Shown here: piece after piece, positions 1 through 64,000 of the stretch | Numbering within the stretch: position 1 is the first letter of the stretch | Layout: the number at the start of each line of letters is the position of its first letter | NCBI GenBank assembly: GCA_963750275.1 | Contig: CAVVQC010000005.1 | Coordinates: 756,105 to 820,104 of the forward strand | Direction of reading: 5' to 3' | DNA from: an uncultured Chloroflexia bacterium | GTDB taxonomy: Bacteria; Chloroflexota; Chloroflexia; Thermomicrobiales; UBA6265 | DNA length: 64,000 nucleotides | The notes under the pieces: model-generated | Database searches by the model: none | What the model saw: the letters and a program-made list of their open reading frames with translations, nothing else | Told to the model about the DNA's origin: nothing | Position numbers and translations under genes: made by a program

Positions 1-1
1 T

Positions 2-996
2 GTCGGCTGGCTACGCAATTGGAACGACGCCCAACCTGCGGATGGGATGCGCGCCGGATTCTATGGACTCGATCTCTACAGCCTCAGCTCCTCGATGCAA
101 TCGGTCATCCATTATCTGGACAAGATCGATCCCGAGGGCGCCCAACGCGCTCGGGCACGCTACGCCTGTTTCGATCATTTCGGTGACGATCCACAGGCCT
201 ACGGCTATCAGACAACTCGGGGCGTAACCGAGCCATGCGAAAACGAGGCAGTCGGCCAATTGGTCGAGTTGCAGCGGCGAGCTGGCGAGCTTGCCAATCG
301 GAATGGCCGTGTGGCCGCGGACGAGTTCTTCTTCGCCGAGCAGAATGCGAGACTAGCCCGCAATGCCGAGGCGTACTACCGGGCCATGTTTTATGGACGC
401 ATCTCCTCCTGGAATCTGCGCGACCGGCATATGGCCGAAACCATCGATGCGCTCGTGCCTCACTTGCGCGGCCGCAATGGTCCGACTGGAGGCCGGATCG
501 TGGTCTGGGCGCACAACTCACATTTGGGCGATGCCCGCGCGACCGAGATGGGCGCTGGTGGGGAGCTCAATGTCGGCCAATTGATGCGTCAACGCTATGG
601 TGACGATGCCTTGCTGATCGGTTTCAGCACCTACACCGGCACCGTGACCGCCGCACACAATTGGGACCAGCCAGCGCAACGCTACCGGGTGCGGCCCGGA
701 CTTCCCGGAAGCTGGGAAGAGCTGTTGCACGAGACCGGCCGCGACCGCTTCGTTTTCGATATTCCCAAGAGCGGCGTCCTCGCCGATGAGCTGCGGGAGC
801 CACGTCTGCAACGCGCCATCGGCGTGATCTACCGGCCCGAGACCGAGCGCTTCAGTCACTACTCCGAAGTGCAACTTCCCGACCAGTTCGATGCGCTGAT
901 TCATCTGGACGTCACATCAGCATTGCATCCTTGGACAAGGATGCGGGCTGGGAAGCTGCAGAGGAATTACCGGACACCTTCCCGTTTGCACTCTGA
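2..996 (+). pseudogene. erythromycin esterase (Ere) family protein; 5' end outside window, C-terminus frameshifted as assembled
   Basis: ORF 47..1060 stays open to the window edge in the same frame (VGWLRNWND..). Ere-family blocks GFYGLDLYS, VVWAHNSHLGD and AIGVIYRPETER are present. After ~nt 930 the family-like C-terminus LHPLDKDAGWEAAEELPDTFPFAL* is readable only in the -1 frame (TGA 994-996). This implies a 1-nt deletion in cc(t)ttgg; the listed tail to 1060 looks like out-of-frame read-through. Confidence 0.75.
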
Positions 997-1125
997 GGAG
1001 AAGTGCCCAAATTCGATCGGCCGCAGCCGTTCGTCACAGCAGGCGTTCTTCTCCCCATGATCGTCCAGAACAAGCCAAGGGCCCATCCCGATTGGGATGA
1101 GCCCTCGATCGTGCCGGTAGCGCAG

Positions 1126-3282
1126 CTACGGAGTGACCTCGTAGGCGACGCCGTCACTGATGGCAATGACGTGGTCACCCAGCGCGAAGGCAACCGCCAG
1201 ATCGGGATGCTCGACCAGCAGCGCGAAATACTCCTCGCTGGCGAACTCGATCTGCACTGTCTCCATGGTGTCGGCATCGAACGTTGTCTCGGTCCAGACA
1301 CCATCCTTGAAGAGGAAGGCGCGGTCGCCGATCGCCCGCAGCTCGACACCTTCTTCCGCGTATTGCGCTGGCGCGGCACTGTCGGCATCGGCCATCGACG
1401 CGCTGGTGGACGCGGCATCGACCGCCGCACCGCCTGAGCTCTCCATTGGCGCGGCCACAGCGGCTTCGTATGCCTCGCCCGCGACTTCCTCGCGACCCGC
1501 CTGCGTGAGAATGTCATCCTCGGTGATCAGATATGAGGTGTATGGGGTCACGATGCCATAGCGGATGCTGAGCTCGATGATCGCCTCAGTCAGCTCCTTT
1601 TGCTCGCCCTGCAGGCGGATCTGGTTCATCAGATAGCCGATCTTGCGAGTCGCCCAAAGCCGCGGCAAGCTCTCGGTCGAGGTCGTTTCGCTGCTACTGA
1701 CGAAGCTCTGTCCCTCATAGACGTATGTGGTTTGCTCGCCGTCGATCTCGCCGGTCAGCTCGATGGTCGCGCTGCCACCTTCCTTGTAATGACCGACGAT
1801 CACCAACTGCGATCCGGCGAAGATATCCGGCAACGGGTTCGGATAGATCTCCTCGGTGTCGACGCCGTCGATCTTCAGCGCGACATTGGTGAGCACCGGC
1901 GTGCTGATCTTGGCGTAGAAAGCGGAAACCGATTCATCCAACCGCTCGCCCGGGCGGACATACGAGCTGGCGCCATGATGCTCGGCCACCAGATTGTCCA
2001 GCAGCACGGTATCGACATCGTCGCCGACGCCGAACGCGAAGAGGCGCACATTGTCCGGGGCGACTTCGCTGACATTCTTCAGAATGTCCGGCGTATCAGT
2101 CTCACCCTCGGTCGGCAGACCGTCGGTCAGGAAGAGCACGTAGGTTGGGCGCTCCTCATCGACCAGATCCATTGCCTCGGTCAGCGCCTCGTCGATATTG
2201 GTGCCGCCGTTCGACTGCAACTGTTCAACCCAGTCGATGGCATCCTGCGCTTGATTCGCGTTGAGCAGCTCATTCTCATAAAGCCGCACGCCAGTGCTGA
2301 ATTCGACAATGGTGAAGCGGTCGCCCTCGTTCAGGTTCTCCAGGATGTAGACCAGCGCTTCCTTCGCTTGCTCGATCTTCTCGCCTTCCATGCTGCCCGA
2401 GGTATCGAGCACCACGATCACGTCCTTGCTGATCGCTGTTTCCTGCGCAGGAATCCCCGGGGCGGCCAGGATCATGAAGGTGCCCTGCTCGTCCTGTTCG
2501 GACCAGTAGGAGAGCAGATTCACGCCGATAGCGTTGTCCGAGAGGGTGTAGAAGAGGTCGAAGTCGGTGTCTGGCTTGACATCGTTCGCTTCCCAACCGG
2601 CGGTGAAGGTGTTTTCGTCTTCCTTGTCGACCACAATCTCGTGGCTCGGGGAATAGATCGCCCGCACGGGCTCGTCGGAGGTGACCTGAACGCTCACGCT
2701 GACCGATTCGATCGGTGCAGCGGAGAAACGCTCGGTGTTGAGCGGGTACCGGTAATGCACCACCCCGCCCTCGGCGGTCAGCACTTGCTGATAGCGAATC
2801 TGGATGTTCGCGTCATCGCCCGGCTCGATGGGATAGATGCTCGCCTGAATGACGTTCTGCCCAAGGTATTCGAGCAGTGCGGGGTCGCGCATCTCCGTTA
2901 CGATTTCTTCGTAGATCGCACGCGCCTCATCCGCTTCGAGGATCTGCGCCTCGACTTCCTTCCCATCGACCGTCATGGTGAACTGATCGATCGTGGCGCC
3001 TTCCGGCACCGGGAAGAGATACGTCCCTTCCGCCACCCAGTCATTCGGGTTGTAGAAGGTTTGATCGATCTCGGTAGTGGCGAGCTGATCGTCGATGGTC
3101 ACATCGACGTGATGTTGTTTCACCACCAGTTGATCGCCGACATAGATCGGCGTGTCGCAGCGGGGATCGCATTCTGGCGGCGTGACCACGATGACCCCAT
3201 CGGCGCGAGCGCCAGTCACCGTGGCCACTACCGTCAGCAGCATGAGCAGGGCGGCTAACCCATGCACCATTCGTGCGCGCAT
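1126..3282 (-). CDS. secreted VIT + von Willebrand factor type A (VWA) domain protein
   Basis: ORF 1126..3537. The best start is ATG 3282 (GGAGGA 9 nt upstream), giving the signal peptide MRARMVHGLAALLMLLTVVATVTGARA. A VIT-like N-domain (TYLFPVPEGATIDQFTMTVDGKEV) is followed by the VWA MIDAS block VIVVLDTSGSMEGEKI. Confidence 0.85.
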   Translation of the reverse strand: MRARMVHGLAALLMLLTVVATVTGARADGVIVVTPPECDPRCDTPIYVGDQLVVKQHHVDVTIDDQLATTEIDQTFYNPNDWVAEGTYLFPVPEGATIDQFTMTVDGKEVEAQILEADEARAIYEEIVTEMRDPALLEYLGQNVIQASIYPIEPGDDANIQIRYQQVLTAEGGVVHYRYPLNTERFSAAPIESVSVSVQVTSDEPVRAIYSPSHEIVVDKEDENTFTAGWEANDVKPDTDFDLFYTLSDNAIGVNLLSYWSEQDEQGTFMILAAPGIPAQETAISKDVIVVLDTSGSMEGEKIEQAKEALVYILENLNEGDRFTIVEFSTGVRLYENELLNANQAQDAIDWVEQLQSNGGTNIDEALTEAMDLVDEERPTYVLFLTDGLPTEGETDTPDILKNVSEVAPDNVRLFAFGVGDDVDTVLLDNLVAEHHGASSYVRPGERLDESVSAFYAKISTPVLTNVALKIDGVDTEEIYPNPLPDIFAGSQLVIVGHYKEGGSATIELTGEIDGEQTTYVYEGQSFVSSSETTSTESLPRLWATRKIGYLMNQIRLQGEQKELTEAIIELSIRYGIVTPYTSYLITEDDILTQAGREEVAGEAYEAAVAAPMESSGGAAVDAASTSASMADADSAAPAQYAEEGVELRAIGDRAFLFKDGVWTETTFDADTMETVQIEFASEEYFALLVEHPDLAVAFALGDHVIAISDGVAYEVTP

Positions 3283-3461
3283 TCGCTTAGTTCCTCCATT
3301 AGCCTGGTCGCTTATCGAAACCCCATCTCCGCGCCCCGCCCGATCGACCAGCCTGCCCCGGCGGGGGCTTGGTGATGGAACGCCGGTGGTGAAGAAAAGG
3401 TTCCCGGAGGAATTCGGTGCGAAGCGAGTGGCCGTTCGCCAGGTTCTAAGCAGAGGCTCGA

Positions 3462-3803
3462 TTACGACTCCGGGTCGAACATGATCTCCCGCACCTCTTG
3501 CGCGCACTGGCAGGCGACGGCGATCCTGGCGGCCCACTCCAGTGCGTCTTCACGCGACGGCACCTCGATGATCGAGAATCCGCCGACAACCGCTTTGGTT
3601 TCTGGATAAGGGCCATCGGAGACGGTTCCATCAGTGGCGACGATGCTCGCCTGCTGACGTTGCAATCCGCCGCCCCAGATCCACACACCGGCGTCTTTGG
3701 CTTCCTGGACGACCTTGTGCGCGGCTTCCCCTACGGCGGGCAAATCTTCCTCAGTAATGTGATCCATCGAGCCGTCATCGAATGAGATCAGAAAGCGCTT
3801 CAT
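3462..3803 (-). CDS. YciI family protein
   Basis: MKRFLISFDDGSMDHITEEDLPAVGEAAHKVVQEAKDAGVWIWGGGL..GGFSIIEVPSREDALEWAARIA is a typical YciI/DGPF-like sequence. ATG at 3803; the upstream part of ORF 3462..3929 overlaps the uvrA-like stop region. Confidence 0.8.
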   Translation of the reverse strand: MKRFLISFDDGSMDHITEEDLPAVGEAAHKVVQEAKDAGVWIWGGGLQRQQASIVATDGTVSDGPYPETKAVVGGFSIIEVPSREDALEWAARIAVACQCAQEVREIMFDPES

Positions 3804-3828
3804 CCCGTCATTCCGTTCCGCTTTGAGC

Positions 3829-6217
3829 TCAGCTCCGCACATACGCTGCCAAATGCGTACCAGTGAGAGTCGATTGGGCGGCAACCAAATCGACAGGGGT
3901 GCCTTCGAAGACGACCCGTCCCCCATCATGACCCGCTCCCGGACCCAGATCGATGATCCAGTCGGCGTGCGCCATGACGGCCTGATGGTGCTCGATCACG
4001 ATCACCGATTTGCCCGATTCGACCAGCCGGTCGAGTAGCGCCAACAGGTTCTCGACATCGGCCAGGTGCAATCCGCTGGTCGGCTCGTCCAGGATGTAGA
4101 CCTCGCCCTTGTCGGCCATGGCGGTCGCTAACTTCAACCGCTGGCGCTCGCCACCGGAAAGGGTCGTCAATGGCTGCCCGAGCCGGATATAACCCAGGCC
4201 GACATCGTTGAGCCGTTGCAGGATCGCGACAGCGGCAGGAATCTTGGTCGGGCCAGTCGAAAAGAATGCGAGCGCTTCCGACACCGGCAGATCGAGCACC
4301 TCGGCAATGTTGAGCTCGCCGAGCCGGTAGTCCAGCACCGCCGCCTGAAACCGCTTGCCGCCGCACTCCTCGCAGACGGTGGTGACCCCTTCCATCATGC
4401 CGAGGTCGGTGTAGATCACCCCCGCGCCGTTGCAAGCGGGACAGGCCCCTTCCGAATTGGCGCTGAAGAGGGCGGGCTTCACGCCGTTGGCTTTGGCGAA
4501 CGCTTTGCGGATCGGCTCGAGCAGGCCGGTATAGGTCGCGGGATTGCTCCGCCGCGAGCCTTTGATCGCCGCTTGATCGACCGCCACCACCCCATCGCGT
4601 TTCGCCACCGAACCATGAATCAATGAGCTCTTGCCCGAACCGGCCACCCCAGTGACCACTACCAGCACCCCGGTGGGGATATCGACATCGACGTTTTGCA
4701 GGTTGTGGGCAGTTGCGCCGCGTATCTCCAGCACTCCCGTGGAATCACGAACGTCCGGCTTGAGCCGCGCCCGGTCATCCAGATGACGCCCGGTCAGGGT
4801 ATCGCTCCTGCGCAGTTCCTCGACCGTGCCCTCGAACACGATCTCGCCCCCTGCGGTTCCTGCCCCAGGCCCGAGATCGATCACATGATCGGCAATCGCG
4901 ATCGCCTCCGGTTTGTGCTCGACCACGAGGATCGTATTTCCCTTGTCGCGTAACTGAATCAACAGATCGTTCATGCGCTGGATATCGTGCGGATGCAGCC
5001 CAATGGTCGGCTCATCGAAGACGTAGGTGACATCAGTGAGGGCCGATCCGAGGTGACGAATCATCTTGGTGCGCTGCGCCTCTCCCCCGGACAAGGTGCC
5101 CGACGGCCGGTCGAGACTGAGATACCCCAACCCGATCTCCACGAACGAATCGAGCAGTTGCTGCAACGCATTCAGCAACGGAGCAACCGTCGGCTCGTCC
5201 AACCCGCGCACCCATTCGGCCAGATCGCTGATCTGCATGGCGCAGACATCGGCGATGTTGCTCCCCCTGATCTTCGAGGACCGCGCCAGCTCGTTCAGCC
5301 GGGTACCGCCGCAATCCGGACAGGCGGTGAAGGTGACCGCCCGCTCCACGAACGCGCGGATGTGCGGTTGCATCGCCTCCTTATCCTTGGAGAGCATCGA
5401 CTTTTGCATTTTGGGGATGATCCCCTCATAGGTGAGGTTGACTCCCTCGACCTTCACCTTCACCGGCTCGTGATAGAGCAGATCCTTGAGCTCCTTCTTC
5501 GTAAATTCGCGAATGGGCTTGTGCGGATCGAAGAATCCGGCGGCCATGAAGATGCGCACGAACCAGCCATCGACCGTGTAGCCAGGGATCTTGAGCGCCC
5601 CCTCGGCCAGTGATTTGGAATCGTCGTACAGCTCGGTGAAATCGAAATCGGTGACCGCTCCGGTGCCTTCGCAGCGCGGGCACATCCCGCCATTGAGCGA
5701 GAAGGTCTCCACCTTGGCTTCCCCCGCACGGCTCCCCTTTTCCACCACGATCGTGCCACTCGCTCTAACAGTGGCGACATTGAAGGAAAAGGCATTGGGG
5801 GAACCGATCTGCGGTTGTCCGAGCCGGCTGAAGAGGATGCGCAACAGCGCGTTGGCATCGGTCGCGGTCCCGACCGTCGAACGGATATTGGCGCCCATCC
5901 GCTCCTGATCGACGATGATCGCGGTGGTCAGACCATCCAGCACATCGACCTCGGGCCGGGAAAGGGTTGGCATGAACCCCTGCACGAACGTGGGATAGGT
6001 CTCGTTGATCATGCGCTGCGATTCGGCAGCGATCGTGTTGAAAACCAGCGAGCTCTTTCCTGATCCGGATACCCCCGTGAAGACCGTTAGCCGACGCTTT
6101 GGGGATATCGACACTGATGTCCTTGAGATTGTTCTCGCGCGCTCCCCGCACGCGGATCATGTCGTGGCTGTCGGCAAGATGGGGTGCGGACGGTCGATTT
6201 TCGATAGTGGCAGTCAT
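3829..6217 (-). pseudogene. UvrA-paralog ABC ATPase (short, UvrA2/DrrC-like excinuclease A family), one frameshift near the 5' end as assembled
   Basis: ORF 3829..6114 has two ABC ATPase modules ([36 protein letters not shown]) and Zn-finger Cys pairs (CPRCEGTG, CPDCGGTR, CPACNGAG, CEECGG). The canonical N-terminus MTATIENRPS..IRVRGARENNLKDISVDIPK lies in ORF 5765..6337 (ATG 6217, AAAGGGAGA RBS). The junction DIPK|RRLTVFTG needs removal of one nt in ccccaaag (6097-6104). At ~795 aa it is too short to contain a full UvrB-binding insert. Confidence 0.85.
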
Positions 6218-6550
6218 CCGGAACAGGTCTCCCTTTCGTGGGTATCGCGGCGCACAGCACCCACCACTGGCGTGGCTGGCTCGATTGCGCTCATCTGCGG
6301 GGCAACAGATTCTGCATGCTGATCGTCGTTTCGACAACCTGGCAATCGACGAGCGCCTCGCCTACCTGACGAATGGAAACCCTGGAATGTGACCTGATTG
6401 CTGGGCGGCAGAATCCCATGGTTGGAAACCAGGATCTGACAGGGCGAAGTCTCTCCCAGGCCAAGGAAGGGACCGGGTTGAAATCAGGAAACGAAATTAA
6501 GGAGTAAGCGATTAGGCGGTGGGATCGACCGTGACGCTCTGCAGAAGCCG

Positions 6551-6576
6551 GGATCCAGCACCGGGTGAGGATGACG
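6551..6576 (-). repeat. degenerate copy of the dispersed GTCATCCTGA..GGATC repeat family
   Basis: The reverse complement reads GTCATCCTCACCCGGTGCTGGATCC. It shares the GTCATCCT head and GGATC tail with the copies at 29711, 47773, 47847, 47962 and 62168. It lies in the long leader upstream of the uvrA-like gene. Confidence 0.3.
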
Positions 6577-6646
6577 GGTAACCAGCCCGGGCACGATGAT
6601 CTGCTGCCCAGGCCCGCGCTCGTTGCCAAACGTGCCGCTTGAGTGA

Positions 6647-6675
6647 AGTATAAGAACATATGTTCTCATTGTCAA
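6647..6675 (-). promoter_or_regulatory. sigma70-type promoter with embedded LexA (Cheo-type SOS) box, firing leftward toward the uvrA-like gene
   Basis: The minus strand reads TTGACA-atgAGAACATATGTTCT-TATACT. The -35 is at 6670-6675 and the -10 at 6647-6652, with an exact 17-nt spacer. The perfect palindrome AGAACATATGTTCT (6653-6666) matches the GAAC-N4-GTTC SOS-box core. Confidence 0.7.
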
Positions 6676-6769
6676 GTGAAATGCGAAGGCGCCTTGCAAA
6701 CCTGTGGCGCAACTCTATTGGTAGCGGTTGGCGTCTGCCGTGAGATCCATAAGAGACGGGGAACTGGGG

Positions 6770-7414
6770 TTAGGCCAACCCGGCATCCCGCGCTCGAATA
6801 ATCGCCTCAGACCTGTCGGCCACCTGCAACTTCGCGAAGATGTTGCTGACGTGATTGGCTATCGTCTTGGGCGACAGGAATAGTTCTCGCGCAATGGTCG
6901 AGTTGTTCTTCCCCTGTGCGATGAGGGTGAGAATCTCCCGCTCCCGCTCGGTCAGATTGGGGAAGAGTGGTGTGGGTGCCGGACGCGAGAAATAGGTCAG
7001 CACCCGTGAGGCAATCGTTGGACTGAAGATCGCTTCCCCAGCCGCCACCGACCGAATTGCCCGCAGCAGATCATCTTCGTCCGTTCCTTTGAGCACATAC
7101 CCGCGCGCGCCGGCCCGCAGTGCGGCGAAAACCGAATCGTCATCCTCGAACATCGTCACGATGAGCACATGGATCGACGGACTATCCTCCACGATCGTCC
7201 GGGTTGCCTGAATCCCGGACCCATCCGGCAGTTGCAAATCCATCAGCACCACATCGGGCTGCAGGGAAAGAGCCAGATCCACCGCCGAATTCACCCCGTC
7301 CGCAGCGCCCGCCATTTCCATATCCGGTTGCACGGCAATCACCGCGCTCACTCCCCGGCGAAAGAGTGGGTGATCGTCAACGATCAGAACGCGAAGCACA
7401 TCACGGTCGGTCAT
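6770..7414 (-). CDS. NarL/FixJ-family response regulator (REC + LuxR-type HTH)
   Basis: The receiver domain contains LRVLIVDDHPLFRRG ..VVLMDLQLPDGSG. The C-terminal HTH is LTEREREILTLIAQGKNNSTIARELFLSPKTIANHVSNIFAKLQV. Confidence 0.9.
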   Translation of the reverse strand: MTDRDVLRVLIVDDHPLFRRGVSAVIAVQPDMEMAGAADGVNSAVDLALSLQPDVVLMDLQLPDGSGIQATRTIVEDSPSIHVLIVTMFEDDDSVFAALRAGARGYVLKGTDEDDLLRAIRSVAAGEAIFSPTIASRVLTYFSRPAPTPLFPNLTEREREILTLIAQGKNNSTIARELFLSPKTIANHVSNIFAKLQVADRSEAIIRARDAGLA

Positions 7415-7481
7415 CGAACGCTATCCAGGCCAGGAGGTAGCGGATGGGCCGGAGAAGCAATGAGAAGTGCAGTGCGGGCCA

Positions 7482-9627
7482 TTACTCGTCCCCGCCAGAT
7501 ACCGGCAAATTCGCCTCGATACGTGTCCCGGCAGGATCGAGCGGCTCGGCCGCAAATGCGCCCCCAAGCTCCAACGCGCGCTCTCGCATCGATTGCAATC
7601 CAACGCCGGAGATACGGTCGGTCGCAATACCACCCCCATCGTCCTCGATCGTCAACCGGATTCCCGCTGAGTCATGCGCGATACGTATCACGCACCGAGT
7701 TGCATTGGCATGCCGCACGACATTCGTCAACGCCTCGTCGACGATATGGTAAATGGCCACTTCGACTGCTGCCGGCAGGTCACCCAGTTGATCCGGAGCG
7801 TCGAGCGTCACGAGCAAGCGACGCTCCGACATTGGACGCTCCTTCACCAAGATTGACGGTCGAAATCCGATTCTGCAGGGCGCCGATCAACCCCAGATCG
7901 TCGAGCGCTGCCGGCCGCAATCCTTGCACCAACCGGCGAATATCGGCGATGGCGGTGCGCAGCTCCTGTTGCAGCTCGGTTGCCTGTTCCACGGCCGCAT
8001 CCGGATCGCTGCGGATGGTTACCTTCATTGCCCCAGCCTGCAAGGTGAGCGCGGCCAGCTGCGCACCGAGCCCATCGTGCAAATCGCGGCGCAAACGGCG
8101 GCGTTCTTCTTCCCGGGCGGTCACGATCCGCTCGCGCGAAAGCTGCAAGTCATTCGTAAGGCGCACGTTGTGCGCCACCACCCCGATCTGGCGCGCCAGA
8201 TCGTCCAAAAGGCGCAGATCGGTCGAATCGAACTCGCGCGAGCCGGAACGCGGGGAGACGATCAACTCTCCCACCGGTTGCGATTGATAGATCAGCGGGA
8301 TTGGCACCTCGGTGGCGCCAGGTGTTCCGGCTACCGCGACCGGCAGCACCCCCGATTCGAGCGTAATCGCCGCATAGGGGAGGCGCAATGCTTCGGTCAG
8401 GGTGCGCACCGTCGCCCGCAAAGCTTCCACCGGCTGAATCGTTTCGGACAGATCGCCAGCCAGCTTGCGCAGCACCTCATAGGGATCGTCCCGATCGCCA
8501 TAGAAGAGGCGATTGACACCATGCTGTACGCGTGCCCGCATGGGCTGAAAAAGCACTGCGGTCAGGCCCAGTGCGAACAGCGTGAGCACGTTCGATCGAT
8601 CATGCTCGAAGCTCGATCCGATACCAAAAACAATGCCAACATAGGCAGCAATCACGAGCACCGTCATCAGAAGCCAGACCAGCGTACGGCTGATGACGAG
8701 ATCGATATCGAAGAGCCGGTACCGCAGAATCGCGATGGTCAGGCAGATGGGAAAAGCCAGCGAAAAGACCGGCACCGCAATCGTGAAGCCGAGCATAGCC
8801 AGCACTCCTCTGGGAGAGTCGTCGATATTCCGCATCATGGCGTCACCGATCAGAAATGCGGAAAGGGCGAGCACCACGCCAATAGCGCCCAATTTCATCT
8901 GCTGCCGCTGGACCGGGCTCGACTTCCAACGATACCGATAGATGAGCGTGCCAAGACCCAATACCAACAGCAGCAGATCGCTACCTGCCTCCACTACCCG
9001 GCCCAGGCCCTGGCTTGGGTCTCGTCCTGGCGCAGCGATAAACGAGCACACCATGATCATGTAGAACGCCGCCGGAATGGCGACCCATCGCGGCACAAAG
9101 GTGCCGGTCGGAAAGAGCAACGGCAGCAGAAATAGACTGGTAATGTTGAGCGCCGTCAGCATGATGCCAACGGCGAGCCAGACCGGCTCGCCGGCCAACT
9201 GCCGGTGCAGATCAGGGGGATAAACCGCGCCAATACCGGCAACGAAGGTCAGGGAGATGTAGAACGCAAACCAGTCGGTTCCCCGTCGTTTCCAAAGCAG
9301 GATCGCGCTCAGGACCACGGCCACCAGCGACTGGAGGAGCATTCCCCCCGCGACGACGATGGACAATGAACGCTCGGAGATCCCCAGACCCGCAAGATTC
9401 GACCGGAAACCAGCCGCCTCGGTCGCAGACATATCGGTCATGCCGAGAATATCGTCGACCTGCAGCGTGCTGGTCCGGACGAACATTGCCACCGCCAACA
9501 AGAGCACAATGAGCCAGAACATCATCTGCCCGCGACGAACCCGCGCGGGATCGAGTCCCACCAAAGCTCGCTGCCGGAATGATGCGCCGAATTGCATCGG
9601 TTGCGTCCATTCGCCTGTTGTTGGCAC
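7482..9627 (-). pseudogene. membrane sensor histidine kinase (HisKA_3 + HATPase_c), split by one frameshift as assembled
   Basis: ORF 7780..9627 has multiple TM helices, a GAF-like segment and the dimerisation/His block EERRRLRRDLHDGLGAQLAAL. The ATPase domain (LPAAVEVAIYHIVDEALTNVVRHA, IEDDGGGI, GVGLQSMRERA) is in overlapping ORF 7482..7850 in another frame. The shift lies somewhere around 7800-7870. It sits immediately upstream of the response regulator. Confidence 0.85.
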
Positions 9628-9677
9628 ACGTGGTTGCTATCGTAGAGTATCGAGACCCGCAGCGCCGATTCCTCGGC

Positions 9678-10538
9678 TCACACGACGGTGACGATGTCCA
9701 GCATTCCCTCCATCGCGTGGGGCACGTCGCCCGGGAAGGGAAGCATGCACAGCACCGCATACGTTCCGGGCGCCAGATCGGTGTCGAGCCAGGTCGTGAG
9801 TCCGGCTCCCAATATGCTTGTCGCGGCAGCGGGTTGGTAGTTGGTGAGCGCGGTCGTCAATGGATCGTCGGCCAGCGGAGTCGCGTCTGGCGGCAAGGCA
9901 AAGAGGGCAAGAAGCTCGTCGGTTGTGGTTCCCTCCGGCACTGCCATCACCTGAAACTCATGGGCAATTGCTCCGATATTGCTCACTTTCAGTTGTGCTA
10001 CTCCACCGGGCAGTCCATCCTCCGGCAGAACAAAGCGCATCTCGGTGAGCTCGACCGTGGCAGTTGCGTTCGGTTCGACTGAGGCGTTGTTGCCGTCGGC
10101 CACGGTCGTGAACGCGCTTCTGCTCGAAAACGGATCGAACATGAAATAGTTCCCCGCTGCCAGATCGATTACGCCGGTTCGCGTCTCCCCCGGAACACCC
10201 CAGTCGGGTAGCCCGACATAGCCAGCATTCAGGAACCAGTCGGGCAAATCCTCTGATCCGGAGGTCATGAAGGCCATAACGTCATCCGGAGTCGTCCCAT
10301 CGGGTAACCGCCCCAGGGAGGAGTGCGATGGGGTCGTGCCCGCATTGACCACGCTGACCGCATAGCGTCCCGCCGTGAGTCCTTCGGGGATCTCATACGA
10401 ATCGTCGTTGACTGTGATGGTCAAGCTCGGAAAGTCCGCTGCCGCGGGAGTTCCCTGCGCAAACGCGCGATTGCCGCGTGCGATGAACATGTTCGCTACC
10501 AGGAAGCCGCTCCCCTGGAGAAGTGTGCGCCGGTTCAT
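9678..10538 (-). CDS. Tat/Sec-exported two-domain protein with C-terminal cupredoxin-like (type-1 copper-like) ligand pattern
   Basis: Start ATG 10538 (AAAGAGGA RBS) gives MNRRTLLQGSGFLVANMFIARGNRAFAQ. The C-terminal domain has H (AIAHEFQV) ... C-x8-H-x3-M (AVLCMLPFPGDVPHAMEGMLDIVTV). It is a paralog of 62330..63241. Confidence 0.6.
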   Translation of the reverse strand: MNRRTLLQGSGFLVANMFIARGNRAFAQGTPAAADFPSLTITVNDDSYEIPEGLTAGRYAVSVVNAGTTPSHSSLGRLPDGTTPDDVMAFMTSGSEDLPDWFLNAGYVGLPDWGVPGETRTGVIDLAAGNYFMFDPFSSRSAFTTVADGNNASVEPNATATVELTEMRFVLPEDGLPGGVAQLKVSNIGAIAHEFQVMAVPEGTTTDELLALFALPPDATPLADDPLTTALTNYQPAAATSILGAGLTTWLDTDLAPGTYAVLCMLPFPGDVPHAMEGMLDIVTVV

Positions 10539-10725
10539 GGGTCGTCCTCTTTCACGATTGTCCGAAGCGCGGCACGTCCAAACCGCATGCAACGCTGGCA
10601 ACACCGTAGATGCGGGGAGTTCCCGGGTGACAGGGGGAGTGATCCCGATGCAACCGGGAAATTTCGCGCCGCACAATGGGTTCGATGGAGTCAGGTCTGG
10701 CAGCGTGAGAGGCACACGCAACTAC

Positions 10726-10923
10726 GCTCCATCGCTCTTCCACACACTTATTTCATCGAGTTCCAACGTGCGCGAGCTCACCGGCCTCTCTCGTCCGGCC
10801 ACCAATCAGCTCGTCCTGCGGCTCGAAGAAACAGGGTTCCTGGCCGAAATCACCGGATAGCGGCGGAATCGCTATTTCCGATACGAATCCTCCACGCGAC
10901 TCTCCGACGATCCGCCTGATTGA
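10726..10923 (+). pseudogene. remnant of a Fic/DOC-family gene (C-terminal winged-helix tail only, in-frame TAG)
   Basis: The translation SLFHTLISSSSNVRELTGLSRPATNQLVLRLEETGFLAEITG*RRNRYFRYES resembles the Fic C-terminal wHTH pattern (..tGlS..TA...l..L...G.L.e.tG..RnR.f.y). No Fic catalytic core lies upstream. Confidence 0.3.
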
Positions 10924-10926
10924 GCC

Positions 10927-12237
10927 ATGTGCCACACTATCCGCAGCTTTATATTTGCTTTAGTGAGAAAGGCAAGAATCTTGTCATCACCACAAAACCC
11001 GGTCAAGCGTATTCGCGAGGAATCGCACGATGCCGCGGTCGATACCGACCTCTCGGCCGCACTGCTGGCCTTCGCCCAGCTCCCTCCCGCCACCGAGACC
11101 CCGTACGCCACGGTGACCCTGGACTGGTATCCCGAGGCCGGCAAGCGCACCTCGCCGGTGGAAGCCTGGCAAGAGATCAAGGAAGAAGTTTGGGGCTTCC
11201 ACTTCCGCAGCGAAGAAGGAATTTCGGCCGAGAACGACCGCCTGCGCGTGGGCGAATACATCGCCGATGAGCTGGACAAAACGGCGCGCGGCGCCATGAT
11301 CGTCTCGAACAGCGGGGAAGGTATATTCGAAGCGGCCTCGTTCGGGGTCAGTATTCCAACGACGACCAATCTTGGTCCTATCCCCTACCTCAAGGAGTTC
11401 ACCCGGCTGGTCGAAGACAATCCGACCTACGCCATTCTGGTGCTCGATCAGGCTTCGGCCGAGCTCTCGGTCATCAGTGGTGATGTCCTGACCGATTCTG
11501 TTTCTGTGACCGGCAGCAAGTATCCGCGTCACCAGTCAGCCGGCGCGCTCAATCAGCGTCGTTATCAGAATCGCGCGAACGATCGCGTCGACGCCTTCAT
11601 CAAAACAGTCGCCGAGGAAGTGCAGGCCACGCTGGAACAGACCGGCGTGCGCCGCCTGGTCATCGGCAGCGATGAGGTCAACGGCGCGCTCTTCCAGGAA
11701 GCGGTTCACGATACCGTCAAGGAGAAGATCATCGGCCACTTCAGGGTCGATATCAGCGCGGCGAACTTCGATCAGGTGCTCGAACTCGCCGAGCCGATCG
11801 CAACTGCCTACGAGCGCAGCCGCGAATCGGACGCCGTGGATGCGGTGGCCGACGCGGTCGGTTCCGGCAATCGAGGCGCGGCGGGCGCGGTCGACGTGCT
11901 CAAGGCGCTCGAACAAGGTCAGGTCTTCCGGCTGGTCATGAGCGGCGACTACGCCGAAATGGGCTGGGCCGACTACACCATGCCGATCTACGGCATCGGA
12001 GATGTCCCGACTACGCACCCGGCCGGGGGCGATCTGCACAACATCGTACCGGTGCCACTGGAGCAGGAGATGATCCGCCAGGCGCTCATCACCGGCGCGC
12101 AGATCGAGATCGTCGACCCCTCCGTCCCAGTCGATACTGAAGGCGAGGTGCCCCGCGCCGACGGAGAGATCCCGAACTCGGCCGCCGATGCCAAGCTCGA
12201 CGCCCTCGGTGGCGTCGGAGCACTGCTTCGCTGGTAA
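10927..12237 (+). CDS. eRF1/Pelota-fold protein (bacterial aeRF1, baeRF/acVLRF1-like; Vms1-type peptidyl-tRNA hydrolase family candidate)
   Basis: The central block is AILVLDQASAELSVISGD...KYPRHQSAGALNQRRYQNRANDRVDAFIKTVAEEV, which is like the eRF1 GGQ-loop region with Gln retained. The C-terminal block AAGAVDVLKALEQGQVFRLVM is like eRF1 domain 3. The start is uncertain: ATG 10927 or TTG 10981 preceded by GAAAGG. Confidence 0.6.
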   Translation: MCHTIRSFIFALVRKARILSSPQNPVKRIREESHDAAVDTDLSAALLAFAQLPPATETPYATVTLDWYPEAGKRTSPVEAWQEIKEEVWGFHFRSEEGISAENDRLRVGEYIADELDKTARGAMIVSNSGEGIFEAASFGVSIPTTTNLGPIPYLKEFTRLVEDNPTYAILVLDQASAELSVISGDVLTDSVSVTGSKYPRHQSAGALNQRRYQNRANDRVDAFIKTVAEEVQATLEQTGVRRLVIGSDEVNGALFQEAVHDTVKEKIIGHFRVDISAANFDQVLELAEPIATAYERSRESDAVDAVADAVGSGNRGAAGAVDVLKALEQGQVFRLVMSGDYAEMGWADYTMPIYGIGDVPTTHPAGGDLHNIVPVPLEQEMIRQALITGAQIEIVDPSVPVDTEGEVPRADGEIPNSAADAKLDALGGVGALLRW

Positions 12238-12257
12238 ATTCTCGTTTCGGAAAACGC

Positions 12258-12291
12258 ATCAGCCCGCTTCCAGCAGTGGAAGCGGGCTGAT
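12258..12291. terminator. intrinsic terminator hairpin between convergent genes
   Basis: ATCAGCCCGCTTCCA-gcag-TGGAAGCGGGCTGAT forms a perfect 15-bp stem, followed by TTCATTC. It lies between the stop at 12237 (+) and the stop at 12321 (-). Confidence 0.8.
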
Positions 12292-12320
12292 TTCATTCAA
12301 CGACCTTCGAGGAGATCTCC

Positions 12321-13691
12321 TCAATCAGGCTTGATGTTCTGGTTCCGGCGGAACAGATTTTGCGGGTCGTAGGTCCGCTTGAGTGCAACCAGCCGCTCGT
12401 AGACGGGCGCGTCATACGCCTGGGGGATCCGCTCGGCTCCATCGCCAACTCCCAGATAGTTCATATAGACGCCAGTCGCATACGGCCGCAAGGCTTCACG
12501 CATGCCACGCGCCCAGGCAATGCCGGCCGCTTCCTCTGAAGGATCCATCCACCGGGCGATGATCGCGAGGTTGTAGGGCGCCTGCCGGTGCGCGAAGGCA
12601 GTGGCATCGGACGGCACGCGGGCGACCGCTCCACCCAGATGCTCGATCAGTACCACACTCAAAGGAGAGGGAGCGCGATTCGCCCAGTCAACGATGAGAT
12701 CGATCGTTGCATCGTCCAGCTCCATCAAAAAATGTGCGGTCCAATAGACAGGAACCCCTTTGGGGAAGCCTTCATCCAGCATGGACTGCAACGCCACATA
12801 GGGGATCGGCCCGACCATGTCAGCGACCGGCTCGCCAAGCTCGAGGATTGCCTCATGCGTCGGAGCGGCAACCGCGGGATCGGCGGAAACCGAGACCGAA
12901 ATGAACCCCGACAACGGAACGCCGTCCGGATTCGAAAGCAATCCGAAGAAGGTCGCCTGCTCATCGGGCGCGGATGCCGTGATCGATCGGTAATGTTTCA
13001 GTGCGTCGGTCGCCACCGACCGTGGGTAGAAGATCGGACCGGCAATGACCCCCTCCATCGGGTGCAGGCGGAAGGTCATCTGCGTAACCACCCCGAAGTT
13101 TCCGCCGCCACCACGCAAGCCCCAAAGCAGATCGGGGCGTTCCGTTTCGCTGGTGTTCACCACACTGCCATCGGCGAGAACGACCTCAGCCCCGATCAGG
13201 TTGTCGCATGCAAGTCCGTACTTTCGCATCAGCCAACCGACCCCACCACCAAGGGTCAGCCCGCCAATACCGGTCGTAGAAATCGCGCCACCGGTAGTCG
13301 CAAGATTGTGGGCTGTGGTGGCGGCATCGAATTGTCCCCAGGTAGTTCCCCCTCCGGCACGGGCGATGCGCTGCTCCGGATCGACATCGACAGCATGCAT
13401 TGGCGAAAGATCGATGAGGAGCCCACCTTCGCAGGTCCCTAATCCGGCAGCGCTATGCCCACCACCACGCACCGCAAGGTCAAGCCCGTTTTCGCGGCCA
13501 AAGTTCACCGCCGCCACGACGTCTTCGGTCGAGGCGCATTGCGCGACCGCAGCCGGGTAGACGTCGATCATTCCATTCCAAACCTTGCGGACGACTTCGT
13601 AGTCCGGATTGTCAGGGAGAAGGAGCGATCCTTGAAGCGAGGCACGCAGGGAGTCGAACGTAGATACGTCGTAGCGTGGAGCAACAGTCAT
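12321..13691 (-). CDS. FAD-binding oxidoreductase (FAD_binding_4 + BBE/berberine-bridge-like C-terminus)
   Basis: Start ATG 13691 (GGAGG RBS) gives MTVAPRYDVSTF... The FAD block is LAVRGGGHSAAG and the BBE-like tail is YMNYLG...YDPQNLFRRNQNIKP. Confidence 0.85.
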   Translation of the reverse strand: MTVAPRYDVSTFDSLRASLQGSLLLPDNPDYEVVRKVWNGMIDVYPAAVAQCASTEDVVAAVNFGRENGLDLAVRGGGHSAAGLGTCEGGLLIDLSPMHAVDVDPEQRIARAGGGTTWGQFDAATTAHNLATTGGAISTTGIGGLTLGGGVGWLMRKYGLACDNLIGAEVVLADGSVVNTSETERPDLLWGLRGGGGNFGVVTQMTFRLHPMEGVIAGPIFYPRSVATDALKHYRSITASAPDEQATFFGLLSNPDGVPLSGFISVSVSADPAVAAPTHEAILELGEPVADMVGPIPYVALQSMLDEGFPKGVPVYWTAHFLMELDDATIDLIVDWANRAPSPLSVVLIEHLGGAVARVPSDATAFAHRQAPYNLAIIARWMDPSEEAAGIAWARGMREALRPYATGVYMNYLGVGDGAERIPQAYDAPVYERLVALKRTYDPQNLFRRNQNIKPD

Positions 13692-13958
13692 TCGTGAGCC
13701 TCCATTTCTTGAGTGTGAAGCGCATCGGGAGTCCGATCGCAGTGTATGCCCACAGGTGCAGCCCGGCAAGTGCCCGTACCGCCGTCCATTTCTCACGAAA
13801 TGCCCAGGAAGCGCGTCCCCTGAGCGCTTACGACAATCTGTCGCTGCGCTTGATCGCATCCGAGCGTAGCCACCCGGTCCTCCAACGGGCCAAACAACCA
13901 GATGGTGAAGTTGCCTTACCTGGCCGATTCGAGTGTGGCACCCCGCAGAGCTGCACGA

Positions 13959-14219
13959 TCAGGAACCGTGTTCCTTCCACGCCCGATACTGCTCCGGCAT
14001 GCACCGGGCACATGGCCGGTACCCTGCCGCAATCGCCGTCGCCTCATCGGCAAAAAACACCCGATGCGAGGCATAGTGCCCATTCGCCAGATGCCGTAAC
14101 GCCGACGGGCAATCAAGCCGACCGTAGAGTTTCATCGGCTTATAGCCGCCAAGCGTTCCCGGCGTGCTCGAATGATAGGGTTTTCCATCCGCGCCGATCA
14201 GGGTATAGGTCTTGGGCAT
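13959..14219 (-). CDS. Ada metal-binding-domain-like small protein
   Basis: The sequence is MPKTYTLIGADGKPYHSSTPGTLGGYKPMKLYGRLDCPSALRHLANGHYASHRVFFADEATAIAAGYRPCARCMPEQY, with a C..C..C Zn pattern. It overlaps the 3' end of the upstream PQQ ORF by ~80 nt. Confidence 0.65.
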   Translation of the reverse strand: MPKTYTLIGADGKPYHSSTPGTLGGYKPMKLYGRLDCPSALRHLANGHYASHRVFFADEATAIAAGYRPCARCMPEQYRAWKEHGS

Positions 14220-16398
14220 CCTTTGGCACGGGAGGTAGCGGCACTCCTTTCTCGTGCGCGAACGGAGTCGCGCTGCCAGCCGCATCAATACATGGAGCAA
14301 GTTCGATGTCTTGCGACACGACTGGTGTCGCTTCGAGGGTGGCGGTGCCAGGTGAAGCCTCGTATCTGATGATTGCGTCCACATCGCCAGCATCGACCAC
14401 TACGAGCGAACCGTCGACGCTGTAGACGGACATGGCGCCCAGCGTATCTCGCAGCCGCCACCAGTGCACGTCGCCAGTATCGATATCGACCCCAGCAAGA
14501 CTGGAATCGACCAACACCGCAACCACCGTGTTTCCCACGACAGTCAATTGCATGAAGGCCATTGCTTGCACGAAATTGTCCACAGCTCCGATTGGCCGAG
14601 ACTCTCCCGTGAGATCGGTCGAATAGATCGCCTCACCTGTGCGGAGATCGAAGGCGTCCAGCTGGTTGTCAGTGCCAAGAACGAGAATGCGATCGTCCGT
14701 AACTGCCATCGCCCCCGGAGACTGGTCTGCCGATGCACGCCAGAATTCATCTCCTGTAGCGGCTTCGAGTGCAAGCACCAGCGTGTTCGTTCCCATCGCG
14801 CTCTTGCCTCGTCCCGCGACGATCAGAAGGTCGCCGCGGACCTCCATGGCGGTTGTGCCAAGGTCGATCTGCTTCTGCCAAAGCACGGCTCCGCTTTCGG
14901 TATCGACCGCTTGCAGGTAGTCTTCGGTCACGAGATTCGTGAACGCTCGGAACACGCGGCCATCACCAAATGCCGGCTCGTGCCATTCGGTCCCAGCGCC
15001 TGCTGGTCCCACCGTAGTCCAAAGCACTTCTCCTGGCTCAAGAGCAGTTGGCGTTGGCGTGCCATCTCCGAGCTGCCATTTCGGCACGTATTGGGGTAGT
15101 CCGATAAGCGTGCCGTCCTGCGCTGCAATGATGAACATGCTGCCCAGCTTGAGCGCGCCTTGTGGAATGGTATTCACAAACGGTAGCGCCCTGGCAAGTT
15201 CCGAATCAACATTGACGGTCCATTGCGCTCCGTCCGGCATGATTACCGACCCATAGGTCGTTTCCGAGCCAGCATCGCGATACGAGAAGTCTGGCTGGAG
15301 TTGATCCCTCTCCGACATCTCGCCAGTAGCGCCATCGATGAGACAGTAAGCAACCTGATTGTCCGAACCCTGCTCAGTATCTCCAGGCGACGTGGCGATC
15401 CCGAGCAGCGTCTCCTCCGAAAGTTTCCAAACCAGGGATCTCACAGGAGTGGAGGCGCCCCACAACAATGAGCCGCTGCCAGGATCGATCGAGAGTACGT
15501 CGACAATATCGGGAGTTCCATCGACCTCGGGCACATTCGCAATATCAACTGACCGAAACGCTTGCTGGCAAATGCCCGATGCAGGATCACTACCGGCCTG
15601 TGGTGTTGCTTCAACCATCACCGACCGTGCGCTCGTGTTCCCTCCTTGGTCGGAATTAGAGACAACGAAAGTGCCTTCGACAACCTGCACTTTGGTTGGT
15701 CCTGAAAGGTGTGGCGGAACTTTCCAGAGATACGCACCGTCGTCACTATCGACTGCCACCACGTCCCCGCGATCAGTAATCGCTGCGAGCACGCCGTCTT
15801 GCAAGGCAAGGCGGCCGTCGAGATAAACAAGCACCGGCGAACGGCTCGAATCGTCCACATACGAATCGAGGTCGACCGTCCATCTTGGCGACTGACTTAT
15901 GGGGTCGAGCGCAGTGACCACATTGTTGGTGTCCAGCATCAGGACTTCGTCTCCGCCACTGACCATATCAACCGGAAGGGCAGCGAGGGGTTCCCGCCAT
16001 CGTTCAACACCGGTGGTTCGATCAAGCGCGATGAGAAGGTTGGAGTCCCCGCTGGGAGATTCGACGCTCATTGCAAAGACCAACATCTCTGATGTGACGC
16101 TGCTAACGCCCATCCAGCCGTCAAGTTCTGTCCGCCACAACTCGTTCCCGGTTGCGGCATCGATGGCTTGGACGATTGGGAAGCCCTCCTGTCGATAGAT
16201 CACCCAAAAGACTTCTTGTTCCCCATCGGAAGAAATCAGCATCTGGCCAGTCGTGCCTTCCGGCGCATCGATTTGCCAGGCAATGGCCGAGGATTGAGCA
16301 GTTGGCTCTGGTGACGACTCCACCGTGCCGAAACTGGCAGCCGGAATGGCGCTCGGTTCCGGCGTAGAGCGTGAATTGAGCAGGCCACCAAAGATCAC
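14140..16398 (-). CDS. PQQ-like beta-propeller repeat protein (probably the extracytoplasmic part of the upstream anti-sigma/TM protein)
   Basis: The 752-aa ORF has repeated G..LW...(D/L)..(V/A) blade patterns (ATGNELWRTEL, TTGVERWREPL, SGAVLWQKQI, ATGDEFWRASA, DTGDVHWWRL). As assembled it starts at a GTG overlapping the upstream stop (GTGA) and lacks its own signal peptide. Confidence 0.75.
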   Translation of the reverse strand: MIFGGLLNSRSTPEPSAIPAASFGTVESSPEPTAQSSAIAWQIDAPEGTTGQMLISSDGEQEVFWVIYRQEGFPIVQAIDAATGNELWRTELDGWMGVSSVTSEMLVFAMSVESPSGDSNLLIALDRTTGVERWREPLAALPVDMVSGGDEVLMLDTNNVVTALDPISQSPRWTVDLDSYVDDSSRSPVLVYLDGRLALQDGVLAAITDRGDVVAVDSDDGAYLWKVPPHLSGPTKVQVVEGTFVVSNSDQGGNTSARSVMVEATPQAGSDPASGICQQAFRSVDIANVPEVDGTPDIVDVLSIDPGSGSLLWGASTPVRSLVWKLSEETLLGIATSPGDTEQGSDNQVAYCLIDGATGEMSERDQLQPDFSYRDAGSETTYGSVIMPDGAQWTVNVDSELARALPFVNTIPQGALKLGSMFIIAAQDGTLIGLPQYVPKWQLGDGTPTPTALEPGEVLWTTVGPAGAGTEWHEPAFGDGRVFRAFTNLVTEDYLQAVDTESGAVLWQKQIDLGTTAMEVRGDLLIVAGRGKSAMGTNTLVLALEAATGDEFWRASADQSPGAMAVTDDRILVLGTDNQLDAFDLRTGEAIYSTDLTGESRPIGAVDNFVQAMAFMQLTVVGNTVVAVLVDSSLAGVDIDTGDVHWWRLRDTLGAMSVYSVDGSLVVVDAGDVDAIIRYEASPGTATLEATPVVSQDIELAPCIDAAGSATPFAHEKGVPLPPVPKDAQDLYPDRRGWKTLSFEHAGNAWRL

Positions 16399-16742
16399 AC
16401 CCCCCCCCCGATTAGCAGGAAGAATGCGGCAACAATCGCAGCCAGACGGGACTGGGACAATCCGCGAACCTTAGGAGCGACGGGTGTTGGTCGTGCCATG
16501 ACCTGCGGCCGAGACACCGCAGCCACCCGAAGTCCCTCGGCTGCGCTCGGGACGATGGAAAGCGGAAACAAGGAGCGTTCGAGTTGCGCGATGAACTCTT
16601 CTGACGGAAACGCGTGTTGCCGGTCAAACAGGGACTGCACAGTTTCGGCTGTGCCTAGCAACGGTTCCGAGCCGTTGAGCGCGATATCTCGCTCCCCGTC
16701 CAGCGCCCGGTCGAAACGGACGGCCATATCGTGTTCGGTCAT
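16395..16742 (-). CDS. putative anti-sigma factor N-terminal/TM segment (truncated in the middle of its TM helix as assembled)
   Basis: The 115-aa ORF overlaps the ECF sigma gene stop by 4 nt. It has a soluble N-part followed by RLAAIVAAFFLLIGGGV*. No zinc-anti-sigma HxxxCxxC motif is present. Confidence 0.55.
   Translation of the reverse strand: MTEHDMAVRFDRALDGERDIALNGSEPLLGTAETVQSLFDRQHAFPSEEFIAQLERSLFPLSIVPSAAEGLRVAAVSRPQVMARPTPVAPKVRGLSQSRLAAIVAAFFLLIGGGV
16400..16409 (-). repeat. homopolymer tract C10 (G10 on the coding strand) at the junction of two ORFs
   Basis: Read directly as cac-cccccccccc-gatt. G10 gives ..LLIGGGV* followed by GTG-ATC... G11 would fuse the ORFs to ..AAIVAAFFLLIGGGGVIFGGLLNSRS.., a full-length TM helix. 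Confidence 0.9.
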
Positions 16743-17283
16743 GAGGTCACCTGTTTCGGATCGAGCAAAATGCGGAGCTGCTGGTACGCGCGGAATTGCA
16801 ATGCGCGCACCGCGCCATGCGAGCGGCCGAGCGCTTCGGCAATTTCCGGACCGGACAATCCGGCCAACCGCAGTTCCACCACTTCGCGTTGTTCGGAAGT
16901 CAGCCCATCGAGCAACCGACGCAGATCGAGCGCGTCTTCACGCTGCAAGAGATCATCATCCAGTCCGGCGCGGACCACGTCGGAGTCGACCAGCGCAACC
17001 GTTGGTCGCGCTCGATGCAGATCGGTCACCACATTGCGGGCAATCGCGTAAAGCCACGCTCGAAACGTACAGGCGCGATATCCCGGCAACCCTGCCAGCG
17101 CCTGCACGAAGACCTGGCTTGTCGCGTCCTCCGCCAGTTCGCGCGTCCCAGCCGCTGGTAGCAGAAGCCAAAGATCGGTCCCACATAGCGGCGGTAGAGC
17201 GGCGCGAACGCGGCCGGATCGCGCTGCGCTTGCGCGGCCAGTAGCTCGTCGTCCGGTTCGATTCGCCCGCGTTCCTCGGTCAT
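16739..17283 (-). pseudogene. ECF (sigma-70 family group 4) RNA polymerase sigma factor, one frameshift as assembled
   Basis: The N-part MTEERGRIEPDDELLAAQAQRDPAAFAPLYRRYVGPIFGFCYQRLG is in ORF 17026..17292. Region 2/4 follows in ORF 16739..17107: ELAEDATSQVFVQALAGL.., FRAWLYAIARNVV, LTSEQREVVELRLAGLSGPEIAEALGRSHGAVRALQFRA. The junction needs +1 nt near 17140-17146. Confidence 0.85.
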
Positions 17284-17447
17284 CGGCCTCATGCGCTCCG
17301 CTGCGCCCGTCGGCTCATCGCTCCCAGCAACTACCCCGGGATTGGAAAGGAAACGGAAAAGATGCCCGAAGTGTTACGCACCGGGGTGCGACATTTCCGG
17401 CTATCGTTGCCCAAGACTGAACGATCGATAGACAAAAGGGGCGTTCG

Positions 17448-18479
17448 ATGCGCATGAGACAGTTTCGGCAAAGCTTGATGGGATCGGCGACGCTCGTGAC
17501 ACTGCTCATCACGGGAATGATGCTGACCCAGGTCGCCTCTGCATCTGACCATCCCACCCCGCCAACCCAACTCGCGCAAGGTCCCGGAGGCGTAGAGCGC
17601 CCCTATTCCGGGGTTCAGTCCGAGAGTTTCGGCAACCGTCCCGCCGGATACTGGCTCTTTGAACCGCTCGCTGCCTCCGGGAACTTGCCAGATAAGCACC
17701 TGCCCCTGGTGATCTTTCTGCACGGATTTATGGCAGTCGATCCCACCTTCTACGGCGAATGGATCGAGCACATCACCCGGGGCGGAGCCATTGTCGTCTT
17801 CCCGTTTTATCAGACGATCAATCCGCTCACCCTGCGCCCGAACGAGTATCTGGACAACACCAATACCGCCATCGCCGATGCCCTCGTTGAATTGGCCGGA
17901 CCCGGTCATGCCCAGGTCGACCTGACGCGCGTTGCAGTCGTTGGGCATTCCGCCGGGGGCGTGCTTGCCGTCAACTACGCGGCGACCGCGGAGCAAAACG
18001 GGTTGCCGGTACCCTCCGTCATCATGCCGGTCGAACCGGGCGGTTGCAAAGGCTGTACCAGCGGATTAAGCAGCCGCTTTGGTATCTCGCTCGAAGACCT
18101 TTCGACCATAGCTCCCGCCACCCGCGTCATCGTGATCGCCGGGGATGCCGATCATATCGTCGGCACCGAACCAGCCAAACATATCTGGGAATCGCTGACT
18201 TCGCTCCTTCCCGGCAACCGCGACTACGTGCTCATCCGGTCTGACAACCACGGCAAACCAGTGCTACGCGCGAACCACCTCTTGCCGATCGATGTCATCG
18301 TTGGCACGTCCGACGCCCTCGACTGGTACGGCCCCTGGAAACTCTTCGACGGTCTCATCGGTTGCGCCTTCGACAGCCTAAGCTGCGATCGGGCCCTCGG
18401 CGGCACCCCCTTTCAGGAAGACATGGGCGCCTGGAGCGACGGTACCCCCGTTAAACCGGCAGTGATCGAATCTGCCTAG
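17448..18479 (+). CDS. secreted alpha/beta hydrolase
   Basis: Signal peptide: MRMRQFRQSLMGSATLVTLLITGMMLTQVASA. The nucleophile elbow is VVGHSAGG, with PLVIFLHGF upstream. Confidence 0.75.
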   Translation: MRMRQFRQSLMGSATLVTLLITGMMLTQVASASDHPTPPTQLAQGPGGVERPYSGVQSESFGNRPAGYWLFEPLAASGNLPDKHLPLVIFLHGFMAVDPTFYGEWIEHITRGGAIVVFPFYQTINPLTLRPNEYLDNTNTAIADALVELAGPGHAQVDLTRVAVVGHSAGGVLAVNYAATAEQNGLPVPSVIMPVEPGGCKGCTSGLSSRFGISLEDLSTIAPATRVIVIAGDADHIVGTEPAKHIWESLTSLLPGNRDYVLIRSDNHGKPVLRANHLLPIDVIVGTSDALDWYGPWKLFDGLIGCAFDSLSCDRALGGTPFQEDMGAWSDGTPVKPAVIESA

Positions 18480-18554
18480 CCGCGTTCGATTTCGCTACGG
18501 TCCCTGAATCCTTTAGCGAAGCGGTGTTCTGGACCGAAGCCGAGCATGAACCAA

Positions 18555-19595
18555 CTACCCCACCATCCCCCATCCGATCCCCGGAACCTGTGGCGGCGAA
18601 ATGCACCCATCCCGCCCGATCCCCGGCTCGACCTCGATCGGGTTCGCGTAGATCAGCGATTCATACCAGGTCGTGTTTGGAATCGCGCACGCCAGATGAA
18701 GATTCGGCAGACCGCCGCCATGTACCTCGGCGCGCATATTGAACGATTCGGCCAGATGCGCGATTCGCAATCCGCCTGTGATCCCGCCCTTGTAAAGCGT
18801 TTCCGTACGCACCATGTGCGCCGCGTCCTGCACGATGAAGTCGGCCATGTTGTAATGCGCGCCGTCACTCGTCTCCCCGGAAAGCAACGGAATCGGCACC
18901 GCCAGCGCCAATCGGCGATACGCATCGATATTGAACTCGCGCATCGGCTCCTCGTACCAGAAGTACCCTGCCTCTGCGAGCGCCCGTCCGACATAGATCG
19001 CCTCGACCAGATCGAAGCCCGCTGATCCGTCATACATCAGCTCGATGTCCGGGCCGACATGCGCGCGCAGATCCTGACACAGCTTCGCGTCCTTTTTCGG
19101 ATCGCCCCAGGCATGCAGCTTGATCGCCGGGAATCCATATTCCAGGCACTGATCGGCGACATCGAGAAACTCTGCGGTGTCTTTGAAGGTCACTGTGCTG
19201 GCATACGCTGGTATCCGATCCCGCGCGCCACCGATCACGGTATAAAGAGGAAGACCGGCAATCTTGGCGGTCAGATCCCAGAGGGCAATATCGACGGTGC
19301 CCAGCGCGTAGATCGGCAGCTCTTCGATTCGATCGATTTCCCAGACCTCGCGCCAGAGACGCTCCTTGAGCAACGGATTTTGCCCAATCAGCATGTCCCG
19401 CAACCGCCGGTCGACCAAGTCGACCATGATCGTGCCCCGCGGCGCGTAGGCCTCGCCCGTGATTCCCTCATCGGTCCGAATCGTCACTTTCGTCTGCCAG
19501 CTCATCGGCGGTGATGCCGGCAGCCCTTTCCGCCAGACGTACGGATGTTTGGTCGGTTGCTCGATGATCTCGGTCTCGACGGCAACGATCTTCAT
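18555..19595 (-). CDS. enolase-superfamily enzyme (mandelate racemase/muconate lactonizing enzyme family)
   Basis: The layout is an N-terminal capping domain plus a TIM barrel (AIKLHAWGD, ELMYDGSAGF, WYEEPMREF). It is the last gene of the GntR/ABC operon. Confidence 0.75.
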   Translation of the reverse strand: MKIVAVETEIIEQPTKHPYVWRKGLPASPPMSWQTKVTIRTDEGITGEAYAPRGTIMVDLVDRRLRDMLIGQNPLLKERLWREVWEIDRIEELPIYALGTVDIALWDLTAKIAGLPLYTVIGGARDRIPAYASTVTFKDTAEFLDVADQCLEYGFPAIKLHAWGDPKKDAKLCQDLRAHVGPDIELMYDGSAGFDLVEAIYVGRALAEAGYFWYEEPMREFNIDAYRRLALAVPIPLLSGETSDGAHYNMADFIVQDAAHMVRTETLYKGGITGGLRIAHLAESFNMRAEVHGGGLPNLHLACAIPNTTWYESLIYANPIEVEPGIGRDGCISPPQVPGIGWGMVG

Positions 19596-19691
19596 CTCTT
19601 CTCCCTGATCCCGCTAAGGAAAGAACCGGCCGGAGCTCTCACCCCGGCCGGTTCCCTCAGCATCGCAAATTTGCACTCCGGAATCGAACCG

Positions 19692-20981
19692 CTATCCGAT
19701 CTCCGCCTCCAGGTCGGCGATCATCTGGTCGACCGCTTCTTCCGGCGTGGCCTGACCAGTGAGCACTTGCTGGAAGTTCGGCAGCACGGACGTACTCGCC
19801 CAACCAGGAGCGCCCACGAAGCTCAACGGACCCACCCCAATCGGAATCGCCTCGATCGCGGCGGCATAGATCGGCTCGTCGGTGATGCGCGGATCCGCAG
19901 CGGCCTCTGAGGAAGCCGGGAAATACCCGGTCGCCTGGAGAAGCGCCACGGCTGCATCGGGCGAGGCCCATTCCGTGAGCCAGGCCCACGAGGTATCCCC
20001 GTTGTCTTCTTTGCACATGCCGTTATAAAGCGGGGCAACGCCCTGCACCCGCATTGCTGGTCCGGCCGGCACCATCACGGTCCCGAACTCCACGTTCGGC
20101 TCCAGGTCAGCGGAAATCTCGGCCAGCGAGCCGGTATGGTGCAGCACCATCGCCGTTTGCCCAGTGCGGAACGCCTGCATGATCTGTGAATAGCTGTCGT
20201 TCGGGGCACTTGGCGGTACCACCTTGTCGGTCGTGAACAGCCCGGCGTAGAAGGCAATCGCCTCGATCGCCTTTTCCCGGTCGATAACCGGCACACCGTT
20301 CTCGTCCGCGGAGAGCCCGCCCCAGGCACGCATGATATTCTGCACCGCTCCCTGGCCGCCATCGCCGCCGCGCAAGCCGAAGCCATAGCGGTCGTTCTCA
20401 GCATCGGTTAGCGCAATCGCCACCTCGCGCAGTTCGTCCCACGTCGTTGGTGGTTCGAGCCCAGCTTCGTCGAACCAGTCTTTCCGGTAGTACAACCAAT
20501 CGACGAACAGGAAGGCAGGGATACCGTAGATCTGCCCGTCGATGGTGGCACTCTCCATCAGGTTAGGTTCGATCCCCGCGCTCCCCTCCCAGGCGTTGTA
20601 CCGCTCGGTCAAATCGACCAGCCCGCCCAACGCCAGCATGTCCGGAATGCGGTCCGCCGCCGCCATCGTGGTATTGGGAAGCGAGCCGCCTACCGCGGCG
20701 GTCGTGAACTGGGTCATGAAATCGGCGTTCGGGATGTTTTCGGAAATCACGACCGCGCCAGGATGCTCCTCCTCGAACACAGTCGTGATGTTTTCCAGAC
20801 CGACCATTTCCGATTCGCTGGTGAAGTGATGCCAGTAGGTGACATCGCCACTAATCTCCGCGTCCTGCGCCATCGCCGGGAAGCGAGCGAGTCCGACGCC
20901 GGCCGCCGCGCCCATCGAAGCGCCGAGCAACGTCCGGCGGTTGATGTGCAGATTGTCGAGTTGTGGTTTCGATCGGTTCAT
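19692..20981 (-). CDS. ABC transporter substrate-binding protein (sugar/CUT1-type), Tat-type signal
   Basis: The N-terminus is MNRSKPQLDNLHINRRTLLGASMGAAAGVGLARFPAMA. Family-1 solute-binding features are present and it sits next to two MalF/MalG-type permeases. Confidence 0.85.
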   Translation of the reverse strand: MNRSKPQLDNLHINRRTLLGASMGAAAGVGLARFPAMAQDAEISGDVTYWHHFTSESEMVGLENITTVFEEEHPGAVVISENIPNADFMTQFTTAAVGGSLPNTTMAAADRIPDMLALGGLVDLTERYNAWEGSAGIEPNLMESATIDGQIYGIPAFLFVDWLYYRKDWFDEAGLEPPTTWDELREVAIALTDAENDRYGFGLRGGDGGQGAVQNIMRAWGGLSADENGVPVIDREKAIEAIAFYAGLFTTDKVVPPSAPNDSYSQIMQAFRTGQTAMVLHHTGSLAEISADLEPNVEFGTVMVPAGPAMRVQGVAPLYNGMCKEDNGDTSWAWLTEWASPDAAVALLQATGYFPASSEAAADPRITDEPIYAAAIEAIPIGVGPLSFVGAPGWASTSVLPNFQQVLTGQATPEEAVDQMIADLEAEIG

Positions 20982-21042
20982 GATGCGCGTTCTCCTTTGA
21001 ATCGAGCGTCTGACGATCTGTCATGGTGCTCCGTTGGTGTTG

Positions 21043-21960
21043 CTACCCTTTCACACCTCCTGCCATCAAGCCACTGACCAGCGCCCGCTGAACAATGGCG
21101 AAGCCGATAATGATCGGAATGATGCTAATGATTCCGCTGGCGCTCAACACGCCCCACGGCATTTGGAATTCACCCACCATCAACTGCAATCCAACCGGCC
21201 AGGTGCGGGCGCCATTGGCGGTTGTGAGCAGCAGCGCCCAGACATATTCATTCCAGGCGCCGATAGCGATGAACACAGTAGTTGCGGCAATGCCCTGCCG
21301 GGCCAACGGCAGCACGATGCGGATGAGCGCCCCCAACCGGGTCGAGCCGTCGACACGTGAAGCCTCTTCCAGATCGGGCGGGATGCCATCGAAAAATCCC
21401 TTCAACATCCAGACACACAACGGCAGCAGGAAGGTCGTATAGGTCAGGGCCAGACCGAAGTGGCTGTCGAACAGTCCAAGATTACGGAGCATGATGAACA
21501 AGGGAATCAGCAGCAAGGTGAACGGAAACATCCGGATGACCAGATAAAAGATCATCAACCCTCCGCGACCCCGGAAGCGATAGCGCGAGATGCTGTAGGC
21601 AGCGATCGTCCCGATAACGACCGACATCAGCACCGTCATACCGGTCACGATGGCGCTATTTTTCAGGAGTCGCGGGTACCCTGATCGCTGCCAGAGGGTG
21701 ACGTAATTGTCGAAGTTGAGCGAATGCGGCAGCCAGGTGAAATCGCGCGAGACGATCTCGTTCTCGGTCTTGAACGAGGTCAGTACCGTCCAGACGATCG
21801 GCCCGATCGCGAACAGCACCACGATGATCACCACGACTGCCGCCATGACATCGAAGAAGTGCCGTGTCCGCCGCAATGAGGCAAACGGCAACCAGGATCT
21901 GGCCGGCTCTGCCGCTGCCACATGGGAAAAGGGACCACTTTGCTCTGCGACCACGCTCAT
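21043..21960 (-). CDS. carbohydrate ABC transporter permease (MalG-like)
   Basis: It has 6 TM helices and the EAA-loop block EEASRVDGSTRLGALIRIVLPLA. Confidence 0.85.
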   Translation of the reverse strand: MSVVAEQSGPFSHVAAAEPARSWLPFASLRRTRHFFDVMAAVVVIIVVLFAIGPIVWTVLTSFKTENEIVSRDFTWLPHSLNFDNYVTLWQRSGYPRLLKNSAIVTGMTVLMSVVIGTIAAYSISRYRFRGRGGLMIFYLVIRMFPFTLLLIPLFIMLRNLGLFDSHFGLALTYTTFLLPLCVWMLKGFFDGIPPDLEEASRVDGSTRLGALIRIVLPLARQGIAATTVFIAIGAWNEYVWALLLTTANGARTWPVGLQLMVGEFQMPWGVLSASGIISIIPIIIGFAIVQRALVSGLMAGGVKG

Positions 21961-21965
21961 CGGGC

Positions 21966-22925
21966 CTACTCCCTGGTCACGCCCGAGGCGCGCACATAGA
22001 CAACAGTGAACGCCATCAGGCAGAAGAGCGCCAGCACGGAAAGCGCTGCCGCATAGCCAAAGTCAAAACGTAAATACGCGGTCTGGAACCCATACAACGC
22101 TAATGTTTGCGTAGCGTTTCCCGGACCGCCCCCCGTGAGCACCAGCAGAATGTCGGGCGAATTGAAAAGTCCGATGACGCGCAGGATCGTGGCACCCACG
22201 ATCACCGGCATTAGCATCGGAATCGTGATATCCCGGAAGCGTTGCAGTGTGCCGCTCCCGTCGACACTCGACGCCTCGTAATACTCACTTGGAATCGCAT
22301 ACAACCCAGCCAGGAAGAAGAGTGTGAAAAAGGCGAAGTTCTTCCAGAGCTCGACCGCCAGCACCTCGTAGAGTGCGGTATTGGGATTGATGAACCAGGC
22401 GTGTCCACGCTCCACCAGGCCGATACTGCCCAAAATCTCATTGACTACGCCGAGACGGGAATCGAGCATCAGGCGCCACATGTTGGCCGAGACCACCGAC
22501 GGCAGCAACCAGGGAATGAGCACCAGCACCGCGGCAATGCGGAACCCCTTCAGCGACCGGTGCAACGCCAGCGCGGTGATCATGCCGAGAATGAACTGGC
22601 TGATCGATCCAACCGTCACCCAGATCAAGGTGTTTTTCAACGCGATCCGAATCGTCTTGTCATCCAGCATGTCGCGATAGTGCTCGAGTCCGATCCAGGG
22701 GGTGCCCAGCGCCGGGCGGTTGAGCCGGTATTCACGGAAGCTGAGCAAAACTCCGCTAATGACCGGATAGACCACCACAGCGGCAACCAGGATCAGACTC
22801 GGAATCAACAGCATGTAGGCCCAGTACTTCCCCTCGATCAATCGGACCACGCGGTTGGAAGACGTGGGCTTGTCGCGGGTCTGCTCGGTGGCGCGCACCT
22901 GCTGGGTCGATGCCTGTTCGCTCAT
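21966..22925 (-). CDS. sugar ABC transporter permease (MalF-like)
   Basis: It has TM helices and the EAA loop YEASSVDGSGTLQRFRDITIPML. Confidence 0.85.
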   Translation of the reverse strand: MSEQASTQQVRATEQTRDKPTSSNRVVRLIEGKYWAYMLLIPSLILVAAVVVYPVISGVLLSFREYRLNRPALGTPWIGLEHYRDMLDDKTIRIALKNTLIWVTVGSISQFILGMITALALHRSLKGFRIAAVLVLIPWLLPSVVSANMWRLMLDSRLGVVNEILGSIGLVERGHAWFINPNTALYEVLAVELWKNFAFFTLFFLAGLYAIPSEYYEASSVDGSGTLQRFRDITIPMLMPVIVGATILRVIGLFNSPDILLVLTGGGPGNATQTLALYGFQTAYLRFDFGYAAALSVLALFCLMAFTVVYVRASGVTRE

Positions 22926-23746
22926 GCCGTTGCTGCTCCTGCCACGGCATCGACAGGCGATAACCCGGGAAATCGCTCGGTCACGGCATTCGCGGTGTAG
23001 CGGATGTGTTCGGCCATTTCACGCGCGGCTGCGTCTGGATCGCGCGCAGCGATCGCCTCGGCAATGGCGCGGTGATGCTGAATAGCCGAGCGTACCGAAC
23101 CGATCCGATCGGAAATCAGCGGCACGATATCTTGTTGCATCTGCCGCGCGGTTGCGACGGCAACTTCGAAGTAAGGATTTCCGCTTGCGCGCGCAATTGC
23201 GGCGTGAAAGGCGTTGTCATAGGCGCTGAAGGCATCCAGCTCGCTTGCTTCAACCGCGAGCGTGGTGGCCTCGGACGCCGCGACGATATCGGCAAGCTGG
23301 CGCTCGCTGCGGCGCACTGCGGCCAGCGCGGCCGATTCCACTTCCAACGTGCGCCGGAACTCGAAAAGCCGCTCGACCGATTCCGCATCGGGAGAAACCG
23401 AAAGGGTGAAAGCGCGCGTAACGGTTGGCACCGTATTGAGGACGTAGATACCGCTCCCCTGGCGCGCCTCGACCAGGCCCAACGCTCCCAGCACTTTGAT
23501 CGCTTCGCGGATGACGCCGCGGCTCACTTCGAAGGCTGTGCTGAGCTCGCGCTCGGTTGGCAACCGGTCCCCTTCCCCGATCTGCCCCGTTTGGATCGAC
23601 GCGGCAATCTGCCGCACCACGCCCTCGTAGGATCGAGTCACGGTGATCGCGTGATAGGGCGGTCCGCCACCCGGCGAACCGCCGGATGCCGGCGTCGTCT
23701 CTACCCAGCCGGCATCGCCACTTCTGCTGGCATTCGTCGTCGACAT
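22922..23746 (-). CDS. GntR-family (FadR/FCD subfamily) transcriptional regulator
   Basis: HTH: LPTERELSTAFEVSRGVIREAIKVLGALGLVEARQGSGIYV. This is followed by an all-helical FCD-like domain. It overlaps the permease start by 4 nt. Confidence 0.85.
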   Translation of the reverse strand: MSTTNASRSGDAGWVETTPASGGSPGGGPPYHAITVTRSYEGVVRQIAASIQTGQIGEGDRLPTERELSTAFEVSRGVIREAIKVLGALGLVEARQGSGIYVLNTVPTVTRAFTLSVSPDAESVERLFEFRRTLEVESAALAAVRRSERQLADIVAASEATTLAVEASELDAFSAYDNAFHAAIARASGNPYFEVAVATARQMQQDIVPLISDRIGSVRSAIQHHRAIAEAIAARDPDAAAREMAEHIRYTANAVTERFPGLSPVDAVAGAATA

Positions 23747-23912
23747 GCCACCCCTCGGAGTCAGCTACCAAATCATCTGATTGTCGGACCAATTCCTTCA
23801 GATGGTAGTCAGCGGGTCACGAATTGTCAATTCATGCACCATTTTGTATCTAGCCCACATGGTTGTCACGAGTGAGCCTCCACACAAGAACGCTTCTGGC
23901 GATATGCGCACG

Positions 23913-25307
23913 CTAGCTCTGGCGTTGATACCGCTGCATCAGGGGGGTGACCGAGATTCCATGCACCACGATCGAAACGATGATGGCCGCCAGCACAACA
24001 TCTCCCAGCCGATTCGCATCGGTTTCGTCGATCCCATGGGCAATGGCATACGCAAGGTAATAGATCGAGCCTATGCCTCGAATGCCAAACCAGGACAGCA
24101 ACCGGCGTTGGGTTCGGGGAACCGGCATCCCGACGAGACCGCCCGCGACAGCTAACGGGCGAATGACCAGCATGAGCACCACAACGAAACCAAGGATGAC
24201 GATATCCAACGATCCCGACGTCACCAGCGCCCCGATAAGAATGACAACCGCGACCTCAGCAATGCGCTCGAGCCGCTCGTTGAAACCGAGTACCGCCTCC
24301 GCCATATAAGCGGGCGCTGATTCGGGGCGTATCGCTGCCTCCTCGCCCAGCTCGGTCTCGAGCTCCAGATGGGACGGCGCCTTGGCATCATCCTGGGGAG
24401 CGTTGCGTCGCTCGATCGCCCGGATAGCAAGTCCCGCGGCGAACACCGCAAGAAAGCCATAGGTATGCAGCAGCAATGCGATCCCATACGACAGCGCTAT
24501 CAACCCGAGGGAAAGAAAGTCGTCCAGGCCATGCGCTTCCTGGTAACGCACCCGGAGGCGGAGCATCAGGGAGCCAACTGCCCAGCCGCAGAGCACCCCA
24601 ACGGCCAGCCCTCCAACCATCGCCCAAAGCAGATCGATCGCCACCCAGCGCAGACCGTCGGGACCAAGCTCATGCAATCCGAGCAACCCGAGCCCGAGCA
24701 TCACAAATGGAAAGGCAGTACCGTCGTTGAATCCCGCTTCGCCGGTCAGGCTGAACCGAAGCCGATCGCGGTCATTGGGATCGGTGACCTGAACTTCGGA
24801 GGCGAGAACCGGATCGGTCGGCGCCAGAATGGCTCCCAGGAGCAACGCTGCGCCGAACGAAAGGCCGAGCCCTACGACACCCGCCACCGTTACCAACCCG
24901 ATGGAAATGATCATGGAAAGTGAAGCAAGCCGGATCGGCACACGCCAGATCGGATTACGCCACTCGACGCGCATCTTGAGACCCGCGGTAAACAGCGAAA
25001 CGATGACCGCCACCTCGGTCACCCGTTCGATCAGACCCGCATTGCCCACCAGATCGACATCGAGTAGCCCGATAAACGACGGGCCGAACAGCATGCCAAT
25101 GACCAGATAGATCATCGCGGTGGAGACGGGCAAGCGCTTCAGCACCGACCCAGCCAGCGCCATGCTCAGGAAGAGCACCCCCGCGATGATGTAAATCCAG
25201 ATGAATTCCAAAGGCGTCGAACCTCTTCCTTGGCTGCGTGAAACGCCGCGAGGTGAGGAGATACGGCGAGGTTGCTCAAGCGACTGCCCACGTACCGCTC
25301 TCTCCAA
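23913..25307 (-). CDS. cation:proton antiporter (Na+/H+ exchanger family)
   Basis: The protein is polytopic (IYIIAGVLFLSMALAG.., LGAILAPTDPVLA, FNDGTAFPF). The likely real start is TTG 25211 (GGAAGAGG RBS 9 nt upstream) rather than ATG 25307. Confidence 0.8.
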   Translation of the reverse strand: MERAVRGQSLEQPRRISSPRGVSRSQGRGSTPLEFIWIYIIAGVLFLSMALAGSVLKRLPVSTAMIYLVIGMLFGPSFIGLLDVDLVGNAGLIERVTEVAVIVSLFTAGLKMRVEWRNPIWRVPIRLASLSMIISIGLVTVAGVVGLGLSFGAALLLGAILAPTDPVLASEVQVTDPNDRDRLRFSLTGEAGFNDGTAFPFVMLGLGLLGLHELGPDGLRWVAIDLLWAMVGGLAVGVLCGWAVGSLMLRLRVRYQEAHGLDDFLSLGLIALSYGIALLLHTYGFLAVFAAGLAIRAIERRNAPQDDAKAPSHLELETELGEEAAIRPESAPAYMAEAVLGFNERLERIAEVAVVILIGALVTSGSLDIVILGFVVVLMLVIRPLAVAGGLVGMPVPRTQRRLLSWFGIRGIGSIYYLAYAIAHGIDETDANRLGDVVLAAIIVSIVVHGISVTPLMQRYQRQS

Positions 25308-25426
25308 AAAGAAGAAGCGGCTTCAGCTTGTGGGGAGAAGCCCTCCAGCAAACGCTACCCTAATTAGCCGGGAACGTCCGTTTCTACGCTCTGGCCGAAC
25401 ACGTTGAAAGAGGATTCTGTTCGAAG

Positions 25427-27370
25427 CTACGCGAAGGTTCGCCCCTGAATGACCGGCGCCCAATCCTCCCGTTTCGACCACGGGGTTTCATAGCTGGGAT
25501 CGTTGACGAACCGGGTCACATCGAGCCGCAACCGCGCGACCGCTCCGGCATCCAACCTGACCTCGAACCATTCCGACCCAATCTTGCACGAAGCCAGCTC
25601 ATTGCCGGATTCGTCCACCAGCGTCGCGCTCTCGAACCGATGCTCGCGGAACGATCCCGCCTGCAGCACGACATTCCTATCCGTGTCGCTCGTATTCATC
25701 AGCGTCACCGAAACCCGCTCGCCGGTCACGTTGTCCACCAACGCTGCCACGCCCGCCGGCAATCCCGGCCGTTGCGCGTCGGCATCGAAATACCGCACTG
25801 CCGCATATTGCAGGCCACCGTGCGTGATATGCATCGGTGCGCCCCACATGAGTTGCACCAGCGATTCGAAATAGACCGGGCAGAACTCCTGCCAGAGATG
25901 GATGTTGTAGCCATCCACCTGGGCATCGACCGTATCGAGATAACCGTCGATGTGCTGGATGTGATCCCAGTTGTTCGGATCACCTTCATACGAACGCAGT
26001 CGCCGCAATTGCTGGTCGATCAACGCGTGATTCATCTCCAGCATCCGTTCCGGATAGCCAGGATTCCGACCCACGATGAACTCGTACCAGGGGATGGTGT
26101 TGGCATTGAAATGCTTGGTGCTGAAGGGACGATCCGGCAATGTGATCTCCGCCCACTCGAACGTGCGCGGCACCCGCTCGATCCGCTCGCGGTCTTCCTC
26201 GGCATAGCTGCGCGACCAGAGATGGATCGCGTAGAGCGGATGCATCGGGCGATACGCAGTCCAGCCGGCATCGAAATGCTTGTACGGCACCTGCCAGATC
26301 CCGTCGATCTCTTTCCCGAGCGCGTAGTTCACATCGATCTGCTGCCGGGGGAGCGCAAGCTGATCGGGATCGCCCGTCATCAGCAAGGCGTTGTGCGCGG
26401 CATTCAGGCTCGGCTCGATGATCGTATGGAACCCATGAGGCCAGCGCCAACCGTAGTGCCCACCCCACCACTTGCCGTCCAGATACTCCCCGACGATGCC
26501 ACTCAACCCGACATTGTCCGGCAAGATGCCATCATTCGCGTCCGCGCGCGCTTTCCAGGTGGCCAGATAGTCGATCACCCATTGCTTGAACGCATCATCC
26601 CCGGAGTAGAGATAGGCATGGGTGATCTGACCGGTGGCATTGAGGTTGAGCGGAATATCGCCCCGATTCAACCGCTCGTTCATTTTGGCGATGACTTCTT
26701 CGTAGACCGCATCGTCCCGCCAGTCGCACTTGAGCAGCGCGAAATCGACGCTTTCCATATCCTCGAAGGGAGCGAGATAGTCGGTCAGCACCCCGCGGTG
26801 CGTCGACCAATCCTCAGCAGTCGCCACATGCAATGGACCGTTGCTCCCCGTCATCGGGGCCTTGATCAGATGCAGCTCTGGGTCGTAATTTGGCGCGAGT
26901 GGGTCGGTGCCGTCATACATATGGGCAAAGCGAAGGGCACGCTGGCGATCGACCAGCGAATCGGGTTTGGTGAGTCCGAAGAAGTAGTGAAACAAACTCG
27001 CTTCACCGTGGTGCATCCAGTCGTAATGCCGCGGGAATTCGCGATCGAGCTGCCCGTACTGGGTCCATTGCCAGGTGATCGCATCCCACATCTTGCGCGC
27101 AAGCTGGTAGACCGCATCGCTGCCGCCAATGCTGTAGAACAACGCAAGATACTGGAACGCCTCATAGGGATCATCGGAGCCATCGATCCCCGGCCAGCGG
27201 TCACGCCAAATCAGCGAGCCATCATCGCGAGTGTACCGAGCGACAAACTCATGCGCCCCGGCTTCGAGCCGATCCATCAGCTCGATCTCGCGCACTGCCC
27301 AGCGGGGGGGATCGATCGTTTCCGAAGCGTGCAGCCGCACGCGTTGCGCCGAATCAGGCATCGTTGCCAT
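25427..27370 (-). CDS. conserved hypothetical protein, 647 aa, cytoplasmic, function unknown
   Basis: This is a long uninterrupted ORF with a strong coding look. No signal peptide or TM helix is present and I recognise no motif. Confidence 0.6.
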   Translation of the reverse strand: MATMPDSAQRVRLHASETIDPPRWAVREIELMDRLEAGAHEFVARYTRDDGSLIWRDRWPGIDGSDDPYEAFQYLALFYSIGGSDAVYQLARKMWDAITWQWTQYGQLDREFPRHYDWMHHGEASLFHYFFGLTKPDSLVDRQRALRFAHMYDGTDPLAPNYDPELHLIKAPMTGSNGPLHVATAEDWSTHRGVLTDYLAPFEDMESVDFALLKCDWRDDAVYEEVIAKMNERLNRGDIPLNLNATGQITHAYLYSGDDAFKQWVIDYLATWKARADANDGILPDNVGLSGIVGEYLDGKWWGGHYGWRWPHGFHTIIEPSLNAAHNALLMTGDPDQLALPRQQIDVNYALGKEIDGIWQVPYKHFDAGWTAYRPMHPLYAIHLWSRSYAEEDRERIERVPRTFEWAEITLPDRPFSTKHFNANTIPWYEFIVGRNPGYPERMLEMNHALIDQQLRRLRSYEGDPNNWDHIQHIDGYLDTVDAQVDGYNIHLWQEFCPVYFESLVQLMWGAPMHITHGGLQYAAVRYFDADAQRPGLPAGVAALVDNVTGERVSVTLMNTSDTDRNVVLQAGSFREHRFESATLVDESGNELASCKIGSEWFEVRLDAGAVARLRLDVTRFVNDPSYETPWSKREDWAPVIQGRTFA

Positions 27371-27549
27371 CCCTTCTGAGCTCGATTCCCACCACCGCCG
27401 ATCGCTCCCTGGATCAGCGATTCTCTCGACTGGTCAGGTTGTCTGACAAATCATCGGCAGCCTACCGAGGGTACGAAGGGTTGTCAAGACGGATCGGTCG
27501 CCACCTGCAAATCGATCTGACTGATAAGCCCTGAGAGACGCTGCATGCA

Positions 27550-27577
27550 ACGAGCCGGGCGTTTCCGCCCGGCTCGT
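27550..27577 (-). terminator. hairpin terminator downstream of the copZ-like gene
   Basis: ACGAGCCGGGCG-tttc-CGCCCGGCTCGT forms a perfect 12-bp GC-rich stem 28 nt after the stop at 27605. The U-tract is weak. Confidence 0.6.
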
Positions 27578-27604
27578 CGCTGTTGTGCGCTGATTGGCTG
27601 CGGA

Positions 27605-27859
27605 TTACAGCGTGATCGCCGCTTTCGGCGCGTCTTCCGACACTTCCTTGGCTGGATAGCCAGCCGCCCACAGCACCGACTTGATCGACTCGAGCGACAC
27701 CTGATCCGGGTCGTACTCGACTTCGACCAGCTTGGTCTGCGGCGATGCGGTCACCGAGCCGATTCCCGGGAACTTGCCGAGGTCGGTAGTGATGTGCTGC
27801 TGGCAATGCCCGCAATTGATATCCGGCGCGAACAACGTCGCCTTCTGCTTATCGGCCAT
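27605..27859 (-). CDS. heavy-metal-associated (HMA) domain protein, CopZ-like copper chaperone
   Basis: The protein is 84 aa with the metal-binding CxxC in DINCGHCQQHI and a betaalphabetabetaalphabeta-length domain. A GAGGAG RBS lies 8 nt upstream of ATG 27859. Confidence 0.8.
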   Translation of the reverse strand: MADKQKATLFAPDINCGHCQQHITTDLGKFPGIGSVTASPQTKLVEVEYDPDQVSLESIKSVLWAAGYPAKEVSEDAPKAAITL

Positions 27860-27905
27860 CTCAATGACTCCTCAGGTATGCAACGAACGAAACGTCATTC
27901 TCCCG

Positions 27906-27925
27906 ATTATACCCCCTCCGGGTAT
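27906..27925 (-). promoter_or_regulatory. CsoR-type operator (ATACCC-N5-GGGTAT) overlapping the -10 box of the copZ-like promoter
   Basis: The minus strand reads CATACCCGGAGGGGGTATAATCGGG. The palindrome is at 27909-27925 and TATAAT at 27906-27911. A possible -35 TAGACC lies 17 nt upstream, ~50 nt before the start codon. Confidence 0.55.
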
Positions 27926-28154
27926 GCCGGTCTAGCACCAGGACAGGATAATACCCGCCGCTCATTATAAAATCACCGCTGCTCTGGATCGTACCAGGAA
28001 GACGACACCGCATTCAGAACCCTCACCGCCATGAGCTCACCGGTGAATCCGAAACGCAAGTTCGCGACGTGCCTTCGTCCAGGAGACAGAGCCTCGATGT
28101 AAGAAATCCCTCCCCGTCTCGTCTCCCATCGTAACCAGGAGCGACCTTTCGCTC

Positions 28155-28808
28155 GTGACATCGATACGGAGGGATCCCATGCGAGTAGCTTTCCATCGCT
28201 CGTCCATCGGTTTGGTGCTTATTCTCTCGTTGTTCATGCTGCAGTCGGGACTTGCCGGCACCAGCGCCCAGGACACCCCATCGCAAATAGGACCCATCAC
28301 ACCCCAGGGGTCCTCATGCACAGTCGAGCCACGCACCACCGAGGAGTTGATCGCGCTTTTTGCAACGGCCAGTCCGTCTGACCCGGTCGCCATGCCCACG
28401 ACCGCGACCATCGTCATTGGTGAACAGGCCGATCCTGTTTCATCCCAGCACGTCACCGCCACCATCCATCAGGCATTTGCCTGCCTGAACGCCGGCGACT
28501 TCGGGCGCTTCTTCAGCCTCCTGACCGATAGGGGCATCGTCACGATCTTCTCCTGGATGGGCGAGGTGCTGGCGGACGAAGCATCTGCCGAGGAGGCCAT
28601 GACCCCCAATCCACCCGAAGCGGAATATCAGCAAACCATCCTCGGTATCGGAAGCATTACGCAACTTCCCGACGGCAGATATTCGGCGGTCGTCGTCTCA
28701 CTAGATCCCAGCGGAGGCGACGCTCCCTTCGCGCTCTATCTCTTGCTTACTGAGCAAGACGGAATATGGCTCATCGACGAGGCGGTCGACTTCGAAATGG
28801 AGGCCTGA
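28155..28808 (+). CDS. secreted hypothetical protein (NTF2/SnoaL-like fold suspected)
   Basis: Signal peptide: MRVAFHRSSIGLVLILSLFMLQSGLAGTSAQ (probable start ATG 28179). The block ATIHQAFACLNAGDFGRFFSLLTDRG resembles NTF2-like proteins. Confidence 0.5.
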   Translation: MTSIRRDPMRVAFHRSSIGLVLILSLFMLQSGLAGTSAQDTPSQIGPITPQGSSCTVEPRTTEELIALFATASPSDPVAMPTTATIVIGEQADPVSSQHVTATIHQAFACLNAGDFGRFFSLLTDRGIVTIFSWMGEVLADEASAEEAMTPNPPEAEYQQTILGIGSITQLPDGRYSAVVVSLDPSGGDAPFALYLLLTEQDGIWLIDEAVDFEMEA

Positions 28809-28821
28809 CTATCTCGATTCG

Positions 28822-28857
28822 TCAGGCGATGACGGGCAGCGACCCGGCATCGCCTGA
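28822..28857. terminator. hairpin between convergent genes
   Basis: TCAGGCGATG-aCGGGcagcgaCCCGg-CATCGCCTGA forms a 10-bp outer stem plus a 4-bp inner stem. It lies between the stop at 28808 (+) and the stop at 28866 (-). Confidence 0.5.
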
Positions 28858-28865
28858 TGCACTTC

Positions 28866-29616
28866 TTAGTACATCGCCCAGCCGCCATCGACGTTCAACG
28901 TCTGTCCGGTGATGAACGACGCTTCTTCCGACGCGAAGAAAACCGCCGCCGCGGCGATATCGGACGGGAGTCCACGCCGTTTGATCGACTGCTGCTCATC
29001 GAGGCGAGCCTTCAGCGCCTCCTGATCGGGATGCACGTGCAATTCACTTTCGACGTGAATCGCTCCCGGCGTGATGCAGTTCACCGTAATCCCATCCACG
29101 CCAATTTCCCGCGCCAGCGTACGGGTGAACCCGATCATGCCGCCCTTGGACGAGACGTAGTGCAAAAGATTCTTCATGCCGAGATGAAAGGTCACCGAGG
29201 AGATGTTGATGATGCGGCCCCACCCCGCCTCCTGCATCGCGGGATACGTGGCACGCAGCATGAGATAGCAACTTTTCAAATTCACATCCATCACCCGATC
29301 CCAATCCTCTTCAGTGATGGCCTGCCAGGGGCGATGGGTATCGGTCAATCCAGCGTTATTGACCACGATGGAGATCGGTCCCAGTGCTTCCGACACCTGC
29401 TCGACCATCCGGTCGACATCGGCCGCCTTGGACACATCCGCCTGCACCGGAATGGCGCGCCCTCCCGCCGCCACGATCCGCGCCACCACTGCGTCGGCTT
29501 CCTTTTCCCGGTGGAGTAATTCACGCCGACCTTTGCACCTTTCGCCGCCAGCGCCTCAGCAATCCCGGCGCCAATCCCGCGGGACGCCCCGGTTACCAAC
29601 GCCACTTTTCCTGAAA
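28866..29616 (-). pseudogene. short-chain dehydrogenase/reductase (FabG-like SDR), one frameshift as assembled
   Basis: The N-part is in ORF 29345..29866: (TTG 29616, AGGAGG RBS) [41 protein letters not shown]. The remainder is in ORF 28866..29489: [20 protein letters not shown].., NNAG, YVSSKGG, TLNVDGG. The junction needs +1 nt in gggaaaagg (29501-29509). Confidence 0.85.
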
Positions 29617-29710
29617 GATCGGTCAATGGAATCCTCCTGATCGCAACCGGCGCCCGTTCCAGATCGCCCCGTGCTACCCCGGAACCAGCCCCACATTTCG
29701 CCAATTCCTT

Positions 29711-29740
29711 GTCATTTTGAGCGAACGCGAAGAATCTCGC
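29711..29740 (+). repeat. dispersed ~30-nt repeat, copy 1
   Basis: The sequence is GTCATTTTGAGCGAACGCGAAGAATCTCGC in the divergent SDR/LAL intergenic region. It is ~85% identical over ~40 nt to the copy at 62168, including the ccttGTCATT flank. Confidence 0.7.
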
Positions 29741-29871
29741 TTCGTCTACGCTCGAAGCGCCTCGAGCTATGCTCACGACCCCAGTCCTCTGTAACTCCGA
29801 AACCGGTACGATACCTGTGCAAGGCACTCCGCCAAACGGCATCGACACCAGCCTGCCGGGGATCACACGCC

Positions 29872-38784: not shown

Positions 38785-41561
38785 TTATTGCGATGGTAGG
38801 TTGGTCGTGCCTGTTGCCGATACCGCTTCTTCAGGACGCCTGCGAGGCAGCAGCTCATCGAGAACGAAGTTGAAGTTGCCCCTTGTGCTGGGATCTGCCT
38901 TTCGCAGTCGATCCAGGAACAATCCGATGCCGGCTGCTCCAGATGCGAAATCGGCACTTTCTCGCATCGCCTGTTCGCCGGGGAAGCCAGTACCCTCCAA
39001 CGCCCCGATCTGAAACAGCAGCACGCCTTCGGCCGTTTGCCACGCACCAGCACGATGTGTTTCGTTTCCGGTGTACTCCCAGATATCGATGAGAGCATTC
39101 CCAAGTCCCGCGAGTCCATGGAAGAGCTGTGGCATGACCGCGTACTTGTGGCTCACATTGGCAGCTAATGGATCGAGCCATTTCTCAAGGCTGGGATCCC
39201 TTCGGACAGCCAGATAGCGAACCAATGTCGTGATGACTCCGGCCGTACCCGCATCCCAATAGCACCTAGGCGTCTGATTGAAATCTTCCCCATGTACGCT
39301 CACAATAGCGGGAAAGCCGACGAACGCACTATCCTGCCAAACCCCATGAGCCAAGTCAAAGTCTAGCGCTTGCCGCCCGGTGTCAATTGGCTGCTGCAAA
39401 CCTGTCGCCAAGTGGAGGTAGAGCAAAAAAAGCGCCACGCCGCTGCTCCCATAAGCGTAGCCATGCGCCACGGCACCTTCTTGCCCTGGCCAGTGAACCC
39501 CATGGTCGCTTCGCACCGCTGAAGAGATCAGATGGTCGCCCACGCCGACCGCGTCGTCGAGGAACTCATCTCCGTGTCCATTCATCCACATCTTCAGGCA
39601 GGCAAGTCCGTAACCAGCACATCCGTGGAGCACGTCGTGGGATCGAAAAAGCAGCTCATGGTTTCGGACAGAGCGCATGATGTTTAAAGCAACCTCAGGA
39701 AGACCGATTTCACCGGCCACCCAAGCCACTCCTGCTTGCCCCATGTACAGCCCAGGCGGATAAAGTTCGTTGGTAACTTGCCGGCGGGTTAGCCACGCCG
39801 ACAACCCTTCGGGAACCTCGCCAGTCAGTTGATAAATCGCATGCAGGACACCGGCAGTGCCATACGCTACTGATAGCGGATTCGTCTCGAACACGGTCAG
39901 GTCTCCCGGACAGAGGCGGTCCTCACGCTCTACGTCGGCGGTGCCGATGAGGTAATCCGCGACTGACCTGACGATGCGATCCAAATCCGCATGCAATACA
40001 TATCGTCCGTTACGCGTCAATCGCTCTCCCGCTGGTGTGGCGAGCCGCGGGATACGCGCCACCAATGAGCCAGGACGGCACGCGAGCTCCGAAATCGAGC
40101 GCTTGACCGACTCGGGGAAGACGCAGAAGGCTCGGTCAGCAGGCCATCCACCAGGGAAATTAACTCGTCTGAAAGTCCAAGGTCCTGCTTGAGTTCCTCG
40201 AGAAAGCCGGGCCTCGCCGTTGGATACAGATGGGTGAACCCGGTGGCCAGCATGATGCTCCCGAATATGAGGGATCCGAGCGCGTAGAAGTCGTTCGTCC
40301 GGTCGCAGATTCCTGAGAGCAGCGTGCCTGGAGACGTCACGCCGGGGGTATTGAGCCCGACCTGTGGGTCCTGCCCTTCTTCGACTGCGGACTCGAGATC
40401 GACGATGCATACCTTGTCAGAGCCGGAGACCAGTACATTCGTGAAGGACAAATCGCCAAGCACGATGTTTAGCTCATGCGCTGAAACAATGGCTTGAGCG
40501 ATCTGCAGCCACAGCTGACACATCGTTTCGAAGTACGCGTTCAGCTCGCTCCTAGAGGTTCGTCCATGATAGAGCGGATGCGTCCCAATGCTGAACTTGC
40601 CAATGTGGTCGCCCCTCACGAATTCCTCCGCGAGGAATCGTGCCCACCTTCGCGAAAGAACTCGATTGGCTTGACAAAGTAGCCGGTATCGGCCAGCCGG
40701 CCAAGCAAGCGCCACTCCTTCTCAAGAAGCTCGATTGAATCCAGGCCGAAACGTCCGACCTCGATATGAGGCCGTGACTCTTTATGACCACATCGAGCCT
40801 GACACTTTATCTCGTGCCAGGTAGACGCCGCCACGATTGGAAAATCGAAGCGCTGACGTTACGGAGAAACGTCCGTTGCCAAGATCTACTTCAGCTTTGA
40901 CGGCTGTTGTCGCCTTAGTCGGTACTGGAAACGGATCCTCTGCCCAATCCGGTGGACTCCAGAATGGAAATCGAATATCAGGGACAAGTTCGCCAGTGGG
41001 CGAGCAAATAACTTGACTTTGTGTTCCATCGACCTGCAGCACCGTTCTGGAAAGAAAGCCTCCATACCGATAGTAGACCGTTGACGAACCCGGCCAAGGT
41101 CGATCTGAAAGAATGTACGGGCCGGCGAAATGCTCAAGTGATTCTGCCAGGGCCTGTCCCATGGCAAGGAATTGCGACTGGCTTGCCGGGTATATCGTAA
41201 CGAGCTTGCCGCTCGAGCCGCGTTGCCACATTTTGCTATTTGTTGCGGCAGCGAGCGTGGGGTCCAGAAGGAATTTGAAGGGAGCATTCTGCTCGAAGAG
41301 CAGCGGAAAGACTCGCCCCAGCGCTTCTACCGCATCTTTCGTGAGAACAGAAACATGGATCTTCCAGCCTTGATCCGGGAGCGCTACGTCGTGGGGAGGG
41401 ACCGCAGAATACCAGATTCCACTTCGCTTGAGCTGCCAGCTACCAGGGGCAAGCGCTGAAAATACCGCCAGAAACTCTGAGCTTGGCTGATATCGAGACG
41501 GGCTTTCGAACCATCTGGGGTGATATTGGCTATAAAGGTAAAGACGCTCCCAACTATGCAT
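38785..41561 (-). pseudogene. lanKC: class III lanthipeptide synthetase (LanKC: lyase + Ser/Thr kinase-like + Zn-ligand-less LanC-like cyclase), reading frame broken 3-4 times as assembled
   Basis: Lyase part: ORF 40782..41561 (PDQGWKIHVS, VTIYP, YYRYGGF). Kinase part: spread over ORFs 40552..40791 / 40616..40834 / 40017..40715 (VVIKESRPHIE, LEKEWRLLGRL, FLAEEFVRG, NIVLGDLSFTNVLV, VCIVDLESA). Cyclase part: ORF 38785..40410 (GTAGVLHA, GQAGVAW, LHGCAGYG, YGSSGVALFL, YWDAGTAGV, FHGLAGLG, SGAAGIGLFL). Frame changes occur at ~40781-40797, ~40645-40653 and ~40114-40117 (cccc run). Confidence 0.85.
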
Positions 41562-41649
41562 GCGTGCTAGCCTTTCCCACTCGTGGAGGATCAGCAGGAG
41601 CGTGATCGTCCCTGACCGATTCTCGCCATCGTGGAAACGACTAGCACGC
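41562..41649 (-). promoter_or_regulatory. 9-bp inverted repeat able to pair the sequence abutting the lanKC start codon with an upstream segment (possible translational/processing control)
   Basis: GCGTGCTAG (41562-41570) is the exact reverse complement of CTAGCACGC (41641-41649). In the mRNA the 3' arm ends directly at the AUG and follows the GGGAAAGG RBS. The ~70-nt loop makes this weak evidence. Confidence 0.25.
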
Positions 41650-41708
41650 GAAACCCACCGTTGCGAAAACTAACTGAATGTGGTCATCCGAACCGTCTCG
41701 TCAGATGT

Positions 41709-41930
41709 TTACGCACAGCTATGGTGGTCACAGGACGTGACGCTGACGACAGCAATTTCGTCGTCGAATGTTGCGCCTCCTGCGGAGGGACGGCCGCTCA
41801 GGCGGTCCTGCAGGAGACGTTGCAGATCCAGCACAAGCGGCGGCATGCCAGCTGGCTGGTCTTTAGGGGAGAGAGGCTCTCGCGCTTCTCGACCGGGGGT
41901 TGCGCCACCTTGGGAAGACGTAGACATCAT
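41709..41930 (-). CDS. lanA1: class III lanthipeptide precursor peptide (copy 1)
   Basis: 73 aa: MMSTSSQGGATPGREAREPLSPKDQPAGMPPLVLDLQRLLQDRLSGRPSAGGATFDDEIAVVSVTSCDHHSCA. An AAAGGAG RBS is present, with an LDLQ-type leader motif and a Ser/Thr/Cys C-terminal core. It is co-directional with and 147 nt upstream of lanKC. Confidence 0.8.
   Translation of the reverse strand: MMSTSSQGGATPGREAREPLSPKDQPAGMPPLVLDLQRLLQDRLSGRPSAGGATFDDEIAVVSVTSCDHHSCA
41731..41927 (-). repeat. tandem duplication unit A (lanA1 coding DNA)
   Basis: It aligns base-for-base with 42175-42371 at an offset of 444 nt. By eye, the ~135 nt encoding the leader differ at one position, while the ~60 nt encoding the core carry about a dozen differences. 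Confidence 0.85.
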
Positions 41931-42130
41931 CGGCTCCTTTGATTTGGGCGGCGTTGCGCAATGTGAAGGATGCTGATCGGCTTCATCGGTGCGAATACTC
42001 TATCGACACCGAGAGGGTCAAATGCTCAAAAAATCGAGTTCAACTAATGCAGAGGGACGTGGCTGCCCATTGGTTCGAAGCCGATCAACTCAGGCGGTAG
42101 AGGGGTTATCCATCGATCGGATTTTGGAGA

Positions 42131-42161
42131 CTGTCAGGCCGAATTGATTCGGTTACTGACA
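42131..42161 (-). terminator. stem-loop overlapping the lanA2 stop codon (attenuator/partial terminator candidate)
   Basis: The mRNA reads TGTCAG-TAA-CCGAAT-ca-ATTCGG-c-CTGACA: two 6-bp stems whose 5' arm is the last two codons plus the stop. No U-tract follows. Confidence 0.4.
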
Positions 42162-42371
42162 ACTGTGATGAGAGCAGGACGTGACGCTGACGACGGCGAC
42201 TTCGTCACCAAATGTAGTGCCTCCTGCCGAGGGACGGCCGCTCAGGCGGTCCTGCAGGAGACGTTGCAGATCCAGCACAAGCGGCGGTATGCCAGCTGGC
42301 TGGTCTTTAGGGGAGAGAGGCTCTCGCGCTTCTCGACCGGGGGTTGCGCCACCTTGGGAAGACGTAGACAT
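42153..42371 (-). CDS. lanA2: class III lanthipeptide precursor peptide (copy 2)
   Basis: 72 aa from ATG 42371 (GGAAGGAG RBS 7 nt upstream): MSTSSQGGATPGREAREPLSPKDQPAGIPPLVLDLQRLLQDRLSGRPSAGGTTFGDEVAVVSVTSCSHHSCQ. The ORF-track start at 42407 adds 12 unlikely residues. Confidence 0.8.
   Translation of the reverse strand: MSTSSQGGATPGREAREPLSPKDQPAGIPPLVLDLQRLLQDRLSGRPSAGGTTFGDEVAVVSVTSCSHHSCQ
42175..42371 (-). repeat. tandem duplication unit B (lanA2 coding DNA)
   Basis: Partner of 41731-41927; see that entry. Confidence 0.85.
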
Positions 42372-42411
42372 TATTGACTCCTTCCAGGATAGAGTGGTGG
42401 GCTTCAATCAC

Positions 42412-42440
42412 AGCTTATGTCCACAATAGTCCAAAGTCAA
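42412..42440 (-). promoter_or_regulatory. candidate promoter of the lanA2-lanA1-lanKC unit
   Basis: The minus strand reads TTGACT (42435-42440), a 17-nt spacer, then TAAGCT (42412-42417), ~40 nt upstream of the lanA2 ATG. Confidence 0.35.
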
Positions 42441-42543
42441 TAGCGGCCGAAAAGCTCGACACTCCGGAGATCGGAGATTCCCTATCCCCTCGCTGAATGC
42501 TCAATTAAACGAATAGGTTGGGCCGAACGCTGTTACTCGCATC

Positions 42544-43179
42544 CTAGAACGACGGAGGCGTAATCGCGGCAATCACGATCGCAGGCGCCCCACTCCTGTT
42601 CCCCGCCCGGTGCGGCCGCGACGCATCGATCGTGATGCAATCACCCGCCTGCAAGACAAATTCCGCCCCATCCACCCAGAAGTGCATCTCCCCCTGGATC
42701 ACCACCATCTGTTCTTCCCCCGGATGGGTAAACGGCGCCAACGGTCCCTCCACCCCCGGCCCGAACTCGACCCAGATGAATTCGATCTGATGCCGCAAAT
42801 CGGGACTCATCAGCTCATAGGTCAATGTCGAATTGACCCCCAGCTTCTTGCGCTGATCGGCGCGCACCACCACCGGTTGCTGGCCGGGTTCATCCTCCAC
42901 CAGCTCGCCCTGAAAAAAGGTGCCGATCGGCACCTCCAGTGCCCGCGCCACCGACCAGAGCACATCCAGCGACGGGCTGGACAAACCTCGCTCCACCTGA
43001 CTGATCAAGCTGGTCGACACCCCACACGCCTTCGCCAGCGCCACCGTGCTCATCCGCTGTTCCTGCCGTAATCCCCGGATGATCCCGCCCAGATCGCGCA
43101 GCCGATCCTCCCGCGTTTCAGGGATTCCATCTGTTGTCGTCACTTGGCTGGCGTTCGACATCGCGCTGCCCGTTCCCAA
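42544..43179 (-). CDS. XRE-family transcriptional regulator with C-terminal cupin domain
   Basis: HTH_3: LRQEQRMSTVALAKACGVSTSLISQVERG. Cupin_2: HPGEEQMVVIQGEMHFWVDG..GDCITIDASRPHR. The start is TTG 43179 or ATG 43161. It is divergent from the aminotransferase operon. Confidence 0.85.
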   Translation of the reverse strand: MGTGSAMSNASQVTTTDGIPETREDRLRDLGGIIRGLRQEQRMSTVALAKACGVSTSLISQVERGLSSPSLDVLWSVARALEVPIGTFFQGELVEDEPGQQPVVVRADQRKKLGVNSTLTYELMSPDLRHQIEFIWVEFGPGVEGPLAPFTHPGEEQMVVIQGEMHFWVDGAEFVLQAGDCITIDASRPHRAGNRSGAPAIVIAAITPPSF

Positions 43180-43347
43180 CGTCGGAAAGACTTTGCCTTG
43201 TCAGCCCCTGGCATCGAACCTGAGAACGCAAGAGTCTCGCAATTGACAACCACACTGTCAGTTCATACACTCAGACTGTAATCCGCACCACGTCAATCCA
43301 CAACCCATATGGTTCTTCGACCCGGTAACCCGCCAGGAGCCTCGGCA

Positions 43348-44673
43348 ATGACCGCCACATCCACTGTTACGTCAGATCAGCTTTTCGAGCAGGCGCAAAG
43401 CGTGCTAGCCGCCGGGGTTTCAGCCGGAATGCGGGTCAACCCCTATCTCGGCAAACCCCTCTTCATCGAACGTGGCGAAGGCGCCTACCTCTACGATGTC
43501 GACGGTCGCCGCCTGATCGACTTCAACATGTCGAACGGTGCGGCGCTGCTGGGACACGACCATCCGGCGGTCAAGGAAGCGGTTATGCACGGCGTCGAGC
43601 TCGGCATCATCTGTGCTGCCGAAACGCCCTTCCATGAACAGCTTGCCGCGCGCATGGTCGAGATCATTCCCGCCGCCGAACGAGTGCGCTTTTCCAGCGT
43701 CGGCACCGAAGCCACCGTGGTCGCCCTGCGCGTCGCCCGCGCCGCCACCGGACGCAGCAAGTACCTGAAGTTCGACGGCCATTTTCACGGCTTGGCCGAG
43801 CAATGGCTCTTCAAACGATCAGATCCCTTCGACCAGAACAGCCCGATCGTTCCCAGCTCAGACGGCGTGCCGGCGCATCTCGCCAGCGACATCGTCATGG
43901 TCCCCTGGAACGATGTCGAGGCCTTCGAAGCTGCCATGAAAACGCACGGTGCCGAGCTTGCGGCGGTTTTTTGCGAACCGATCCATTACAACGCCGGCTG
44001 CATCCCACCTGCTCCCGGCTTCCTGGAGCTGCTACGGGAGCGCACCCGCGAGCACGGCGTGATCCTCGTCTTCGACGAAGTTCTCTCCGGCTTCCGCACC
44101 AGTGCCGGCGGCGTTTCGGCTACCTACGGCGTCACGCCCGACCTCACCACCCACGCCAAGGCACTCGCGAACGGCTTGCCGCTCTCGTCGATCTCTGGCC
44201 GTGCCGATCTGATGGCCGAGCTGGTTCCAACCGGTGGAGCCGCCCATAGCGGAACCTACTCCGGCCACCTGCTCAGTGTGCTGGCTGCCCTGGCAACCCT
44301 GGATATCCTGACCGTGCCCGGTGCCTACGACGAGATCAACGCCCGCGCCGACCGGTTCTATGGCCAGATGCAAGAGGTCTTCGACCGCAACGGGATTCCC
44401 GTAAAGGTCCAGGGCAAGGGTGCACGCTTTGGCCTCTACTTCGGTCGCACCGAGCCAGTCTCCACCTGGACCGACGCCTTCGAACACGATCATGTCATGA
44501 ACCGCGCTTTCGTCCAGCAATGCTGGGAACGCGGCGTCACTTTCCACGGCTACACCCAGCAGGGCCCTCCGGGCCACGCGGGCTTTTCGCTGGCGCACAC
44601 CGACGCCGATCTCGATGAATCGTTGAACGTTTTCGATGCCGTGGCCGCCAACCTGGCTGCGGGACGGATGTAA
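43348..44673 (+). CDS. class III (GSA-aminomutase-like) PLP-dependent aminotransferase
   Basis: Start ATG 43348 (AGGAG RBS). Blocks: LFIERGEGAYLYDVDGRRLIDF, VILVFDEVLSGFR, and the PLP-Lys region TPDLTTHAKALANGLPLS. Confidence 0.85.
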   Translation: MTATSTVTSDQLFEQAQSVLAAGVSAGMRVNPYLGKPLFIERGEGAYLYDVDGRRLIDFNMSNGAALLGHDHPAVKEAVMHGVELGIICAAETPFHEQLAARMVEIIPAAERVRFSSVGTEATVVALRVARAATGRSKYLKFDGHFHGLAEQWLFKRSDPFDQNSPIVPSSDGVPAHLASDIVMVPWNDVEAFEAAMKTHGAELAAVFCEPIHYNAGCIPPAPGFLELLRERTREHGVILVFDEVLSGFRTSAGGVSATYGVTPDLTTHAKALANGLPLSSISGRADLMAELVPTGGAAHSGTYSGHLLSVLAALATLDILTVPGAYDEINARADRFYGQMQEVFDRNGIPVKVQGKGARFGLYFGRTEPVSTWTDAFEHDHVMNRAFVQQCWERGVTFHGYTQQGPPGHAGFSLAHTDADLDESLNVFDAVAANLAAGRM

Positions 44674-44707
44674 ATCGTCGCCAAGCACAGCATCAGGTAG
44701 GAACGCC

Positions 44708-46243
44708 ATGCGGGTCGCAATCGCCGAGCTGAAACAGGAAACCAATACCTTCGTTCCCCGCCTCACCACCATGGCGGACTTCGAGGCATGGCACTACTGG
44801 ACCGGCCCCGACCTGGTCGACGGTCTCGGCGGCACCAATTCCGAGATCGACGGCTTCCTCAACGTTCTGACCGCAGCCGGTATCGAACCGGTACCCATCC
44901 TCGCCACCTTCGCCATGTCTGGCGGAAAAGTCGAGGACGCAACCTACGATCGGCTGCTCGGTGAATTGCTCGCCGGTATCGCCGATGCCGGACCACTCGA
45001 TGGCGTCCTCATTGCCCTCCACGGCGCCATGGTCACCGAAAGCAACGACAGCCCCGACGCCAACACCCTAAACGCCATCCGCGAGCTGGTCGGGCCCGAT
45101 ATCCCCGTCGTTGCCACCTACGATTTGCATGCCAACCTGACCGCCCGCATGGCCGAATACGCCGATGCGCTGGTCGGGTTCAAAACCTCGCCTCATATCG
45201 ACCAACGCGATACCGGCGAGCGCGGCGCCCGGGTCATGACCGCCATCCTGCAACAGGGCGCGAAACCAACCATGGCCTTCGTCAAGATCCCCATGGTCGT
45301 TCCCGCCTCCACGCATATCCATCACCTGCCGGGGCCATTCAAACGCCTGCAGGACGCCACCAAAGAACTGGAAAAGGAACCTGGCGTCCTCTCTGCCAAT
45401 GTCGCCGCGGTACAACCCTGGCTCGACATCGACGAGATGGGCTTCGCCACCGTAGTCGTCACCGATGACGATCCCAAGCGTGCCAAGACCCTCGCCTGCG
45501 ATCTCGCCAAAGCCTGCTGGCACGAACGCGACGCCTTCATGGAACTCGAACTGGTGCCGATCGCCGAAGCGATCCAGCTCGCTCTCGCGGAACCGAGCGG
45601 TCCTGTCGTCCTCTCCGATTGCGCCGACGGCACCGGTGCTGGATCACCCGGTGACGCCACCGCGGTCATCGCCGCGCTCCTGGAAGCGAACCCGGACAAA
45701 CCGGCCTTCGTTTTCGTGCGCGATGCCGAAAGCGCCGCAACCGCCATCGCTGCCGGAACAGGCGCGACCGTCACACTCTCCGTCGGTGCCAAGCTCGACA
45801 ACATCTTCAACCAACCAGTAGAGCTCACCGGTACGGTCGAGTTCGCCGGTCCGGCCTCGTTCCGCTTCGGCGGCGAGGGGTATACCGGCGTCGAGCAGGA
45901 CATGGGCCCAAGCGCGGTCGTGCGCGCCGGCAATGTGTTCGTGCTGATCGTGAGCACCTCGGTGATGACCGTCGATCCGGAGCTCTACCGCGCCGTCGGT
46001 CTCGAGCCAAAGGAAGCGCAGATCGTGGTGGTCAAATCGGCCATCCAATTCCGTGCCGGCTACCCATTCGCCCGGCGCAGCATCATGCTCGACAGTCCCG
46101 GCATGAGCAGCGATCACATCGTCTCGCTCCCATGGGACAAGGTCCCGCGCCCTATCTTCCCGCTCGATCCCGAAATGTCTTTCACCTGTCAGCCACAACT
46201 CTTTAGCAGGCAATCGGAGGTGACGAAAACCCAAAACCCGTAG
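44708..46243 (+). CDS. M81-family metallopeptidase (MlrC/microcystinase-C-like)
   Basis: MRVAIAELKQETNTFVP.. is the typical MlrC N-terminus (DUF1485-type), with an MlrC_C-like C-half. The true start is ATG 44708, inside ORF 44636..46243. Confidence 0.75.
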   Translation: MRVAIAELKQETNTFVPRLTTMADFEAWHYWTGPDLVDGLGGTNSEIDGFLNVLTAAGIEPVPILATFAMSGGKVEDATYDRLLGELLAGIADAGPLDGVLIALHGAMVTESNDSPDANTLNAIRELVGPDIPVVATYDLHANLTARMAEYADALVGFKTSPHIDQRDTGERGARVMTAILQQGAKPTMAFVKIPMVVPASTHIHHLPGPFKRLQDATKELEKEPGVLSANVAAVQPWLDIDEMGFATVVVTDDDPKRAKTLACDLAKACWHERDAFMELELVPIAEAIQLALAEPSGPVVLSDCADGTGAGSPGDATAVIAALLEANPDKPAFVFVRDAESAATAIAAGTGATVTLSVGAKLDNIFNQPVELTGTVEFAGPASFRFGGEGYTGVEQDMGPSAVVRAGNVFVLIVSTSVMTVDPELYRAVGLEPKEAQIVVVKSAIQFRAGYPFARRSIMLDSPGMSSDHIVSLPWDKVPRPIFPLDPEMSFTCQPQLFSRQSEVTKTQNP

Positions 46244-46411
46244 CGTCGCCATTCATGGCGACCTGGTGCCCGAAACAACGGATCGCCATAAAGAGCGACG
46301 TTACGAAAGGCCCACCTTCTTCCATACCCAGGGGTTCCCGGACGCAGGTCGCGTCCGCAGCCTGATACAGCCGGCGGACGATGTCCGCCATCGAGGAAAG
46401 GACGAACGAAC

Positions 46412-47725
46412 ATGATCCAGAAGGGACTTTCCCGGCGAGACATGCTCAAGATCGCCGGAGCCACCGGAGGTGCGGCGGCCCTCGGCGGCTTTGGTGCAAT
46501 GCGACCGGGCACGATCCGCGCCCAGGCCGGCGAATATGACGGTGTCACCATCCGCGCGCTCGGTCTGGCCGGCACGGCCTGGAATCCTGCGGTAGAGCAG
46601 TTCGCCAAGGACTTCCAGGAGAAGACCGGCGCAACTGTCGAATGGGATTTCCAGCCCTGGGAACAGACGATGCCGAAGCTGCAGGCCGATCTCGCGGCCG
46701 GTACTCCGCAGTACGACATCTTCTGCAATGACATCGAGTTCCAGTACACCATCTACCCATCGCTCCTTCCATTGAATGGTCTGATCGAGGATGGTGGCTA
46801 TGACATGGACGGCTTCTTCGAGCCGATCTACAAGTACGGCGCCGGTGTGGCCGGCGGCGAAGCCGATGTCCGCTATGGCCTCCCGATTCGCGTCGGCGCC
46901 TCGTGGGTCTTCTACCGGACCGACCTGATCTCCGAGTTCCCCACCACCTGGGCCGACTACGACGCCATGCTGGCCGAGCAGACCACTGGCGATCAGTACG
47001 GTCTCGCCTTTGCCGGCGTCACCGCCCAGCTCATCAAGCTCTTCCTGGCTCGTTACTGGTCGCGCGGAGCGAACCTCCTTTCGCCCGATTGGCAACCGCT
47101 CATCAACGGTGAAGAAGGTGTTGCCGCTCTCACGCAGCTCTACGATGAAATGAAGGCCTACTCCCCGCCAGGCATCCTCGGCTGGGACAACCCGGACGCC
47201 TCCAACGCCTTCCTCAATGGCGACGTCGCGGTGCTCGAAGGCTGGGCCAGCTTTATTCTGCCCAGCCTCGACGACCCGGAAGCGTCCAAGATCGTGGGCA
47301 AGTGGAATGTCGCGCCCTACCCCGAAAATGGCTCCGGCAACTTCACCCAGCACAACTTCGCGATCTTCAACACCAGCCAGAACCAGCAAGCGGCCTTCGA
47401 CTACATCGCCTATTGCACCGGCCTGGAAACCGCGCCCGCGCTGCTGAACGAGTACAACGAGGAATCGCCGCGCAAGACCGTCTGGCTCGAACCCGCCACG
47501 CTCGAAGCGCAGCCGTACCTCTCTGCCGTCGTCGATTCGTACGATGTCGGCAAACCGTTTACGCCAGGACTGCCGCAATGGCTCGAGCTCTTCATCGGTC
47601 TCGGCGAGGGACTCTCCTCCGCCATGTCCGATCAAAGCTCACCGCAGGACGCCTTGAACGACGTCGCCGACAAATGGGCCGAGCTCATCGAGCAAGCCCC
47701 GCCCGATTGGGAATACGCGGAGTAA
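46412..47725 (+). CDS. ABC transporter substrate-binding protein (family 1), Tat-type signal
   Basis: The N-terminus is MIQKGLSRRDMLKIAGATGGAAALGGFGA. It is the first gene of a SBP-permease-permease-ATPase set. Confidence 0.85.
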   Translation: MIQKGLSRRDMLKIAGATGGAAALGGFGAMRPGTIRAQAGEYDGVTIRALGLAGTAWNPAVEQFAKDFQEKTGATVEWDFQPWEQTMPKLQADLAAGTPQYDIFCNDIEFQYTIYPSLLPLNGLIEDGGYDMDGFFEPIYKYGAGVAGGEADVRYGLPIRVGASWVFYRTDLISEFPTTWADYDAMLAEQTTGDQYGLAFAGVTAQLIKLFLARYWSRGANLLSPDWQPLINGEEGVAALTQLYDEMKAYSPPGILGWDNPDASNAFLNGDVAVLEGWASFILPSLDDPEASKIVGKWNVAPYPENGSGNFTQHNFAIFNTSQNQQAAFDYIAYCTGLETAPALLNEYNEESPRKTVWLEPATLEAQPYLSAVVDSYDVGKPFTPGLPQWLELFIGLGEGLSSAMSDQSSPQDALNDVADKWAELIEQAPPDWEYAE

Positions 47726-47739
47726 ATCGCAGGTTCATG

Positions 47740-47765
47740 GTGCGCGTTCCTTCGGGAACGCGCAC
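47740..47765 (+). terminator. GC-rich hairpin just after the SBP gene
   Basis: GTGCGCGTTCC-ttcg-GGAACGCGCAC forms a perfect 11-bp stem 15 nt after the stop at 47725. No U-tract follows. Confidence 0.45.
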
Positions 47766-47772
47766 CCAACCC

Positions 47773-47803
47773 GTCATCCCGACCGAAGCGGAGGGACCTC
47801 TCG
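47773..47803 (+). repeat. dispersed ~30-nt repeat, variant copy
   Basis: The sequence is GTCATCCCGACCGAAGCGGAGGGACCTCTCG. Confidence 0.55.
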
Positions 47804-47846
47804 TTGCCCAAAAGCAAGTTCAGAGGGGAAACACCGCTCGACGACT

Positions 47847-47877
47847 GTCATTCTGAACGCGTGAAGAATCTCTCTCG
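47847..47877 (+). repeat. dispersed ~30-nt repeat copy
   Basis: The sequence is GTCATTCTGAACGCGTGAAGAATCTCTCTCG. Confidence 0.7.
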
Positions 47878-47961
47878 TGGGCCCGAGGCCACCAAACAAC
47901 GCATGCGAAACCAGACTTCCCATTCAAACCATCCTTTCGAGGAAGCACCCGCTGCGGCGGG

Positions 47962-47986
47962 GAGATCCTTCGTGCCTCAGGATGAC
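47962..47986 (-). repeat. dispersed ~30-nt repeat copy, inverted orientation
   Basis: The reverse complement is GTCATCCTGAGGCACGAAGGATCTC. Confidence 0.65.
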
Positions 47987-48114
47987 AAATTGAGTGACAC
48001 GCGCCGGTTTCAGTCCCGGAGGGACTTCGTCCTGTCAGCCCGGGGTTTCAACCCCGGGGAACACGACAGCCCGGTCCCCACAGCTCTACCCGGCCACCAA
48101 ACAACGAGTCACCC

Positions 48115-49042
48115 ATGACCGTTATCACCCCAGAGCTCACCCAATCCCAATCCCCGCCACCGGTGCTCAAACAGAGTCACCGCGGCGAGAAGATCGGCTC
48201 TGCGCTCTTTCTTGCCCCCGCGGTTGCCTTTCTCCTGCTCACCTCGGTCTATCCGCTGATCTATTCCCTCTGGCTCAGCTTCCACTCCTGGAACATGACC
48301 ATCCCGAACAGCCAACCAGTCTGGATCGGAACCCGCAACTACGAACGCCTCTGGGACGATCCCGATTTCTGGAACGCCATCAAGGTCACGCTCATCTTCG
48401 TCACCGTCGCGGTTACGGTCGAGTTCATCTTCGGGATGGGACTTGCTTTGCTCGCGACCAGCCGCATCCGGGCCATGGGCTGGATCCGCACCATCATGCT
48501 CTTTCCGCTCATGCTCGCCCCGGTCGGTTGCCGGGGTGCTCTGGCGCACCCTCTTCCAATCGAGCTACGGCGTCATCAATTGGGCGATCGGACTGGTCGG
48601 CATCCCTCCACAAGAGTGGCTCGGCTCCCCCACCCAGGCGTTACCGGCGGTCATTACGGTCGAGGTCTGGCAAAACCTCCCGGTCGTCACCTTCATCCTG
48701 GCGGCGGGTATCCAGTCACTTCCGGTCGATCTCTACAAGGCCGCGCAAGTCGACGGCGCCTCCTCCTGGCAAATCTTCCGTCGCATCACCCTGCCACTCC
48801 TGAAACCGGTCATCCTGGTGCTTCTGCTGCTGCGCATCATGGACGCCTTCAAGGTCTTCGACATCGTTTTCACCATGACCTACGGCGGACCCGGGCAAAC
48901 CACTGAGCTCATGTCGATGCTCATCTACAAGACCGGTTTGCGCTTCTTCCAGATCGGACAGGCCAGCGCCATGTCCTGGGTCTTCCTGATCGCGATCTTC
49001 ATCATGTCGCTCTTCTTCATCCGGCGATTGGACAAGGAATGA
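48115..49042 (+). pseudogene. ABC transporter permease (MalF-like), one frameshift as assembled
   Basis: ORF 48115..48906 carries TM1-3 (..IMLFPLMLAPV). ORF 48443..49042 carries the rest (VAGVLWRTLFQSSYGVINW.., EAA loop YKAAQVDGASSWQIFRRITLPLL). The junction requires deleting one G in gtcGgttgcc (~48526). Confidence 0.85.
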
Positions 49043-49929
49043 GCGCCACGACCATCACCCCGGGGCAACCTGCCACCAGCGCAGGACCAAACTATCACCG
49101 TCGCCGGCGGATCGGCGCGATCCTGCTCTATCTGCTGACCATCGTCATCATGATCATCATTGCCTTTCCGATGTACTGGCTGATCACCACGTCGTTCAAG
49201 GTCCCGGCCGATACCACGGCAAACCCGCCCATCATCTTTCCGACCCGCTTCACCCTCGACAACTACGTCAATGCCTTCAAGACCGCCGGGGTCCAACGCG
49301 CGTTCGCCAATTCGATCATCGTGGCCATCGCGTCGACCTTCTTCACGACCCTGCTCGGCTCGATGGCCGCCTACGCACTGGCCAAGTCGTACCTCGCCTA
49401 TACGATCCGGCGCGGGTTGATGATCTGGATCCTGATCACCCGCATCTTCCCGCCAGTCACCACCGCCATTCCCTATTACGTGATCGTGCGCCGGTTGCAC
49501 CTGGGCGATACCCACATCGCACTGATCATCACCTACGTCGCTTACGGTCTTCCCTTCGTGATCTGGTTGATGCTCGGTTTCTTCCAGGACATGCCTTCCG
49601 AGATCGAAAAAGCCGCCATTGTCGACGGTTGCTCCTTCTGGCAGCGCTTCCGCCGCATCGTCCTGCCGCTGGCGCTGCCGGGGCTGGCGGTGACCTCGAT
49701 CTTTGCCTTCATCTATTCATGGAACGAGCTCCTCTATGCATCGATGCTCACCTCGTTCAATGCCAAGACGATTCCGGTTGTGGTCTCCGGGTTCATCTCC
49801 GATCAATTCCTGCGCTGGGGCGAAATGACCGCCATCGGCACATTGATGGTCATTCCCGTGCTGATCTTCGCGGCTGGCGCACAACGCTATCTCGTGCGCG
49901 GGCTCACCTTCGGCGCGGTCAAGGGGTAA
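49039..49929 (+). CDS. ABC transporter permease (MalG-like)
   Basis: It has 6 TM helices and the EAA loop EKAAIVDGCSFWQRFRRIVLPLA. It overlaps the previous gene by 4 nt. Confidence 0.85.
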   Translation: MSATTITPGQPATSAGPNYHRRRRIGAILLYLLTIVIMIIIAFPMYWLITTSFKVPADTTANPPIIFPTRFTLDNYVNAFKTAGVQRAFANSIIVAIASTFFTTLLGSMAAYALAKSYLAYTIRRGLMIWILITRIFPPVTTAIPYYVIVRRLHLGDTHIALIITYVAYGLPFVIWLMLGFFQDMPSEIEKAAIVDGCSFWQRFRRIVLPLALPGLAVTSIFAFIYSWNELLYASMLTSFNAKTIPVVVSGFISDQFLRWGEMTAIGTLMVIPVLIFAAGAQRYLVRGLTFGAVKG

Positions 49930-49937
49930 GAGAAACG

Positions 49938-51032
49938 ATGGCGAATATCCGCTTCGATCGGATCAGCAAGCGCTTTGGCAATCAACAGGCAGCGGCCGTC
50001 ATCGACCTCAACCTGGAGGTCCACGACAAAGAGCTACTCACCCTGGTCGGCCCTTCTGGCTGCGGCAAATCGACCACCCTGAACATGCTGGCCGGGCTGG
50101 AAGATCCGTCCGAAGGCCTGATCTACATCGACGACCGCGTCGTGAACGATGTTCCTCCCGGCGCGCGCGATATCGCCATGGTCTTCCAGAGCTACGCCCT
50201 CTATCCCCACATGACCGTCCGCCAGAACATTGGCTTCGGACTCGAAGTGCGGGGTGTGAAAAAGGCCGAGATTGCCCGCCGGGTGGACGACGCTGCCCAA
50301 CTCCTCGACATCGGACCGCTGCTCGACCGTCGCCCCAAAGAACTTTCCGGTGGACAGCGCCAACGGGTCGCCCTCGGCCGCGCCATCACCCGTGATCCCA
50401 AGGTCTTCCTGCTCGACGAACCTCTGAGTAACCTTGACGCCCAGCTCCGCACCCAGATGCGCGCCGAACTACGTCTCCTCTTCCGCCGCATCGAAGGCAC
50501 GGTCGTCTACGTCACCCACGACCAGGCCGAAGCCATGACGCTGAGCGACCGGCTGGTGGTCATGCGCAACGGATTGGTGCAGCAAGTTGGGACGCCACTC
50601 GAGGTTTACAGCAATCCCGTAAACATCTTCGTTGGCAAATTCCTTGGCAGCCCGAGCATGAATTTTATCGATGCGACCATCGAATCGGACCAGGGTGATG
50701 CGGTGCTGCGCACGGCGGGTGGAGCCGTGCCGGTGACACGGAGCATGGCCGGGAGCGACGAGCTAACTATCGGTCAACCATTGGTCATCGGAGTACGTCC
50801 CGAGGACATCGTGATTTCCCCGGGTCATGGCGATGGATTGGACGCGACCGTCGAAGTCATCGAATCGATGGGCGCATCCAATGTGGTCTACGTCCGGTTG
50901 GCCGGCACACGCGTCGCGGTGACCACCGGTCCAACCTTTACCTCCAGCTACGATGCGCCCGTCAGCCTGAGCCTCGACATGGAAAAAGTGCACCTCTTCG
51001 ACCCGGTTTCGGAACAAGCGCTTACACGCTAG
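49938..51032 (+). CDS. ABC transporter ATP-binding protein (MalK/UgpC-like)
   Basis: The sequence begins MANIRFDRISKRFG. Walker A is GPSGCGKST, the signature is LSGGQRQRVALGRA and Walker B is VFLLDEPLSNLD. A MalK-type C-terminal regulatory domain is present. Confidence 0.9.
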   Translation: MANIRFDRISKRFGNQQAAAVIDLNLEVHDKELLTLVGPSGCGKSTTLNMLAGLEDPSEGLIYIDDRVVNDVPPGARDIAMVFQSYALYPHMTVRQNIGFGLEVRGVKKAEIARRVDDAAQLLDIGPLLDRRPKELSGGQRQRVALGRAITRDPKVFLLDEPLSNLDAQLRTQMRAELRLLFRRIEGTVVYVTHDQAEAMTLSDRLVVMRNGLVQQVGTPLEVYSNPVNIFVGKFLGSPSMNFIDATIESDQGDAVLRTAGGAVPVTRSMAGSDELTIGQPLVIGVRPEDIVISPGHGDGLDATVEVIESMGASNVVYVRLAGTRVAVTTGPTFTSSYDAPVSLSLDMEKVHLFDPVSEQALTR

Positions 51033-51053
51033 GCAGCTTCCATGACGTGTCGG

Positions 51054-52163
51054 TCAGGTGCGTTTGCCGCGTGCCAGCACCGGCCAGACAACCTCGACCC
51101 GCCCGTCCCGTATGCCGATCAATTCATCGCTCAGATTCACCGTTGTGCAAACGTGATTCGGAATAAATCTCAGCCGATCCCCCACGACCGGCGCGAACCC
51201 CGGCCCAAGCCTGACCATACCGTGCTCTTCATTCATCGCCTCGATATGCGCATCGGCGCCGACGGCCCGCCCATAGCCGACTAACCCCAACACTCCCGGT
51301 GCAACGTCCCCGGAAAAGGTCTTGGATCCTCCGTCGATCGTGGCCCGTTCCGGCAGGGGCCGGCTGACGACTGTGCACAGGATATTTGCCGCGATCTCGT
51401 CATCGACGACCGCTCCCCAGGCCACGGACAGTGCATCGCCGAAGACGTAGGTGCCAGAACGAACTTCGGTCACACCGGGCACCAGCGCCGCCGCCCGCGC
51501 TGTCGGCGTCGAGCCAACTGCGACCGTGCGAATTGGCAATCCTGCCGCGCGCAATTGCTCCGCAAGCTGGACCATCAGCTCACCCTCTTCGCGGCCGAGC
51601 TCCTCGGGAGTGCGTCCCGCCGCGCCAGGAAAGCCGGTCGAACGATACCCAGTGATCCCATCCAGCTCGAGTCCGGGCAGCTCCATGACGAGGTGGCCCA
51701 ACGCTTCTGCGTCCTCGGGCAGCACTCCGCAGCGATGCGCGCCAATGTCAATTTCCAGATGAACCCGGATCACACTCCCGGCGGCGGCGGCTGCCGCGCT
51801 GAGCCCACGGGCCGCAAGCTCATTTTCGACATTGACCGTGATCGTGCATGTGCGCGCAAGCTCGGCCAGTCGTTGCCACTTCATCTCGCCGAAGACTGGA
51901 TAGGCAACGACAATATCTTGAAATCCGGCCGCGGCGAAAACCTCGGCTTCGGCCACTTTGGCGACCGCCAATCCAACAGCGCCGGCCTCGAGCTGCATGG
52001 CAGCGATGGCGGGCGACTTATGCGTCTTGATATGCGGGCGAAAATCTACTCCGGCCTCATCGACGGCCCGCTGCCAACGCCGTATGTTCGCTTCCATACG
52101 ATCGAGATCGACCAGCAGCGCTGGCGTTTCGATGTTCGACTGCGGGCTTCCGAGCTCCGGCAT
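51054..52163 (-). CDS. D-TA-family PLP enzyme (alanine-racemase-fold; D-threonine aldolase / D-serine dehydratase-like)
   Basis: Blocks: TPALLVDLDRMEANIRR, the PLP-Lys region FRPHIKTHKSP, and GLAVAKVAEAEVF. The likely start is ATG 52163, because GGAGG lies within the first codons of the longer ORF. Confidence 0.75.
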   Translation of the reverse strand: MPELGSPQSNIETPALLVDLDRMEANIRRWQRAVDEAGVDFRPHIKTHKSPAIAAMQLEAGAVGLAVAKVAEAEVFAAAGFQDIVVAYPVFGEMKWQRLAELARTCTITVNVENELAARGLSAAAAAAGSVIRVHLEIDIGAHRCGVLPEDAEALGHLVMELPGLELDGITGYRSTGFPGAAGRTPEELGREEGELMVQLAEQLRAAGLPIRTVAVGSTPTARAAALVPGVTEVRSGTYVFGDALSVAWGAVVDDEIAANILCTVVSRPLPERATIDGGSKTFSGDVAPGVLGLVGYGRAVGADAHIEAMNEEHGMVRLGPGFAPVVGDRLRFIPNHVCTTVNLSDELIGIRDGRVEVVWPVLARGKRT

Positions 52164-52588
52164 ACCGACCTCCATTTACGGCCGGGCGTACCACTCGGCA
52201 ACGATCGCCCGGCCACCCATCTCCCAAACTCAGGGCACCGAGTTGTGCCTAGGATAGACCACACCGCGACACATCGGACGGAGCCTCCAGTGAATCTTCA
52301 CTACCATCAGTCCAGCAAGACCACCGCCTTCGACGACCCGGTGCCACGCATTGCAAGACCCCCCGTTTCAATCCTCAGGCAGAGACTATGCTCTCGATCT
52401 GGAGGAGTCGATTGACGTTGCGCGCACTCCACAGCTGCCCGCGGGAGCCAGATCGAAACGATCCTCCAGAACCAGAATGTGTGGGAGGATAATTTTCCAT
52501 AACAACAATTCCGAGTACACTGAGCTGCGCCATCACAATCCGTCGCCCGGCAGCAAGTCGCTGTGCAGCACGGCTTGCCCGGTATCGA

Positions 52589-52897
52589 TTGGACTCGAAC
52601 ATGTTGCTCCAGGAACTTGGAAACCGAATCAAGCGAACCCTTTCCCCGAGCTCCGCGAGTACCCCCGAAAAGCAGGAACAGACTGCGTCGATCTCGAGAC
52701 AAGACCGGGCAGGATCCATCACACAACTGCAAGGTGACGTGACCCGGCTGCAACATGAGATCGCCGATCTTAGTGTCAGCTCAGACAGCGGTGCGTCTGG
52801 CGTGGATACCGCCGCCGCCAGCAAACAAATGGACGCACTTCAGCAGGAATTGGAGCAGACGCAGCACTCGCTCGCGAAGCTTCAGGGTCGCGTCTAA
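52589..52897 (+). CDS. hypothetical small coiled-coil protein (doubtful)
   Basis: Heptad-like sequence: LQGDVTRLQHEIADL ... MDALQQELEQTQHSLAKLQGRV. It is the only plausible ORF in a ~1-kb gene-poor stretch. There is no RBS evidence and the listed start is TTG. Confidence 0.3.
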   Translation: MDSNMLLQELGNRIKRTLSPSSASTPEKQEQTASISRQDRAGSITQLQGDVTRLQHEIADLSVSSDSGASGVDTAAASKQMDALQQELEQTQHSLAKLQGRV

Positions 52898-53159
52898 CCA
52901 GGCGCGCCTTACCCTTGAATACGACGGGAATGAACTGTCGCCAGCATAGTCATAGGCGATTCCACGCTCTGAGCCTCATCGTCGGGTTTGCACCGCTGTT
53001 TCATCTCCCCCGCAAACCTCGAAGCAGACCGCCCACGGCAAGGATCATCCCCCCTCTCGCTCGCTTTCTGATCTCACCGACCCTGGGTTGCGTACTCCAT
53101 AACGGTAGAGTTGCGCGTTTGGAACGTTGCTCTAAGATGGAATCGGAGGGTTTTGCGGA

Positions 53160-53954
53160 TTGGATTCGGTTTCTCGCTTGCTCATACGGTCGGACCAGGA
53201 TGAATCCTCGGTGTTCGTGGTCGACAACCTCCTTCGCGAGGCTCGGCGGCAGCTCGGACGGCCAGACGGCACTGTGCCCCGTGTCTGCGTGCTCGATCCC
53301 GATGGCGACCTGGTCCGGTACCTTTGCCAGCACCAACGAGCAAAAGCCTCGCCAGTCTGGGCGTGCTATCACACCGAGCTGCACGAGTTCGATACGTCGC
53401 AAGGCCCGATCGGCGTCGTCGGATGCGCAGTCGGCGCGCCCTTTGCCGTTCTCGTTGCCGAAGAGATGTTCGCCTCTGGCTGCGAGCTCCTGATCAGCCT
53501 CACCTCAGCCGGTCAAATCGCTACCTGGATCCCCGAGTCCTGCATTATCGTGATCGACCGGGCACTCCGGGGTGAAGGCACCAGCCAGGCCTACCTGCCG
53601 CCAGAAGCGGACATCTGCGCCGATCCTGGTCTGGTGAAGATGGCCATGGCAGCACTCAGCGGTTTGGAAACCCCGGTACTGCAGGGGACGACATGGACCA
53701 CTGATGCCCCCTTTCGCGAAACCAGCACCGCCATAGCGCGCGCCGCCGAGGAGGGAGCGCTGGCGGTGGAAATGGAAGCAGCGGCACTCTATGCGTTCGC
53801 CCAGACGAGTCAGTCGAACATCCTGTGCCTCGCGCACGTGACGAACAGCATGGCCGTGACCGCCGGAGATTTCGAAAAAGGTGCCAGCAACGGCGCCGAA
53901 CAGGCGCTTGCAATCGTCGACCTGCTGGCGTCTGCGTTTTATTCACGACCGTAA
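53160..53954 (+). CDS. nucleoside phosphorylase family protein (PNP_UDP_1-like)
   Basis: Blocks: VVGCAVGAPFAVLVAEEMFASGCELLISLTSAGQI and ALAVEMEAAALYAFA (the EMEsAAL-type motif). Confidence 0.7.
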   Translation: MDSVSRLLIRSDQDESSVFVVDNLLREARRQLGRPDGTVPRVCVLDPDGDLVRYLCQHQRAKASPVWACYHTELHEFDTSQGPIGVVGCAVGAPFAVLVAEEMFASGCELLISLTSAGQIATWIPESCIIVIDRALRGEGTSQAYLPPEADICADPGLVKMAMAALSGLETPVLQGTTWTTDAPFRETSTAIARAAEEGALAVEMEAAALYAFAQTSQSNILCLAHVTNSMAVTAGDFEKGASNGAEQALAIVDLLASAFYSRP

Positions 53955-53968
53955 CGATCGGAGATGGC

Positions 53969-54559
53969 ATGACAGCACAATCAGACATCCAACCAACCAC
54001 ACCTCCTGTCAAAGAGGACCTGATCGATGGCGATCTCTTCGCCAAAGGCATGGCTGCCCTGCGCATCTTTTTTGGCGTGATCCTCCTGATGAACGGTCTT
54101 GCGAAAGTCGATTCCAGCCTGGGCCGGATCGATGTCGGCTGGTACCACGGAAATCTCATCACGCAGAACGGCGCGCGAGGGATTTTGAACTTCGAAGTCA
54201 ACGACCGGCAAGTCCGAAAGGGCGCGCCGAAAGGCACCAAGGTTCCAGGCGTGAGCTGGGTCACGAACAAGGTCATTCTCGAGCACTGGGATATTTTCAA
54301 ATGGCTCATCACGTTCACCGAGTTGACCGTGGGAGCGCTGCTCATCCTGGGATTGACGACGCGACTGGCGGCACTGATCGACTTGCTCTTTCAGCTCTTC
54401 CTCGCCGCCGTCTATTTTTCCAGCAACCGCTGGATGTTCGAGCAACCACACGAATATGTGCCCCTGATCATCCTGGCGTTGGTTCCGGCCGGACGCATGT
54501 GGGGCCTGGATCGAATCATCATCCGGCACAAACCGTCGCTGATGAGATGGCCCTTCTAG
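53969..54559 (+). CDS. DoxX-family membrane protein
   Basis: Start ATG 53969 (GGAGA RBS). It has four TM helices, including ALRIFFGVILLMNGLAK and LTVGALLILGLTTRLAALIDLLF. Confidence 0.65.
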   Translation: MTAQSDIQPTTPPVKEDLIDGDLFAKGMAALRIFFGVILLMNGLAKVDSSLGRIDVGWYHGNLITQNGARGILNFEVNDRQVRKGAPKGTKVPGVSWVTNKVILEHWDIFKWLITFTELTVGALLILGLTTRLAALIDLLFQLFLAAVYFSSNRWMFEQPHEYVPLIILALVPAGRMWGLDRIIIRHKPSLMRWPF

Positions 54560-54817
54560 CGATGAACCCACTCGCGGAGAAATCCATCCTCCGTGGCGCT
54601 CCTTCACCGCTTCGAAATCTCATCGTAGAAGCGGTTGAGGATGCTCCTATTGCGAAACTCCGAGAAAGCAGCCGCTCTCGACTGACGCAAATGAAGGTGA
54701 ACGCTTGTGCGGGCATCCTATGCCAGCCGGTGGGAATCCACGAAGTACTGACCCCATTCCCACACTCTGGGTTCCCACGTTGGCAGACCATTTCCCAGTA
54801 AGGAAAGGTGCAGAGTC

Positions 54818-57796
54818 ATGACTGGAAAAGAATCGCGCGATCTTTGGGGCAATTCCCATTGTTCGTCGAACGTGAACGTCGATGCTGATCCCGACTCTTC
54901 GAGGACCGTAAATCGGCGCGCGCTCATGAAATCGGCGATTGCTGGCGCAGCTGGTCTCAACATCATCGCAGCCGCGTCGATCAAAGCCGCTGGCCAAACA
55001 CCCACGGCGAGCCCCGTCCCCATTCAAACTCCAGAAGCGCTTACCGCGCTTGCGTCCGACTCAGTCGAGACGTGGGGAGAACCATGGATCTGGCGGCCAT
55101 CGGACTGGCCGGGGCAGTCTCTGGAGCTCAACGTCGTCGAAAACGAAAATCCTGGGTTCATCGTCGGCTATGGAAATCCCAGCGCCATTCTCTTCTCCTA
55201 TGGAGGTATGACACCAGGTCCCACTATCCGGATGAAGGGCGACGAGATCCTGTATGTACGATTGCGAAATCTGTTGGGCCGAAACTATGGGACCACTACC
55301 GTCGGACCCTATCCCGATCCAAAAGCACTACCGCCATGGGTGAAACCAGCCGACACATTGGCCAAGGCCACCGAGCTGGGCCATGTTGGGAAGGACTTTT
55401 GTCTTGGTGAGCATACAAATGGAGTGCATTCCGCCCGTGTGACGAACCTCCACACCCACGGCCTTCACGTGAAACCAGGCAGGAACTCGGACGGCACGCA
55501 CTCGGACAATGTGATCTTGCGGTTGATCGATGAAGACGACCTCGACTTGCGCGAAGCCAATGCCGATAGCCCCTTTTGCGCCTGGCTGCAAAATCCGAAT
55601 CAGACCTCATACCTTCAACACGACGAGCAGACGGGCTACGCCGACTATGAATTCCGCATTGGCAACGTACAGGCGGATCTCATGGATCGTCTTGGACTTC
55701 CCCCGCAGCCGCACCCTCCCGGCACGCACTGGTATCACCCACATTGTCACGGCGCCACCCATAACCAGGTCGCCAGCGGGATGGCTGGATTCCTGATCGT
55801 TGAAGGTGATGTGGACGAGGCGATCAATCTGGCCCTGACCGGAGATCGAAATCCAGATCCTCAAATGCGAACCGGTGAGTATGACTACATGGAACGAGTC
55901 ATGTTCATTCAACGCGTTTTCAATCTCTCCGCCGATCCGGATGCTCCGACTAAAGATTTGAAGCAAGGAGGGGCCGCATATCCTCTTATCAACGGCGATC
56001 AAAATCCAGACACAATCACCATGCGCCCCGGTGCCATCGAGCGCTGGCGAGTGCTCAATGGCAGTGTCGACGGTCAGGGCTTTATTCGCTTCATGGTGCT
56101 CAAGGGACAATACGCGGTCGATGAAAGCGCAACGCAGAATGGTGAAACAACACAACTCGTCAAATTGACCGACCCGAGTTCCCAAACGTTCACGCCAGCC
56201 ACCCAGGCAGATTTCTCCGGTGACCATCAGCAGCTTTATCAACTGTCCTTCGACGGTGTCACCCTCGTCACCGGCGAAGGCACTGACGCGTCGTATACGA
56301 TCAAAGACCTTTCGACCCAGAACCCAGGCACCGAAAATCCGCTTGATCGCGATCTCACCGGAAATCCCAACCAGGCCATGCTGGCCAATCTCGAAGATGC
56401 GTTCGCCAGTGCTGAGGGAATTCGCAACTGCTTCGTCCGCCCAAATGAGGTCTATATGGCGACGGCCAACAGGACCGACGTGCTATTCCAGGCCCCTCGA
56501 TTGTCAGAACCAGGCACGTCCGAGATCTACACGATCCTGGCCAAAGCTGTCGTAGTCCATTCGGACATCTACCAGAACGCACTGCAATCGAATATCACGG
56601 CCCCCGAGCTGGCTCCACCGCCCGAAGATGTCGTCGTGGGATATGTGATTGTCCGCGACGAAACGGATGAACGTGGCAATCAGTTGCCTTCGATTCCTGA
56701 CTTCGACGTGATGAGCCTGGTCGATGTCCTTCCGGAATTACCGGCCTACCATCGCCCGGTGAATGATCAGGAGGTACGCATCAATGAGGCTGCCGCCAGC
56801 CTTCCAGCCGATCCCGACAGCCAGATCGAGGGCCGTGCCGGCAAGTTCCGCACCCGGACCATTACCTATTCTGGCTGGGGCGCGGCGGACTTCCCGCTCG
56901 TCACGACCGCCGGTACTGACGAAACGGCCACGAACTTTCGAGCATTTGTCGAGCGTGACCAGGCGAACGGGGGACACTTGGAAACGCTCCGTTACGCCCG
57001 TATCCCTGATTCCGAGGACTACGTACTCCTGGCGCCCAACATCCGCACCATGGCGATCGCAGGCTCTGCGTCCAGCGAAATCGTAGACGCGTCCGACGAG
57101 CTCTTCCCGCTCCGGGCCAACATGTCTCGAAAATTCGACCCCAACGACCCGCTGCGCCCCATCATGCTCGAAAACACAGCTGAGGAATGGGCGCTCTACA
57201 ACTACTCGATGACCTTATGGGCTGACACCAGCGAAACCCCGCTCGGGCAAAGTGGCGGGCACTATCCTGGCCAGCCGCTCCTGCGCAAGGACGGCCAGGG
57301 ACTCTTCGATCAGCAACCTGTCGATGCCAAGACATGGGCGATCGTATCCAAGAGCGTCGATCATCCATTCCACATCCATCAGAATCCAGTCTGGGTCATG
57401 CGGCTGGAAGTTCCCGATCAGAACGGAAACTTTGTCAATATCCTGGACGAGCCTCGCTGGCAAGATGTGGTCTGGATCCCGCGTAATGGGGGCCGGGCAA
57501 TCGTCCGCTCACGCTTCCCCGATTACATCGGCGTCTTTGTCGATCATTGCCACATTCTCCTGCATGAGGACAATGGAATGATGCAAGCGATCGAAATCAC
57601 ACCGTTCGCCGACCAGGCCAACTACGAAATGAAAGACGTGGTCGCGTCGGGCTCGGCGTCACCCGAACAGATTTCCGAGATCTATCCCAGGCTCAGTCAG
57701 GCTGACGCCTGGAGACAGAGCATGCAGTTCGTCGATCCAAATCTCGCCACCGGTCAGACCTACCCCGGATTTATCCTGGGCCAACCACCGTCGTAG
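54818..57796 (+). CDS. Tat-exported multicopper oxidase, unusually large (992 aa)
   Basis: Tat signal: NRRALMKSAIAGAAGLNIIAAAS. All four MCO copper motifs are present: NLHTHGLHV, HWYHPHCHG, DHPFHIHQNP and DHCHILLHEDNGMM. About 450 aa of extra sequence lies between motifs 2 and 3. Confidence 0.85.
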   Translation: MTGKESRDLWGNSHCSSNVNVDADPDSSRTVNRRALMKSAIAGAAGLNIIAAASIKAAGQTPTASPVPIQTPEALTALASDSVETWGEPWIWRPSDWPGQSLELNVVENENPGFIVGYGNPSAILFSYGGMTPGPTIRMKGDEILYVRLRNLLGRNYGTTTVGPYPDPKALPPWVKPADTLAKATELGHVGKDFCLGEHTNGVHSARVTNLHTHGLHVKPGRNSDGTHSDNVILRLIDEDDLDLREANADSPFCAWLQNPNQTSYLQHDEQTGYADYEFRIGNVQADLMDRLGLPPQPHPPGTHWYHPHCHGATHNQVASGMAGFLIVEGDVDEAINLALTGDRNPDPQMRTGEYDYMERVMFIQRVFNLSADPDAPTKDLKQGGAAYPLINGDQNPDTITMRPGAIERWRVLNGSVDGQGFIRFMVLKGQYAVDESATQNGETTQLVKLTDPSSQTFTPATQADFSGDHQQLYQLSFDGVTLVTGEGTDASYTIKDLSTQNPGTENPLDRDLTGNPNQAMLANLEDAFASAEGIRNCFVRPNEVYMATANRTDVLFQAPRLSEPGTSEIYTILAKAVVVHSDIYQNALQSNITAPELAPPPEDVVVGYVIVRDETDERGNQLPSIPDFDVMSLVDVLPELPAYHRPVNDQEVRINEAAASLPADPDSQIEGRAGKFRTRTITYSGWGAADFPLVTTAGTDETATNFRAFVERDQANGGHLETLRYARIPDSEDYVLLAPNIRTMAIAGSASSEIVDASDELFPLRANMSRKFDPNDPLRPIMLENTAEEWALYNYSMTLWADTSETPLGQSGGHYPGQPLLRKDGQGLFDQQPVDAKTWAIVSKSVDHPFHIHQNPVWVMRLEVPDQNGNFVNILDEPRWQDVVWIPRNGGRAIVRSRFPDYIGVFVDHCHILLHEDNGMMQAIEITPFADQANYEMKDVVASGSASPEQISEIYPRLSQADAWRQSMQFVDPNLATGQTYPGFILGQPPS

Positions 57797-57844
57797 CAAA
57801 ACCTCACGCACCTACCGGAACCGGTGAATGGTCTACATACGTGA

Positions 57845-57874
57845 CCCACTCTTTCTCGGCCGAGAAAGAGTGGG
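57845..57874. terminator. strong hairpin between convergent genes
   Basis: CCCACTCTTTCTCG-gc-CGAGAAAGAGTGGG is a perfect 14-bp inverted repeat 49 nt after the MCO stop. No U-tract follows. Confidence 0.6.
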
Positions 57875-57904
57875 GCAGACGAAACTCCGCCAAACAATCT
57901 CGAG

Positions 57905-58050
57905 TTGATGGGATATCAGATCACCAGGATAGACTCCATCACGCGAGAAGGCATGATCTTCACAGACGCGTATGGCGAGCAATCGTGTCCTGCCGGGCGC
58001 GCTGCATCGCCGAGTGATCGGCACGCGGACTCGCCTGCCCGATGGAGTTG
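57905..58050 (+). pseudogene. possible N-terminal fragment of a sulfatase-family gene
   Basis: (M)GYQITRIDSITREGMIFTDAYGEQSCPAGRAA resembles the sulfatase block ..TPNIDrLAkEGm.FtD.Y.eqSCt.GRaa. Nothing sulfatase-like continues beyond it, and the sequence then runs antisense into the AKR gene. Confidence 0.25.
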
Positions 58051-58051
58051 C

Positions 58052-58908
58052 TCAAACGAAGAGCGGTTCCATCGCCTGCGAACGCACCAGGCCATCCATC
58101 TCCACATCGCTTGGGCGCGTGCCGAATCGCTCGGCGGCGTCGATGACCTTTGGCAGCAAGTTCACATCGCTGGCGGTGTTGAGGAAGACCTGCTCGTTCC
58201 CCAATACCCACTGCGCAGCCAGGTCGATCGAATCCTGATCCACCAGCGGCTTGTACCAGGTAGTCGTCGTCTGCGGATCATCGCCCCACGGGGCACGGGT
58301 GATCCCCTTGATCGTCTGCACTGCCACCTTCCGCTCGGCGCAGACCCGCGACAGCTCATCGAAATCGGCCGCGTACTCCGGGTTCTGCATGAGAATGTAG
58401 CTATACGGAAGCAGCACCGAATCGAAATCGAACCGCTCCAGCGAGCGCGATGCATTCGTGCAATCGGCACGCCATGCCCGGTCACGCCAATAAAGCGCAC
58501 CAATCCCTCGTCCCGCGCACGCACCGCCGCTTCCAACGCGCCGCCCGGTCCCATCGCCGTTTGCCACTCGTCCTCTTCGACCAGATTGTGCAGTTGAATC
58601 AGATCGACCCGATCGGTCCGCAATCGCTCTAGTGATCGCTGGATCTCGTCATACGCCGGACCGGCGCTTCGCTCGCCCGTCTTCGTCGCTAGAAAGAACC
58701 GATCTCGATGCTCCGCCATCCAGGGACCAAGTCGCAATTCCGACTCACCATAGCTGGCTGCCGTGTCGATATGGTTGATTCCCCAACCGAGAATCTGCTC
58801 CATCGTCTGGTCTGCCACGTCCTGTGACACATCTCCGAAAGCTGCTGCCCCGAAAATCACCCGTGTGCTCTCGTGCCCGGTCCGGCCAAATGGTTGTGTT
58901 GCGATCAT
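58052..58908 (-). pseudogene. aldo/keto reductase, one frameshift as assembled
   Basis: ORF 58162..58908 reads [41 protein letters not shown] 58052..58567 continues in another frame: [24 protein letters not shown]...QWVLGNEQV. The junction is near 58465-58475. Confidence 0.8.
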
Positions 58909-59040
58909 GGGTTTGGCTCCGTTCGATGCTGGAATGACACGCTATCTCGCGGCAACCGCGTCGTACATTCGGTCTTCACCATAGAGCGTGAGCGTCGATC
59001 CTGCAAAGATGGTCATGCTCGGACGGAGCGGATGTCGATC

Positions 59041-59934
59041 TTACTCGTCCAGGGAACGCAAATGCCCTTCGAAGAAGGCGCTTGCTTCTCGCCCTACCCA
59101 ACGCAACGCGTCTTCGACCGTCATACCGCGCGCTGCCGAAGCTAGCGAGTGATCGGCCCCCGGCAGCACCTCGAGCGTCGCTTCGCATCCCGCTGCGATC
59201 AATGCGTCGTACAGTGCGATCCCCTGCTCCACCGGTACCACGTCGTCGGCCGCCCCATGAACGATCAGGAAAGGCGGCATTCCCGGGCGAATATGCGCGA
59301 TCGGATTTGCCAAACGTACCAGCTCCGTGCGCTCCTCCAGCGGACCACCTACTAATTTCTCGGTCGCGCGTCGCGGTTCGACATGCGGCCAGTCCGCTGG
59401 GATCTCCAGAAAATGAGTGGCTGGCGAAAGCGCGACGACCGACTGGACCTTGCTCGAGATTCCCGGAGAACCGCTCTCTCCCTCCAGTTCCGCCAGATCG
59501 CCCGTCGTGCCGACCAGTGCGGCGAGATGTCCACCAGCAGAATGCCCCCAGACGCCAATCCGCTCCGGATCGACGCCGAGCGACTCCGCGTTAGCACGCA
59601 CCCAGCGCACCGCTGCTTTCACATCGTGCAATTGCGCGGGAAAAATCGCCTGGTCGCTCAGCCGATATTGAATGCTAAGGAAGACAAACCCTGCCAGCGC
59701 GAGCTCAGGTCCGAACGTATCGGAGAATCCCCCACGCTTGTCGCCCGCTTCCCAACCGCCACCATGGATCCAAACCAGCGCCGGCAGGAGACCGTCAGGT
59801 CGAGGATCGGGTGTCAGCACATCGAGCAAGAGCGCTTCTCCATCTGCCGATCCATAGGGCACATCTTCGACAACTATCACGCCAGATCCCTGTTCCACGA
59901 GCACGTTCCTTTCTGGGGAGTTCGAAGAGTACAT
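59041..59934 (-). CDS. alpha/beta hydrolase (esterase/lipase, HGGG-type)
   Basis: The oxyanion block is LVWIHGGGWEAGDK, the nucleophile is VWGHSAGGHLA and the C-terminal block is HGAADDVVP...GADHS. Probable start ATG 59934. Confidence 0.8.
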   Translation of the reverse strand: MYSSNSPERNVLVEQGSGVIVVEDVPYGSADGEALLLDVLTPDPRPDGLLPALVWIHGGGWEAGDKRGGFSDTFGPELALAGFVFLSIQYRLSDQAIFPAQLHDVKAAVRWVRANAESLGVDPERIGVWGHSAGGHLAALVGTTGDLAELEGESGSPGISSKVQSVVALSPATHFLEIPADWPHVEPRRATEKLVGGPLEERTELVRLANPIAHIRPGMPPFLIVHGAADDVVPVEQGIALYDALIAAGCEATLEVLPGADHSLASAARGMTVEDALRWVGREASAFFEGHLRSLDE

Positions 59935-60154
59935 CCTACCGTGATCGAGGCCGCGGACAAAGACGCTGCACGCTCGGCAGAACCCTCCGTAGCGGCCTCC
60001 CCACATTCACGCCAGAGATACCTCCCCTGCGCGTTTCGGTCGGCTTTTCTTTTTTCAGCCATACTCCCGTGCGCCGGTGATCAGAAACAAACCGGAACCC
60101 GAGGCGGCCTGGAACGTTGATGTGGAAATCCGGGGCTGCTCCACAACGAGACGC

Positions 60155-62116
60155 ATGACAGCTACCACGACGCTCACCAATCCTCGCACGCCCAGAAAAC
60201 CCGATTCCCGGCTCAGAGCCTGGCTGCTGAATGGAACCTCGGCTCGGGAAACGGACGGTCCCCTCGAACACGTTCATGCCGGCCACCAGCATCCCTGGTG
60301 GAAGGTCATGTGCCTGACCGGCGTCGATTATTTCTCCACGCTTGGCTATCAACCCGGTATCGCCGCACTGGCGGCTGGCGCCCTCGCCCCCATTGCCACA
60401 TTGATTCTGGTACTGGTCACGCTTTTCGGCGCGCTGCCCATGTACAAACGCGTTGCCTCGGCAAGCCCGTATGGCGACGGTTCGATCTCCATGCTGGAAC
60501 GCTTGCTGAGCTGGTGGCAGGGCAAGCTGCTGGTCCTCTGTCTCATTGGCTTCATGGCGACCGGCTTCATCATCACTATCACCCTTTCGGCCGCCGACGC
60601 CACTGCCCACATCGCGGAAAATCCCTTCACCGGTTTTCTCCAGGGTCTGGAAGTCCCGATCACCCTCGTCCTGATCGGTCTTCTGGGCGTCGTATTTCTT
60701 CGTGGGTTCGGCGAAGCCATTGGCATTGCCGTCGGACTGGTTGCGGTCTATCTCGCGTTGAATGCGATCGTCCTCGGCGCCTCCCTTATCGAGATCGCGC
60801 GGAATCCGGATGTGATGCACGCCTGGCGGGTTCAGTTGAATACCGACTACGGCAATCCGATGCTGATGATCGCCGCTGCCCTGGTGCTCTTCCCCAAACT
60901 GGCACTGGGGCTCTCCGGATTCGAGACCGGCGTGCTCGTGATGCCGTTGGTCAAAGGAGATCCTACCGACACGCCGGCTAATCCTGCTGGCCGCATTCGC
61001 AACACCCACCGGTTGCTCACCACGGCAGCAGCGATCATGAGTGTCTTGCTCATTCTCAGCAGTCTCGTGACCACCGTGCTGATTCCTCCCGCCGCGTTCG
61101 AAGAAGGTGGCCAGGCAAACGGCCGGGCACTGGCATATCTGGCACACGAGCTACTCGGCAACGGCATCGGCACGATCTACGACATCAGCACCATCACCAT
61201 CCTCTGGTTTGCTGGAGCCTCGGCGTTGGCCGGTTTGCTCAATATCGTGCCGCGCTTCCTGCCGCGCTATGGCATGGCCCCAACCTGGGCCAATGCGCAT
61301 CGCCCGCTGGTGCTTGTCTTCATGGTCATCTGTTTCCTGGTCACCTTTGCCTTCCAGGCCGATGTCGATGCGCAGGCCGGTGCCTATGCAACCGGGGTGC
61401 TGGCGGTCATTACCTCCGCCTCCGTCGCGGTCACGCTGGCCGCGCGACGCAAGCACCAGCGGAAGGCCGTCATCTCGTTTGGCATCGTCTCCCTGCTCTT
61501 CATCTACACCACGGTCGTCACCATCTATAAAGATCCGGAAGGGTTGCAGATCGCGCTCATGTTCATCGCCACGATCGTGGTGGTCTCGCTGTTGTCGCGC
61601 ACCTTGCGTTCCACTGAGCTCCGGGCGTCCAGCGTGACCTTCGACGAAGACGCGATGCAGTTCTTCACGGCTTGTGAAGAACGCGGCGAGCTGCGCATCA
61701 TCGCCAATCACCCGGACCAGCGCACCTCGCGCGAGTACCTGCTCAAGGAACGCGAAGAACGGGAAGCAAGCAACATCCCGGTCGGCGTACCAGTGCTCTT
61801 TCTCGAAGTCACCGTGACCGATGCCTCAGAATTCGCCTCCTCCATCCAGGTTGCAGGCCAGACCGTCGGACAGTTCAAGGTGCTCCGTGCGGTCGGCGCC
61901 TCGATTCCCAACACCATCGCCGCGGTTCTGCTGGCCATCCGGGACGAAACCGGCTGCCGCCCGCATGTCTACTTCGGCTGGACCGAAGGCAACCCGCTCA
62001 AATACCTGGCGCGTTTTATCTTCTTTGGAGAAGGCGACATCGCCCCCGTCACCCACGAAGTCCTGCGCAAAGCCGAACCCGACCCCAAACGCCGCCCCGC
62101 CATCCACGTCGGGTAA
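60155..62116 (+). CDS. APC-superfamily-like permease with a ~200-aa cytoplasmic C-terminal domain
   Basis: Start ATG 60155 ([11 protein letters not shown]). It has ~12 TM helices followed by a soluble tail (..[26 protein letters not shown]..). The substrate is unknown. Confidence 0.65.
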
Positions 62117-62167
62117 AACCCAGAACCGCCCGCCCGCACATTCCCAAACCAGCTCCACCTCATCCTT

Positions 62168-62199
62168 GTCATTCTGAGCAACGCGAAGAATCTCTCTCG
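62168..62199 (+). repeat. dispersed ~30-nt repeat copy
   Basis: The sequence is GTCATTCTGAGCAACGCGAAGAATCTCTCTCG between convergent genes. It is the closest relative of the copy at 29711. Confidence 0.7.
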
Positions 62200-62329
62200 T
62201 CGACGCAGCACACACCCAAGCGATCAGCTTCTATCGACAACCACGCAAACCAGTAACCACAAACAAAGCCGGGGCAATCGCTCGCCCCGGCTCGAAATCC
62301 AATGTGCTTTCGCATCTGACGAATCAACG

Positions 62330-63241
62330 CTACGGCACGTCGATCTCCTCGAACATCCCCTCGGCCGCATGTGGCAGCATGTCCGGGCTGTTCGGATCGG
62401 TCACGAAGCAGGTGATGTAGTTGTAGCCAGAGGTGAAATCGACCACCGCCCAGATCTTCACACCGGCGGAAACCGTCGTGATGCCCGAGGGGCTGAACTG
62501 GATCTCGTCCAGACCCGGCAAACCGGAATCGGGCGCCGGCGTAGCGCCGTCTTCCATCATCAACAACTGCATGAACTGGTCGTTATCCAGCGGCACCGGG
62601 CTCACCAGCGCCGCCACGAAATGCGGCTGATCGGTCTTGTTATAGAACTGGACCAGATTCGGACCGGCCACCACATCGCCCGCTACCGCGAAGTCGTATC
62701 CGGTCTCGTTGCTCGTAGCGGTGATGGTTACGGTCGGGGTGATCTCTCGCAGCGTGTCCGGCATCGCGCCGGTCACCTGGATCTCGGTCATCGGGATGGC
62801 CGAACCCGGGTCGTCCGCCCAGACCACCCAATTGCCCGGAAGAAGATCGATCACGGCCTGTCCCACCGTGCCCGGCGCGCCCATGGCGCCTCCGGCGATC
62901 GTGGTGTGATACAGCCACGATAAGCTGGCCCCGGTTTCGTCCTCCGCCGCGAAGGCCGCGGTCACATCATCGAAGGTCATACCATCGGGAATGAGGAAGA
63001 ACGAAGCCGCCGAGGGCTCGCTCGTCTCGATCGAGGCATTGACCAGATAGCGGCCCGCCGGGATCGACGACGGCAGATCGAAACCCGCATCGGTCACGGT
63101 GATATCGAACTCGCTAAGCCCCAGCCCGGATGCCGTCACCAGAGGCGGTGCCGCCTCGGGCGTGGCATCCTGCGCCAGCGACGGCGTCACCAGCGTGAGC
63201 GCCAGCAGCAGCGCAACAAGAAGACCAAACCATCGTTTCAT
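62330..63241 (-). CDS. Sec-exported two-domain protein with C-terminal cupredoxin-like ligand pattern (paralog of 9678..10538)
   Basis: Signal peptide: MKRWFGLLVALLLALTLVTPSLAQ. Blocks shared with the paralog are ITVTD..IPAGRY, VIDLLPGNW, QPHFVAAL, and C-x10-H-x3-M in YITCFVTDPNSPDMLPHAAEGMFEEIDV. Confidence 0.6.
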   Translation of the reverse strand: MKRWFGLLVALLLALTLVTPSLAQDATPEAAPPLVTASGLGLSEFDITVTDAGFDLPSSIPAGRYLVNASIETSEPSAASFFLIPDGMTFDDVTAAFAAEDETGASLSWLYHTTIAGGAMGAPGTVGQAVIDLLPGNWVVWADDPGSAIPMTEIQVTGAMPDTLREITPTVTITATSNETGYDFAVAGDVVAGPNLVQFYNKTDQPHFVAALVSPVPLDNDQFMQLLMMEDGATPAPDSGLPGLDEIQFSPSGITTVSAGVKIWAVVDFTSGYNYITCFVTDPNSPDMLPHAAEGMFEEIDVP

Positions 63242-63427
63242 CGCTGTCCTCCCTGTTCAGTTTCCACCCGCCGATCCATTGCGACAGGATCACCCTCCGG
63301 CCCCCCACGCACCCTCGCGCGGCATCGGCTATGCACTTCTCGGTGATGGCACCATCATGCGCCTGTTGGGTCAAAAACGGAAGTGCCCTTGTCCGCGAAC
63401 TGATGCATCCGGCCGTATGATTGCCCA

Positions 63428-64000
63428 ATGACGCACCCAATCCGTTTCCACGTCCTCATCATTCCCACCACCGATTGGCCCGAGGTCCTGCGCCGCGCCC
63501 AATGGCTGGAAACCCTCGGCCTCGACGCGGTCATGCTCCCGGATCATCTGGTCGACTGGACCAATCCCCCCGCTCCCTGGTACGACGCATGGACCGCCCT
63601 TGCTGCCCTGGCCCAGGCCACCAGCACCATCCGGCTCGGCACCGCCGTGACCCAGATTCCGTTGCGTAACCCGGCCATGCTCGCCCGGCAAGTGCTCACC
63701 CTCGACCAGATCTCCCATGGCCGCATCGAGCTCGGGCTCGGCACCGGCCTGACCATCGATCCGTCCTACAAGATGGGCGGCTTCCCGAACTGGTCCAACG
63801 CCGAACGCGCCGACCGCTTCGGCGAATATCTCGAGCTCGTCGCCCAGCTCCTTTCGCAGGAAACCACCACCTTCGCCGGCCGCTACTACCAGGCCGATGG
63901 CGCCGTCATGAACCCGCGTCCCATCCAGCAACCCCGTCCGCCCATCATGGTGGCCGCCCTTGGCCCGAAGATGATGCGCCACACCGTCCGCCACGCCGAC
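63428..64000 (+). CDS. LLM-class (F420-dependent-like) oxidoreductase, 3' end outside window
   Basis: My own translation from ATG 63428: MTHPIRFHVLIIPTTDWPEVLRRAQWLETLGLDAVMLPDHLVDW..IRLGTAVTQIPLRNPAMLARQVLTLDQISHGRIELGLGTG... It is open to the window end and is not in the ORF track because no stop is reached. Confidence 0.75.
   Translation, partial: MTHPIRFHVLIIPTTDWPEVLRRAQWLETLGLDAVMLPDHLVDWTNPPAPWYDAWTALAALAQATSTIRLGTAVTQIPLRNPAMLARQVLTLDQISHGRIELGLGTGLTIDPSYKMGGFPNWSNAERADRFGEYLELVAQLLSQETTTFAGRYYQADGAVMNPRPIQQPRPPIMVAALGPKMMRHTVRHAD

Follow-up and report, generated by a model that had tools for sequence, protein, structure and literature searches.

Single-base frame shifts in eleven genes of a 64-kb Thermomicrobiales MAG sequence, probably residual long-read consensus errors

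Interrupted genes in the window

The window, meaning the whole 64-kb stretch of DNA that was analysed, contains roughly 50–55 genes. Frameshift-aware alignment to full-length homologues revealed 11 of these (about a fifth to a quarter) to carry 19–20 single-base indels, 11 insertions and 9 deletions, which corresponds to about 31 detectable events in every 100 kb. An earlier note on this DNA had claimed at least 18 single-nucleotide indels of both kinds in at least 12 genes, such that ORF calling would fragment about a quarter of the genes. The indel count, the presence of both signs and the fragmented share agreed with our results. The breakage of genes was also real, although the gene count was 11 and not 12; the earlier note itself listed 11 items, and its anti-sigma and PQQ ORFs form one gene in the homologue P0465.

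All 11 items were aligned with a protein-to-DNA aligner permitting +1/−1 shifts, using full-length homologues as the reference, and DNA-level alignment to intact orthologous genes was added for three genes (SDR, ABC permease and AKR). The homologues were full-length single polypeptides, which upheld the reading of the overlapping ORFs as single genes broken by +1/−1 shifts. This comparison, which the earlier note had proposed for each junction, found the fragments as separate genes in relatives for none of the items. The sites are listed below, with the sign given for the window relative to the intact frame (+1, extra base; −1, missing base).

925–935 (~933), + strand: Ere-family (PRTase/erythromycin-esterase-family) gene; −1, CATCC-TTGG, near the 3′-end
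6095–6103 (~6100), − strand: uvrA-like ABC ATPase gene (3829–6217); +1, extra base in CCCCAAA, codon ~40
7826–7850, − strand: histidine kinase gene (7482–9597); +1 between HisKA_3 and HATPase_c
16400–16409, − strand: anti-sigma/TM/PQQ-propeller gene (14140–16742); −1, G10 run on the gene strand, with G11 or G8 in frame
17144–17152 (~17148), − strand: ECF sigma factor gene (16739–17292); −1, CTGGGAC in region 2, frame restored by GGGG
29498–29507, − strand: SDR/3-oxoacyl-ACP-reductase-like gene (28866–29626); −1
30305–30313 (30310), + strand: LAL/LuxR-family regulator gene (29872–32266), site 1 of 7; +1
30626–30634 (30632), + strand: LAL regulator, site 2; +1, CTGCCCATTG; CCC, frame restored by CC
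30720–30737 (30735), + strand: LAL regulator, site 3; +1, just before the conserved 'LFRRLAVF' motif
30757–30774 (30772), + strand: LAL regulator, site 4; +1, between 'FHGG' and 'SLEAIEAIS'
30795–30842, + strand: LAL regulator, sites 5 and 6; +1 at ~30800 and +1 at ~30840, or alternatively a single −1 at ~30807–30855
31408–31419 (31414), + strand: LAL regulator, site 7; +1, before the C-terminal TPR/GerE part
32432–32434, + strand: Tat-signal alpha/beta hydrolase gene (32429–33479); +1 right after the ATG, ATG-T-ACC
40780–40800 (40795 and 40784), − strand: lanKC, class III lanthionine synthetase (38785–41561), events 1 and 2; two −1, about 11 nt apart
40634–40642 (40638), − strand: lanKC, event 3; −1, back to the original frame before 'FLAEEFVRGDH'
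40105–40138 (~40120), − strand: lanKC, event 4; −1 between the kinase and LanC-like domains
48523–48527 (48526), + strand: first permease gene (48115–49042) of a sugar ABC transporter operon; +1, GGTCGGTT versus GGTT-GTT
58446–58449 (58448), − strand: aldo/keto reductase (AKR) gene (58052–58908); −1, CATC-GCGC, where the orthologues have Leu (CTG)

The site positions in the earlier note were all at or near these, with three of them off by 15–40 nt (histidine kinase, placed at 7850; hydrolase, 32470; AKR, 58470).

The Ere-family gene runs into the window at position 1, and the stop that truly ends it lies at 994–996. The orthologues P0043, P0044 and P0046 terminate in '...SALHPLDKDSGWEAPNELPDTFPFEV', a tail that is present in the window in the next frame after ~933; the called Ere protein (P0042, 695 aa) is 22 aa too long and ends in a wrong 43-residue tail. 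The N-terminus of the uvrA-like product changes to the next frame between 'ADSHDMIRVRGARENNLKDISVDIPK' and 'RRLTVFTGVSGSGKSS', and the shift at ~6100 was absent from all 80 homologous genes of other species. Synteny with the Chloroflexota loci found through uvrA did not extend beyond the uvrA gene itself. In the histidine kinase, Pfam put HisKA_3 and HATPase_c in different frames, the extra base being positioned at 7833 by the orthologues P0057–P0059 (680–704 aa) and at 7848 by P0064. The Sigma70_r2 match of the ECF sigma factor began only at profile position 18, and a paralogue on L005 required a −1 at 17150.

DNA alignment of the SDR gene with an intact orthologue on L003, which encodes 253 aa, showed that the window lacks one base at 29503. 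The adh_short profile was divided between frames (1–36 and 33–186), and among the full-length proteins listed for the 81-member 90% cluster the lengths were 243–277 aa (most 253 aa), compared to 207 aa for the fragment P0552. The ABC permease gene had one extra base relative to two independent relatives, L003 and L004, at the DNA level; its identity to the orthologue was 93% before the site and 97% after it, and the operon was otherwise intact. The AKR site was backed both by DNA alignment to L003 and by protein alignment to the 285-aa orthologues of L003 and L006. In the alpha/beta hydrolase, the frame that contains 'SRRRAIRWIALGLAAAAL' has no ATG, GTG or TTG before 32628. The ATG at 32628 was rejected as the true start because it would leave a start-less Tat signal peptide upstream in the same frame, and because the orthologues (P0440–P0446) are 350 aa; these start with 'MTRQPF..' and align from residue 2–4 at 32435–32441. 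Following repair the hydrolase is 349 aa.

Two genes were hit repeatedly. Frameshift-aware alignment of the LAL regulator to eight homologues, among them P0284 (791 aa, 64% identity), placed its sites, and Pfam located AAA_16, TPR and GerE in different frames. All seven full-length homologues set site 2 at 30632; the eighth, P0283, begins downstream. At sites 5 and 6 the closest homologues (P0284 and P0283) favoured two insertions and more distant ones modelled one deletion, giving 6–7 sites in this gene, with stops in the other two frames confining the shift or shifts to 30795–30842. In lanKC, events 1 and 2 were agreed upon by six homologues (P0162–P0168, 907–925 aa), and a three-frame reading found 'LDVVIK' and 'ESRPHIEVGR...FREGGH' in successive frames. 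For event 4, Pfam assigned Pkinase and LANC_like to different frames, with which tblastn and DP alignment concurred. The in-frame stops at 40722–40784 were considered as nonsense mutations and rejected, as the homologous residues were all found in the other two frames.

The G10 run was the sole run longer than 7 nt in the 64-kb window, and it splits the anti-sigma/PQQ gene into ORFs of 115 and 752 aa. The 769-aa homologue P0465 aligned from residue 1 across this junction with a single −1 at 16405, and the stop following the run bisects a predicted transmembrane helix. P0465 has no Gly stretch encoded by a G run at the junction, so the tract is not conserved in this homologue. A GTGA overlap at 16395–16398 was considered as real translational coupling of two genes; this was rejected, since the homologue is encoded as a single polypeptide and the stop falls within the helix.

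Controls, sequence context and the public record

The same frameshift-aware aligner gave no events when 15 intact genes were compared with relatives, and 77 of the 80 uvrA-like genes of other species were event-free, the other three having only events that resembled alignment noise. The frame shifts are not an aligner artefact. One-base repairs restored a full-length ORF in every gene, with a single terminal stop and no internal stop. The repaired genes had 82–95% amino acid identity to their orthologues on both sides of each indel, compared to 75–94% for the 15 intact neighbours; as they match their orthologues as well as the intact neighbours do, there was no sign of decay. All 19–20 lesions were of exactly one base, and nonsense mutations, larger indels and IS insertions were not found. 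No lesion was common to relatives: the orthologues in L002–L006 (~80–88% nucleotide identity) and in the protein collection were intact. Pfam searches of the remaining ORFs and of the 'non-coding' gaps from codon-usage segmentation revealed no further frameshifts. The long genes elsewhere were open, as had been claimed: the 992-aa MCO and 803-aa VWA ORFs were uninterrupted and the 19.7–23.7 kb transporter operon was full length compared with relatives. The YCII, PNP/DoxX and ABM genes appear to be separate intact genes.

The lesions occurred anywhere within a gene, including codon 2 of the secreted hydrolase, the P-loop region of the uvrA-like gene, the sigma/anti-sigma pair and the mid-operon permease. 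Ten of the 20 sites were within 4 nt of a run of at least 3 bases, against 7.9 expected (P=0.23), and the rest were not, consistent with the earlier description of many, but not all, sites as lying in short homopolymers. Replication slippage concentrates in the longest mononucleotide runs. The events did not fall there, with the exception of G10: none of the 94 runs of 5–7 nt was affected, and the context of the other sites was indistinguishable from that of random positions. Motif comparison and manual reading found no common sequence motif or inserted base among the 20 sites. The sites were strongly clustered, with seven in about 1.1–1.2 kb of the LAL regulator (P<5e-5, uniform placement) and four in 0.7 kb of lanKC. 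Eight consecutive insertions (LAL regulator and hydrolase) were followed by four consecutive deletions (lanKC; runs test, P=0.055).

The window is part of an 824,348-bp contig of a Thermomicrobiales-like MAG, and the public protein collection carries the fragments as separate products of this contig. These include the PQQ ORF (P0432), the SDR fragment (P0552), the sigma fragment (P0567) and a 280-aa LAL fragment called downstream of site 7 (P0282). Exact look-up of seven repaired protein sequences from five genes (abh, ABC permease, AKR, two for SDR and two for sigma, as alternative repairs or starts) gave no match in a collection of 15 billion proteins. Searching with intact neighbouring sequence identified three Logan contigs of ERR11523665 (L001, L087 and L088) that come from this strain or one nearly identical to it; over 4.7 kb they had 99.77–99.90% identity to the window and no indels, and they stopped short of every site, ending 146 nt before the abh site and 367 nt before the ABC permease site. 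Among relatives, contig_16042 of ERZ25039539 (921 kb, a Flye-style name) had a +1 frameshift of its own in a DUF8034 gene, whereas the window's copy of that gene is intact. The related GCA_023957115.1 contig showed no frameshift in 10 shared genes, and 12 MFD Nanopore MAG loci had none in about 29 kb of uvrA-like genes; if the source contig came from an MFD-like pipeline, it would be worse than is typical.

Origin of the frame shifts

We consider it highly probable that the indels are not mutations of the organism but consensus errors left over in a metagenome assembled from long reads, most likely from Nanopore reads alone. The Microflora Danica long-read MAGs were produced by a Nanopore-only pipeline, with Flye and one round of Medaka, and their contigs are named contig_N (PMC12313526). 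A MAG at ENA/NCBI with a contig of 824 kb would be in keeping with such a pipeline, which points to a technical cause and suggests Nanopore as the platform of the source contig. For R10.4 Nanopore consensus, Sereika et al. (2022, PMC9262707) report that runs of at least 10 remain problematic, and that bins with less than about 40-fold coverage have to be polished with short reads because indels fragment gene calls. In places with thin or mixed read support, the consensus would have retained random one-base insertions and deletions, and the single long homopolymer, G10, would have been miscounted. Each error would shift the frame, such that gene callers would break a real gene into at least two ORFs or add a false tail.

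The window resembles the known 'IDEEL' problem of long-read indel errors (PMC9262707; Kastor paper, PMC12007338) in having one-base consensus indels, genes divided among neighbouring ORFs of different frame, proteins that fall short of their database relatives in length and a very long MAG contig in which the sole 10-nt homopolymer is miscounted. It differs in that most of the sites are outside homopolymers, and in the strong clustering with same-sign runs. Additionally, a polished assembly would be expected to have fewer than about 31 indels per 100 kb, and the density here implies low or uneven read support. Strong clustering is the pattern expected from local coverage or strain-mixture problems, and the dense clusters in the LAL regulator and lanKC may reflect either of these. 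The same-sign runs count against an artefact, and can be accounted for only by assuming near-single-read support with a locally correlated type of error.

That the frameshifts are instead real and recent pseudogenising mutations, either across a lineage with relaxed selection or, more narrowly, in a decaying lanthipeptide cluster (LAL regulator and lanKC), seems unlikely. The indels are part of the deposited sequence and are reflected in the publicly called proteins, and the assembled bases were contradicted neither by the protein look-up nor by the Logan contigs, none of which spans a site. The genes with seven and four lesions are 6–9 kb apart and could belong to one biosynthetic cluster, the real decay of which, if it were unused, would look alike; the 38–42 kb stretch with lanKC has a lower G+C content (0.57), like an acquired island. 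However, 19–20 one-base indels without a nonsense mutation, a larger indel or an IS insertion argue against decay. On the rough assumption of some ten substitutions for each indel, of which about 4% create a stop, several stops would be expected in the LAL regulator and lanKC alone. Conservation was undiminished on either side of the lesions, no lesion was common to any relative and the sites avoided the 94 runs of 5–7 nt in which slippage events would be expected to accumulate. A single gene with seven insertions but not one deletion is contrary to the deletion bias usual in bacteria, and housekeeping-type genes in intact operons were also affected. The frameshift pseudogenes of Mycobacterium leprae and Salmonella Typhi are comparable in that about a fifth of the genes are disrupted, some of them repeatedly. 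Unlike those, the genes in the window are free of nonsense mutations, larger deletions and IS insertions and have kept their conservation, and their lesions are neither found in relatives nor concentrated in slippage-prone runs.

A genuine slippage-prone switch at G10 (16400–16409), with the other sites being errors, would toggle the fusion of the anti-sigma N-terminal/TM part with the PQQ-propeller by phase variation or transcriptional slippage. The tract is coding, lies at a domain junction and is unique in its length in the 64 kb, and its out-of-frame state generates the GTGA stop/start overlap; in phase-variable contingency loci too, a homopolymeric tract sets the reading frame, as this one coding 10-nt G run does here. 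We nonetheless give the switch very little probability. The homologue P0465 is one polypeptide without the Gly stretch, the two products are probably non-functional as the stop halves the predicted transmembrane helix, and Nanopore consensus is reported to fail at runs of at least 10 (PMC9262707). In contrast to contingency loci, only one of the 20 sites is of this kind, the tract is missing from the homologue and the off state cuts a transmembrane helix. Programmed ribosomal frameshifting, or similar recoding for expression, has a negligible chance of being the cause, and nothing but the frame changes themselves speaks for it. The 20 sites have no common motif, several genes would need 4–7 successive shifts of the same sign and the orthologues of all 11 genes are single-frame; with the shifts missing from every orthologue that was compared, programmed shifting is effectively refuted already.

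It is quite improbable that some of the lesions are real, which would mean either a freshly inactivated class III lanthipeptide cluster (6–7 insertions in the LAL-type regulator and 4 deletions in lanKC) in a soil Thermomicrobiales, or a true G10 switch that couples and uncouples an ECF anti-sigma and a periplasmic PQQ-propeller sensor domain. Real indels would represent an unusual burst of gene inactivation, and nothing here favours them over residual consensus error.

Consequences for annotation

The practical outcome is a warning for annotation, as about a fifth of the genes are mis-called in this stretch of a public MAG. The mis-calls comprise a split kinase, sigma/anti-sigma pair, regulator and lanthionine synthetase, an esterase with a false tail and a secreted hydrolase called without its signal peptide, and the fragments are already separate entries in large protein collections. 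The same caution applies to pseudogene counts, gene-content comparisons and protein-length statistics. Genome mining of this organism, for example for the class III lanthipeptide cluster, needs frame repair or re-polishing first.

Location of the single-base indels

Full-length homologues were aligned to the window with a purpose-written protein-to-DNA aligner that allowed +1 and −1 shifts. This confirmed that one-base indels break genes in the window, as an earlier note had claimed (at least 18 single-nucleotide indels interrupting at least 12 genes), an observation that was correct and carefully made. The sites are listed below in window positions, +1 being an extra base and −1 a missing base relative to the intact frame; all came from the frameshift-aware alignment except that of the hydrolase, which was placed from orthologue starts and frame reading.

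933, −1, Ere-family gene (1–996, + strand, extending upstream of the window)
6100, +1, uvrA-like gene (3829–6217, − strand)
7833, +1, histidine kinase gene
16405, −1, anti-sigma/PQQ gene, within the C10/G10 run at 16400–16409
~17150, −1, ECF sigma gene
29503–29505, −1, SDR gene (DNA alignment: base missing at 29503)
30310, 30632, 30735, 30772, 30800, 30840 and 31414, all +1, LAL regulator gene (LuxR family, 29872–32266, + strand)
32429, +1, alpha/beta hydrolase gene, extra base directly after the ATG at this position (ATG-T-ACC)
40795, 40784, 40638 and ~40120, all −1, lanKC (class III lanthionine synthetase gene)
48526–48529, +1, ABC permease gene (DNA alignment to two independent relatives: extra base at 48526)
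58448, −1, AKR gene (also by DNA alignment)

The SDR, ABC permease and AKR genes each showed one gap when aligned as DNA to intact orthologous genes. Pfam analysis placed successive pieces of single-domain or fixed-architecture proteins in neighbouring ORFs in different frames: HisKA_3 and HATPase_c of the kinase, adh_short positions 1–36 and 33–186 of the SDR, AAA_16, TPR and GerE of the LAL regulator, RamC_N, Pkinase and LANC_like of lanKC, BPD_transp_1 of the permease, and also the AKR; region 2 of the ECF sigma factor was truncated. The hydrolase orthologues (350 aa) start with MTRQPF, and the extra base was placed after the ATG at 32429 because their alignments begin at residue 2, 3 or 4, at 32435–32441, and the frame of the Tat-type signal peptide has its first start codon only at 32628. 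The LAL sites 30800 and 30840 could alternatively be a single −1, although the two closest homologues favoured two +1 events. No frameshift events were found in 15 intact control genes aligned with relatives, nor in 77 of the 80 uvrA-like genes compared in other species, the remaining three showing only events that resembled alignment noise.

The number of disrupted genes was 11 rather than 12, since a 769-aa homologue (P0465) continues across the junction of the anti-sigma and PQQ ORFs, which are one gene; the assembled stop splits a hydrophobic helix of this protein between LAAIVAAFFLLIGGGV and IFGGLL. Three of the earlier coordinates, those for the hydrolase, kinase and AKR, were displaced by 15–40 nt. 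Two in-frame stops separate the RamC_N part of lanKC from its kinase part; they were rejected as nonsense mutations because the missing residues (LDVVIK and ESRPHIEVGR...FREGGH) were readable in the other two frames.

Repaired genes, public fragments and gene context

A one-base repair of the hydrolase, ABC permease, AKR, SDR, sigma, uvrA-like and anti-sigma/PQQ genes gave full-length proteins with a terminal stop only, and no stop lay on the path that the alignments followed through the LAL, lanKC, kinase and anti-sigma/PQQ genes. Repaired lengths compared with those of relatives were 253 and 253 aa (SDR), 285 and 285 aa (AKR), 308 and 308 aa (permease), 349 and 350 aa (hydrolase) and about 795 and 791 aa (LAL). 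Identity to orthologues was 82–95% for repaired genes and 75–94% for intact neighbours, the same range. The claim that ORF calling is misled was also supported. In a public collection, fragments from this contig stand as proteins in their own right: the Ere product with a false tail (P0042, 695 aa compared with about 673 in relatives), the LAL C-terminus (P0282, 280 aa), the PQQ ORF (P0432, 752 aa), an SDR fragment (P0552, 207 aa, from an 81-member cluster in which the full-length members listed are mostly 253 aa) and a sigma fragment (P0567, 122 aa). None of seven repaired protein sequences tried had an exact match there.

The Ere esterase corresponds to the C-terminal half of an about 670-aa fusion of a phosphoribosyltransferase (PF00156) and an erythromycin-esterase-family protein (PF05139) that is common in Thermomicrobiales MAGs. 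The uvrA-like ABC ATPase shared 76–81% protein identity with genes of Actinomycetota, Myxococcota, Acidobacteriota and Chloroflexota; this cross-phylum conservation was unusually uniform and the flanking genes were not syntenic. The ECF sigma and anti-sigma genes form one indel-bearing pair with both genes affected, and the sigma stop and anti-sigma start overlap as ATGA (16739–16742, − strand), the usual coupled arrangement. A class III lanthipeptide cluster (38785–42407, − strand) comprised lanKC and two tandem precursor-like ORFs.

41712–41927, − strand, lanthipeptide precursor-like ORF
42156–42371, − strand, lanthipeptide precursor-like ORF, 92% identical to the other

Each had the leader motif PPLVLDLQ and, at the C-terminus, SVTSC(D/S)HHSC. 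The nearest lanKC homologues had only 56% identity (60% in frameshift-aware alignment), and G+C fell to 0.57 across 38–42 kb.

Comparator DNA

As exact matches of its intact proteins show, the 64-kb window (about 60% G+C) comes from a contig of 824,348 bp deposited at NCBI and ENA; close relatives of it carry the annotation Thermomicrobiales bacterium MAG. Comparator DNA came from GCA_023957115.1 (JAMLHN010000014; loci L002 and L003, about 76–85% nucleotide identity to the window), GCA_020432215.1 (L004) and the 921-kb contig_16042 of ENA assembly ERZ25039539 (L005 and L006, about 82–88%). Additionally, run ERR11523665 yielded three short Logan contigs (L001, L087 and L088) that matched 21935–23981, 32578–33953 and 48893–50201 at 99.77–99.90% identity, with seven substitutions and no indels over 4,732 bp of exclusively intact regions, so this run contains the window's strain or one nearly identical to it. 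Two of these contigs failed to reach an indel site, by 146 nt and 367 nt.

Origin of the indels

Assembly error is very probably the cause of the indels, a technical origin being indicated by several independent features. The lesions were exclusively single-base indels (11 insertions and 9 deletions); neither nonsense codons nor larger indels nor insertion elements were present. Natural slippage is expected to prefer the longest runs. The window has 94 runs of 5–7 nt, and none was affected; C10/G10 was its sole run above 7 nt. Ten of the 20 sites lay no more than 4 nt from a run of at least three bases (7.9 expected, P = 0.23), and the sites other than C10/G10 resembled random positions. Indels struck at any relative position within a gene, and they also hit genes of otherwise intact, highly conserved operons. 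They were strongly clustered: the LAL gene had seven within 1.1 kb and lanKC four within 0.7 kb (probability of seven within 1.2 kb under uniform placement below 5e-5). Such clusters would fit stretches with thin or mixed read support. Real recent pseudogenisation is an improbable, minor alternative: the LAL regulator and lanKC may share one biosynthetic cluster whose decay is conceivable, but counting against it are the total lack of stops and the restriction of the LAL lesions to insertions.

The indel signs were ordered: eight +1 followed one another (30310–32432; seven in LAL and the eighth in the adjoining gene), then four −1 in lanKC (40120–40795). A runs test on all 20 signs gave P = 0.055; same-sign stretches would, speculatively, fit near-single-read support with a locally correlated error type.

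Published work supports a technical origin: gene calls are commonly fragmented by Nanopore consensus indels, polishing is needed for bins below about 40-fold coverage and runs of at least 10 bases are still problematic (PMC9262707). ENA holds many Nanopore-only MAGs made with Flye and one Medaka round, with contig_N names (PMC12313526). Several such MAGs occurred among the loci collected for this analysis, and we infer that the window's own contig was made by such a pipeline. In the related contig_16042, which has a Flye-style name, a DUF8034 gene was split by a separate +1 frameshift (L005, ~1530) and called as two products, 458 and 206 aa long; the window copy (25427–27370) is an intact 647-aa ORF. 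The GCA_023957115.1 contig had no frameshifts across ten shared genes. The indels thus most likely represent no biological feature, and their value is as an annotation warning for this genome.

What the first reader, a model, noticed from the sequence alone, without database searches (positions are those of the whole stretch)
10927..12237. Bacterial eRF1/Pelota-fold protein (baeRF/acVLRF1-like)
The 436-codon ORF shows an eRF1-like layout. A central block, AILVLDQASAELSVISGD...KYPRHQSAGALNQRRYQNRANDRVDAFIKTVAEEV, reads like the eRF1 GGQ-loop region (..GRGGQSAxRFxRLRxE..). The catalytic Gln is kept (HQSA) but the Gly-Gly is replaced. A C-terminal block, AAGAVDVLKALEQGQVFRLVM, is like eRF1 domain 3.

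Bacteria normally use RF1/RF2. Bacterial archaeo-eukaryotic-type release-factor homologs have been predicted computationally to act in ribosome rescue or peptidyl-tRNA hydrolysis but remain essentially uncharacterised experimentally. It stands alone here, between a Fic-gene remnant and a strong terminator.
Basis: partly seen in the sequence, partly recalled or inferred. Interest (0 to 1): 0.55.

Follow-up and report, generated by a model that had tools for sequence, protein, structure and literature searches.

The report
Balon-type ribosome hibernation factor homologue
This gene encodes a bacterial relative of the archaeal/eukaryotic release factor eRF1, in the same family as a mycobacterial protein shown in 2024 to park in idle ribosomes during stress, so it is a real but fairly ordinary new member of a known kind.

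Summary
The ORF is real, conserved and under purifying selection (dN/dS 0.08-0.16). Its true start is most likely the conserved TTG at 10981 (418 aa), not the ATG at 10927.

It is a three-domain aeRF1-fold protein. Its best Pfam match is baeRF_family10 (65 bits, cut-off 27). Its best structural matches in the PDB are the ribosome-bound hibernation factors called Balon: Msmeg1130 (TM 0.72/0.80), Rv2629 and P. urativorans Balon. These rank ahead of aRF1/eRF1 (about 0.5) and Pelota (about 0.3).

The aRF1 GGQ aligns with G-A-L in this protein (GGW or GGL in relatives). None of 191 relatives has Gln there. A different Gln two residues downstream is conserved.

There is no NIKS motif and no conserved operon partner. 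The gene belongs to a long-form clade that, in the species-representative genome scan, turned up almost only in Thermomicrobiales and Chloroflexia MAGs.

Most likely function: a non-catalytic A-site hibernation factor (about 0.6). An active peptidyl-tRNA hydrolase is not excluded (about 0.17). It is a new member of a known kind, of modest interest.

The parts
10981..12237 (+). Corrected gene: 418-aa three-domain aeRF1-fold protein (Pfam baeRF_family10), TTG start, TAA stop at 12235-12237
   Evidence: Orthologues are 418 aa and start at the same TTG, or GTG in L001. dN/dS against five orthologues is 0.08-0.16. GC3 is 0.76 against GC2 0.44.
10927..10980 (+). The first 18 codons of the ORF as reported. 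Probably untranslated 5' leader, not coding.
   Evidence: The ATG at 10927 is not conserved in six orthologous loci, and homologous proteins lack these residues.
10967..10972 (+). Shine-Dalgarno-like GAAAGG, 8 nt upstream of the TTG start
   Evidence: Conserved in all seven aligned loci.
10928..10938 (+). Conserved upstream motif TGTGCCACACT (T[G/A]TGCCACACT in relatives), about 43 nt before the start codon. Possibly an extended -10 element (TGnCACACT) or an operator.
   Evidence: Invariant block in otherwise diverged intergenic DNA of seven loci. Not enriched elsewhere in the window. The function assigned to it is inference.
10981..11421 (+). N-terminal domain (aa 1-147). It has the eRF1 N-domain fold without NIKS. 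The NIKS-equivalent loop reads WGFHFRSE, with near-invariant R76. The clade-specific N-terminal extension is aa 1-20.
   Evidence: AF2 secondary structure. aRF1 alignment. No NIKS string in 191 relatives. A Foldseek search with the domain alone hits Balon and eRF1/aRF1 N domains about equally, TM 0.5-0.6.
11422..11856 (+). Middle domain (aa 148-292), the RNase-H-like domain that carries the catalytic loop in release factors
   Evidence: Pfam baeRF_family10 65.4 bits over ORF residues 153-291, and eRF1_2 27.9 bits.
11524..11577 (+). Loop and helix equivalent to the GGQ region: P182-R-H-Q-S-A-G188-A189-L190-N191-Q192-R-R-Y-Q-N-R-A199. G-A-L (11542-11550) is the GGQ counterpart. The conserved Gln Q192 is at 11554-11556.
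   Evidence: Alignments to aRF1. Motif census: GGWSQ 94, GGLNQ 21, GGWAQ 13, GGLSQ 9 and GALNQ 5 of 191, never Gln at the GGQ position, Gln at +2 in 159 of 191. Positions 189 and 190 vary even within the clade at 77% identity or more. The loop is low-confidence in the AF2 model: mean pLDDT 59 for residues 181-190.
11857..12234 (+). C-terminal domain (aa 293-418), eRF1 domain 3 / Pelota-type, ending in GGVGALLRW
   Evidence: Alignments to Msmeg1130, Rv2629, aRF1 and eRF1, including the terminal G-x-G-A-L-L-R-aromatic motif. AF2 model.
11962..12033 (+). Beta-hairpin insertion in the C domain (aa 328-351, GWADYTMPIYGIGDVPTTHPAGGD), a degenerate Zn ribbon. It lies where Balon carries the hairpin that contacts EF-Tu(GDP).
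   Evidence: Predicted strands 327-331 and 336-339. Short-form relatives keep C..C..C..C at the same columns, while the long-form clade has D..M..H..G. Burroughs and Aravind describe this two-strand insert at the Zn-ribbon site (PMC6514570). The EF-Tu contact is inferred from PMC10901736.
12115..12195 (+). Clade-specific insertion of about 27 aa before the C-terminal motif (DPSVPVDTEGEVPRADGEIPNSAADAK)
   Evidence: Present in 71 of 191 relatives, where it co-occurs with the N-terminal extension and the degenerate Zn ribbon. Low-confidence in the AF2 model: mean pLDDT 57 and 64 for the two blocks covering residues 381-400.
12258..12291 (.). Perfect 15-bp GC-rich hairpin between the convergent genes. 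Likely a bidirectional terminator.
   Evidence: RNA fold -33.6 kcal/mol, z = -6.57, 0 of 200 shuffles as stable. Not called by the consensus scan, because the T-run is imperfect.
10732..10860 (+). Remnant of the C-terminal winged-helix part of a Fic-family gene, including its stop codon
   Evidence: 55% identity over 42 aa to residues 321-362 of the intact 384-aa Fic protein in syntenic locus L001. No Pfam hit for the 161-aa ORF that contains it.

Best explanation
The gene encodes a stand-alone, three-domain bacterial aeRF1 homologue of Pfam family baeRF_family10. It belongs to a long-form clade found in Thermomicrobiales and Chloroflexia MAGs.

Most likely it is a Balon-type ribosome hibernation factor. 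Under starvation or stress it would enter the ribosomal A site without reading mRNA, since it has no NIKS. Its middle-domain loop and the conserved basic helix (Q192, R194, Y195, Q196, R198, R202) would sit against 23S rRNA next to the peptidyl-transferase centre without releasing the peptide, since it has no GGQ. The hairpin insertion in its C domain would offer a docking site for EF-Tu(GDP). Translation would then be paused reversibly and the ribosome protected.

Shown here: the fold, the family membership, the absence of NIKS and GGQ, the presence of the hairpin insertion, purifying selection and monocistronic organisation. Inferred from the characterised relatives: ribosome binding, EF-Tu involvement, stress regulation and lack of catalysis.
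For: 1. Family. The best Pfam family is baeRF_family10 at 65.4 bits, against a cut-off of 27.1 and with a margin of 25 bits over the next family. Msmeg1130 is the mycobacterial hibernation factor solved on the ribosome in 8v9j and 8v9l. Its residues 103-375 score 126.6 bits on the same model.

2. Structure. The AF2 model is confident (pLDDT 86.6, pTM 0.81). Its top PDB matches are Msmeg1130 (E 5.5e-21, TM 0.72/0.80), P. urativorans Balon (0.63/0.70) and Rv2629 (0.67/0.75). These are ahead of aRF1/eRF1 (about 0.5) and Pelota (about 0.3).

3. Sequence. The family profile ranks Msmeg1130 (1e-20) and Rv2629 (5.5e-19) first among all PDB sequences.

4. Motifs. There is no NIKS. The GGQ position is G-A-L here and W, L, M, I or P in relatives, never Q in 191 sequences. 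Positions 189 and 190 drift (G/A; L/W/M) among orthologues at 77% identity or more, while the flanking helix face is invariant. GGQ mutations abolish eRF1 activity (Frolova 1999, as cited in PMC10901736).

5. C domain. It carries the two-strand insertion at the Zn-ribbon site, the feature Balon uses for EF-Tu(GDP) (PMC10901736).

6. Selection. Purifying selection is strong, with dN/dS 0.08-0.16.

7. Neighbours. In distant relatives they include an MscS channel, a DUF308 (HdeD-like) protein, DUF892 and an anti-sigma factor. This is loosely consistent with the stress contexts reported for Balon genes (PMC10901736).
Against: - Identity to the solved Balon proteins is only 14-17%.
- The NCBIfam equivalog models for the two mycobacterial hibernation-factor families are missed by a wide margin: 54 bits against 480, and 50 against 320.
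- The family profile is almost as close to aRF1 (2.3e-18) as to Msmeg1130. It does not detect P. urativorans Balon by sequence at E <= 1.
- The higher global TM to Balon partly reflects the predicted arrangement of the domains. With the N domain alone, Balon and eRF1/aRF1 are indistinguishable.
- No HPF/RaiA, Hsp20 or RtcB neighbour was found in 19 loci, and there is no RaiA in the window.
- The loop keeps a GG-x-S/N-Q pattern with a well-conserved Gln (159 of 191). This resembles the GGxSQ motif of VLRF1-type hydrolases, and Burroughs and Aravind singled out family 10 as possibly catalytic (PMC6514570).
- No experiment exists for this clade.
Confidence: 0.6

Rival explanations
1. It is an active peptidyl-tRNA hydrolase or ribosome-rescue factor. 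The GG-x-(S/N)-Q loop would work like the GGxSQ / GxuQ motif of Vms1/VLRF1-type enzymes, with Q192 as the catalytic Gln. It would release or cleave peptidyl-tRNA on stalled ribosomes or 50S subunits.
For: - Across 191 relatives the loop reads G (94%), G (91%), x, S/N/A, Q (83%). This is the pattern Burroughs and Aravind report for aVLRF-1 and acVLRF-1. They name family 10 as the baeRF family most likely to be catalytic (PMC6514570).
- Distant relatives P0054, P0056 and P0057 exceed the Pfam acVLRF1 cut-off (49-54 bits), although baeRF_family10 scores higher for each.
- NCBI names two homologues 'Vms1/Ankzf1 family peptidyl-tRNA hydrolase'.
- Q192 is invariant in the close clade.
Against: - In this protein the motif is degenerate: G-A-L-N-Q. 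The second Gly is lost and the tiny residue before Gln is Asn. The Gly/Ala and L/W/M positions drift among close orthologues.
- The window protein scores below cut-off on both acVLRF1 models. It has the full three-domain architecture that acVLRF1 lacks.
- Q192 lies two residues past the position of the catalytic Gln. It falls in the first turn of the predicted helix. A. pernix aRF1 also has Gln at that position (GGQSQRRY), in addition to its catalytic Gln.
- The only characterised member of the Pfam family, Msmeg1130, was found to be a hibernation factor (PMC10901736).
Confidence: 0.17
2. It is a non-catalytic, Pelota/Dom34-like rescue or recycling factor. It would recognise stalled or damaged ribosomes in the A site and promote subunit splitting or recruit other factors, rather than storing ribosomes.
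For: - It has the same superfamily fold, with Pelota hits at Foldseek E 6e-11 and profile E 9e-9.
- It has no catalytic Gln at the GGQ position.
- Burroughs and Aravind proposed a Dom34-like non-catalytic role for most baeRF families (PMC6514570).
- The lack of linkage to HPF leaves room for a role other than hibernation.
Against: - Pelota is a much poorer structural and sequence match than Balon or aRF1, with TM about 0.3.
- No partner is encoded nearby, whether an ABCE1-like ATPase, an Hbs1-like GTPase or an RNA repair gene.
- Bacteria have no known ABCE1-type splitting partner (general knowledge).
Confidence: 0.13
3. It is a decaying or functionless gene in a degrading locus.
For: The surrounding locus shows decay: a Fic remnant, a histidine kinase split into two frames and a truncated ECF sigma ORF.
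Against: - The reading frame is intact over its full length, with conserved start, SD and stop.
- dN/dS is 0.08-0.16 against five orthologues.
- The gene is 97% identical to P0001.
- A conserved upstream motif is present.
Confidence: 0.03

Closest known systems
Msmeg1130 (MSMEG_1130), the Mycobacterium smegmatis 'Balon' ribosome hibernation factor (PDB 8v9j, 8v9l; Helena-Bueno et al. 2024, PMC10901736)
   Same: - Same Pfam family, baeRF_family10.
- Best structural match, TM 0.72/0.80, and best PDB sequence match to the family profile, 1e-20.
- Three domains, no NIKS, no GGQ.
- An insertion in the C domain at the same site, and the same C-terminal ...LRW end.
- A conserved Gln and Arg-rich helix after the loop.
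   Different: - Only about 16-17% identity.
- The window protein misses the NCBIfam equivalog cut-off (54 bits against 480).
- Msmeg1130's loop reads ER-AG-QMRE, two residues shorter and without W/L or S/N.
- The window protein has an N-terminal extension, an HPAGGD hairpin and a C-terminal insert of about 27 aa, all absent from Msmeg1130.
- Ribosome binding has not been tested for this clade.
Rv2629 (M. tuberculosis) and P. urativorans Balon (PDB 8v9k; 8rd8, 8rdv, 8rdw)
   Same: - Same fold and overall conformation, TM 0.63-0.75.
- Rv2629 shares the Y-P-x-H/R ... (A/G)-G-W loop context with this family's consensus, YPRxQxxGGW.
   Different: - Rv2629 belongs to Pfam baeRF_family2.
- P. urativorans Balon is not detected by the family profile at E <= 1.
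- Whether this protein has Balon's named features (HP motif, lasso loop, bL27 trap) could not be mapped residue by residue.
Archaeal/eukaryotic class-I release factor aRF1/eRF1 (e.g. A. pernix aRF1, PDB 3agk)
   Same: - Same three-domain layout.
- The loop and helix context is strikingly retained: aRF1 GGQSQRRY against the family's GGWSQRRY and the window's GALNQRRY.
- C-terminal GG-x-G-x-L-R-aromatic motif.
- Profile E-value 2.3e-18.
   Different: - Catalytic Gln replaced by Trp or Leu.
- NIKS absent.
- TIGR03676 scores 52 bits against a cut-off of 235.
- Global TM only about 0.5.
- Bacteria terminate translation with RF1/RF2 (general knowledge).
acVLRF1 / Vms1-ANKZF1-type peptidyl-tRNA hydrolases (Burroughs and Aravind 2019, PMC6514570)
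   Same: - RNase-H-fold release-factor middle domain.
- A GG-x-S-Q-like loop pattern in most family members.
- Found in Chloroflexota.
   Different: - Below cut-off on Pfam acVLRF1 (21.7 against 27.1) and on NCBIfam acVLRF1 (17.3 against 125).
- acVLRF1 lacks the stop-codon-binding N domain (PMC6514570) and its NCBIfam model is only 208 positions long, whereas this protein has all three domains.
- The window's own motif is G-A-L-N-Q.

Membership tests
Pfam PF18854 baeRF_family10 | Score at or above the curated gathering cut-off (27.1 bits), and best-scoring among the related baeRF/eRF1 models | tested here: met
   65.4 bits, E 8.5e-18, profile positions 1-141 of 143. The next best models are baeRF_family3 at 40.7 and baeRF_family2 at 37.2 bits.
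aeRF1 superfamily fold (eRF1/aRF1, Pelota, Balon) | Three-domain architecture: N domain, RNase-H-like middle domain and Pelota-type C domain | tested here: met
   AF2 model with pLDDT 86.6 and pTM 0.81. Forty-six PDB matches at E <= 1e-3; of the 50 best listed, all but one are Balon, aRF1/eRF1 or Pelota/Dom34, and most of the full-length ones align across nearly the whole model.
Balon-type ribosome hibernation factors (Helena-Bueno 2024) | Absence of the NIKS stop-codon motif | tested here: met
   No NIKS string in the window protein or in 191 relatives. The loop aligned to aRF1 'DNIKL' reads WGFHFRS.
Balon-type ribosome hibernation factors (Helena-Bueno 2024) | Absence of the GGQ peptide-release motif | tested here: met
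   GGQ aligns with G-A-L. Among 191 relatives the position is W in 125 and L in 36, and never Q.
Balon-type ribosome hibernation factors (Helena-Bueno 2024) | Beta-hairpin insertion in the C-terminal domain (the EF-Tu(GDP) contact site) | tested here: met
   Predicted strands 327-331 and 336-339 lie within the insertion GWADY...HPAGGD at the Zn-ribbon site. Whether it contacts EF-Tu was not tested.
Balon-type ribosome hibernation factors (Helena-Bueno 2024) | [quoted passage not shown] | tested here: inconclusive
   No residue-level superposition is available. A Foldseek search with the N domain alone matches Balon and eRF1/aRF1 N domains equally, TM 0.52-0.60 and E 8e-3 to 0.1.
Balon-type ribosome hibernation factors (Helena-Bueno 2024) | Binds the ribosomal A site independently of mRNA, inhibits translation, and is induced by or needed in stress or stationary phase | not testable with these tools
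   Needs biochemistry, cryo-EM or expression data. None exists for this clade in the papers searched.
Balon-type ribosome hibernation factors (Helena-Bueno 2024) | Frequent genomic linkage to RaiA/HPF or stress-response genes | tested here: not met
   Of 65 flanking genes from 19 loci, no Pfam family recurs in more than 3, and there is no HPF, Hsp20 or RtcB. There is no RaiA in the 64-kb window. A few distant loci have MscS, DUF308 or DUF892 neighbours. Linkage is typical of the family, not obligatory (PMC10901736).
NCBIfam NF052288 MSMEG_1130-family RHF and NF052289 Rv2629-family RHF (equivalogs) | Score at or above the curated equivalog cut-off | tested here: not met
   54.3 bits against 480, and 50.0 bits against 320. 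The protein is a distant relative, not an equivalog.
Class-I release factor aRF1/eRF1 (TIGR03676) | Equivalog score, GGQ and NIKS | tested here: not met
   52.4 bits against 234.7. GGQ and NIKS are both absent.
acVLRF1 / Vms1-type peptidyl-tRNA hydrolase | Model score above cut-off, a GGxSQ (GxuQ) loop, and an architecture without the N-terminal codon-recognition domain | tested here: not met
   Pfam 21.7 against 27.1, and NCBIfam 17.3 against 125. The loop here is G-A-L-N-Q. The N domain is present.
Pelota/Dom34 | Closest structural and sequence neighbour, with an Sm-like N domain carrying loop A | tested here: not met
   Pelota matches are much weaker: TM about 0.3, Foldseek E >= 6e-11 and profile E 9e-9. 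The N domain matches eRF1/Balon N domains, not Pelota.

The most novel reading that the evidence does not exclude
The long-form clade (N-terminal extension, degenerate Zn ribbon with HPAGGD, and a C-terminal insert of about 27 aa) may be a functionally distinct type of bacterial aeRF1 homologue, not just another Balon.

It keeps an almost intact aRF1 catalytic-loop context (GG-x-SQRRY), with a hydrophobic Trp or Leu where the catalytic Gln sits and a well-conserved Gln two residues later.

It could be a conditional peptidyl-tRNA hydrolase or tRNA nuclease that uses Q192. Alternatively it could plug the peptidyl-transferase centre directly, with the aromatic or hydrophobic residue stacking on A2602 or U2585. 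Either would differ from the Balon lasso-loop and bL27-trap mechanism.
Probability: 0.15. Interest if true: 0.6.

Novelty: new member of a known kind. Interest (0 to 1): 0.3.

Why it matters
Balon-type factors were recognised only in 2024, and only three proteins, from Psychrobacter and Mycobacterium, have been studied. Nothing is known for Chloroflexota.

This gene shows that Thermomicrobiales carry a well-conserved, strongly constrained and structurally elaborated branch of the same Pfam family as Msmeg1130.

The one open point of wider interest is Burroughs and Aravind's question of whether family 10 is catalytic. The sequences here argue against canonical GGQ chemistry: the position is Trp or Leu and is never Gln. 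They leave a conserved Gln at +2 unexplained.

A simple pair of assays, translation inhibition and peptidyl-tRNA hydrolysis, with Q192A and L190Q mutants, would settle whether the family contains both hibernation factors and hydrolases.

For annotation, the result corrects the gene start. It also argues against the 'Vms1/Ankzf1 family peptidyl-tRNA hydrolase' and 'peptide chain release factor subunit 1' names that public pipelines give to some homologues.

Tried and rejected
- The search for related loci with the broad alignments A1 and A2 failed, because no stretch was conserved enough. A narrower alignment, A3, worked but returned only 14 loci, all but one titled as Thermomicrobiales, Thermomicrobia or Chloroflexia MAGs. 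The taxonomic range of the wider family was therefore not mapped.
- A neighbourhood census looking for a conserved partner (HPF/RaiA, Hsp20, RtcB, GTPase, ABC-type ATPase) found none.
- Searches of the window for a paralogue or a RaiA found none.
- PADLOC defence models gave no hit for the protein or its neighbours. A conflict or defence reading is dropped.
- Rfam gave no match on the gene and its flanks at E <= 1. The conserved upstream motif is not a known RNA element.
- The consensus terminator scan made no call. The hairpin was confirmed by folding instead.
- An AF2 model of the N domain alone, searched with Foldseek, was meant to test whether the decoding-centre domain is Balon-like or eRF1-like. 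The result was inconclusive.
- The Balon paper's supplementary text was searched for Chloroflexota or Thermomicrobia entries. Nothing was found in the two files held.
- The composition profile shows no sign of a foreign island.
- The acVLRF1 and aRF1 readings were rejected on score cut-offs, motifs and architecture.
- The pseudogene reading was rejected on dN/dS.
Full report
**1. The observation**

It is a real gene.
- It has 58 database homologues, down to 23% identity.
- Third-position GC is 0.76 against 0.44 at second positions.
- dN/dS against five orthologues is 0.08-0.16.

The annotated start should move.
- All close homologues are 418 aa.
- In an alignment of seven orthologous loci, the start position is TTG (GTG once), preceded 8-9 nt upstream by an invariant GAAAGG.
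- The window's ATG at 10927 is CTG, GTG or CTA in the others.
- The gene is therefore 10981..12237, 418 aa.

**2. What it is**

Profile searches:
- Pfam gives baeRF_family10 at 65.4 bits (cut-off 27.1), followed by baeRF families 3 and 2. eRF1_2 is just at its cut-off, and acVLRF1 is below its cut-off.
- NCBIfam gives only sub-threshold hits: the MSMEG_1130 hibernation-factor family (54 bits against 480), aRF1 (52 against 235), the Rv2629 family (50 against 320) and acVLRF1 (17 against 125).

Structure:
- An AlphaFold2 model built on 40 sequences is confident (pLDDT 86.6, pTM 0.81). It shows three domains: N 1-147, middle 148-292, C 293-418.
- Foldseek against the PDB ranks the ribosome-bound hibernation factors first: Msmeg1130 (E 5.5e-21, TM 0.72/0.80), P. 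urativorans Balon (0.63/0.70) and Rv2629 (0.67/0.75).
- aRF1/eRF1 follow at TM about 0.5, and Pelota/Dom34 at about 0.3.

Sequence against the PDB:
- A profile of the family ranks Msmeg1130 (1e-20) and Rv2629 (5.5e-19) just ahead of A. pernix aRF1 (2.3e-18).

Link to an experimentally studied protein:
- I scanned the parts of Msmeg1130 and Rv2629 that these alignments print.
- Msmeg1130 is itself a strong baeRF_family10 member (126.6 bits). Rv2629 is baeRF_family2.
- The window protein therefore shares its Pfam family with a protein whose A-site binding, EF-Tu(GDP) association and inhibition of translation were shown experimentally (PMC10901736).

**3. The catalytic loop**

The alignments say otherwise.
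- A. pernix aRF1 ...KHKMGGQSQRRYERI... aligns to the window's ...RHQSAGALNQRRYQNR.... GGQ therefore corresponds to G188-A189-L190, and the helix SQRRY corresponds to NQRRY.
- The family consensus is YPRxQxxGGWSQRRYQxRAxERV.
- I aligned 191 full-length relatives to the family profile. They comprise the hits plus representatives of 50%-identity clusters from a search that found 8325 clusters at E <= 1e-3.
- In those 191 the five-residue motif is GGWSQ 94, GGLNQ 21, GGWAQ 13, GGLSQ 9 and GALNQ 5.
- Gln never occupies the GGQ position. Gln at +2 is present in 159 of 191. The 'GGQ' strings that do occur lie elsewhere in the proteins.
- Within the close clade (26 sequences at 77% identity or more), positions 189 (G/A) and 190 (L/W/M) vary. 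P182, R183, Q185, G188, N191, Q192, R194, Y195, Q196, R198, A199 and R202 are invariant. This is a helix face suited to binding rRNA.
- Canonical GGQ chemistry is therefore ruled out. Mutations of GGQ abolish eRF1 activity (Frolova 1999, as cited in PMC10901736).
- What remains open is the conserved +2 Gln. Burroughs and Aravind noted a well-conserved Gln in family 10 and a GGxSQ motif in VLRF1-type enzymes, and suggested that family 10 might be catalytic (PMC6514570).
- Against that suggestion for this protein: its own motif is degenerate (G-A-L-N-Q); Q192 sits in the first turn of the predicted helix; at least one aRF1 has Gln at the same +2 position beside its true catalytic Gln; and the studied family member is a hibernation factor.

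**4. Other anatomy**

- N domain. NIKS is absent. The loop aligned with aRF1's NIKL reads WGFHFRS, with a near-invariant Arg.
- C domain. It carries a two-strand insertion, GWADYTMPIYGIGDVPTTHPAGGD.
  - About a third of relatives have Cys at the four corresponding columns, an intact Zn ribbon.
  - The window's clade has D..M..H..G.
  - This matches Burroughs and Aravind's 'degenerate Zn ribbon' (PMC6514570). It lies where Balon carries its EF-Tu-contacting hairpin (PMC10901736).
- Long-form clade. Of 191 relatives, 71 carry a C-terminal insert of about 27 aa, and nearly all of these also have the degenerate ribbon and an N-terminal extension (68 of 71).
- Distribution. A scan of species-representative genomes returned 14 loci, all but one titled as Thermomicrobiales, Thermomicrobia or Chloroflexia MAGs.
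- N domain modelled alone. It matched Balon and eRF1/aRF1 N domains equally (TM 0.52-0.60). The preference for Balon in the whole-protein search therefore rests on the middle and C domains and on the arrangement of the domains.

**5. Context**

- The gene is monocistronic.
  - Upstream lie a divergent hypothetical gene and a 42-aa remnant of a Fic gene. The Fic gene is intact in syntenic locus L001.
  - Downstream, a perfect 15-bp hairpin separates it from a convergent FAD/BBE oxidase gene.
- Close relatives share flanking synteny: a response regulator with a HisKA_3 kinase, an Ada-like Zn protein, a PQQ propeller and an ECF sigma factor. The immediate neighbours differ.
- A Pfam census of 65 flanking genes from 19 loci found no family in more than three of them, and no HPF/RaiA, Hsp20 or RtcB.
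- Some distant relatives sit beside an MscS channel, a DUF308 (HdeD-like) protein, DUF892 or an anti-sigma factor.
- Nothing in the window resembles a second baeRF or a RaiA. There is no defence-system signature and no compositional island.

**6. Mechanism**

The best-supported reading is a Balon-type factor.
- It enters the A site without reading a codon.
- It places the loop and helix beside the peptidyl-transferase centre without triggering release.
- It may recruit EF-Tu(GDP) through the C-domain hairpin.
- The result is a pause in translation and protection of the ribosome during stress.

Fold, family, motif status and selection are shown here. Ribosome binding, the EF-Tu contact, stress regulation and the lack of catalysis are inferred from Msmeg1130, Rv2629 and Balon.

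I give this reading about 0.6. The alternatives are an active hydrolase using Q192 (about 0.17), a Pelota-like non-catalytic rescue role (about 0.13), and a dead gene (about 0.03).

**7. Comparison and novelty**

- The protein passes the Pfam family test and the structural and motif criteria used to define Balon homologues.
- It fails the NCBIfam equivalog thresholds for both mycobacterial families.
- It lacks the typical linkage to HPF or stress operons.
- It fails all tests for aRF1/eRF1, acVLRF1 and Pelota membership.
- It is a new, divergent member of a known kind.
The claims 'catalytic Gln kept', 'acVLRF1-like' and 'uncharacterised' were not.
- Interest is modest. It lies in the long-form clade's aRF1-like loop with Trp or Leu in place of Gln, and in the conserved +2 Gln. 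Both make the catalytic-versus-hibernation question for family 10 directly testable.

Noticed in passing
window 10928-10938 (+); L001 9968-9978, L002 9949-9959, L012 5948-5958, L013 5949-5959, L014 5947-5957, L023 5949-5959: An 11-nt block, T[G/A]TGCCACACT, is invariant about 43 nt upstream of the start codon in all seven close orthologous loci, although the rest of the intergenic DNA has diverged. It reads as TGn + CACACT, a possible extended -10 element without a -35, or a regulator site. It is not enriched elsewhere in the window (3 matches at one mismatch or fewer, against 1.8 expected). It matches no Rfam family.
   Followed up: partly
window 7482-9627 (-): The histidine kinase upstream is split. 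HisKA_3 is in the 615-aa ORF 7780-9627, and HATPase_c is in a separate, overlapping 122-aa ORF 7482-7850 in another frame. Syntenic relatives have one intact gene of 706-711 aa. This points to a frameshift, either a pseudogene or an assembly error.
   Followed up: partly
window 10732-10860 (+) and the surrounding 9678-12321: Only the last 42 codons or so of a Fic/DOC gene survive. In relative L001, an alpha/beta hydrolase, a full Fic gene, an FAD amine oxidase and a 102-aa gene lie in this interval. Downstream, the window has a FAD/BBE oxidase (12321-13859) that L001 lacks. The flanks of the baeRF gene are therefore a hotspot of gene gain and loss, while the gene itself is kept.
   Followed up: partly
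window 16739-17107 (-): The ECF-type sigma factor ORF is only 122 aa and matches only sigma-70 region 4. The syntenic gene in L001 is 189 aa, with regions 2 and 4. The ORFs just upstream gave no Pfam hit, so region 2 appears to be lost or frameshifted.
   Followed up: partly
window 13959-14393 (-) and 14140-16398 (-): The Ada_Zn_binding ORF (144 aa) overlaps the 3' end of the PQQ beta-propeller ORF (752 aa) by about 250 nt. In L001 the corresponding genes are 86 aa and 599 aa and do not overlap. One or both window ORFs are probably over-extended or fused by a frameshift.
   Followed up: no
homologues P0030, P0051, P0032, P0037 and P0043: Public pipelines name members of this same clade inconsistently: 'Vms1/Ankzf1 family peptidyl-tRNA hydrolase', 'peptide chain release factor subunit 1', 'protein required for attachment to host cells' and 'hypothetical protein'. 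None of them reflects the 2024 hibernation-factor work.
   Followed up: partly

What the first reader, a model, noticed from the sequence alone, without database searches (positions are those of the whole stretch)
38785..42440. Compact class III lanthipeptide locus: two LanA precursors plus a LanKC synthetase
Three co-directional minus-strand genes make up the locus: lanA2 (42153-42371), lanA1 (41709-41930) and a ~925-codon synthetase (38785-41561).

Joining the ORF fragments gives the tri-domain order diagnostic of class III/IV lanthipeptide synthetases:
- An N-terminal pSer/pThr-lyase-like domain (QGWKIHVS).
- A Ser/Thr-kinase-like domain (VVIKESRPH, NIVLGDLSFTNVLV, VCIVDLESA).
- C-terminal LanC-like repeats (GTAGVLHA, LHGCAGYG, YWDAGTAGV, FHGLAGLG, SGAAGIGLFL).

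The two Cys zinc ligands of LanC/LanL (WCxG and CHG) read W-D-A-G and F-H-G here. That is the class III (LanKC) signature rather than class IV.

Both small ORFs carry the class III leader motif (PPLVLDLQRLLQD) and end in Ser/Thr/Cys tails. No dedicated protease, exporter or immunity gene is adjacent. From memory only, I do not recognise the core sequence as any characterised class III peptide.
Basis: partly seen in the sequence, partly recalled or inferred. Interest (0 to 1): 0.85.

Follow-up and report, generated by a model that had tools for sequence, protein, structure and literature searches.

The report
Frameshifted class III lanthipeptide gene cluster
This is a small, horizontally acquired gene cluster for a ring-containing (class III lanthipeptide) peptide, with two precursor genes, a three-domain modifying enzyme and an overlooked flavin enzyme; it is an uncharacterised branch of a well-known kind, and the key enzyme gene is broken by four one-base frameshifts in this sequence.

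Summary
On the minus strand lie lanA2 (42153-42371), lanA1 (41709-41927) and a class III synthetase gene, lanKC (38785-41561).

The frame-corrected LanKC (925 aa) scores 716 bits on NCBIfam's class III model (cutoff 575). It scores 503 on the class IV model (cutoff 650). Both zinc-ligand cysteines are replaced (WDAG, FHG).

As sequenced, lanKC is not one ORF: four net -1 indels break it, two of them flanking the kinase VVIK lysine. Three other genes in the window are also frameshifted. The repaired LanKC is as well conserved as intact homologues. So assembly indel errors and very recent inactivation cannot be told apart.

An MsnO8-family luciferase-like oxidoreductase (37748-38779, convergent) accompanies lanKC in 13 of 37 related loci and in 0 of 51 distant ones. 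It also shares the cluster's low GC3.

The precursors are a rare long-leader branch (14 representatives among 1.84 billion proteins) of NCBIfam's lanthi_III_c type. Their core is S-x2-S-C-x-H-H-S-C, which fits the general class III Sx2Sx2-5C motif. I found no characterised member.

Verdict: a new member of a known kind, of moderate interest. The host is probably Chloroflexota.

The parts
37748..38779 (+). MsnO8-family luciferase-like (LLM) flavin oxidoreductase. Intact, 343 aa. Convergent with lanKC, with 5 nt between the two stop codons. Proposed tailoring enzyme of the cluster.
   Evidence: TIGR03558 scores 341.6 bits against a cutoff of 167. The closest solved structure is 4US5, a luciferase-like monooxygenase. 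Orthologues of 50-62% identity lie directly next to lanKC in L002, L007, L008, L009, L010 and L011. GC3 is 0.58, against 0.75-0.81 in the flanking genes.
38785..41561 (-). lanKC, the class III lanthionine synthetase gene. Conceptual product is 925 aa. The reading frame is broken at four places.
   Evidence: Shown. The joined protein scores 716 bits on NF038151. Intact homologues P0001 (925 aa) and P0002 (922 aa) are 60% and 58% identical.
40797..41561 (-). lanKC segment 1: N-terminal pSer/pThr lyase domain (RamC_N), up to ...ARDKVSG.
   Evidence: PF25816 scores 199.8 bits.
40780..40796 (-). Frameshift sites 1 and 2. Five nt (40792-40796) stand where homologues have six. The run ATAAAG (40780-40783) stands where ATAAA-N-G is needed. 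These two -1 lesions flank the VVIK strand that carries the kinase lysine.
   Evidence: Ungapped tblastn with P0001 and P0002.
40640..40783 (-). lanKC segment 2: kinase N-lobe, from KESRPHIEV to FFREGGH.
   Evidence: Matches NF038151 positions 251-298. It is 69% identical to P0001 and P0002.
40638..40639 (-). Frameshift site 3. Two nt (GA) lie between GGH and FLAEEF, where one codon is expected. Net -1.
40128..40637 (-). lanKC segment 3: kinase catalytic core (LGDLSFTNVLV, VCIVDLESA), up to ...GLLTEP.
   Evidence: Pkinase hit. Matches NF038151 positions 299-478. It is 61% identical to P0001.
40108..40127 (-). Frameshift site 4. It lies in the variable kinase-cyclase linker: 8 nt separate TEP from FPESVKRS, a net -1. 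The exact base is not determinable.
38785..40107 (-). lanKC segment 4: linker plus the LanC-like cyclase domain lacking the zinc-ligand cysteines (YWDAG, LFHG).
   Evidence: PF05147 scores 79.2 bits. Matches NF038151 positions 483-832.
41562..41649 (-). Long predicted RNA hairpin in the lanA1-lanKC spacer. Its 3' arm covers the GGGAAAGG ribosome-binding region directly before the lanKC ATG. It may act as an attenuator or translational occluder.
   Evidence: The 147-nt spacer folds at -60.8 kcal/mol, z = -3.9, with 0 of 200 shuffles as stable. It is not conserved in sequence or position in other loci.
41709..41927 (-). lanA1 precursor, 72 aa. Leader carries PPLVLDLQRLLQDRL. The core ends ...AVVSVTSCDHHSCA.
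   Evidence: Shown. It is identical to P0121 in the public collection.
42153..42371 (-). lanA2 precursor, 72 aa, 92% identical to LanA1. The core ends ...AVVSVTSCSHHSCQ.
   Evidence: Shown. Its best NCBIfam hit is lanthi_III_c at 15.3 bits, below the cutoff of 27.
41709..42383 (-). Tandem duplication that produced the two precursor genes. The copies are 41709-41939 and 42153-42383, spaced 444 nt apart. The leader-coding part is almost identical, and differences concentrate in the core-coding end.
   Evidence: the repeat finder family D1 shows 90% identity over 231 nt. blastn shows 94% over 209 nt, with 9 of 13 mismatches in the core-coding part.

Best explanation
What it is: a roughly 4.7-kb, horizontally acquired class III lanthipeptide gene cluster (37748-42383). 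It has four genes: lanA2, lanA1, lanKC and a convergent MsnO8-type luciferase-like flavin oxidoreductase.

How it would work (inferred from the known class III mechanism):
1. LanKC binds the LxLQ helix of the 72-aa precursors (VLDLQRLL).
2. The kinase domain phosphorylates Ser/Thr of the C-terminal core.
3. The N-terminal lyase domain eliminates phosphate, giving dehydroalanine or dehydrobutyrine.
4. The zinc-free LanC-like domain directs Cys addition. This gives a lanthionine or labionin from S62-x2-S65-x5-C71, and possibly a nested C66-S70 ring.
5. The flavoenzyme then most likely oxidises the peptide (thioether sulfoxide or hydroxyl). Less likely, it reduces a dehydro residue.
6. The leader is removed by a protease encoded elsewhere.

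State of the sequence: the lanKC frame is broken by four net -1 indels, so no full-length enzyme can be made from this sequence. The repaired protein shows no other sign of decay, and three other genes in the window are also frameshifted. I therefore slightly favour assembly indel errors or very recent lesions (about 0.55) over a long-dead relic.

Shown here: gene identities, class III assignment, frameshift positions, co-occurrence of the oxidoreductase, and the family of precursors.

Inferred only: ring pattern, the role of the oxidoreductase, and whether the frameshifts are real.

The confidence given (0.8) is for the identity and composition of the cluster, not for its functional state.
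For: LanKC identity and class:
- Pfam RamC_N, Pkinase and LANC_like all hit the gene pieces.
- NF038151 hits the four pieces at consecutive model positions.
- The joined protein scores 716 bits on the class III model (cutoff 575) and 503 on the class IV model (cutoff 650).
- The zinc-ligand cysteines read D and F when aligned with two LanL proteins.
- 517 homologues were found. The best intact ones are 56-60% identical and 911-926 aa long.

Precursors:
- Homologous peptides with the same leader (V/I)L(E/D)LQ(K/R)L and the core ...S-x-T-S-C-x-H-H-S-C lie directly upstream of intact lanKC genes in L005 (three copies), L006, L007, L009, L011, L044 and L065.
- A profile of the family finds 14 representatives among 1.84 billion proteins, all with that core.
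- The core fits Sx2Sx2-5C, the shared class III motif described in PMC8341899.

Oxidoreductase:
- TIGR03558 scores 341.6 bits.
- It is present within 4 kb of lanKC in 13 of 37 loci whose LanKC is at least 42% identical to this one, and in 0 of 51 more distant loci. Fisher p = 3e-6.
- It sits tightly convergent with lanKC in five loci, and co-directionally between lanA and lanKC in two Acidobacteriota contigs.
- It shares low GC3 with lanKC and lanA: 0.51-0.71, against 0.75-0.81 in the flanks.
- None of five flanking genes recurs in any homologous locus.
- There is precedent for luciferase-like enzymes in lanthipeptide clusters. LanJC reduces dehydro residues (PMC7268733). A luciferase-like enzyme makes the actagardine sulfoxide, and SolS oxidises a class III labionin (bioRxiv 10.64898/2026.08.26.747419).

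Frameshifts:
- Positions come from ungapped tblastn and peptide coordinates.
- The conceptual LanKC departs at only 2 columns where all 28 homologues agree (F to L and T to S; other sequences show 0-9). It departs at 7 columns that are at least 90% conserved (close relatives show 2-9). It has no in-frame stop codon.
Against: - The gene as sequenced encodes no full-length enzyme.
- Four indels in 2.8 kb, against three in the other 61 kb, is a strong excess: Poisson p = 1e-5, binomial p = 1e-4. A uniform sequencing-error process would not produce this, which points towards real decay of this gene.
- The oxidoreductase is absent from 24 of 37 related loci, including L005/L006, whose precursors are very similar. 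It is therefore not obligatory. Many of those contigs are short.
- No protease, transporter or immunity gene is present.
- No member of this precursor branch has been characterised, so ring pattern and product are untested.
- The precursors score below the cutoff of the only matching NCBIfam precursor model (13-15 bits against 27).
Confidence: 0.8

Rival explanations
1. The cluster is a genuine relic. lanKC is a true pseudogene in the organism, inactivated by frameshifts. The precursor genes and the oxidoreductase are still intact but no longer make a product, unless another LanKC elsewhere in the genome serves them.
For: - There are four independent net -1 lesions in one 2.8-kb gene, two of them bracketing the kinase VVIK lysine.
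- The density is about 40 times that of the rest of the window, p = 1e-5.
- The oxidoreductase (1 kb) and both lanA genes in the same island are not hit, which would be somewhat unexpected if the island simply had a high error rate.
- No protein fragment of this lanKC is in the public protein collection, although its neighbours are. That fits the depositor's annotation treating it as a pseudogene.
Against: - A gene that has collected four indels should also have collected substitutions and stop codons.
- The conceptual protein has no in-frame stop. It departs at only 2 columns where all 28 homologues agree, within the range seen for the other sequences (0-9).
- At least three unrelated genes in the same 64 kb each carry a single frameshift: an ABC permease, an aldo/keto reductase and a sensor kinase. 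That looks like an indel-prone assembly.
Confidence: 0.45
2. The luciferase-like oxidoreductase is only a neighbour and has nothing to do with the peptide. The cluster is just lanA2-lanA1-lanKC.
For: - It is on the opposite strand.
- 24 of 37 related loci show no such gene within the available flanks.
- MsnO8-family enzymes are common in soil bacteria and have many unrelated roles.
Against: - It recurs next to this LanKC clade in at least three phylum-level backgrounds and in two different gene arrangements.
- It never occurs next to the 51 more distant LanKC genes. Fisher p = 3e-6.
- The adjacent copies are each other's close relatives at 54-71% identity, similar to the divergence of the LanKCs.
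- It shares the island's atypical GC3.
Confidence: 0.15
3. The synthetase is a class IV LanL (or another LanC-containing kinase fusion) rather than a class III LanKC.
For: Domain order is the same in both classes. The class IV model also gives a strong score of 503 bits.
Against: - That class IV score is below the model's cutoff of 650, while the class III model scores 716, above its cutoff of 575.
- Both zinc-ligand cysteines that LanL proteins keep are replaced here.
- The closest named homologues are all annotated as class III.
Confidence: 0.02
4. The frameshifts are decoded in vivo by programmed ribosomal frameshifting or transcriptional slippage, so the gene is functional as sequenced.
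For: One site lies in a short A-run (ATAAAG).
Against: - Four separate sites would all have to be recoded.
- None has a recognisable slippery heptamer.
- All 29 aligned relatives encode the protein in a single frame.
Confidence: 0.01

Closest known systems
Class III lanthipeptide systems (LanKC plus LanA; for example labyrinthopeptin/LabKC, curvopeptin/CurKC, SapB/RamC), captured by NCBIfam NF038151
   Same: - The lyase-kinase-cyclase order is the same.
- The cyclase domain lacks the zinc ligands.
- The leader carries the LxLQ motif.
- The core holds a single Sx2Sx2-5C unit (S62-x2-S65-x5-C71).
- There is no clustered protease, which is usual for actinobacterial-type class III clusters.
   Different: - The core is one short C-terminal unit with an extra Cys and Ser nested inside it (S-x2-S-C-x3-S-C) and a conserved His-His pair. 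Most studied class III peptides instead have two adjacent Sx2Sx3C units.
- The leader is long, about 50 residues or more.
- The host is probably Chloroflexota.
- A luciferase-like oxidoreductase is a recurrent partner.
- The lanKC frame is broken here.
NCBIfam NF038160 'lanthi_III_c' class III lanthipeptide precursor family
   Same: The C-terminal pattern is the same (...S-I-S/T-S-C-x-x-x-S-C...). Short-leader relatives found next to LanKCs 40-50% identical to this one reach the model's cutoff, at 29.3 and 28.1 bits against 27.
   Different: The window's precursors and their long-leader relatives score only 12-15 bits. Their leaders are two to three times longer and carry a conserved (D/E)RL extension after LQxLL. 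I found no characterised product for either branch.
Noursin / NorKC (LanKC-Hbt subgroup; PMC10206099)
   Same: It is a class III peptide with one labionin-type motif of non-standard spacing and a functionally essential histidine. It binds copper. The conserved His-His inside the ring region here invites a similar metal-binding idea.
   Different: - Noursin has one Cys, and its Thr-His pair forms histidinobutyrine.
- Here there are two Cys, and the Thr is not invariant (Gly in L007).
- NorKC homologues form their own cluster with a distinct cyclase domain. Relatedness to that cluster was not tested here.
Flavin tailoring enzymes of lanthipeptides: LanJC luciferase-like reductases (birimositide; PMC7268733), the luciferase-like sulfoxide-forming enzyme of actagardine (GarO), and SolS of the class III solabiomycins (bioRxiv 10.64898/2026.08.26.747419)
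   Same: A luciferase-like or flavin-dependent enzyme is encoded beside a lanthipeptide synthetase and acts on the modified core.
   Different: The enzyme here falls in the MsnO8 family (TIGR03558; closest structure 4US5) and matches F420-type LLM families only weakly. In the searchable literature I found no class III cluster described with an MsnO8-type partner.

Membership tests
Class III lanthionine synthetase LanKC (NF038151) | N-terminal phosphoSer/Thr lyase domain (RamC_N) | tested here: met
   PF25816 scores 199.8 bits on the 40782-41561 piece. QGWKIHVS is present.
Class III lanthionine synthetase LanKC (NF038151) | Central Ser/Thr-kinase-like domain with the lysine strand, catalytic loop and Mg-binding Asp | tested here: met
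   The Pkinase hit is below Pfam's own cutoff: 23 bits, E = 6e-5, against 31.7. The domain is instead supported by NF038151 positions 251-478. VVIK, LGDLSFTN and IVDLE are all present, but VVIK lies in its own frame between two frameshifts.
Class III lanthionine synthetase LanKC (NF038151) | C-terminal LanC-like domain lacking the Cys/Cys/His zinc site | tested here: met
   PF05147 scores 79.2 bits. Aligned with two LanL proteins, WCSG corresponds to WDAG and CHG to FHG.
Class III lanthionine synthetase LanKC (NF038151) | Whole-protein score above the curated cutoff, and above the class IV model | tested here: met
   This holds for the conceptual, frame-corrected protein only: 716.2 bits against a cutoff of 575. 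The class IV model scores 503.3 against a cutoff of 650.
Class III lanthionine synthetase LanKC (NF038151) | A single intact open reading frame encoding all three domains | tested here: not met
   There are four net -1 frameshifts, at 40792-40796, 40780-40783, 40638-40639 and about 40108-40127. All 28 aligned homologues are single ORFs.
Class III lanthipeptide precursor (LanA) | Leader with the LxLQ recognition motif | tested here: met
   VLDLQRLL is in both peptides and conserved across the family. The motif is described in PMC7268733.
Class III lanthipeptide precursor (LanA) | Core with an Sx2Sx2-5C motif (PMC8341899) | tested here: met
   S62-V-T-S65-C-x-H-H-S-C71 is Sx2Sx5C in both peptides and in all 14 family representatives.
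Class III lanthipeptide precursor (LanA) | Encoded next to a LanKC gene, also in relatives | tested here: met
   Seen in L005, L006, L007, L009, L011, L044 and L065, and in many shorter-leader relatives.
Class III lanthipeptide precursor (LanA) | Actual dehydration and thioether or labionin formation | not testable with these tools
   This needs co-expression and mass spectrometry or NMR.
NCBIfam NF038160 lanthi_III_c precursor subfamily | Score at or above the curated cutoff of 27 bits | tested here: not met
   Scores are 15.3 bits (84-aa form of LanA2) and 13.4 bits (LanA1). Short-leader relatives reach 28-29 bits. The window's peptides are therefore a divergent sister branch, not members by the model's own rule.
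MsnO8-family LLM class oxidoreductase (TIGR03558) | Score above the curated cutoff over the full model length | tested here: met
   341.6 bits against 166.95, covering model positions 1-323 of 325. The closest solved structure is 4US5, E = 1e-52.
Lanthipeptide tailoring flavoenzyme (LanJC / GarO-like role) | Acts on the LanKC-modified peptide | not testable with these tools
   Only genomic association is shown. No sequence comparison with LanJC, GarO or SolS was possible.

The most novel reading that the evidence does not exclude
The long-leader S-x2-S-C-x-H-H-S-C peptides and their dedicated MsnO8-type flavoenzyme define a class III lanthipeptide subfamily whose product carries chemistry not yet described for class III. 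Two candidates are a compact nested labionin/lanthionine knot bearing a flavin-installed oxidation, and a His-His metal-binding site. The subfamily is spread by horizontal transfer among Chloroflexota, Acidobacteriota and Actinomycetota. In this genome the cluster would be functional, and the four frameshifts would be assembly errors.
Probability: 0.25. Interest if true: 0.6.

Novelty: new member of a known kind. Interest (0 to 1): 0.35.

Why it matters
Class III lanthipeptides are common in genomes, but few have been characterised, almost all from Actinomycetota and Firmicutes.

This locus and its relatives give a concrete genome-mining lead:
- A small, sharply conserved core (S-x2-S-C-x-H-H-S-C).
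- A minimal cluster.
- A recurrent luciferase-like flavoenzyme partner that has not, as far as I could find, been described for class III.

If the partner enzyme modifies the peptide, it would add a tailoring step to this class.

For genome annotation, the case is also a caution. The key gene is frameshifted four times in an assembly that has other frameshifted genes. A pseudogene call here may hide a working cluster, and a cluster call may hide a dead one.

Tried and rejected
- **Tracing the source record.** Exact-protein look-ups for LanA1 and the oxidoreductase found no indexed contig. The collection only says the source is an 824,348-bp NCBI/ENA contig.
- **Searching the GTDB species representatives.** Six exact peptide patterns of this LanKC did not find the source genome, only three distant loci.
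- **Looking for a same-species intact lanKC.** None exists in the 5.8-billion-protein collection; the best hit is 60% identical. So the frameshifts cannot be checked against a sister genome.
- **Literature searches.** Searches for core-sequence fragments (HHSC plus lanthipeptide; six fragments) gave nothing useful. The Walker 2020 supplement is truncated in the library. It showed only Bacteroidetes class I peptides ending ...TSNCVHHSCI.
- **'Class III-c' of the 2026 TherKC paper.** Checked as a possible name for this family and rejected. That group is Thermoactinomyces-type, with STxSNxC cores.
- **Noursin-like histidinobutyrine peptides.** Considered; the motif and the number of Cys differ.
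- **Solabiomycins.** Considered; these are lipolanthine-like with unrelated cores.
- **Consensus promoter and terminator scan of 38500-43400.** Counts were no higher than in shuffled sequence, and no site lay on the cluster's (minus) strand.
- **Conservation of the lanA1-lanKC hairpin.** Not conserved in other loci; several have some hairpin after lanA.
- **Mobile-element boundaries.** No tRNA genes and no flanking repeats mark the island.
- **Programmed frameshifting.** Considered and rejected: four sites, and all homologues are single ORFs.
- **Frameshift contexts.** Three of six contain CGAT/ATCG, a possible methylation-linked basecalling error. The sample is too small, so I draw no conclusion.

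Full report
**What is in the sequence**

On the minus strand between 38785 and 42371 lie two small ORFs and a large disrupted gene.
- lanA2 (42153-42371) and lanA1 (41709-41927, using the second ATG) each encode 72 residues and are 92% identical.
- Each has AGGAG six bases before the ATG.
- Both exact peptides are in the public protein collection, on an 824,348-bp NCBI/ENA contig.
- The two genes are a tandem duplication. The copies are 41709-41939 and 42153-42383, 90% identical over 231 nt.
- In the 209-nt blastn alignment, 9 of 13 mismatches fall in the core-coding end, while the leader-coding part is almost identical.

**The synthetase is class III, not class IV**

The four ORF pieces between 38785 and 41561 hit Pfam RamC_N (199.8 bits), Pkinase and LANC_like (79.2 bits). 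They hit NCBIfam's class III equivalog NF038151 at consecutive model positions 3-245, 251-298, 299-478 and 483-832.

The joined 925-aa protein scores 716 bits on NF038151 (cutoff 575). It scores 503 on the class IV model (cutoff 650).

Aligned with two class IV LanL proteins, the zinc-ligand positions read as follows:
- WCSG in LanL corresponds to WDAG here.
- CHG in LanL corresponds to FHG here.

A search of 5.8 billion proteins found 517 homologues. The best are intact proteins of 911-926 aa, 56-60% identical. They come from metagenomes, a Chloroflexota MAG and many Streptomyces genomes. No near-identical copy exists.

**The gene is broken four times**

Ungapped tblastn with the intact homologues P0001 and P0002, together with peptide coordinates, places the lesions:
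- Site 1: five bases (40792-40796) where six are needed, between ...DKVSG and VVIK.
- Site 2: the run ATAAAG (40780-40783), where VVIK must join ESRPH.
- Site 3: two bases (40638-40639) between ...EGGH and FLAEEF.
- Site 4: eight bases between ...LLTEP and FPESVKRS, in the variable linker (about 40108-40127).

All four are net -1. Sites 1 and 2 bracket the strand that carries the kinase lysine. No full-length LanKC can be translated from this sequence.

**Real pseudogene or assembly error?**

I could not settle this. The evidence points both ways.

For real decay:
- There are four lesions in 2.8 kb against three in the other 61 kb. Poisson p = 1e-5, binomial p = 1e-4.
- The adjacent oxidoreductase and both lanA genes are intact.

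For error or very recent damage:
- At least three unrelated genes in the window each carry one frameshift:
  - An ABC permease, with one extra base at about 48526.
  - An aldo/keto reductase, with five bases at 58445-58449 where six are needed.
  - A NarL-type sensor kinase, whose HATPase part lies in another frame, with the shift between 7824 and 7863.
- The repaired LanKC has no in-frame stop codon.
- In a 29-sequence alignment it departs at only 2 columns where all 28 homologues agree (F to L and T to S); the other sequences show 0-9.
- It departs at 7 columns that are at least 90% conserved, against 2-9 for its close relatives.

A gene old enough as a pseudogene to have collected four indels should show substitutions too. 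I put about 0.55 on indel errors or very recent lesions and 0.45 on a true relic.

**A fourth gene belongs to the cluster**

Five bases beyond the lanKC stop, on the other strand, lies an intact 343-aa gene (37748-38779). It is an MsnO8-family luciferase-like oxidoreductase: TIGR03558 scores 341.6 bits against a cutoff of 167, and the closest solved structure is 4US5.

Its orthologues, 50-62% identical, recur beside lanKC:
- They sit in the same tight convergent position in L007, L008, L009 and L011.
- They sit co-directionally between lanA and lanKC in two Acidobacteriota contigs, L002 and L010.

Over 88 loci with a LanKC:

| LanKC identity to this one | Loci | With such a gene within 4 kb |
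|---|---|---|
| At least 42% | 37 | 13 |
| Below 42% | 51 | 0 |

Fisher p = 3e-6.

The oxidoreductase, lanKC and the lanA genes share low GC3 (0.51-0.71). The flanking genes have 0.75-0.81. GC content dips to 55-59% over roughly 37.5-42.5 kb. None of five flanking genes recurs in any homologous locus.

The unit is therefore a roughly 4.7-kb acquired island of four genes. No tRNA gene or flanking repeat marks its ends.

**The precursor family**

Peptides with the leader (V/I)L(E/D)LQ(K/R)L... and a C-terminal ...(V/I)S(V/I/L)(T/G)SC-x-H-H-SC-x lie upstream of intact LanKC genes in several contigs. A three-sequence profile finds only 14 cluster representatives among 1.84 billion proteins, all with this core. 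This is a lower bound, because small ORFs are often not called.

The core reads S62-x2-S65-C66-x-H-H-S70-C71. It fits the Sx2Sx2-5C motif that a review gives as shared by class III peptides, with two residues always between the serines (PMC8341899). Here the spacing to Cys is five, and a second Cys and Ser are nested inside.

LanKCs 40-50% identical to this one have short-leader precursors (MSxVLNLQKL...SISSCDSxSC...). These reach the cutoff of NCBIfam NF038160, lanthi_III_c. The window's peptides score only 13-15 bits, so they are a divergent long-leader sister branch.

I found no characterised product for either branch in the searchable literature. From memory, I know of none.

**How it most likely works**

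This part is inferred from the established class III mechanism, not shown here.
1. LanKC binds the LxLQ helix of the precursor.
2. It phosphorylates the core Ser/Thr residues.
3. The lyase domain eliminates phosphate, giving dehydro residues.
4. The zinc-free cyclase domain guides Cys71 onto Dha65. The outcome is either protonation (lanthionine) or a second addition to Dha62 (labionin).
5. Cys66 could close a small ring onto Dha70.
6. The conserved His-His would then sit inside the ring system. Noursin shows that a class III peptide can use a ring histidine to bind copper (PMC10206099), so a metal-binding role is conceivable.

The flavoenzyme has precedents in lanthipeptide clusters:
- LanJC luciferase-like reductases make D-Ala (PMC7268733).
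- A luciferase-like enzyme makes the actagardine sulfoxide.
- The flavoenzyme SolS oxidises a class III labionin.

The enzyme here matches the FMN-type MsnO8 family strongly and F420-type families only weakly. I therefore rank oxidation above reduction.

Leader removal would fall to a protease encoded elsewhere, as is usual for actinobacterial class III clusters. The MlrC-like peptidase 2.2 kb away is not conserved with the cluster.

The lanA1-lanKC spacer folds into a long hairpin (41562-41649, z = -3.9) that covers the lanKC ribosome-binding site. It may set the precursor-to-enzyme ratio, but it is not conserved elsewhere.

**Host**

The neighbouring pyridine-nucleotide-disulfide oxidoreductase has named relatives only in Chloroflexota, at 66-69% identity: Herpetosiphonaceae, Thermomicrobiales, Anaerolineae and Ktedonobacteraceae. 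The best named LanKC relative is also from a Chloroflexota MAG. The source genome is not among the GTDB species representatives.

**Verdict**

It is a new, uncharacterised member of a well-known kind. The recurrent flavoenzyme partner is a reasonable lead for new tailoring chemistry. Interest is moderate at 0.35. It is limited by how common class III clusters are and by the broken key gene.

Noticed in passing
window 48115-49042 (+), junction at about 48526: An ABC-transporter permease (BPD_transp_1) in an otherwise intact SBP-permease-permease-ATPase operon is split by a frameshift. ...FPLMLAPV ends at 48525 and VAGVLWRT... starts at 48527. There is one extra base, a G in TCGGTT.
   Followed up: partly
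window about 57900-58908 (-), junction 58445-58449: An aldo/keto reductase is split by a frameshift. Pfam covers only model positions 2-149 of 291 in ORF 58162-58908. The rest (...[17 protein letters not shown]...) continues in another frame. Five bases stand where six are needed.
   Followed up: partly
window about 7485-9627 (-), junction between 7824 and 7863: A NarL-type sensor histidine kinase has its HisKA_3 domain in ORF 7780-9627. Its HATPase_c part (RRLLVTLDAP...ALTNVVRHANA...) lies in a different frame, ending after 7485. This is a third frameshifted gene outside lanKC.
   Followed up: partly
window 41562-41649 (-): There is a long, unusually stable predicted RNA hairpin in the lanA1-lanKC spacer (spacer MFE -60.8 kcal/mol, z = -3.9). 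Its 3' arm ends at the lanKC start codon and covers the ribosome-binding site. Other loci have hairpins after lanA, but not this one.
   Followed up: partly
frameshift contexts at 40792-40796, 40638-40639 and 58445-58449: Three of the six located frameshift sites lie in or beside CGAT/ATCG. This could reflect a motif-linked (methylation?) basecalling error in a long-read assembly, or it could be chance. The sample is too small to judge.
   Followed up: no
PMC7268733 supplement file 2 (not in the window): Class I lanthipeptide precursors of Chryseobacterium (Bacteroidetes) end ...TSARTSNCVHHSCI. This C-terminal S-x-C-x-H-H-S-C pattern is much like the class III core here. It may be a convergent motif.
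   Followed up: no
window 36576-37352 (-): A second luciferase-like gene lies just outside the island. It is an F420-dependent LLM oxidoreductase (TIGR03856, 341 bits) with native codon usage (GC3 0.81). This shows that the host uses F420. It has no counterpart in homologous lanthipeptide loci.
   Followed up: partly
window 42544-43179 (-) and 44636-46243 (+): An XRE/cupin regulator (PuuR-like) lies directly upstream of lanA2 on the same strand, and an MlrC-like (microcystinase C family) peptidase lies 2.2 kb away. Both have native GC3, and neither is found in any homologous locus, so they are probably not part of the cluster.
   Followed up: partly
L044 52-255; L084 3622-3837; L001 9470-9814: Some relatives carry the same S-x2-S-C-x3-S-C unit followed by long C-terminal tails (for example ...TSCDHHSCNPNCGGGHLEDTSPV...). 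The unit is therefore not always C-terminal.
   Followed up: no

Follow-up and report, generated by a model that had tools for sequence, protein, structure and literature searches.

Class III lanthionine synthetases (LanKC) of the LabKC, RamC, AciKC and CurKC type share a domain order that runs from a RamC_N lyase domain through a Ser/Thr kinase domain to a LanC-like cyclase domain, and the leader recognition motif of class III precursors is defined as (I/L)(L/V)(D/E)LQ. A cyclase without the Cys/Cys/His zinc ligands distinguishes these enzymes from the class IV synthetases (LanL). The locus described here lies in a stretch of 64,000 nucleotides, hereafter the window, of a metagenome contig from a member of the Thermomicrobiales (Chloroflexota). 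Its synthetase gene, lanKC, follows the same domain order, with the kinase sequence spread over three frames as recorded, and its two precursors, lanA1 and lanA2, carry the LVLDLQ-type leader common to the known class III precursors. The locus departs from the known systems in its host, in the distance of its synthetase from the nearest homolog (59% identity), in its precursor cores, which read SVTSCxHHSC instead of the canonical S-x-x-S-x-x-x-C labionin core, and in a recorded lanKC gene that is cut four times, in the kinase domain and the linker, by the loss of a single nucleotide. Most likely these breaks arose as errors in the consensus of a metagenome assembled from long reads (Nanopore-type) at low coverage and are not mutations of the organism.

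The lan segment and its products

Together with the gene of a luciferase-like (LLM) monooxygenase, lanKC and the two lanA genes make up a segment at 37.35–42.54 kb of the window, with a GC content of ~0.567 compared with ~0.61 around it. The genes, and the four open reading frames (ORFs) into which lanKC is divided as recorded, are the following:

37748..38779, + strand: LLM monooxygenase gene, intact (Pfam Bac_luciferase, 6–308 of 314), convergent with lanKC
38785..41561, − strand: lanKC, class III lanthionine synthetase gene, ~925–926 codons after restoring four missing bases
40782–41561, − strand: lanKC piece 1, matching NF038151 positions 3–245
40616–40834, − strand: lanKC piece 2, matching NF038151 positions 251–298
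40017–40715, − strand: lanKC piece 3, matching NF038151 positions 299–478
38785–40410, − strand: lanKC piece 4, matching NF038151 positions 483–832
41709..41927, − strand: lanA1, precursor of 72 aa, intact; leader LVLDLQ, core ...AVVSVTSCDHHSCA
42153..42371, − strand: lanA2, precursor of 72 aa, intact; core ...AVVSVTSCSHHSCQ

The four pieces of lanKC match the NCBIfam model of class III LanKC (NF038151, 833 positions) consecutively and cover its positions 3–832 overall, and on each of them this model outscores the class IV model. No recorded ORF of the gene combines a length of ~830–930 codons with a score above the NF038151 cut-off of 575 bits; the best piece reaches 270 bits, while the bits summed over the four pieces come to ~669. 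The RamC_N lyase domain (PF25816) is found in piece 1 (E = 3.8e-59, profile 5–184 of 191), Pfam Pkinase is matched in piece 3 and LANC_like (PF05147) in piece 4 (E = 2.9e-22). The kinase, which corresponds to NF038151 positions 251–478 and contains the motifs GDLSFTNVLV and IVDLES, is spread over three frames as recorded. In the cyclase, the motifs YWDAGTAG and LFHGLAG read from the sequence have no Cys at the zinc-ligand positions, these being placed as in NisC/LanC.

When its pieces are stitched together, LanKC is 59% identical to an intact protein of 925 aa (P0001) across 98% of its length, and no closer LanKC was present among the 5.8 billion proteins searched. A scan of GTDB genomes for lanKC orthologs returned relatives at 36–53% identity only, and exact look-ups with the lanKC pieces and with either precursor gave no record outside the source contig.

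Both precursor genes, which the original prediction had called intact and which are so, immediately precede lanKC on its own strand, and both 72-aa ORFs contain the sequence PPLVLDLQRLL. The lanA2 leader is nearly identical to that of lanA1 in DNA. The cores, SVTSCDHHSCA and SVTSCSHHSCQ, provide Ser/Thr residues and two Cys, with the labionin/lanthionine spacing S-x-x-S-x-x-x-C absent from both, and a Pfam and NCBIfam scan of the two precursors gave no match.

The lan segment is flanked by the gene of an F420-type oxidoreductase and that of an XRE-cupin regulator. In the related contig ena:ERZ25039539:contig_75593 (L006), the same two flanking genes enclose a different insert of 2.3 kb, and the segment at 37.35–42.54 kb has no counterpart.

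Four single-base deletions in lanKC

The reading frame of lanKC was followed with our own frameshift-aware protein-to-DNA alignment to eight intact LanKC homologs of 911–926 aa (taken from P0001–P0008 and P0016). All eight homologs concur that the frame changes exactly four times, each time by the deletion of a single nucleotide, which bears out the original prediction of three to four breaks within 0.7 kb; further frameshifts or in-frame stops were absent from the gene in this alignment. The sites are as follows:

40795..40796 (alignment ~40792–40795), − strand: lanKC site 1, an incomplete TC between GGC (Gly) and GAT (Asp), one base missing in 8/8 homolog alignments
40781..40782 (alignment 40782–40784), − strand: lanKC site 2, an incomplete AA at the conserved kinase Lys codon (VVIKESRPH), one base missing
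40638..40639, − strand: lanKC site 3, an incomplete GA between CAC (His) and TTC (Phe), one base missing
40105..40126, − strand: lanKC site 4, one base missing in a variable linker, with a placement that differs among homologs

Sites 1 and 2, which are separated by 11–14 nt, had been predicted to represent either two single-nucleotide deletions or one insertion. The alignment across the junction at site 1 reads SG-x-DVVIK, and because the DVVI(K) of the intermediate frame agrees with (D/E)VVIKE, a motif conserved in the homologs, the first of these readings stands; a single insertion, which would remove the conserved VVIK motif, was rejected. Adding one base (A or G) at site 2 recreates the invariant kinase Lys. 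The next break had also been recognized correctly, although its proposed position, ~40645–40653, is off by ~7–10 nt from the incomplete GA codon at 40639–40638; the homologs carry Ala here, which GCA would fit. Site 4 had been assigned to a CCCC run at 40114–40117, and the interval within which the alignment places the deletion contains this run, plausibly as the likeliest place of the loss.

Four missing bases aside, lanKC looks fully conserved. Among 193 columns conserved at ≥90% in 80 full-length LanKC homologs, the stitched protein deviates in 6, compared with 5 (median) or 6.8 (mean) for the homologs themselves, and only 1 of the 37 such columns within the frameshift zone is affected. Its identity to the homologs is even along the whole gene.

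Frameshifts elsewhere in the window and in related contigs

The breaks in lanKC belong to a set of 16 or more single-base indels that affect 7 genes of the 64-kb window, with at least 12 of these indels in six other genes:

7836: histidine kinase gene, insertion
17150: ECF sigma factor gene, deletion
29505: SDR reductase gene, deletion
29872..32266, + strand: LuxR-type AAA-TPR regulator gene, seven single-base insertions (30307, 30629, 30732, 30763, 30800, 30840, 31411)
48526: ABC permease gene, insertion
58448: aldo/keto reductase gene, deletion

Sites were nominated from codon usage plotted by frame and by a Viterbi gene finder that tolerates frameshifts, both of them noisy, and the frameshifts were then called by scanning suspect ORF pairs with Pfam, by reading all three frames and by comparison with orthologs on related contigs. 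The weakest call is that in the ECF sigma factor gene, which is based on the alignment to its L005 ortholog (score 144), on Pfam matches to regions 2 and 4 and on three-frame reading. A possible event at ~914 was left out of the list of 16. Of five events in the aldo/keto reductase gene relative to its L006 ortholog, only the first was counted, because L006 is itself error-ridden.

Four further nominated sites (3837, 22935, 49022 and 53928) proved on Pfam checks to be overlapping gene boundaries and were discarded.

Overall, 7 of the ~55 genes in the window, about one in eight, are broken.

The seven insertions in the regulator gene are supported by 5/5 homologs and leave 0 stops, and the stitched product of 787 aa shares 72% identity, across 98% of its length, with an intact protein of 791 aa (P0177). 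Five of the insertions fall within 212 bp, at 30629–30840. The local indel density in lanKC does exceed that of most of the window, as had been predicted, but this is an incomplete account, since the regulator cluster is denser than that of lanKC and five more genes carry single frameshifts. In-frame stops number 0 across all reconstructed frames of the broken window genes. In the ABC permease gene, codon differences from the L006 ortholog are 52 synonymous to 1 nonsynonymous, and 24:0 downstream of the frameshift, and by these counts (dN/dS ~0) the broken gene is evidently under strong purifying selection.

Three related loci were available for comparison: ena:ERZ25039539:contig_16042 (L005), L006 and GCA_964267655.1 (L007), which match parts of the window at 78–92% DNA identity (85–92% for L006). 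L006 contains 28 single-base frameshifts of its own (25 of them insertions), arranged in bursts and spread over 7 genes whose window copies are intact, and no stops were found in these seven genes; the lone in-frame stop in L006 is in the XRE-cupin gene, which itself has no frameshift. Conversely, the ABC permease gene, broken in the window, is intact in L006. Sister contigs in which different genes are broken, always by single-nucleotide indels and never by stops, display the pattern expected of consensus error. A Logan contig of ~2 kb (L004, run ERR11523665) matches positions 21935–23981 of the window at 99.9% without gaps; it spans no frameshift site and shows that the assembly is accurate in places. 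Another (P0142, 1309 bp) is too short to extend to the permease frameshift.

The segment of the LuxR-type regulator is missing from L007, and the lan segment has no counterpart in L006; both bursts of indels in the window therefore lie in accessory DNA. Such a location would fit a lower effective read depth and real decay equally.

In exact look-ups, the proteins of the window trace to a single contig of 824,348 bp present in NCBI and ENA, and their cluster mates are proteins of Thermomicrobiales MAGs. The relatives from ERZ25039539 carry names of the form contig_N, as Flye assigns them. Nanopore-only Flye assemblies with one Medaka round make up the Microflora Danica long-read catalogue, in whose lower-coverage MAGs Nanopore-associated indel errors are reported to persist (PMC12313526). 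In a benchmark of R10.4 data, bins below ~40-fold coverage needed short-read polishing because indels fragmented gene calls (PMC9262707). We infer a tie of the window to the Nanopore MFD-LR catalogue, as well as the sequencing platform of the source contig and its coverage, and hence the base-calling or polishing origin of the indels.

Origin and meaning of the frame breaks

Because no fewer than six further genes nearby in the window are broken in the same manner, the breaks in lanKC are most likely consensus errors. Single bases would have been lost or gained at base calling or polishing while the DNA of the organism was unbroken, and the cell would possess an intact class III lanthipeptide cluster with two precursors and one LanKC of ~925 residues. 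The features of Nanopore-only Flye and Medaka MAGs, as seen in IDEEL-type tests, recur here: the errors are single-nucleotide indels only, many genes are hit, stops or missense decay do not accompany them, and other genes are broken in sister contigs. The likeness is not complete. Long homopolymers are typical of high-coverage Nanopore error, whereas the sites in the window lie in short runs or outside homopolymers, and the indels come in bursts of the same sign (4 deletions, 7 insertions), on a platform that is in this case a matter of deduction.

True recent pseudogenisation, in which a horizontally acquired lan segment would be decaying, its synthetase already dead and its precursors not yet hit, is in our judgment unlikely. 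Decayed biosynthetic gene clusters and the pseudogenes of reductive genomes do present the same picture of a multi-frameshift synthetase beside intact small precursors in an accessory segment. The lan segment is accessory, differs in GC (0.567 vs ~0.61) and is swapped for other genes in L006, and such DNA does decay. In addition, the frame breaks also stand in the public record, all four lanKC events are deletions, which matches the deletional bias of bacteria, and their clustering inside 0.7 kb of a 2.8-kb gene is only marginally non-random (p ~0.05), that is, mildly unusual under neutral decay. Natural pseudogenes, however, gain substitutions, stops and larger deletions beside single-nucleotide indels, and none of these is seen in lanKC, nor is there any excess of change at its conserved positions. 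Decay would furthermore require that 7 of ~55 window genes be indel-only pseudogenes without stops, that a second gene have taken 7 insertions and 0 deletions, and that two independent deletions have fallen 11–14 nt apart in lanKC, and it is at odds with the dN/dS of ~0 in the similarly broken permease and with the 28 reciprocal frameshifts in the sister contig L006.

The spectrum of the indels bears on the same question. Mutation-accumulation studies give 5–10 substitutions per indel, and ~4% of random substitutions in lanKC are computed to yield a stop. The lack of stops in lanKC alone is not significant (P ~0.2–0.6); over 16 natural indels with that ratio, 3–6 nonsense codons are expected, and the probability of finding none is ~0.04–0.002. 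The grouping of five of the 7 regulator insertions within 212 bp has p ~0.005 within the gene, and the signs of the indels differ between lanKC (4 deletions:0 insertions) and the regulator (0:7; Fisher p = 0.003). Mutations that arise independently would not be expected to correlate locally in position and sign, as errors in stretches of poor consensus do. The original prediction had offered a pseudogene and an artefact as the two possible readings and left the choice open. The dichotomy was sound; with 12 or more similar frameshifts elsewhere and no stops, the recently decayed cluster becomes the minority explanation.

The indels could also be real and yet not the product of gradual decay, if this lineage of Thermomicrobiales undergoes local bursts of same-sign, single-base indels from an error-prone repair or replication patch. 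We consider this very improbable; if true, such bursts would inactivate accessory genes, for example that of a newly acquired class III synthetase, without leaving substitutions. Similarly improbable is a chimeric consensus, still an artefact, though one of strain mixing instead of low depth, in which assembly or polishing merged the reads of co-occurring related strains and so gave mosaic indels. L005 and L006 (85–92% identical to the window) do occur together in one metagenome assembly, ERZ25039539, and both bursts are located in segments without a counterpart at the matching position (the regulator relative to L007, lanKC relative to L006), but the databases searched contain no second lanKC-like sequence above 59% from which such a mosaic could be drawn. 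Programmed recoding, whereby ribosomal −1 frameshifting or transcriptional slippage would restore the frame at each site, can be dismissed almost entirely: although the four shifts share their sign, such that one kind of slip would mend each, no X XXY YYZ slippery heptamer and no long A/T run is present at any site, and programmed frameshifting of lanKC was rejected on the absence of slippery sites. Moreover, four consecutive events would have a negligible yield, LanKC homologs are single ORFs, and unrelated genes show similar breaks of both signs.

If the breaks are consensus errors, as we propose, they are of low interest as biology and useful as an annotation caveat. Taken at face value, the cluster would be annotated as a lanthipeptide locus that is dead, and lanKC would be dropped or split by genome-mining tools; any inference of a pseudogene or of gene loss from the source contig calls for confirmation at the level of reads. 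On this reading the cluster probably functions in the organism. Correcting the frameshifts would give back a synthetase of 925 codons, and the evidence suggests that the organism possesses a class III system that is intact and has two unusual precursors.

Single-base frame changes in the window

The LuxR-type regulator gene, the comparator for the frame breaks of the class III lanthionine synthetase gene lanKC, is broken by seven single-base insertions, and one-base frameshifts occur singly in other genes of the window:

29872-32266 (+), LuxR-type AAA-TPR-GerE regulator gene, seven insertions
7836, HisKA_3/HATPase histidine kinase, single frameshift
17150, ECF sigma factor, single frameshift
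29505, FabG-like SDR, single frameshift
48526, sugar ABC permease, single frameshift
58448, aldo/keto reductase, single frameshift

The regulator insertions lie at 30307, 30629, 30732, 30763, 30800, 30840 and 31411, five of the seven being packed into 212 bp. No stop codons were found in this gene across 29872-32266, and it shares 72% identity with an intact homolog of 791 aa. The sugar ABC permease differs from its ortholog by 52 synonymous codon differences and 1 nonsynonymous difference. Near the end of the erythromycin-esterase gene (2-1060, +), a frameshift-tolerant gene finder suggests a candidate frame change at about 914, just 3′ of the end of the Erythro_esteras domain.

Frameshifts in the sister contig and the sign of the indels

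In the sister metagenome contig ena:ERZ25039539:contig_75593 (L006), single-base frameshifts number 28 across the locus at 150-20300, and 25 of these are insertions. They are spread over seven genes, among them those for an aminotransferase, an ABC ATPase, an SBP and an F420 oxidoreductase; all seven are intact in the window. Alignment of L006 to window 42544-44672 by blastn gave 41 gap openings over its 2.1 kb. Each indel burst in the window is uniform in sign, with only deletions in lanKC and only insertions in the regulator, and the L006 indels are mostly insertions. The sites in both sequences fall in short runs or non-homopolymer contexts.

The lanthipeptide segment and its precursors

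The lanthipeptide segment fills a variable slot, with an F420 oxidoreductase gene on one side and an XRE-cupin regulator gene on the other; in L006 this slot is taken up by a GIY-YIG gene and small ORFs.

37350-42544, lanthipeptide segment with the LLM monooxygenase gene, lanKC and both lanA genes, GC lower, about 0.567
41709-41927 and 42153-42371 (-), two lanA precursor genes

The precursors matched no family in Pfam or NCBIfam, and the canonical labionin spacing S-x-x-S-x-x-x-C is absent from both cores (SVTSCDHHSCA and SVTSCSHHSCQ). Because the DNA of their leaders is almost identical, the sequence suggests recent duplication or gene conversion of the lanA precursors.

Follow-up and report, generated by a model that had tools for sequence, protein, structure and literature searches.

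Canonical class III lanthipeptides such as the labyrinthopeptins, SapB/AmfS and curvopeptin are associated with a tri-domain LanKC that lacks zinc-ligand cysteines, with an LxLQ helix in the leader, and with cores that usually carry two Sx2Sx2-5C motifs. In the prochlorosin loci and the cyanobactin patE cassettes, several precursors with conserved leaders and variable cores are served by one enzyme. The published class III consensus is Sx2Sx2-5C for the core (PMC8341899) and LxLQ or ILELQ for the leader (PMC8341899, PMC7268733). Noursin, the product of the class III enzyme LanKC-Hbt, contains a single labionin unit of non-standard spacing together with a histidinobutyrine crosslink; a core His is functionally important, and the peptide binds copper (PMC10206099). 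The lipolanthines, represented by microvionin with its MicKC and MicD, have short cores that end in one Sx2SxnC unit. We compared with these systems a locus in a 64,000-nt stretch of DNA (the window) from an uncultured Chloroflexia bacterium. The locus is very probably a tandem class III precursor pair heading a minimal, horizontally acquired cluster (lanA-2, lanA-1, lanKC and a luciferase-like oxidoreductase gene, LLM) in a Thermomicrobiales-like genome, the two precursors being old paralogues with converted leaders.

Both precursor genes lie on the minus strand, comprise 72 codons each and are offset by 444 nt; the earlier note on this DNA had left their strand unstated. lanA-1 (41709..41927) encodes the 72-aa precursor MSTSSQGGATPGREAREPLSPKDQPAGMPPLVLDLQRLLQDRLSGRPSAGGATFDDEIAVVSVTSCDHHSCA, and was assigned on the basis of its ORF, an AGGAG sequence, and homologous precursors located upstream of LanKC in related loci. 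lanA-2 (42153..42371) encodes a 72-aa paralogue ending in ...AGIPPLVLDLQRLLQDRLSGRPSAGGTTFGDEVAVVSVTSCSHHSCQ, which falls into the same 90% cluster (P0001/P0002). The start of lanA-1 was taken at the second ATG, an in-frame ATG being present one codon upstream at 41930; AGGAG stands 6 nt upstream of the ATG in both genes. The core ends, ...ATFDDEIAVVSVTSCDHHSCA in lanA-1 and ...TTFGDEVAVVSVTSCSHHSCQ in lanA-2, agree with those quoted previously. Similarity between the two copies spans only the region from the ATG to the stop codon: the flanks cannot be aligned, and the upstream intergenic regions are unrelated except for a 17-nt element. A Pfam search assigned no family to the precursors, a single-sequence search with lanA-1 recovered only its own cluster, and an exact search of metagenomes with 30 nt of leader DNA gave 0 matches.

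The four genes form an accessory island of 5,168 nt (37376..42543) with a GC content of 0.567, compared with 0.608 in the rest of the window. Two syntenic contigs (L129 and L130; 80-86% nucleotide identity), a closely related Thermomicrobiales contig among them, lack the island, and join the position equivalent to 37375 to that of 42544 with only 246 nt of unrelated sequence in between. In L129 this 246-nt junction retains no trace of the island, and no direct repeats were found flanking the island ends. A long RNA hairpin (inverted repeat I1, 41562..41649, minus strand) lies between the stop codon of lanA-1 and the start of LanKC, and its 3' arm ends at the LanKC ATG. The 147-nt intergenic region containing it has a predicted folding energy of −60.8 kcal/mol (z = −3.9), and none of 200 shuffled sequences was as stable. 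Scans of the island for sigma-70 promoters and intrinsic terminators gave nothing above chance. Neither an exporter nor a leader protease was found in the island, unlike the locus of Streptomyces zaomyceticus, which contains an ABC exporter. The oxidoreductase gene (37748..38779, plus strand), convergent with LanKC, encodes a luciferase-like (LLM) flavin enzyme of the MsnO8 family (TIGR03558, 342 bits), for which the closest solved structure is 4US5. Its orthologues (40-54% identity) adjoin LanKC in at least 16 related loci, and it is a probable tailoring enzyme; since about half of the loci in the family lack it, it is not obligatory. When neighbouring ORFs were clustered all against all, only LanKC and LLM were confirmed as shared with the window, shadow ORFs having swamped the high-GC loci.

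The synthetase gene (38785..41561, minus strand; lyase, kinase and cyclase domains) is not translatable as an intact ORF in the assembly. It carries four 1-nt frameshifts at about 40798, 40781, 40638 and 40118, and its fragments matched positions 3-245, 299-478 and 483-832 of the class III model NF038151 with 270, 102 and 264 bits, respectively. After four single-base insertions, a 926-aa ORF was obtained that scored 715 bits over positions 3-832/833, above the cut-off of 575. The repaired protein scored 501 bits on the class IV model NF038150, below that model's cut-off of 650 and below its own class III score, and class IV was rejected on this score. LanC-type cyclases carry WCxG and CHG motifs. 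Inspection of LanKC by eye showed ...CYWDAGTAG... and ...LFHGLAG... at these sites, with the Cys/Cys zinc ligands absent. Together with the (I/V)LxLQ leader and the Sx2Sx5C core of the precursors, these features are those of class III, and the previous identification of the small ORFs as lanthipeptide precursors beside a class III LanKC stands. The N-terminal 478 aa of LanKC are 41-62% identical to the members of its clade. With the LanKCs typical of actinobacteria, the enzyme shares only about 30-36% identity.

It is rather unlikely that the locus is a decaying relic, in which LanKC would be a true pseudogene, the precursors would go unprocessed, and their intactness and leader identity would be mere leftovers. 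Four frameshifts do fall inside about 700 nt of the kinase region, and the island, besides containing no transporter or protease, is missing from close relatives. However, each of the four lesions is the loss of one base at a short homopolymer, and elsewhere the 926-aa frame is clean and well conserved. The window contains two further, unrelated genes that are broken, a HisKA_3/HATPase_c sensor kinase (7482..9636), split by one frameshift, and an AAA_16-TPR-GerE regulator (29641..32266), which lies in four pieces through frameshifts; the LanKC lesions are therefore probably assembly errors. Related contigs bear 'contig_N' names typical of long-read assemblers, and in them, too, LanKC genes are split and a lanA carries a frameshift. 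Both precursors of the window, moreover, are intact, with cores evolving at a dN/dS of about 0.1. GANTC sites occur near three of the four LanKC frameshifts, and none occurs near those of the regulator gene, so that methylation-linked error is only a hint as to their cause.

Precursors bearing (V/I)LxLQ and S..SC...SC lie upstream of every one of the closest relatives of LanKC (46-62% identity), and the S-x2-S-C-x3-S-C core is invariant in over 100 precursors that adjoin a single LanKC clade and come from at least four phyla. We defined this family by the spacing of S, S, C, S and C after (V/I)LxLQ and by a gene position immediately upstream of a clade LanKC (at least 41% identity). An exhaustive profile search gave 85 representatives at 50% clustering, with the exact S..SC...SC pattern in 65 of the 74 new ones. 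The family extends over Actinomycetota, Acidobacteriota, Cyanobacteria, Myxococcota and Chloroflexota-type genomes, with members in Kitasatospora, Lentzea, Rhodococcus, Bryobacteraceae, a cyanobacterium and Corallococcus, among others. Cultured members include Streptomyces zaomyceticus JCM 4864 (L009), whose core ...SLTSCDHHSC shares TSCDHHSC with lanA-1, and Kitasatospora griseola JCM 3339 (L011). In alignments of 29 and 44 members, the invariant columns are L33, Q36, S62, S65, C66, S70 and C71, and conservation of L35 reaches at least 90%. The window peptides carry all of the invariant columns and belong to the family as defined here. Their leader motif L31-V-L-D-L-Q36 (lanA-1, 41820..41837; lanA-2, 42264..42281; minus strand), with V32-L-D-L-Q36 in both copies, combines conserved family columns with the published LxLQ/ILELQ pattern. 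Their Ser/Thr/Cys cluster is S62-V-T64-S65-C66-x-H-H-S70-C71, which reads D-H-H at residues 67-69 in lanA-1 (41715..41744) and S-H-H in lanA-2 (42159..42188), both on the minus strand, with the same five invariant columns (alignments A2 and A4).

The earlier note had called the ring motif non-canonical. The strict S-x2-S-x3-C spacing is indeed absent, but S62-x2-S65-x5-C71 fits the published Sx2Sx2-5C, and the decapeptide is the signature of a large family. The leader had also been judged long for class III, which is correct and is explained by an additional N-terminal extension, some 30 aa long and poorly conserved: many family members total only 33-40 aa and start two or three residues before (V/I)LxLQ. 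Short members are already recognized by the model NF038160 ('lanthi_III_c'), on which P0193, P0199, P0210, P0215, P0226 and the L026 peptide score 27-38 bits (cut-off 27). The window peptides, in which not only the extension is added but the spacer from LxLQ to the core is also longer, scored 13.4 (lanA-1) and 15.6 bits (lanA-2), under this cut-off, and only their cores were aligned (model positions 17/18-31). The name of the model is generic, and no characterized product was found for it.

Like canonical class III systems, the locus combines a tri-domain LanKC without zinc-ligand cysteines, an LxLQ helix and a core within Sx2Sx2-5C. Unlike them, the window peptides have one motif where two are usual, and its Cys spacing is x5. 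An additional invariant Cys comes immediately after the second Ser, and the last Cys is immediately preceded by an additional invariant Ser. Membership in the SapB/AmfS family was rejected, as a search of the window peptides with NF033212 gave no match at E up to 10. The single C-terminal unit resembles that of the lipolanthines, but the island, limited to LLM, LanKC and the lanA pair, encodes neither an HFCD decarboxylase nor functions for lipid attachment, the leaders are of another family (PMC8341899), and the peptides end in Cys-Ala and Cys-Gln; lipolanthine/avionin membership was rejected accordingly. One residue thus follows the last Cys in the window peptides, while many family members end exactly at that Cys. 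The 'class III-c' lanthipeptides of Firmicutes (TherKC, with STxSNxC cores) are a different group. Full-text literature searches for core strings of the family (TSCDHHSC, SSCDSHSC, RSCTSCL and others) found none, the literature on class III in Kitasatospora, Lentzea and similar genera yielded only uncharacterized computational groups, and neither a characterized product nor a determined structure was found in the literature for any family member.

Variation within the family is greatest at residues 67-69, which separate Cys66 from Ser70 (DHH, SHH, THH, NSY, NNN, DSH, LQD, GGA and others). The His-His pair is therefore not a family feature, and the metal site formerly proposed from the C-x-H-H-x-C arrangement found no support at the family level, although a role specific to some lineages may exist. 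Such functional chemistry could be a noursin-like crosslink from His to Dhb (Thr64 with His68 or His69) or binding of a metal such as copper by His together with thioether sulfur, and noursin offers a precedent as a copper-binding class III product with a labionin and a histidinobutyrine (PMC10206099). One of DHH, SHH and THH is found not only in the window peptides but also in two loci with ...DEVAVVSITSCDHHSC-type cores (L001 and L005), in two Streptomyces loci (L007 and L009) and in P0219, and both His codons differ synonymously between the lanA copies, which indicates that the residues are being maintained. Against this, close relatives show NSY, NNN, NQQ or NSH at residues 67-69, and many members have Ser or Gly in place of Thr64, which would leave no Dhb. 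The noursin pattern differs as well (S-x3-S-x7-C, with one Cys, S3/S7/C15 and T8/H11, compared with two Cys in the family), and noursin enzymes form their own cluster. We consider functional His chemistry improbable. Peptides of the noursin type have a Thr next after the central labionin Ser and a His three residues further on, beside a cyclase of the LanKC-Hbt type. Noursin-type membership was rejected, given that Thr64 precedes Ser65, that His stands at +4/+5, and that neither His nor Thr is conserved in the family.

Comparison of the two lanA genes revealed a sharp difference between their halves. In nucleotides 1-143 there is one difference (ATG/ATA, Met28/Ile28, at nucleotide 84), whereas nucleotides 144-216 contain 18 differences over 12 codons, 6 of them synonymous only and 6 amino-acid changing (Fisher p = 1.7e-8 for the skew). 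The near-identity of leader DNA beside diverged cores was thus seen correctly beforehand, and the 'dozen substitutions' then reported in the core is right for codons and too low for nucleotides. By the Nei-Gojobori method, the leader half showed 0 synonymous differences at 40 synonymous sites and one nonsynonymous difference; the core half is near synonymous saturation (pS 0.62, dS of about 1.3), with dN 0.13 and dN/dS of about 0.1. About 25 synonymous differences would be expected in the leader at the core's rate, as against 0 observed (P of about 2e-17). For this reason gene conversion, which had been suggested before, is favoured for the identical leader DNA, and the best explanation from the sequences is that lanA-1 and lanA-2 are old paralogues whose leader halves were recently homogenized. 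The putative converted tract, delimited from these two sequences, covers gene nucleotides 1-143, which encode the N-terminal extension together with the recognition helix of the leader (41785..41927 in lanA-1 and 42229..42371 in lanA-2, both minus strand). The low dN/dS and the retention of Cys66, His68, His69 and Ser70 despite synonymous codon changes indicate purifying selection on an old core duplicate, with cores conserved rather than diversifying.

The further proposal that cores diversify did not hold. It is very unlikely that selection preserves the leader and at the same time pushes the cores apart to yield a peptide library. Amino-acid changing codons are more frequent in the C-terminal part (6 of 25, vs 1 of 47 in the leader), and the two to four precursors of other loci vary at positions 67-69. 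Protein-level selection, however, cannot erase synonymous differences, of which the leader has none at 40 sites; the variation is restricted to non-scaffold positions, and the core dN/dS and the synonymous changes under scaffold and His residues speak for constraint. The locus resembles those of prochlorosins and patE in that a shared leader serves one enzyme and leader DNA is far more alike than core DNA. It differs in that the lanA cores, with their invariant scaffold, are not hypervariable, and in that leader identity would stem from recent homogenization and not from selection alone. That the identity arose in assembly or polishing, with reads of one paralogue correcting the other, is hardly credible even though indel errors are clearly present, since the copies are only 444 nt apart, a distance that single long reads span, the identity ends sharply at nucleotide 143 and retains one real difference at nucleotide 84, and independent assemblies show the like (a near-identical tract across the leader helix in L001 and identical 5' parts in L012), as do the two precursors of L090 with identical N-terminal leaders.

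With gene conversion as the preferred explanation, a tract of about 143 nt from the ATG would have equalized the leader halves, and both peptides would therefore remain substrates of the single LanKC. As expected from its class, the enzyme would bind the amphipathic leader helix PPLVLDLQRLLQDRL, phosphorylate core Ser and Thr residues, and eliminate the phosphate to give Dha and Dhb, after which its zinc-free cyclase domain would add Cys66 and Cys71 to the dehydro residues. The three invariant Ser and two invariant Cys could be used by one labionin or lanthionine over S62/S65/C71 (Sx2Sx5C) and one lanthionine between C66 and Dha70, giving a compact 10-residue polycycle that would display the variable tripeptide 67-69 (D/S-H-H here). 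The LLM enzyme would probably add an optional step, S-oxidation of a thioether or reduction of Dha, if the role proposed for it is right. The combination of labionin (62/65/71) and lanthionine (66-70) is the most economical use of the invariant residues, but it is a guess, because no determined structure was found for any family member; Lan(62-66) with Lan(65-71) is an alternative connectivity from the same residues. A bolder reading, which we regard as quite unlikely, is an undescribed topology with the 66-70 thioether nested in the 62/65/71 labionin, modified by a dedicated LLM enzyme in about half of the loci, and with a His-rich lineage, including the window peptides and S. zaomyceticus, in which the displayed D/S-H-H loop binds metal or is crosslinked through His. 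If true, this reading would add to class III a structurally new subclass, represented in at least four phyla.

These results do not overturn the current understanding of lanthipeptides. They define a large precursor family with an S-x2-S-C-x3-S-C core, often with a luciferase-like oxidoreductase as partner and with no determined structure found, whose cultured members make the ring pattern, and any role of the His pair, directly accessible to experiment. The lanA pair itself provides a clean, small example of concerted evolution within a RiPP locus, in which a conversion tract of about 143 nt would keep two old paralogues compatible with one leader-reading enzyme.

The two precursor genes, lanA-1 (41709..41927) and lanA-2 (42153..42371), lie on the minus strand at an offset of 444 nt. 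Each encodes a 72-aa ORF with AGGAG located 6 nt before the ATG, and lanA-1, unlike lanA-2, has an additional in-frame ATG one codon upstream. Their identity spans from ATG to stop codon, and the flanks on either side are unalignable except for a 17-nt element (42021..42037, AATGCTCAAAAAATCGA; 42496..42512, AATGCTCAATTAAACGA) about 95-140 nt upstream of each start codon. This element, perhaps the remnant of a promoter or operator, is surrounded by intergenic DNA that is otherwise unrelated. In an in-register comparison, nt 1-143 contained a single difference (ATG/ATA, Met28/Ile), whereas nt 144-216 contained 18 differences over 12 codons (Fisher p = 1.7e-8). The near-identical leader DNA and diverged cores described in the earlier note are therefore real and statistically strong; its count of about a dozen core substitutions holds for codons and falls short for nucleotides.

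Synonymous and non-synonymous changes between the two genes were counted by the Nei-Gojobori method for codons 1-47 and 48-72. None of the 40 synonymous sites in the leader had changed (pS and dS 0), and the one non-synonymous difference gave a dN of 0.01, so that dN/dS is not defined. In the core half, 11 of 17.8 synonymous sites differed (pS 0.62, dS ~1.3), with a dN of 0.13 and a dN/dS of ~0.1. Had the leader changed at the synonymous rate of the core, it should contain about 25 silent differences; it contains none (P ~2e-17). Since protein-level selection cannot remove silent differences, their absence points to old paralogues with a recently homogenised 5′ stretch of 143 nt. Gene conversion is the simplest mechanism, in agreement with the earlier proposal that duplication or gene conversion lies behind the leader identity. 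The accompanying idea that the cores diversify has to be given up, because the codons for Cys66, His68, His69, and Ser70 differ between the copies only synonymously, a signature of purifying selection that fits the low dN/dS. The leader has been homogenised, rather than the cores diversified.

The closest relatives of the synthetase LanKC (46-62% identity) are without exception preceded by small ORFs, whose products combine a (V/I)LxLQ leader with an S-x2-S-C-x3-S-C core. The core regions read ...GPDEVAVVSITSCNSYSCR and ...GPDEVAIVSITSCDHHSC in the related locus L001, ...HEVGYVSLTSCDHHSCGGPGGG... in Streptomyces zaomyceticus and S. sp. NPDC058661, ...SCSSCxxxSC in Lentzea, Kibdelosporangium, and Rhodococcus, and ...VRSCTSCLQDSCNKPP... 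in Bryobacteraceae and many metagenome contigs. Kitasatospora has 3-4 copies with ...SxSSCDSHSC (at loci L012 and L016 these tandem copies are alike at the 5′ and 3′ ends and unlike in the middle), and the motif also occurs in a Leptolyngbyaceae cyanobacterium and Corallococcus. The three precursor copies of L005 carry NNN, HNH, and THH at positions 67-69, and a frameshift is present in the middle one (L005/L004, 5392..5572). The invariant columns, M1, L33, Q36, S62, S65, C66, S70, and C71, were the same whether 29 or 44 members were aligned. An exhaustive profile search over 1.84 billion representatives (E <= 0.001) gave 85 matches, with the exact core motif in 65 of the 74 new ones; those that are named in a database appear as 'hypothetical protein', and one bears a thiazolylpeptide-type UniRef name. 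Variation within the family is greatest at positions 67-69, so His-His is no family feature, though it does recur in the lineage nearest the window, for example in the precursor P0219 (...GDEVAVVSVTSCTHHSCT). Position 64, Thr in the window, is occupied by Ser, Gly, or Thr elsewhere in the family. Because many members total only 33-40 aa and begin 2-3 residues ahead of LxLQ, the long leader in the window represents an N-terminal extension of ~30 aa.

Partial identity between neighbouring precursors was found elsewhere in the family. The two precursors of L001 have a nearly identical 57-nt stretch that codes for the leader helix, the three copies of Kitasatospora L012 (7398..7907) agree in the 5′ region and in the final 21 nt, and the two precursors of L090 (3..462) have identical N-terminal leaders and different cores. 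Judged from these sequences, precursor arrays of the S-x2-S-C-x3-S-C family seem often to evolve in concert.

The class III LanKC gene (38785..41561, minus strand) lies directly downstream of lanA-1 on the same strand. As assembled, it consists of three large ORFs matching positions 3-245, 299-478, and 483-832 of NCBIfam NF038151. Homology-guided inspection revealed four single-base deletions in short homopolymers (~40798, 40781, 40638, and 40118), all clustered in a ~700-nt part of the kinase region; the first three jointly restore the original frame. Insertion of one base per site gave an uninterrupted 926-aa ORF that scored 715 bits on NF038151 (cut-off 575) and 501 bits on the class IV model, under its cut-off of 650, and matched solved class III LanKC structures. 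The broken frame may mean that LanKC is a recent pseudogene. Outside the four indels, however, the frame is clean and conserved; two unrelated window genes, a NarL-type sensor kinase (7482..9636, minus strand; HisKA_3 and HATPase_c in different frames) and an AAA_16-TPR-GerE (LAL-type) regulator (29641..32266, plus strand; split into four overlapping ORFs), are frameshifted as well; and split LanKC genes and one frameshifted lanA are also present in related contigs. These contigs are named 'contig_N', as is typical of long-read assemblers, and one comes from a MAG labelled MFD05747. Together the clean frame, the broken unrelated genes, and the similar breaks in relatives favour assembly errors, which we consider the probable cause with some confidence. 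Three of the four frameshifts are no more than 7 nt from a GANTC site (40109, 40635, 40776), while the share of window positions with such a site at a distance of 6 nt or less is ~5%; this is a weak hint at methylation-linked basecalling error, the link being weak since GANTC is absent from the frameshift zones of the regulator gene.

A strong 88-nt hairpin (41562..41649, minus strand) is located between the lanA-1 stop codon and the LanKC start codon, with its 3′ arm abutting the ATG of LanKC. The 147-nt intergenic region containing it has a predicted fold of -60.8 kcal/mol (z = -3.9). The hairpin may set the precursor-to-enzyme ratio or control LanKC translation.

The extent of the gene cluster was revealed by two related contigs, L129 and L130, which align collinearly with the window (80-86% nt identity). 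L129 connects window position 37375 to 42544 via 246 nt of its own sequence (L129 5999..6244), and the 5,168-nt accessory island missing from it (37376..42543) holds exactly the luciferase-like oxidoreductase (LLM) gene, LanKC, lanA-1, and lanA-2. This gap marks the limits of the cluster, with the LLM gene on the inside; L130 lacks the cluster too. The island has a GC content of 0.567 versus 0.608 elsewhere in the window, and no transporter or protease was found in it. The adjoining XRE-cupin regulator (42544..43179) belongs to the core genome, and the flanking solute-binding protein groups with proteins of Thermomicrobiales MAGs at an identity of at least 90%. Window positions 29621..36587, with the LAL regulator, a hydrolase, an ABM protein, and a disulfide oxidoreductase, are likewise missing from L129. 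In S. zaomyceticus (L009, 10800..12752, minus strand), which has the same TSCDHHSC core, a convergent ABC exporter adjoins LanKC. Type III-A (Csm) CRISPR effector genes directly follow the LanKC locus in a Solibacterales contig (L003, 6200..10520), probably by coincidence.

The LLM gene (37748..38779, plus strand) is convergent with LanKC and encodes an MsnO8-family enzyme (TIGR03558, 342 bits) whose closest solved structure is 4US5. It adjoins LanKC in at least 16 loci from several phyla (L001, L002/L047, L006, L013, L015, L017-L023, L025, L080, L089, and L123) but is lacking in about half of the loci of the family, and its product most likely performs an optional tailoring step. Among luciferase-like enzymes, GarO oxidises a thioether in actagardine and LxmJ reduces Dha in lexapeptide. 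We found no described role for an MsnO8-type enzyme in class III lanthipeptide pathways.

The class III consensus is Sx2Sx2-5C, in which two residues always separate the Ser pair (PMC8341899). S62-x2-S65-x5-C71 fits this consensus, so that the ring motif, first regarded as non-canonical, is instead a conserved family signature inside it. The invariant Cys66 and Ser70 are extra, and were in none of the described patterns found. In the pathway we propose, the leader helix would dock on LanKC, core Ser/Thr would be phosphorylated and the phosphate eliminated, and Cys66 and Cys71 would add to the resulting dehydro residues. A labionin (62/65/71) plus a lanthionine (66-70) would use up exactly the three invariant Ser and two invariant Cys, and we tentatively rate this topology most likely. 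The main alternative, two overlapping lanthionines (62-66 and 65-71), would leave Dha70 over. A more novel reading, in which the rings are nested in a new topology, the LLM enzyme tailors the product, and His serves in metal binding or a crosslink, appears unlikely. Noursin demonstrates that labionins of unusual spacing can be made by class III enzymes, and its core His is crosslinked and copper-binding (PMC10206099); it is a precedent for the window peptides, not a match.

Short family members scored 27-38 bits on NCBIfam NF038160 'lanthi_III_c' (33-position model, cut-off 27), so annotators already recognise the family as one of class III precursors. The window peptides aligned to this model by the core alone, at 13-16 bits. 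Among the papers searched, none contained the core strings or described a product of the family, and no solved structure was found for any member. LanKCs have been described mostly from Actinobacteria and Firmicutes, with Cyanobacteria having LanM enzymes only (Walker et al. 2020, PMC7268733); the LanKC/precursor family of the window is more broadly distributed than in that survey. The window pair is a divergent member of the class III lanthipeptides in an unusual host lineage.
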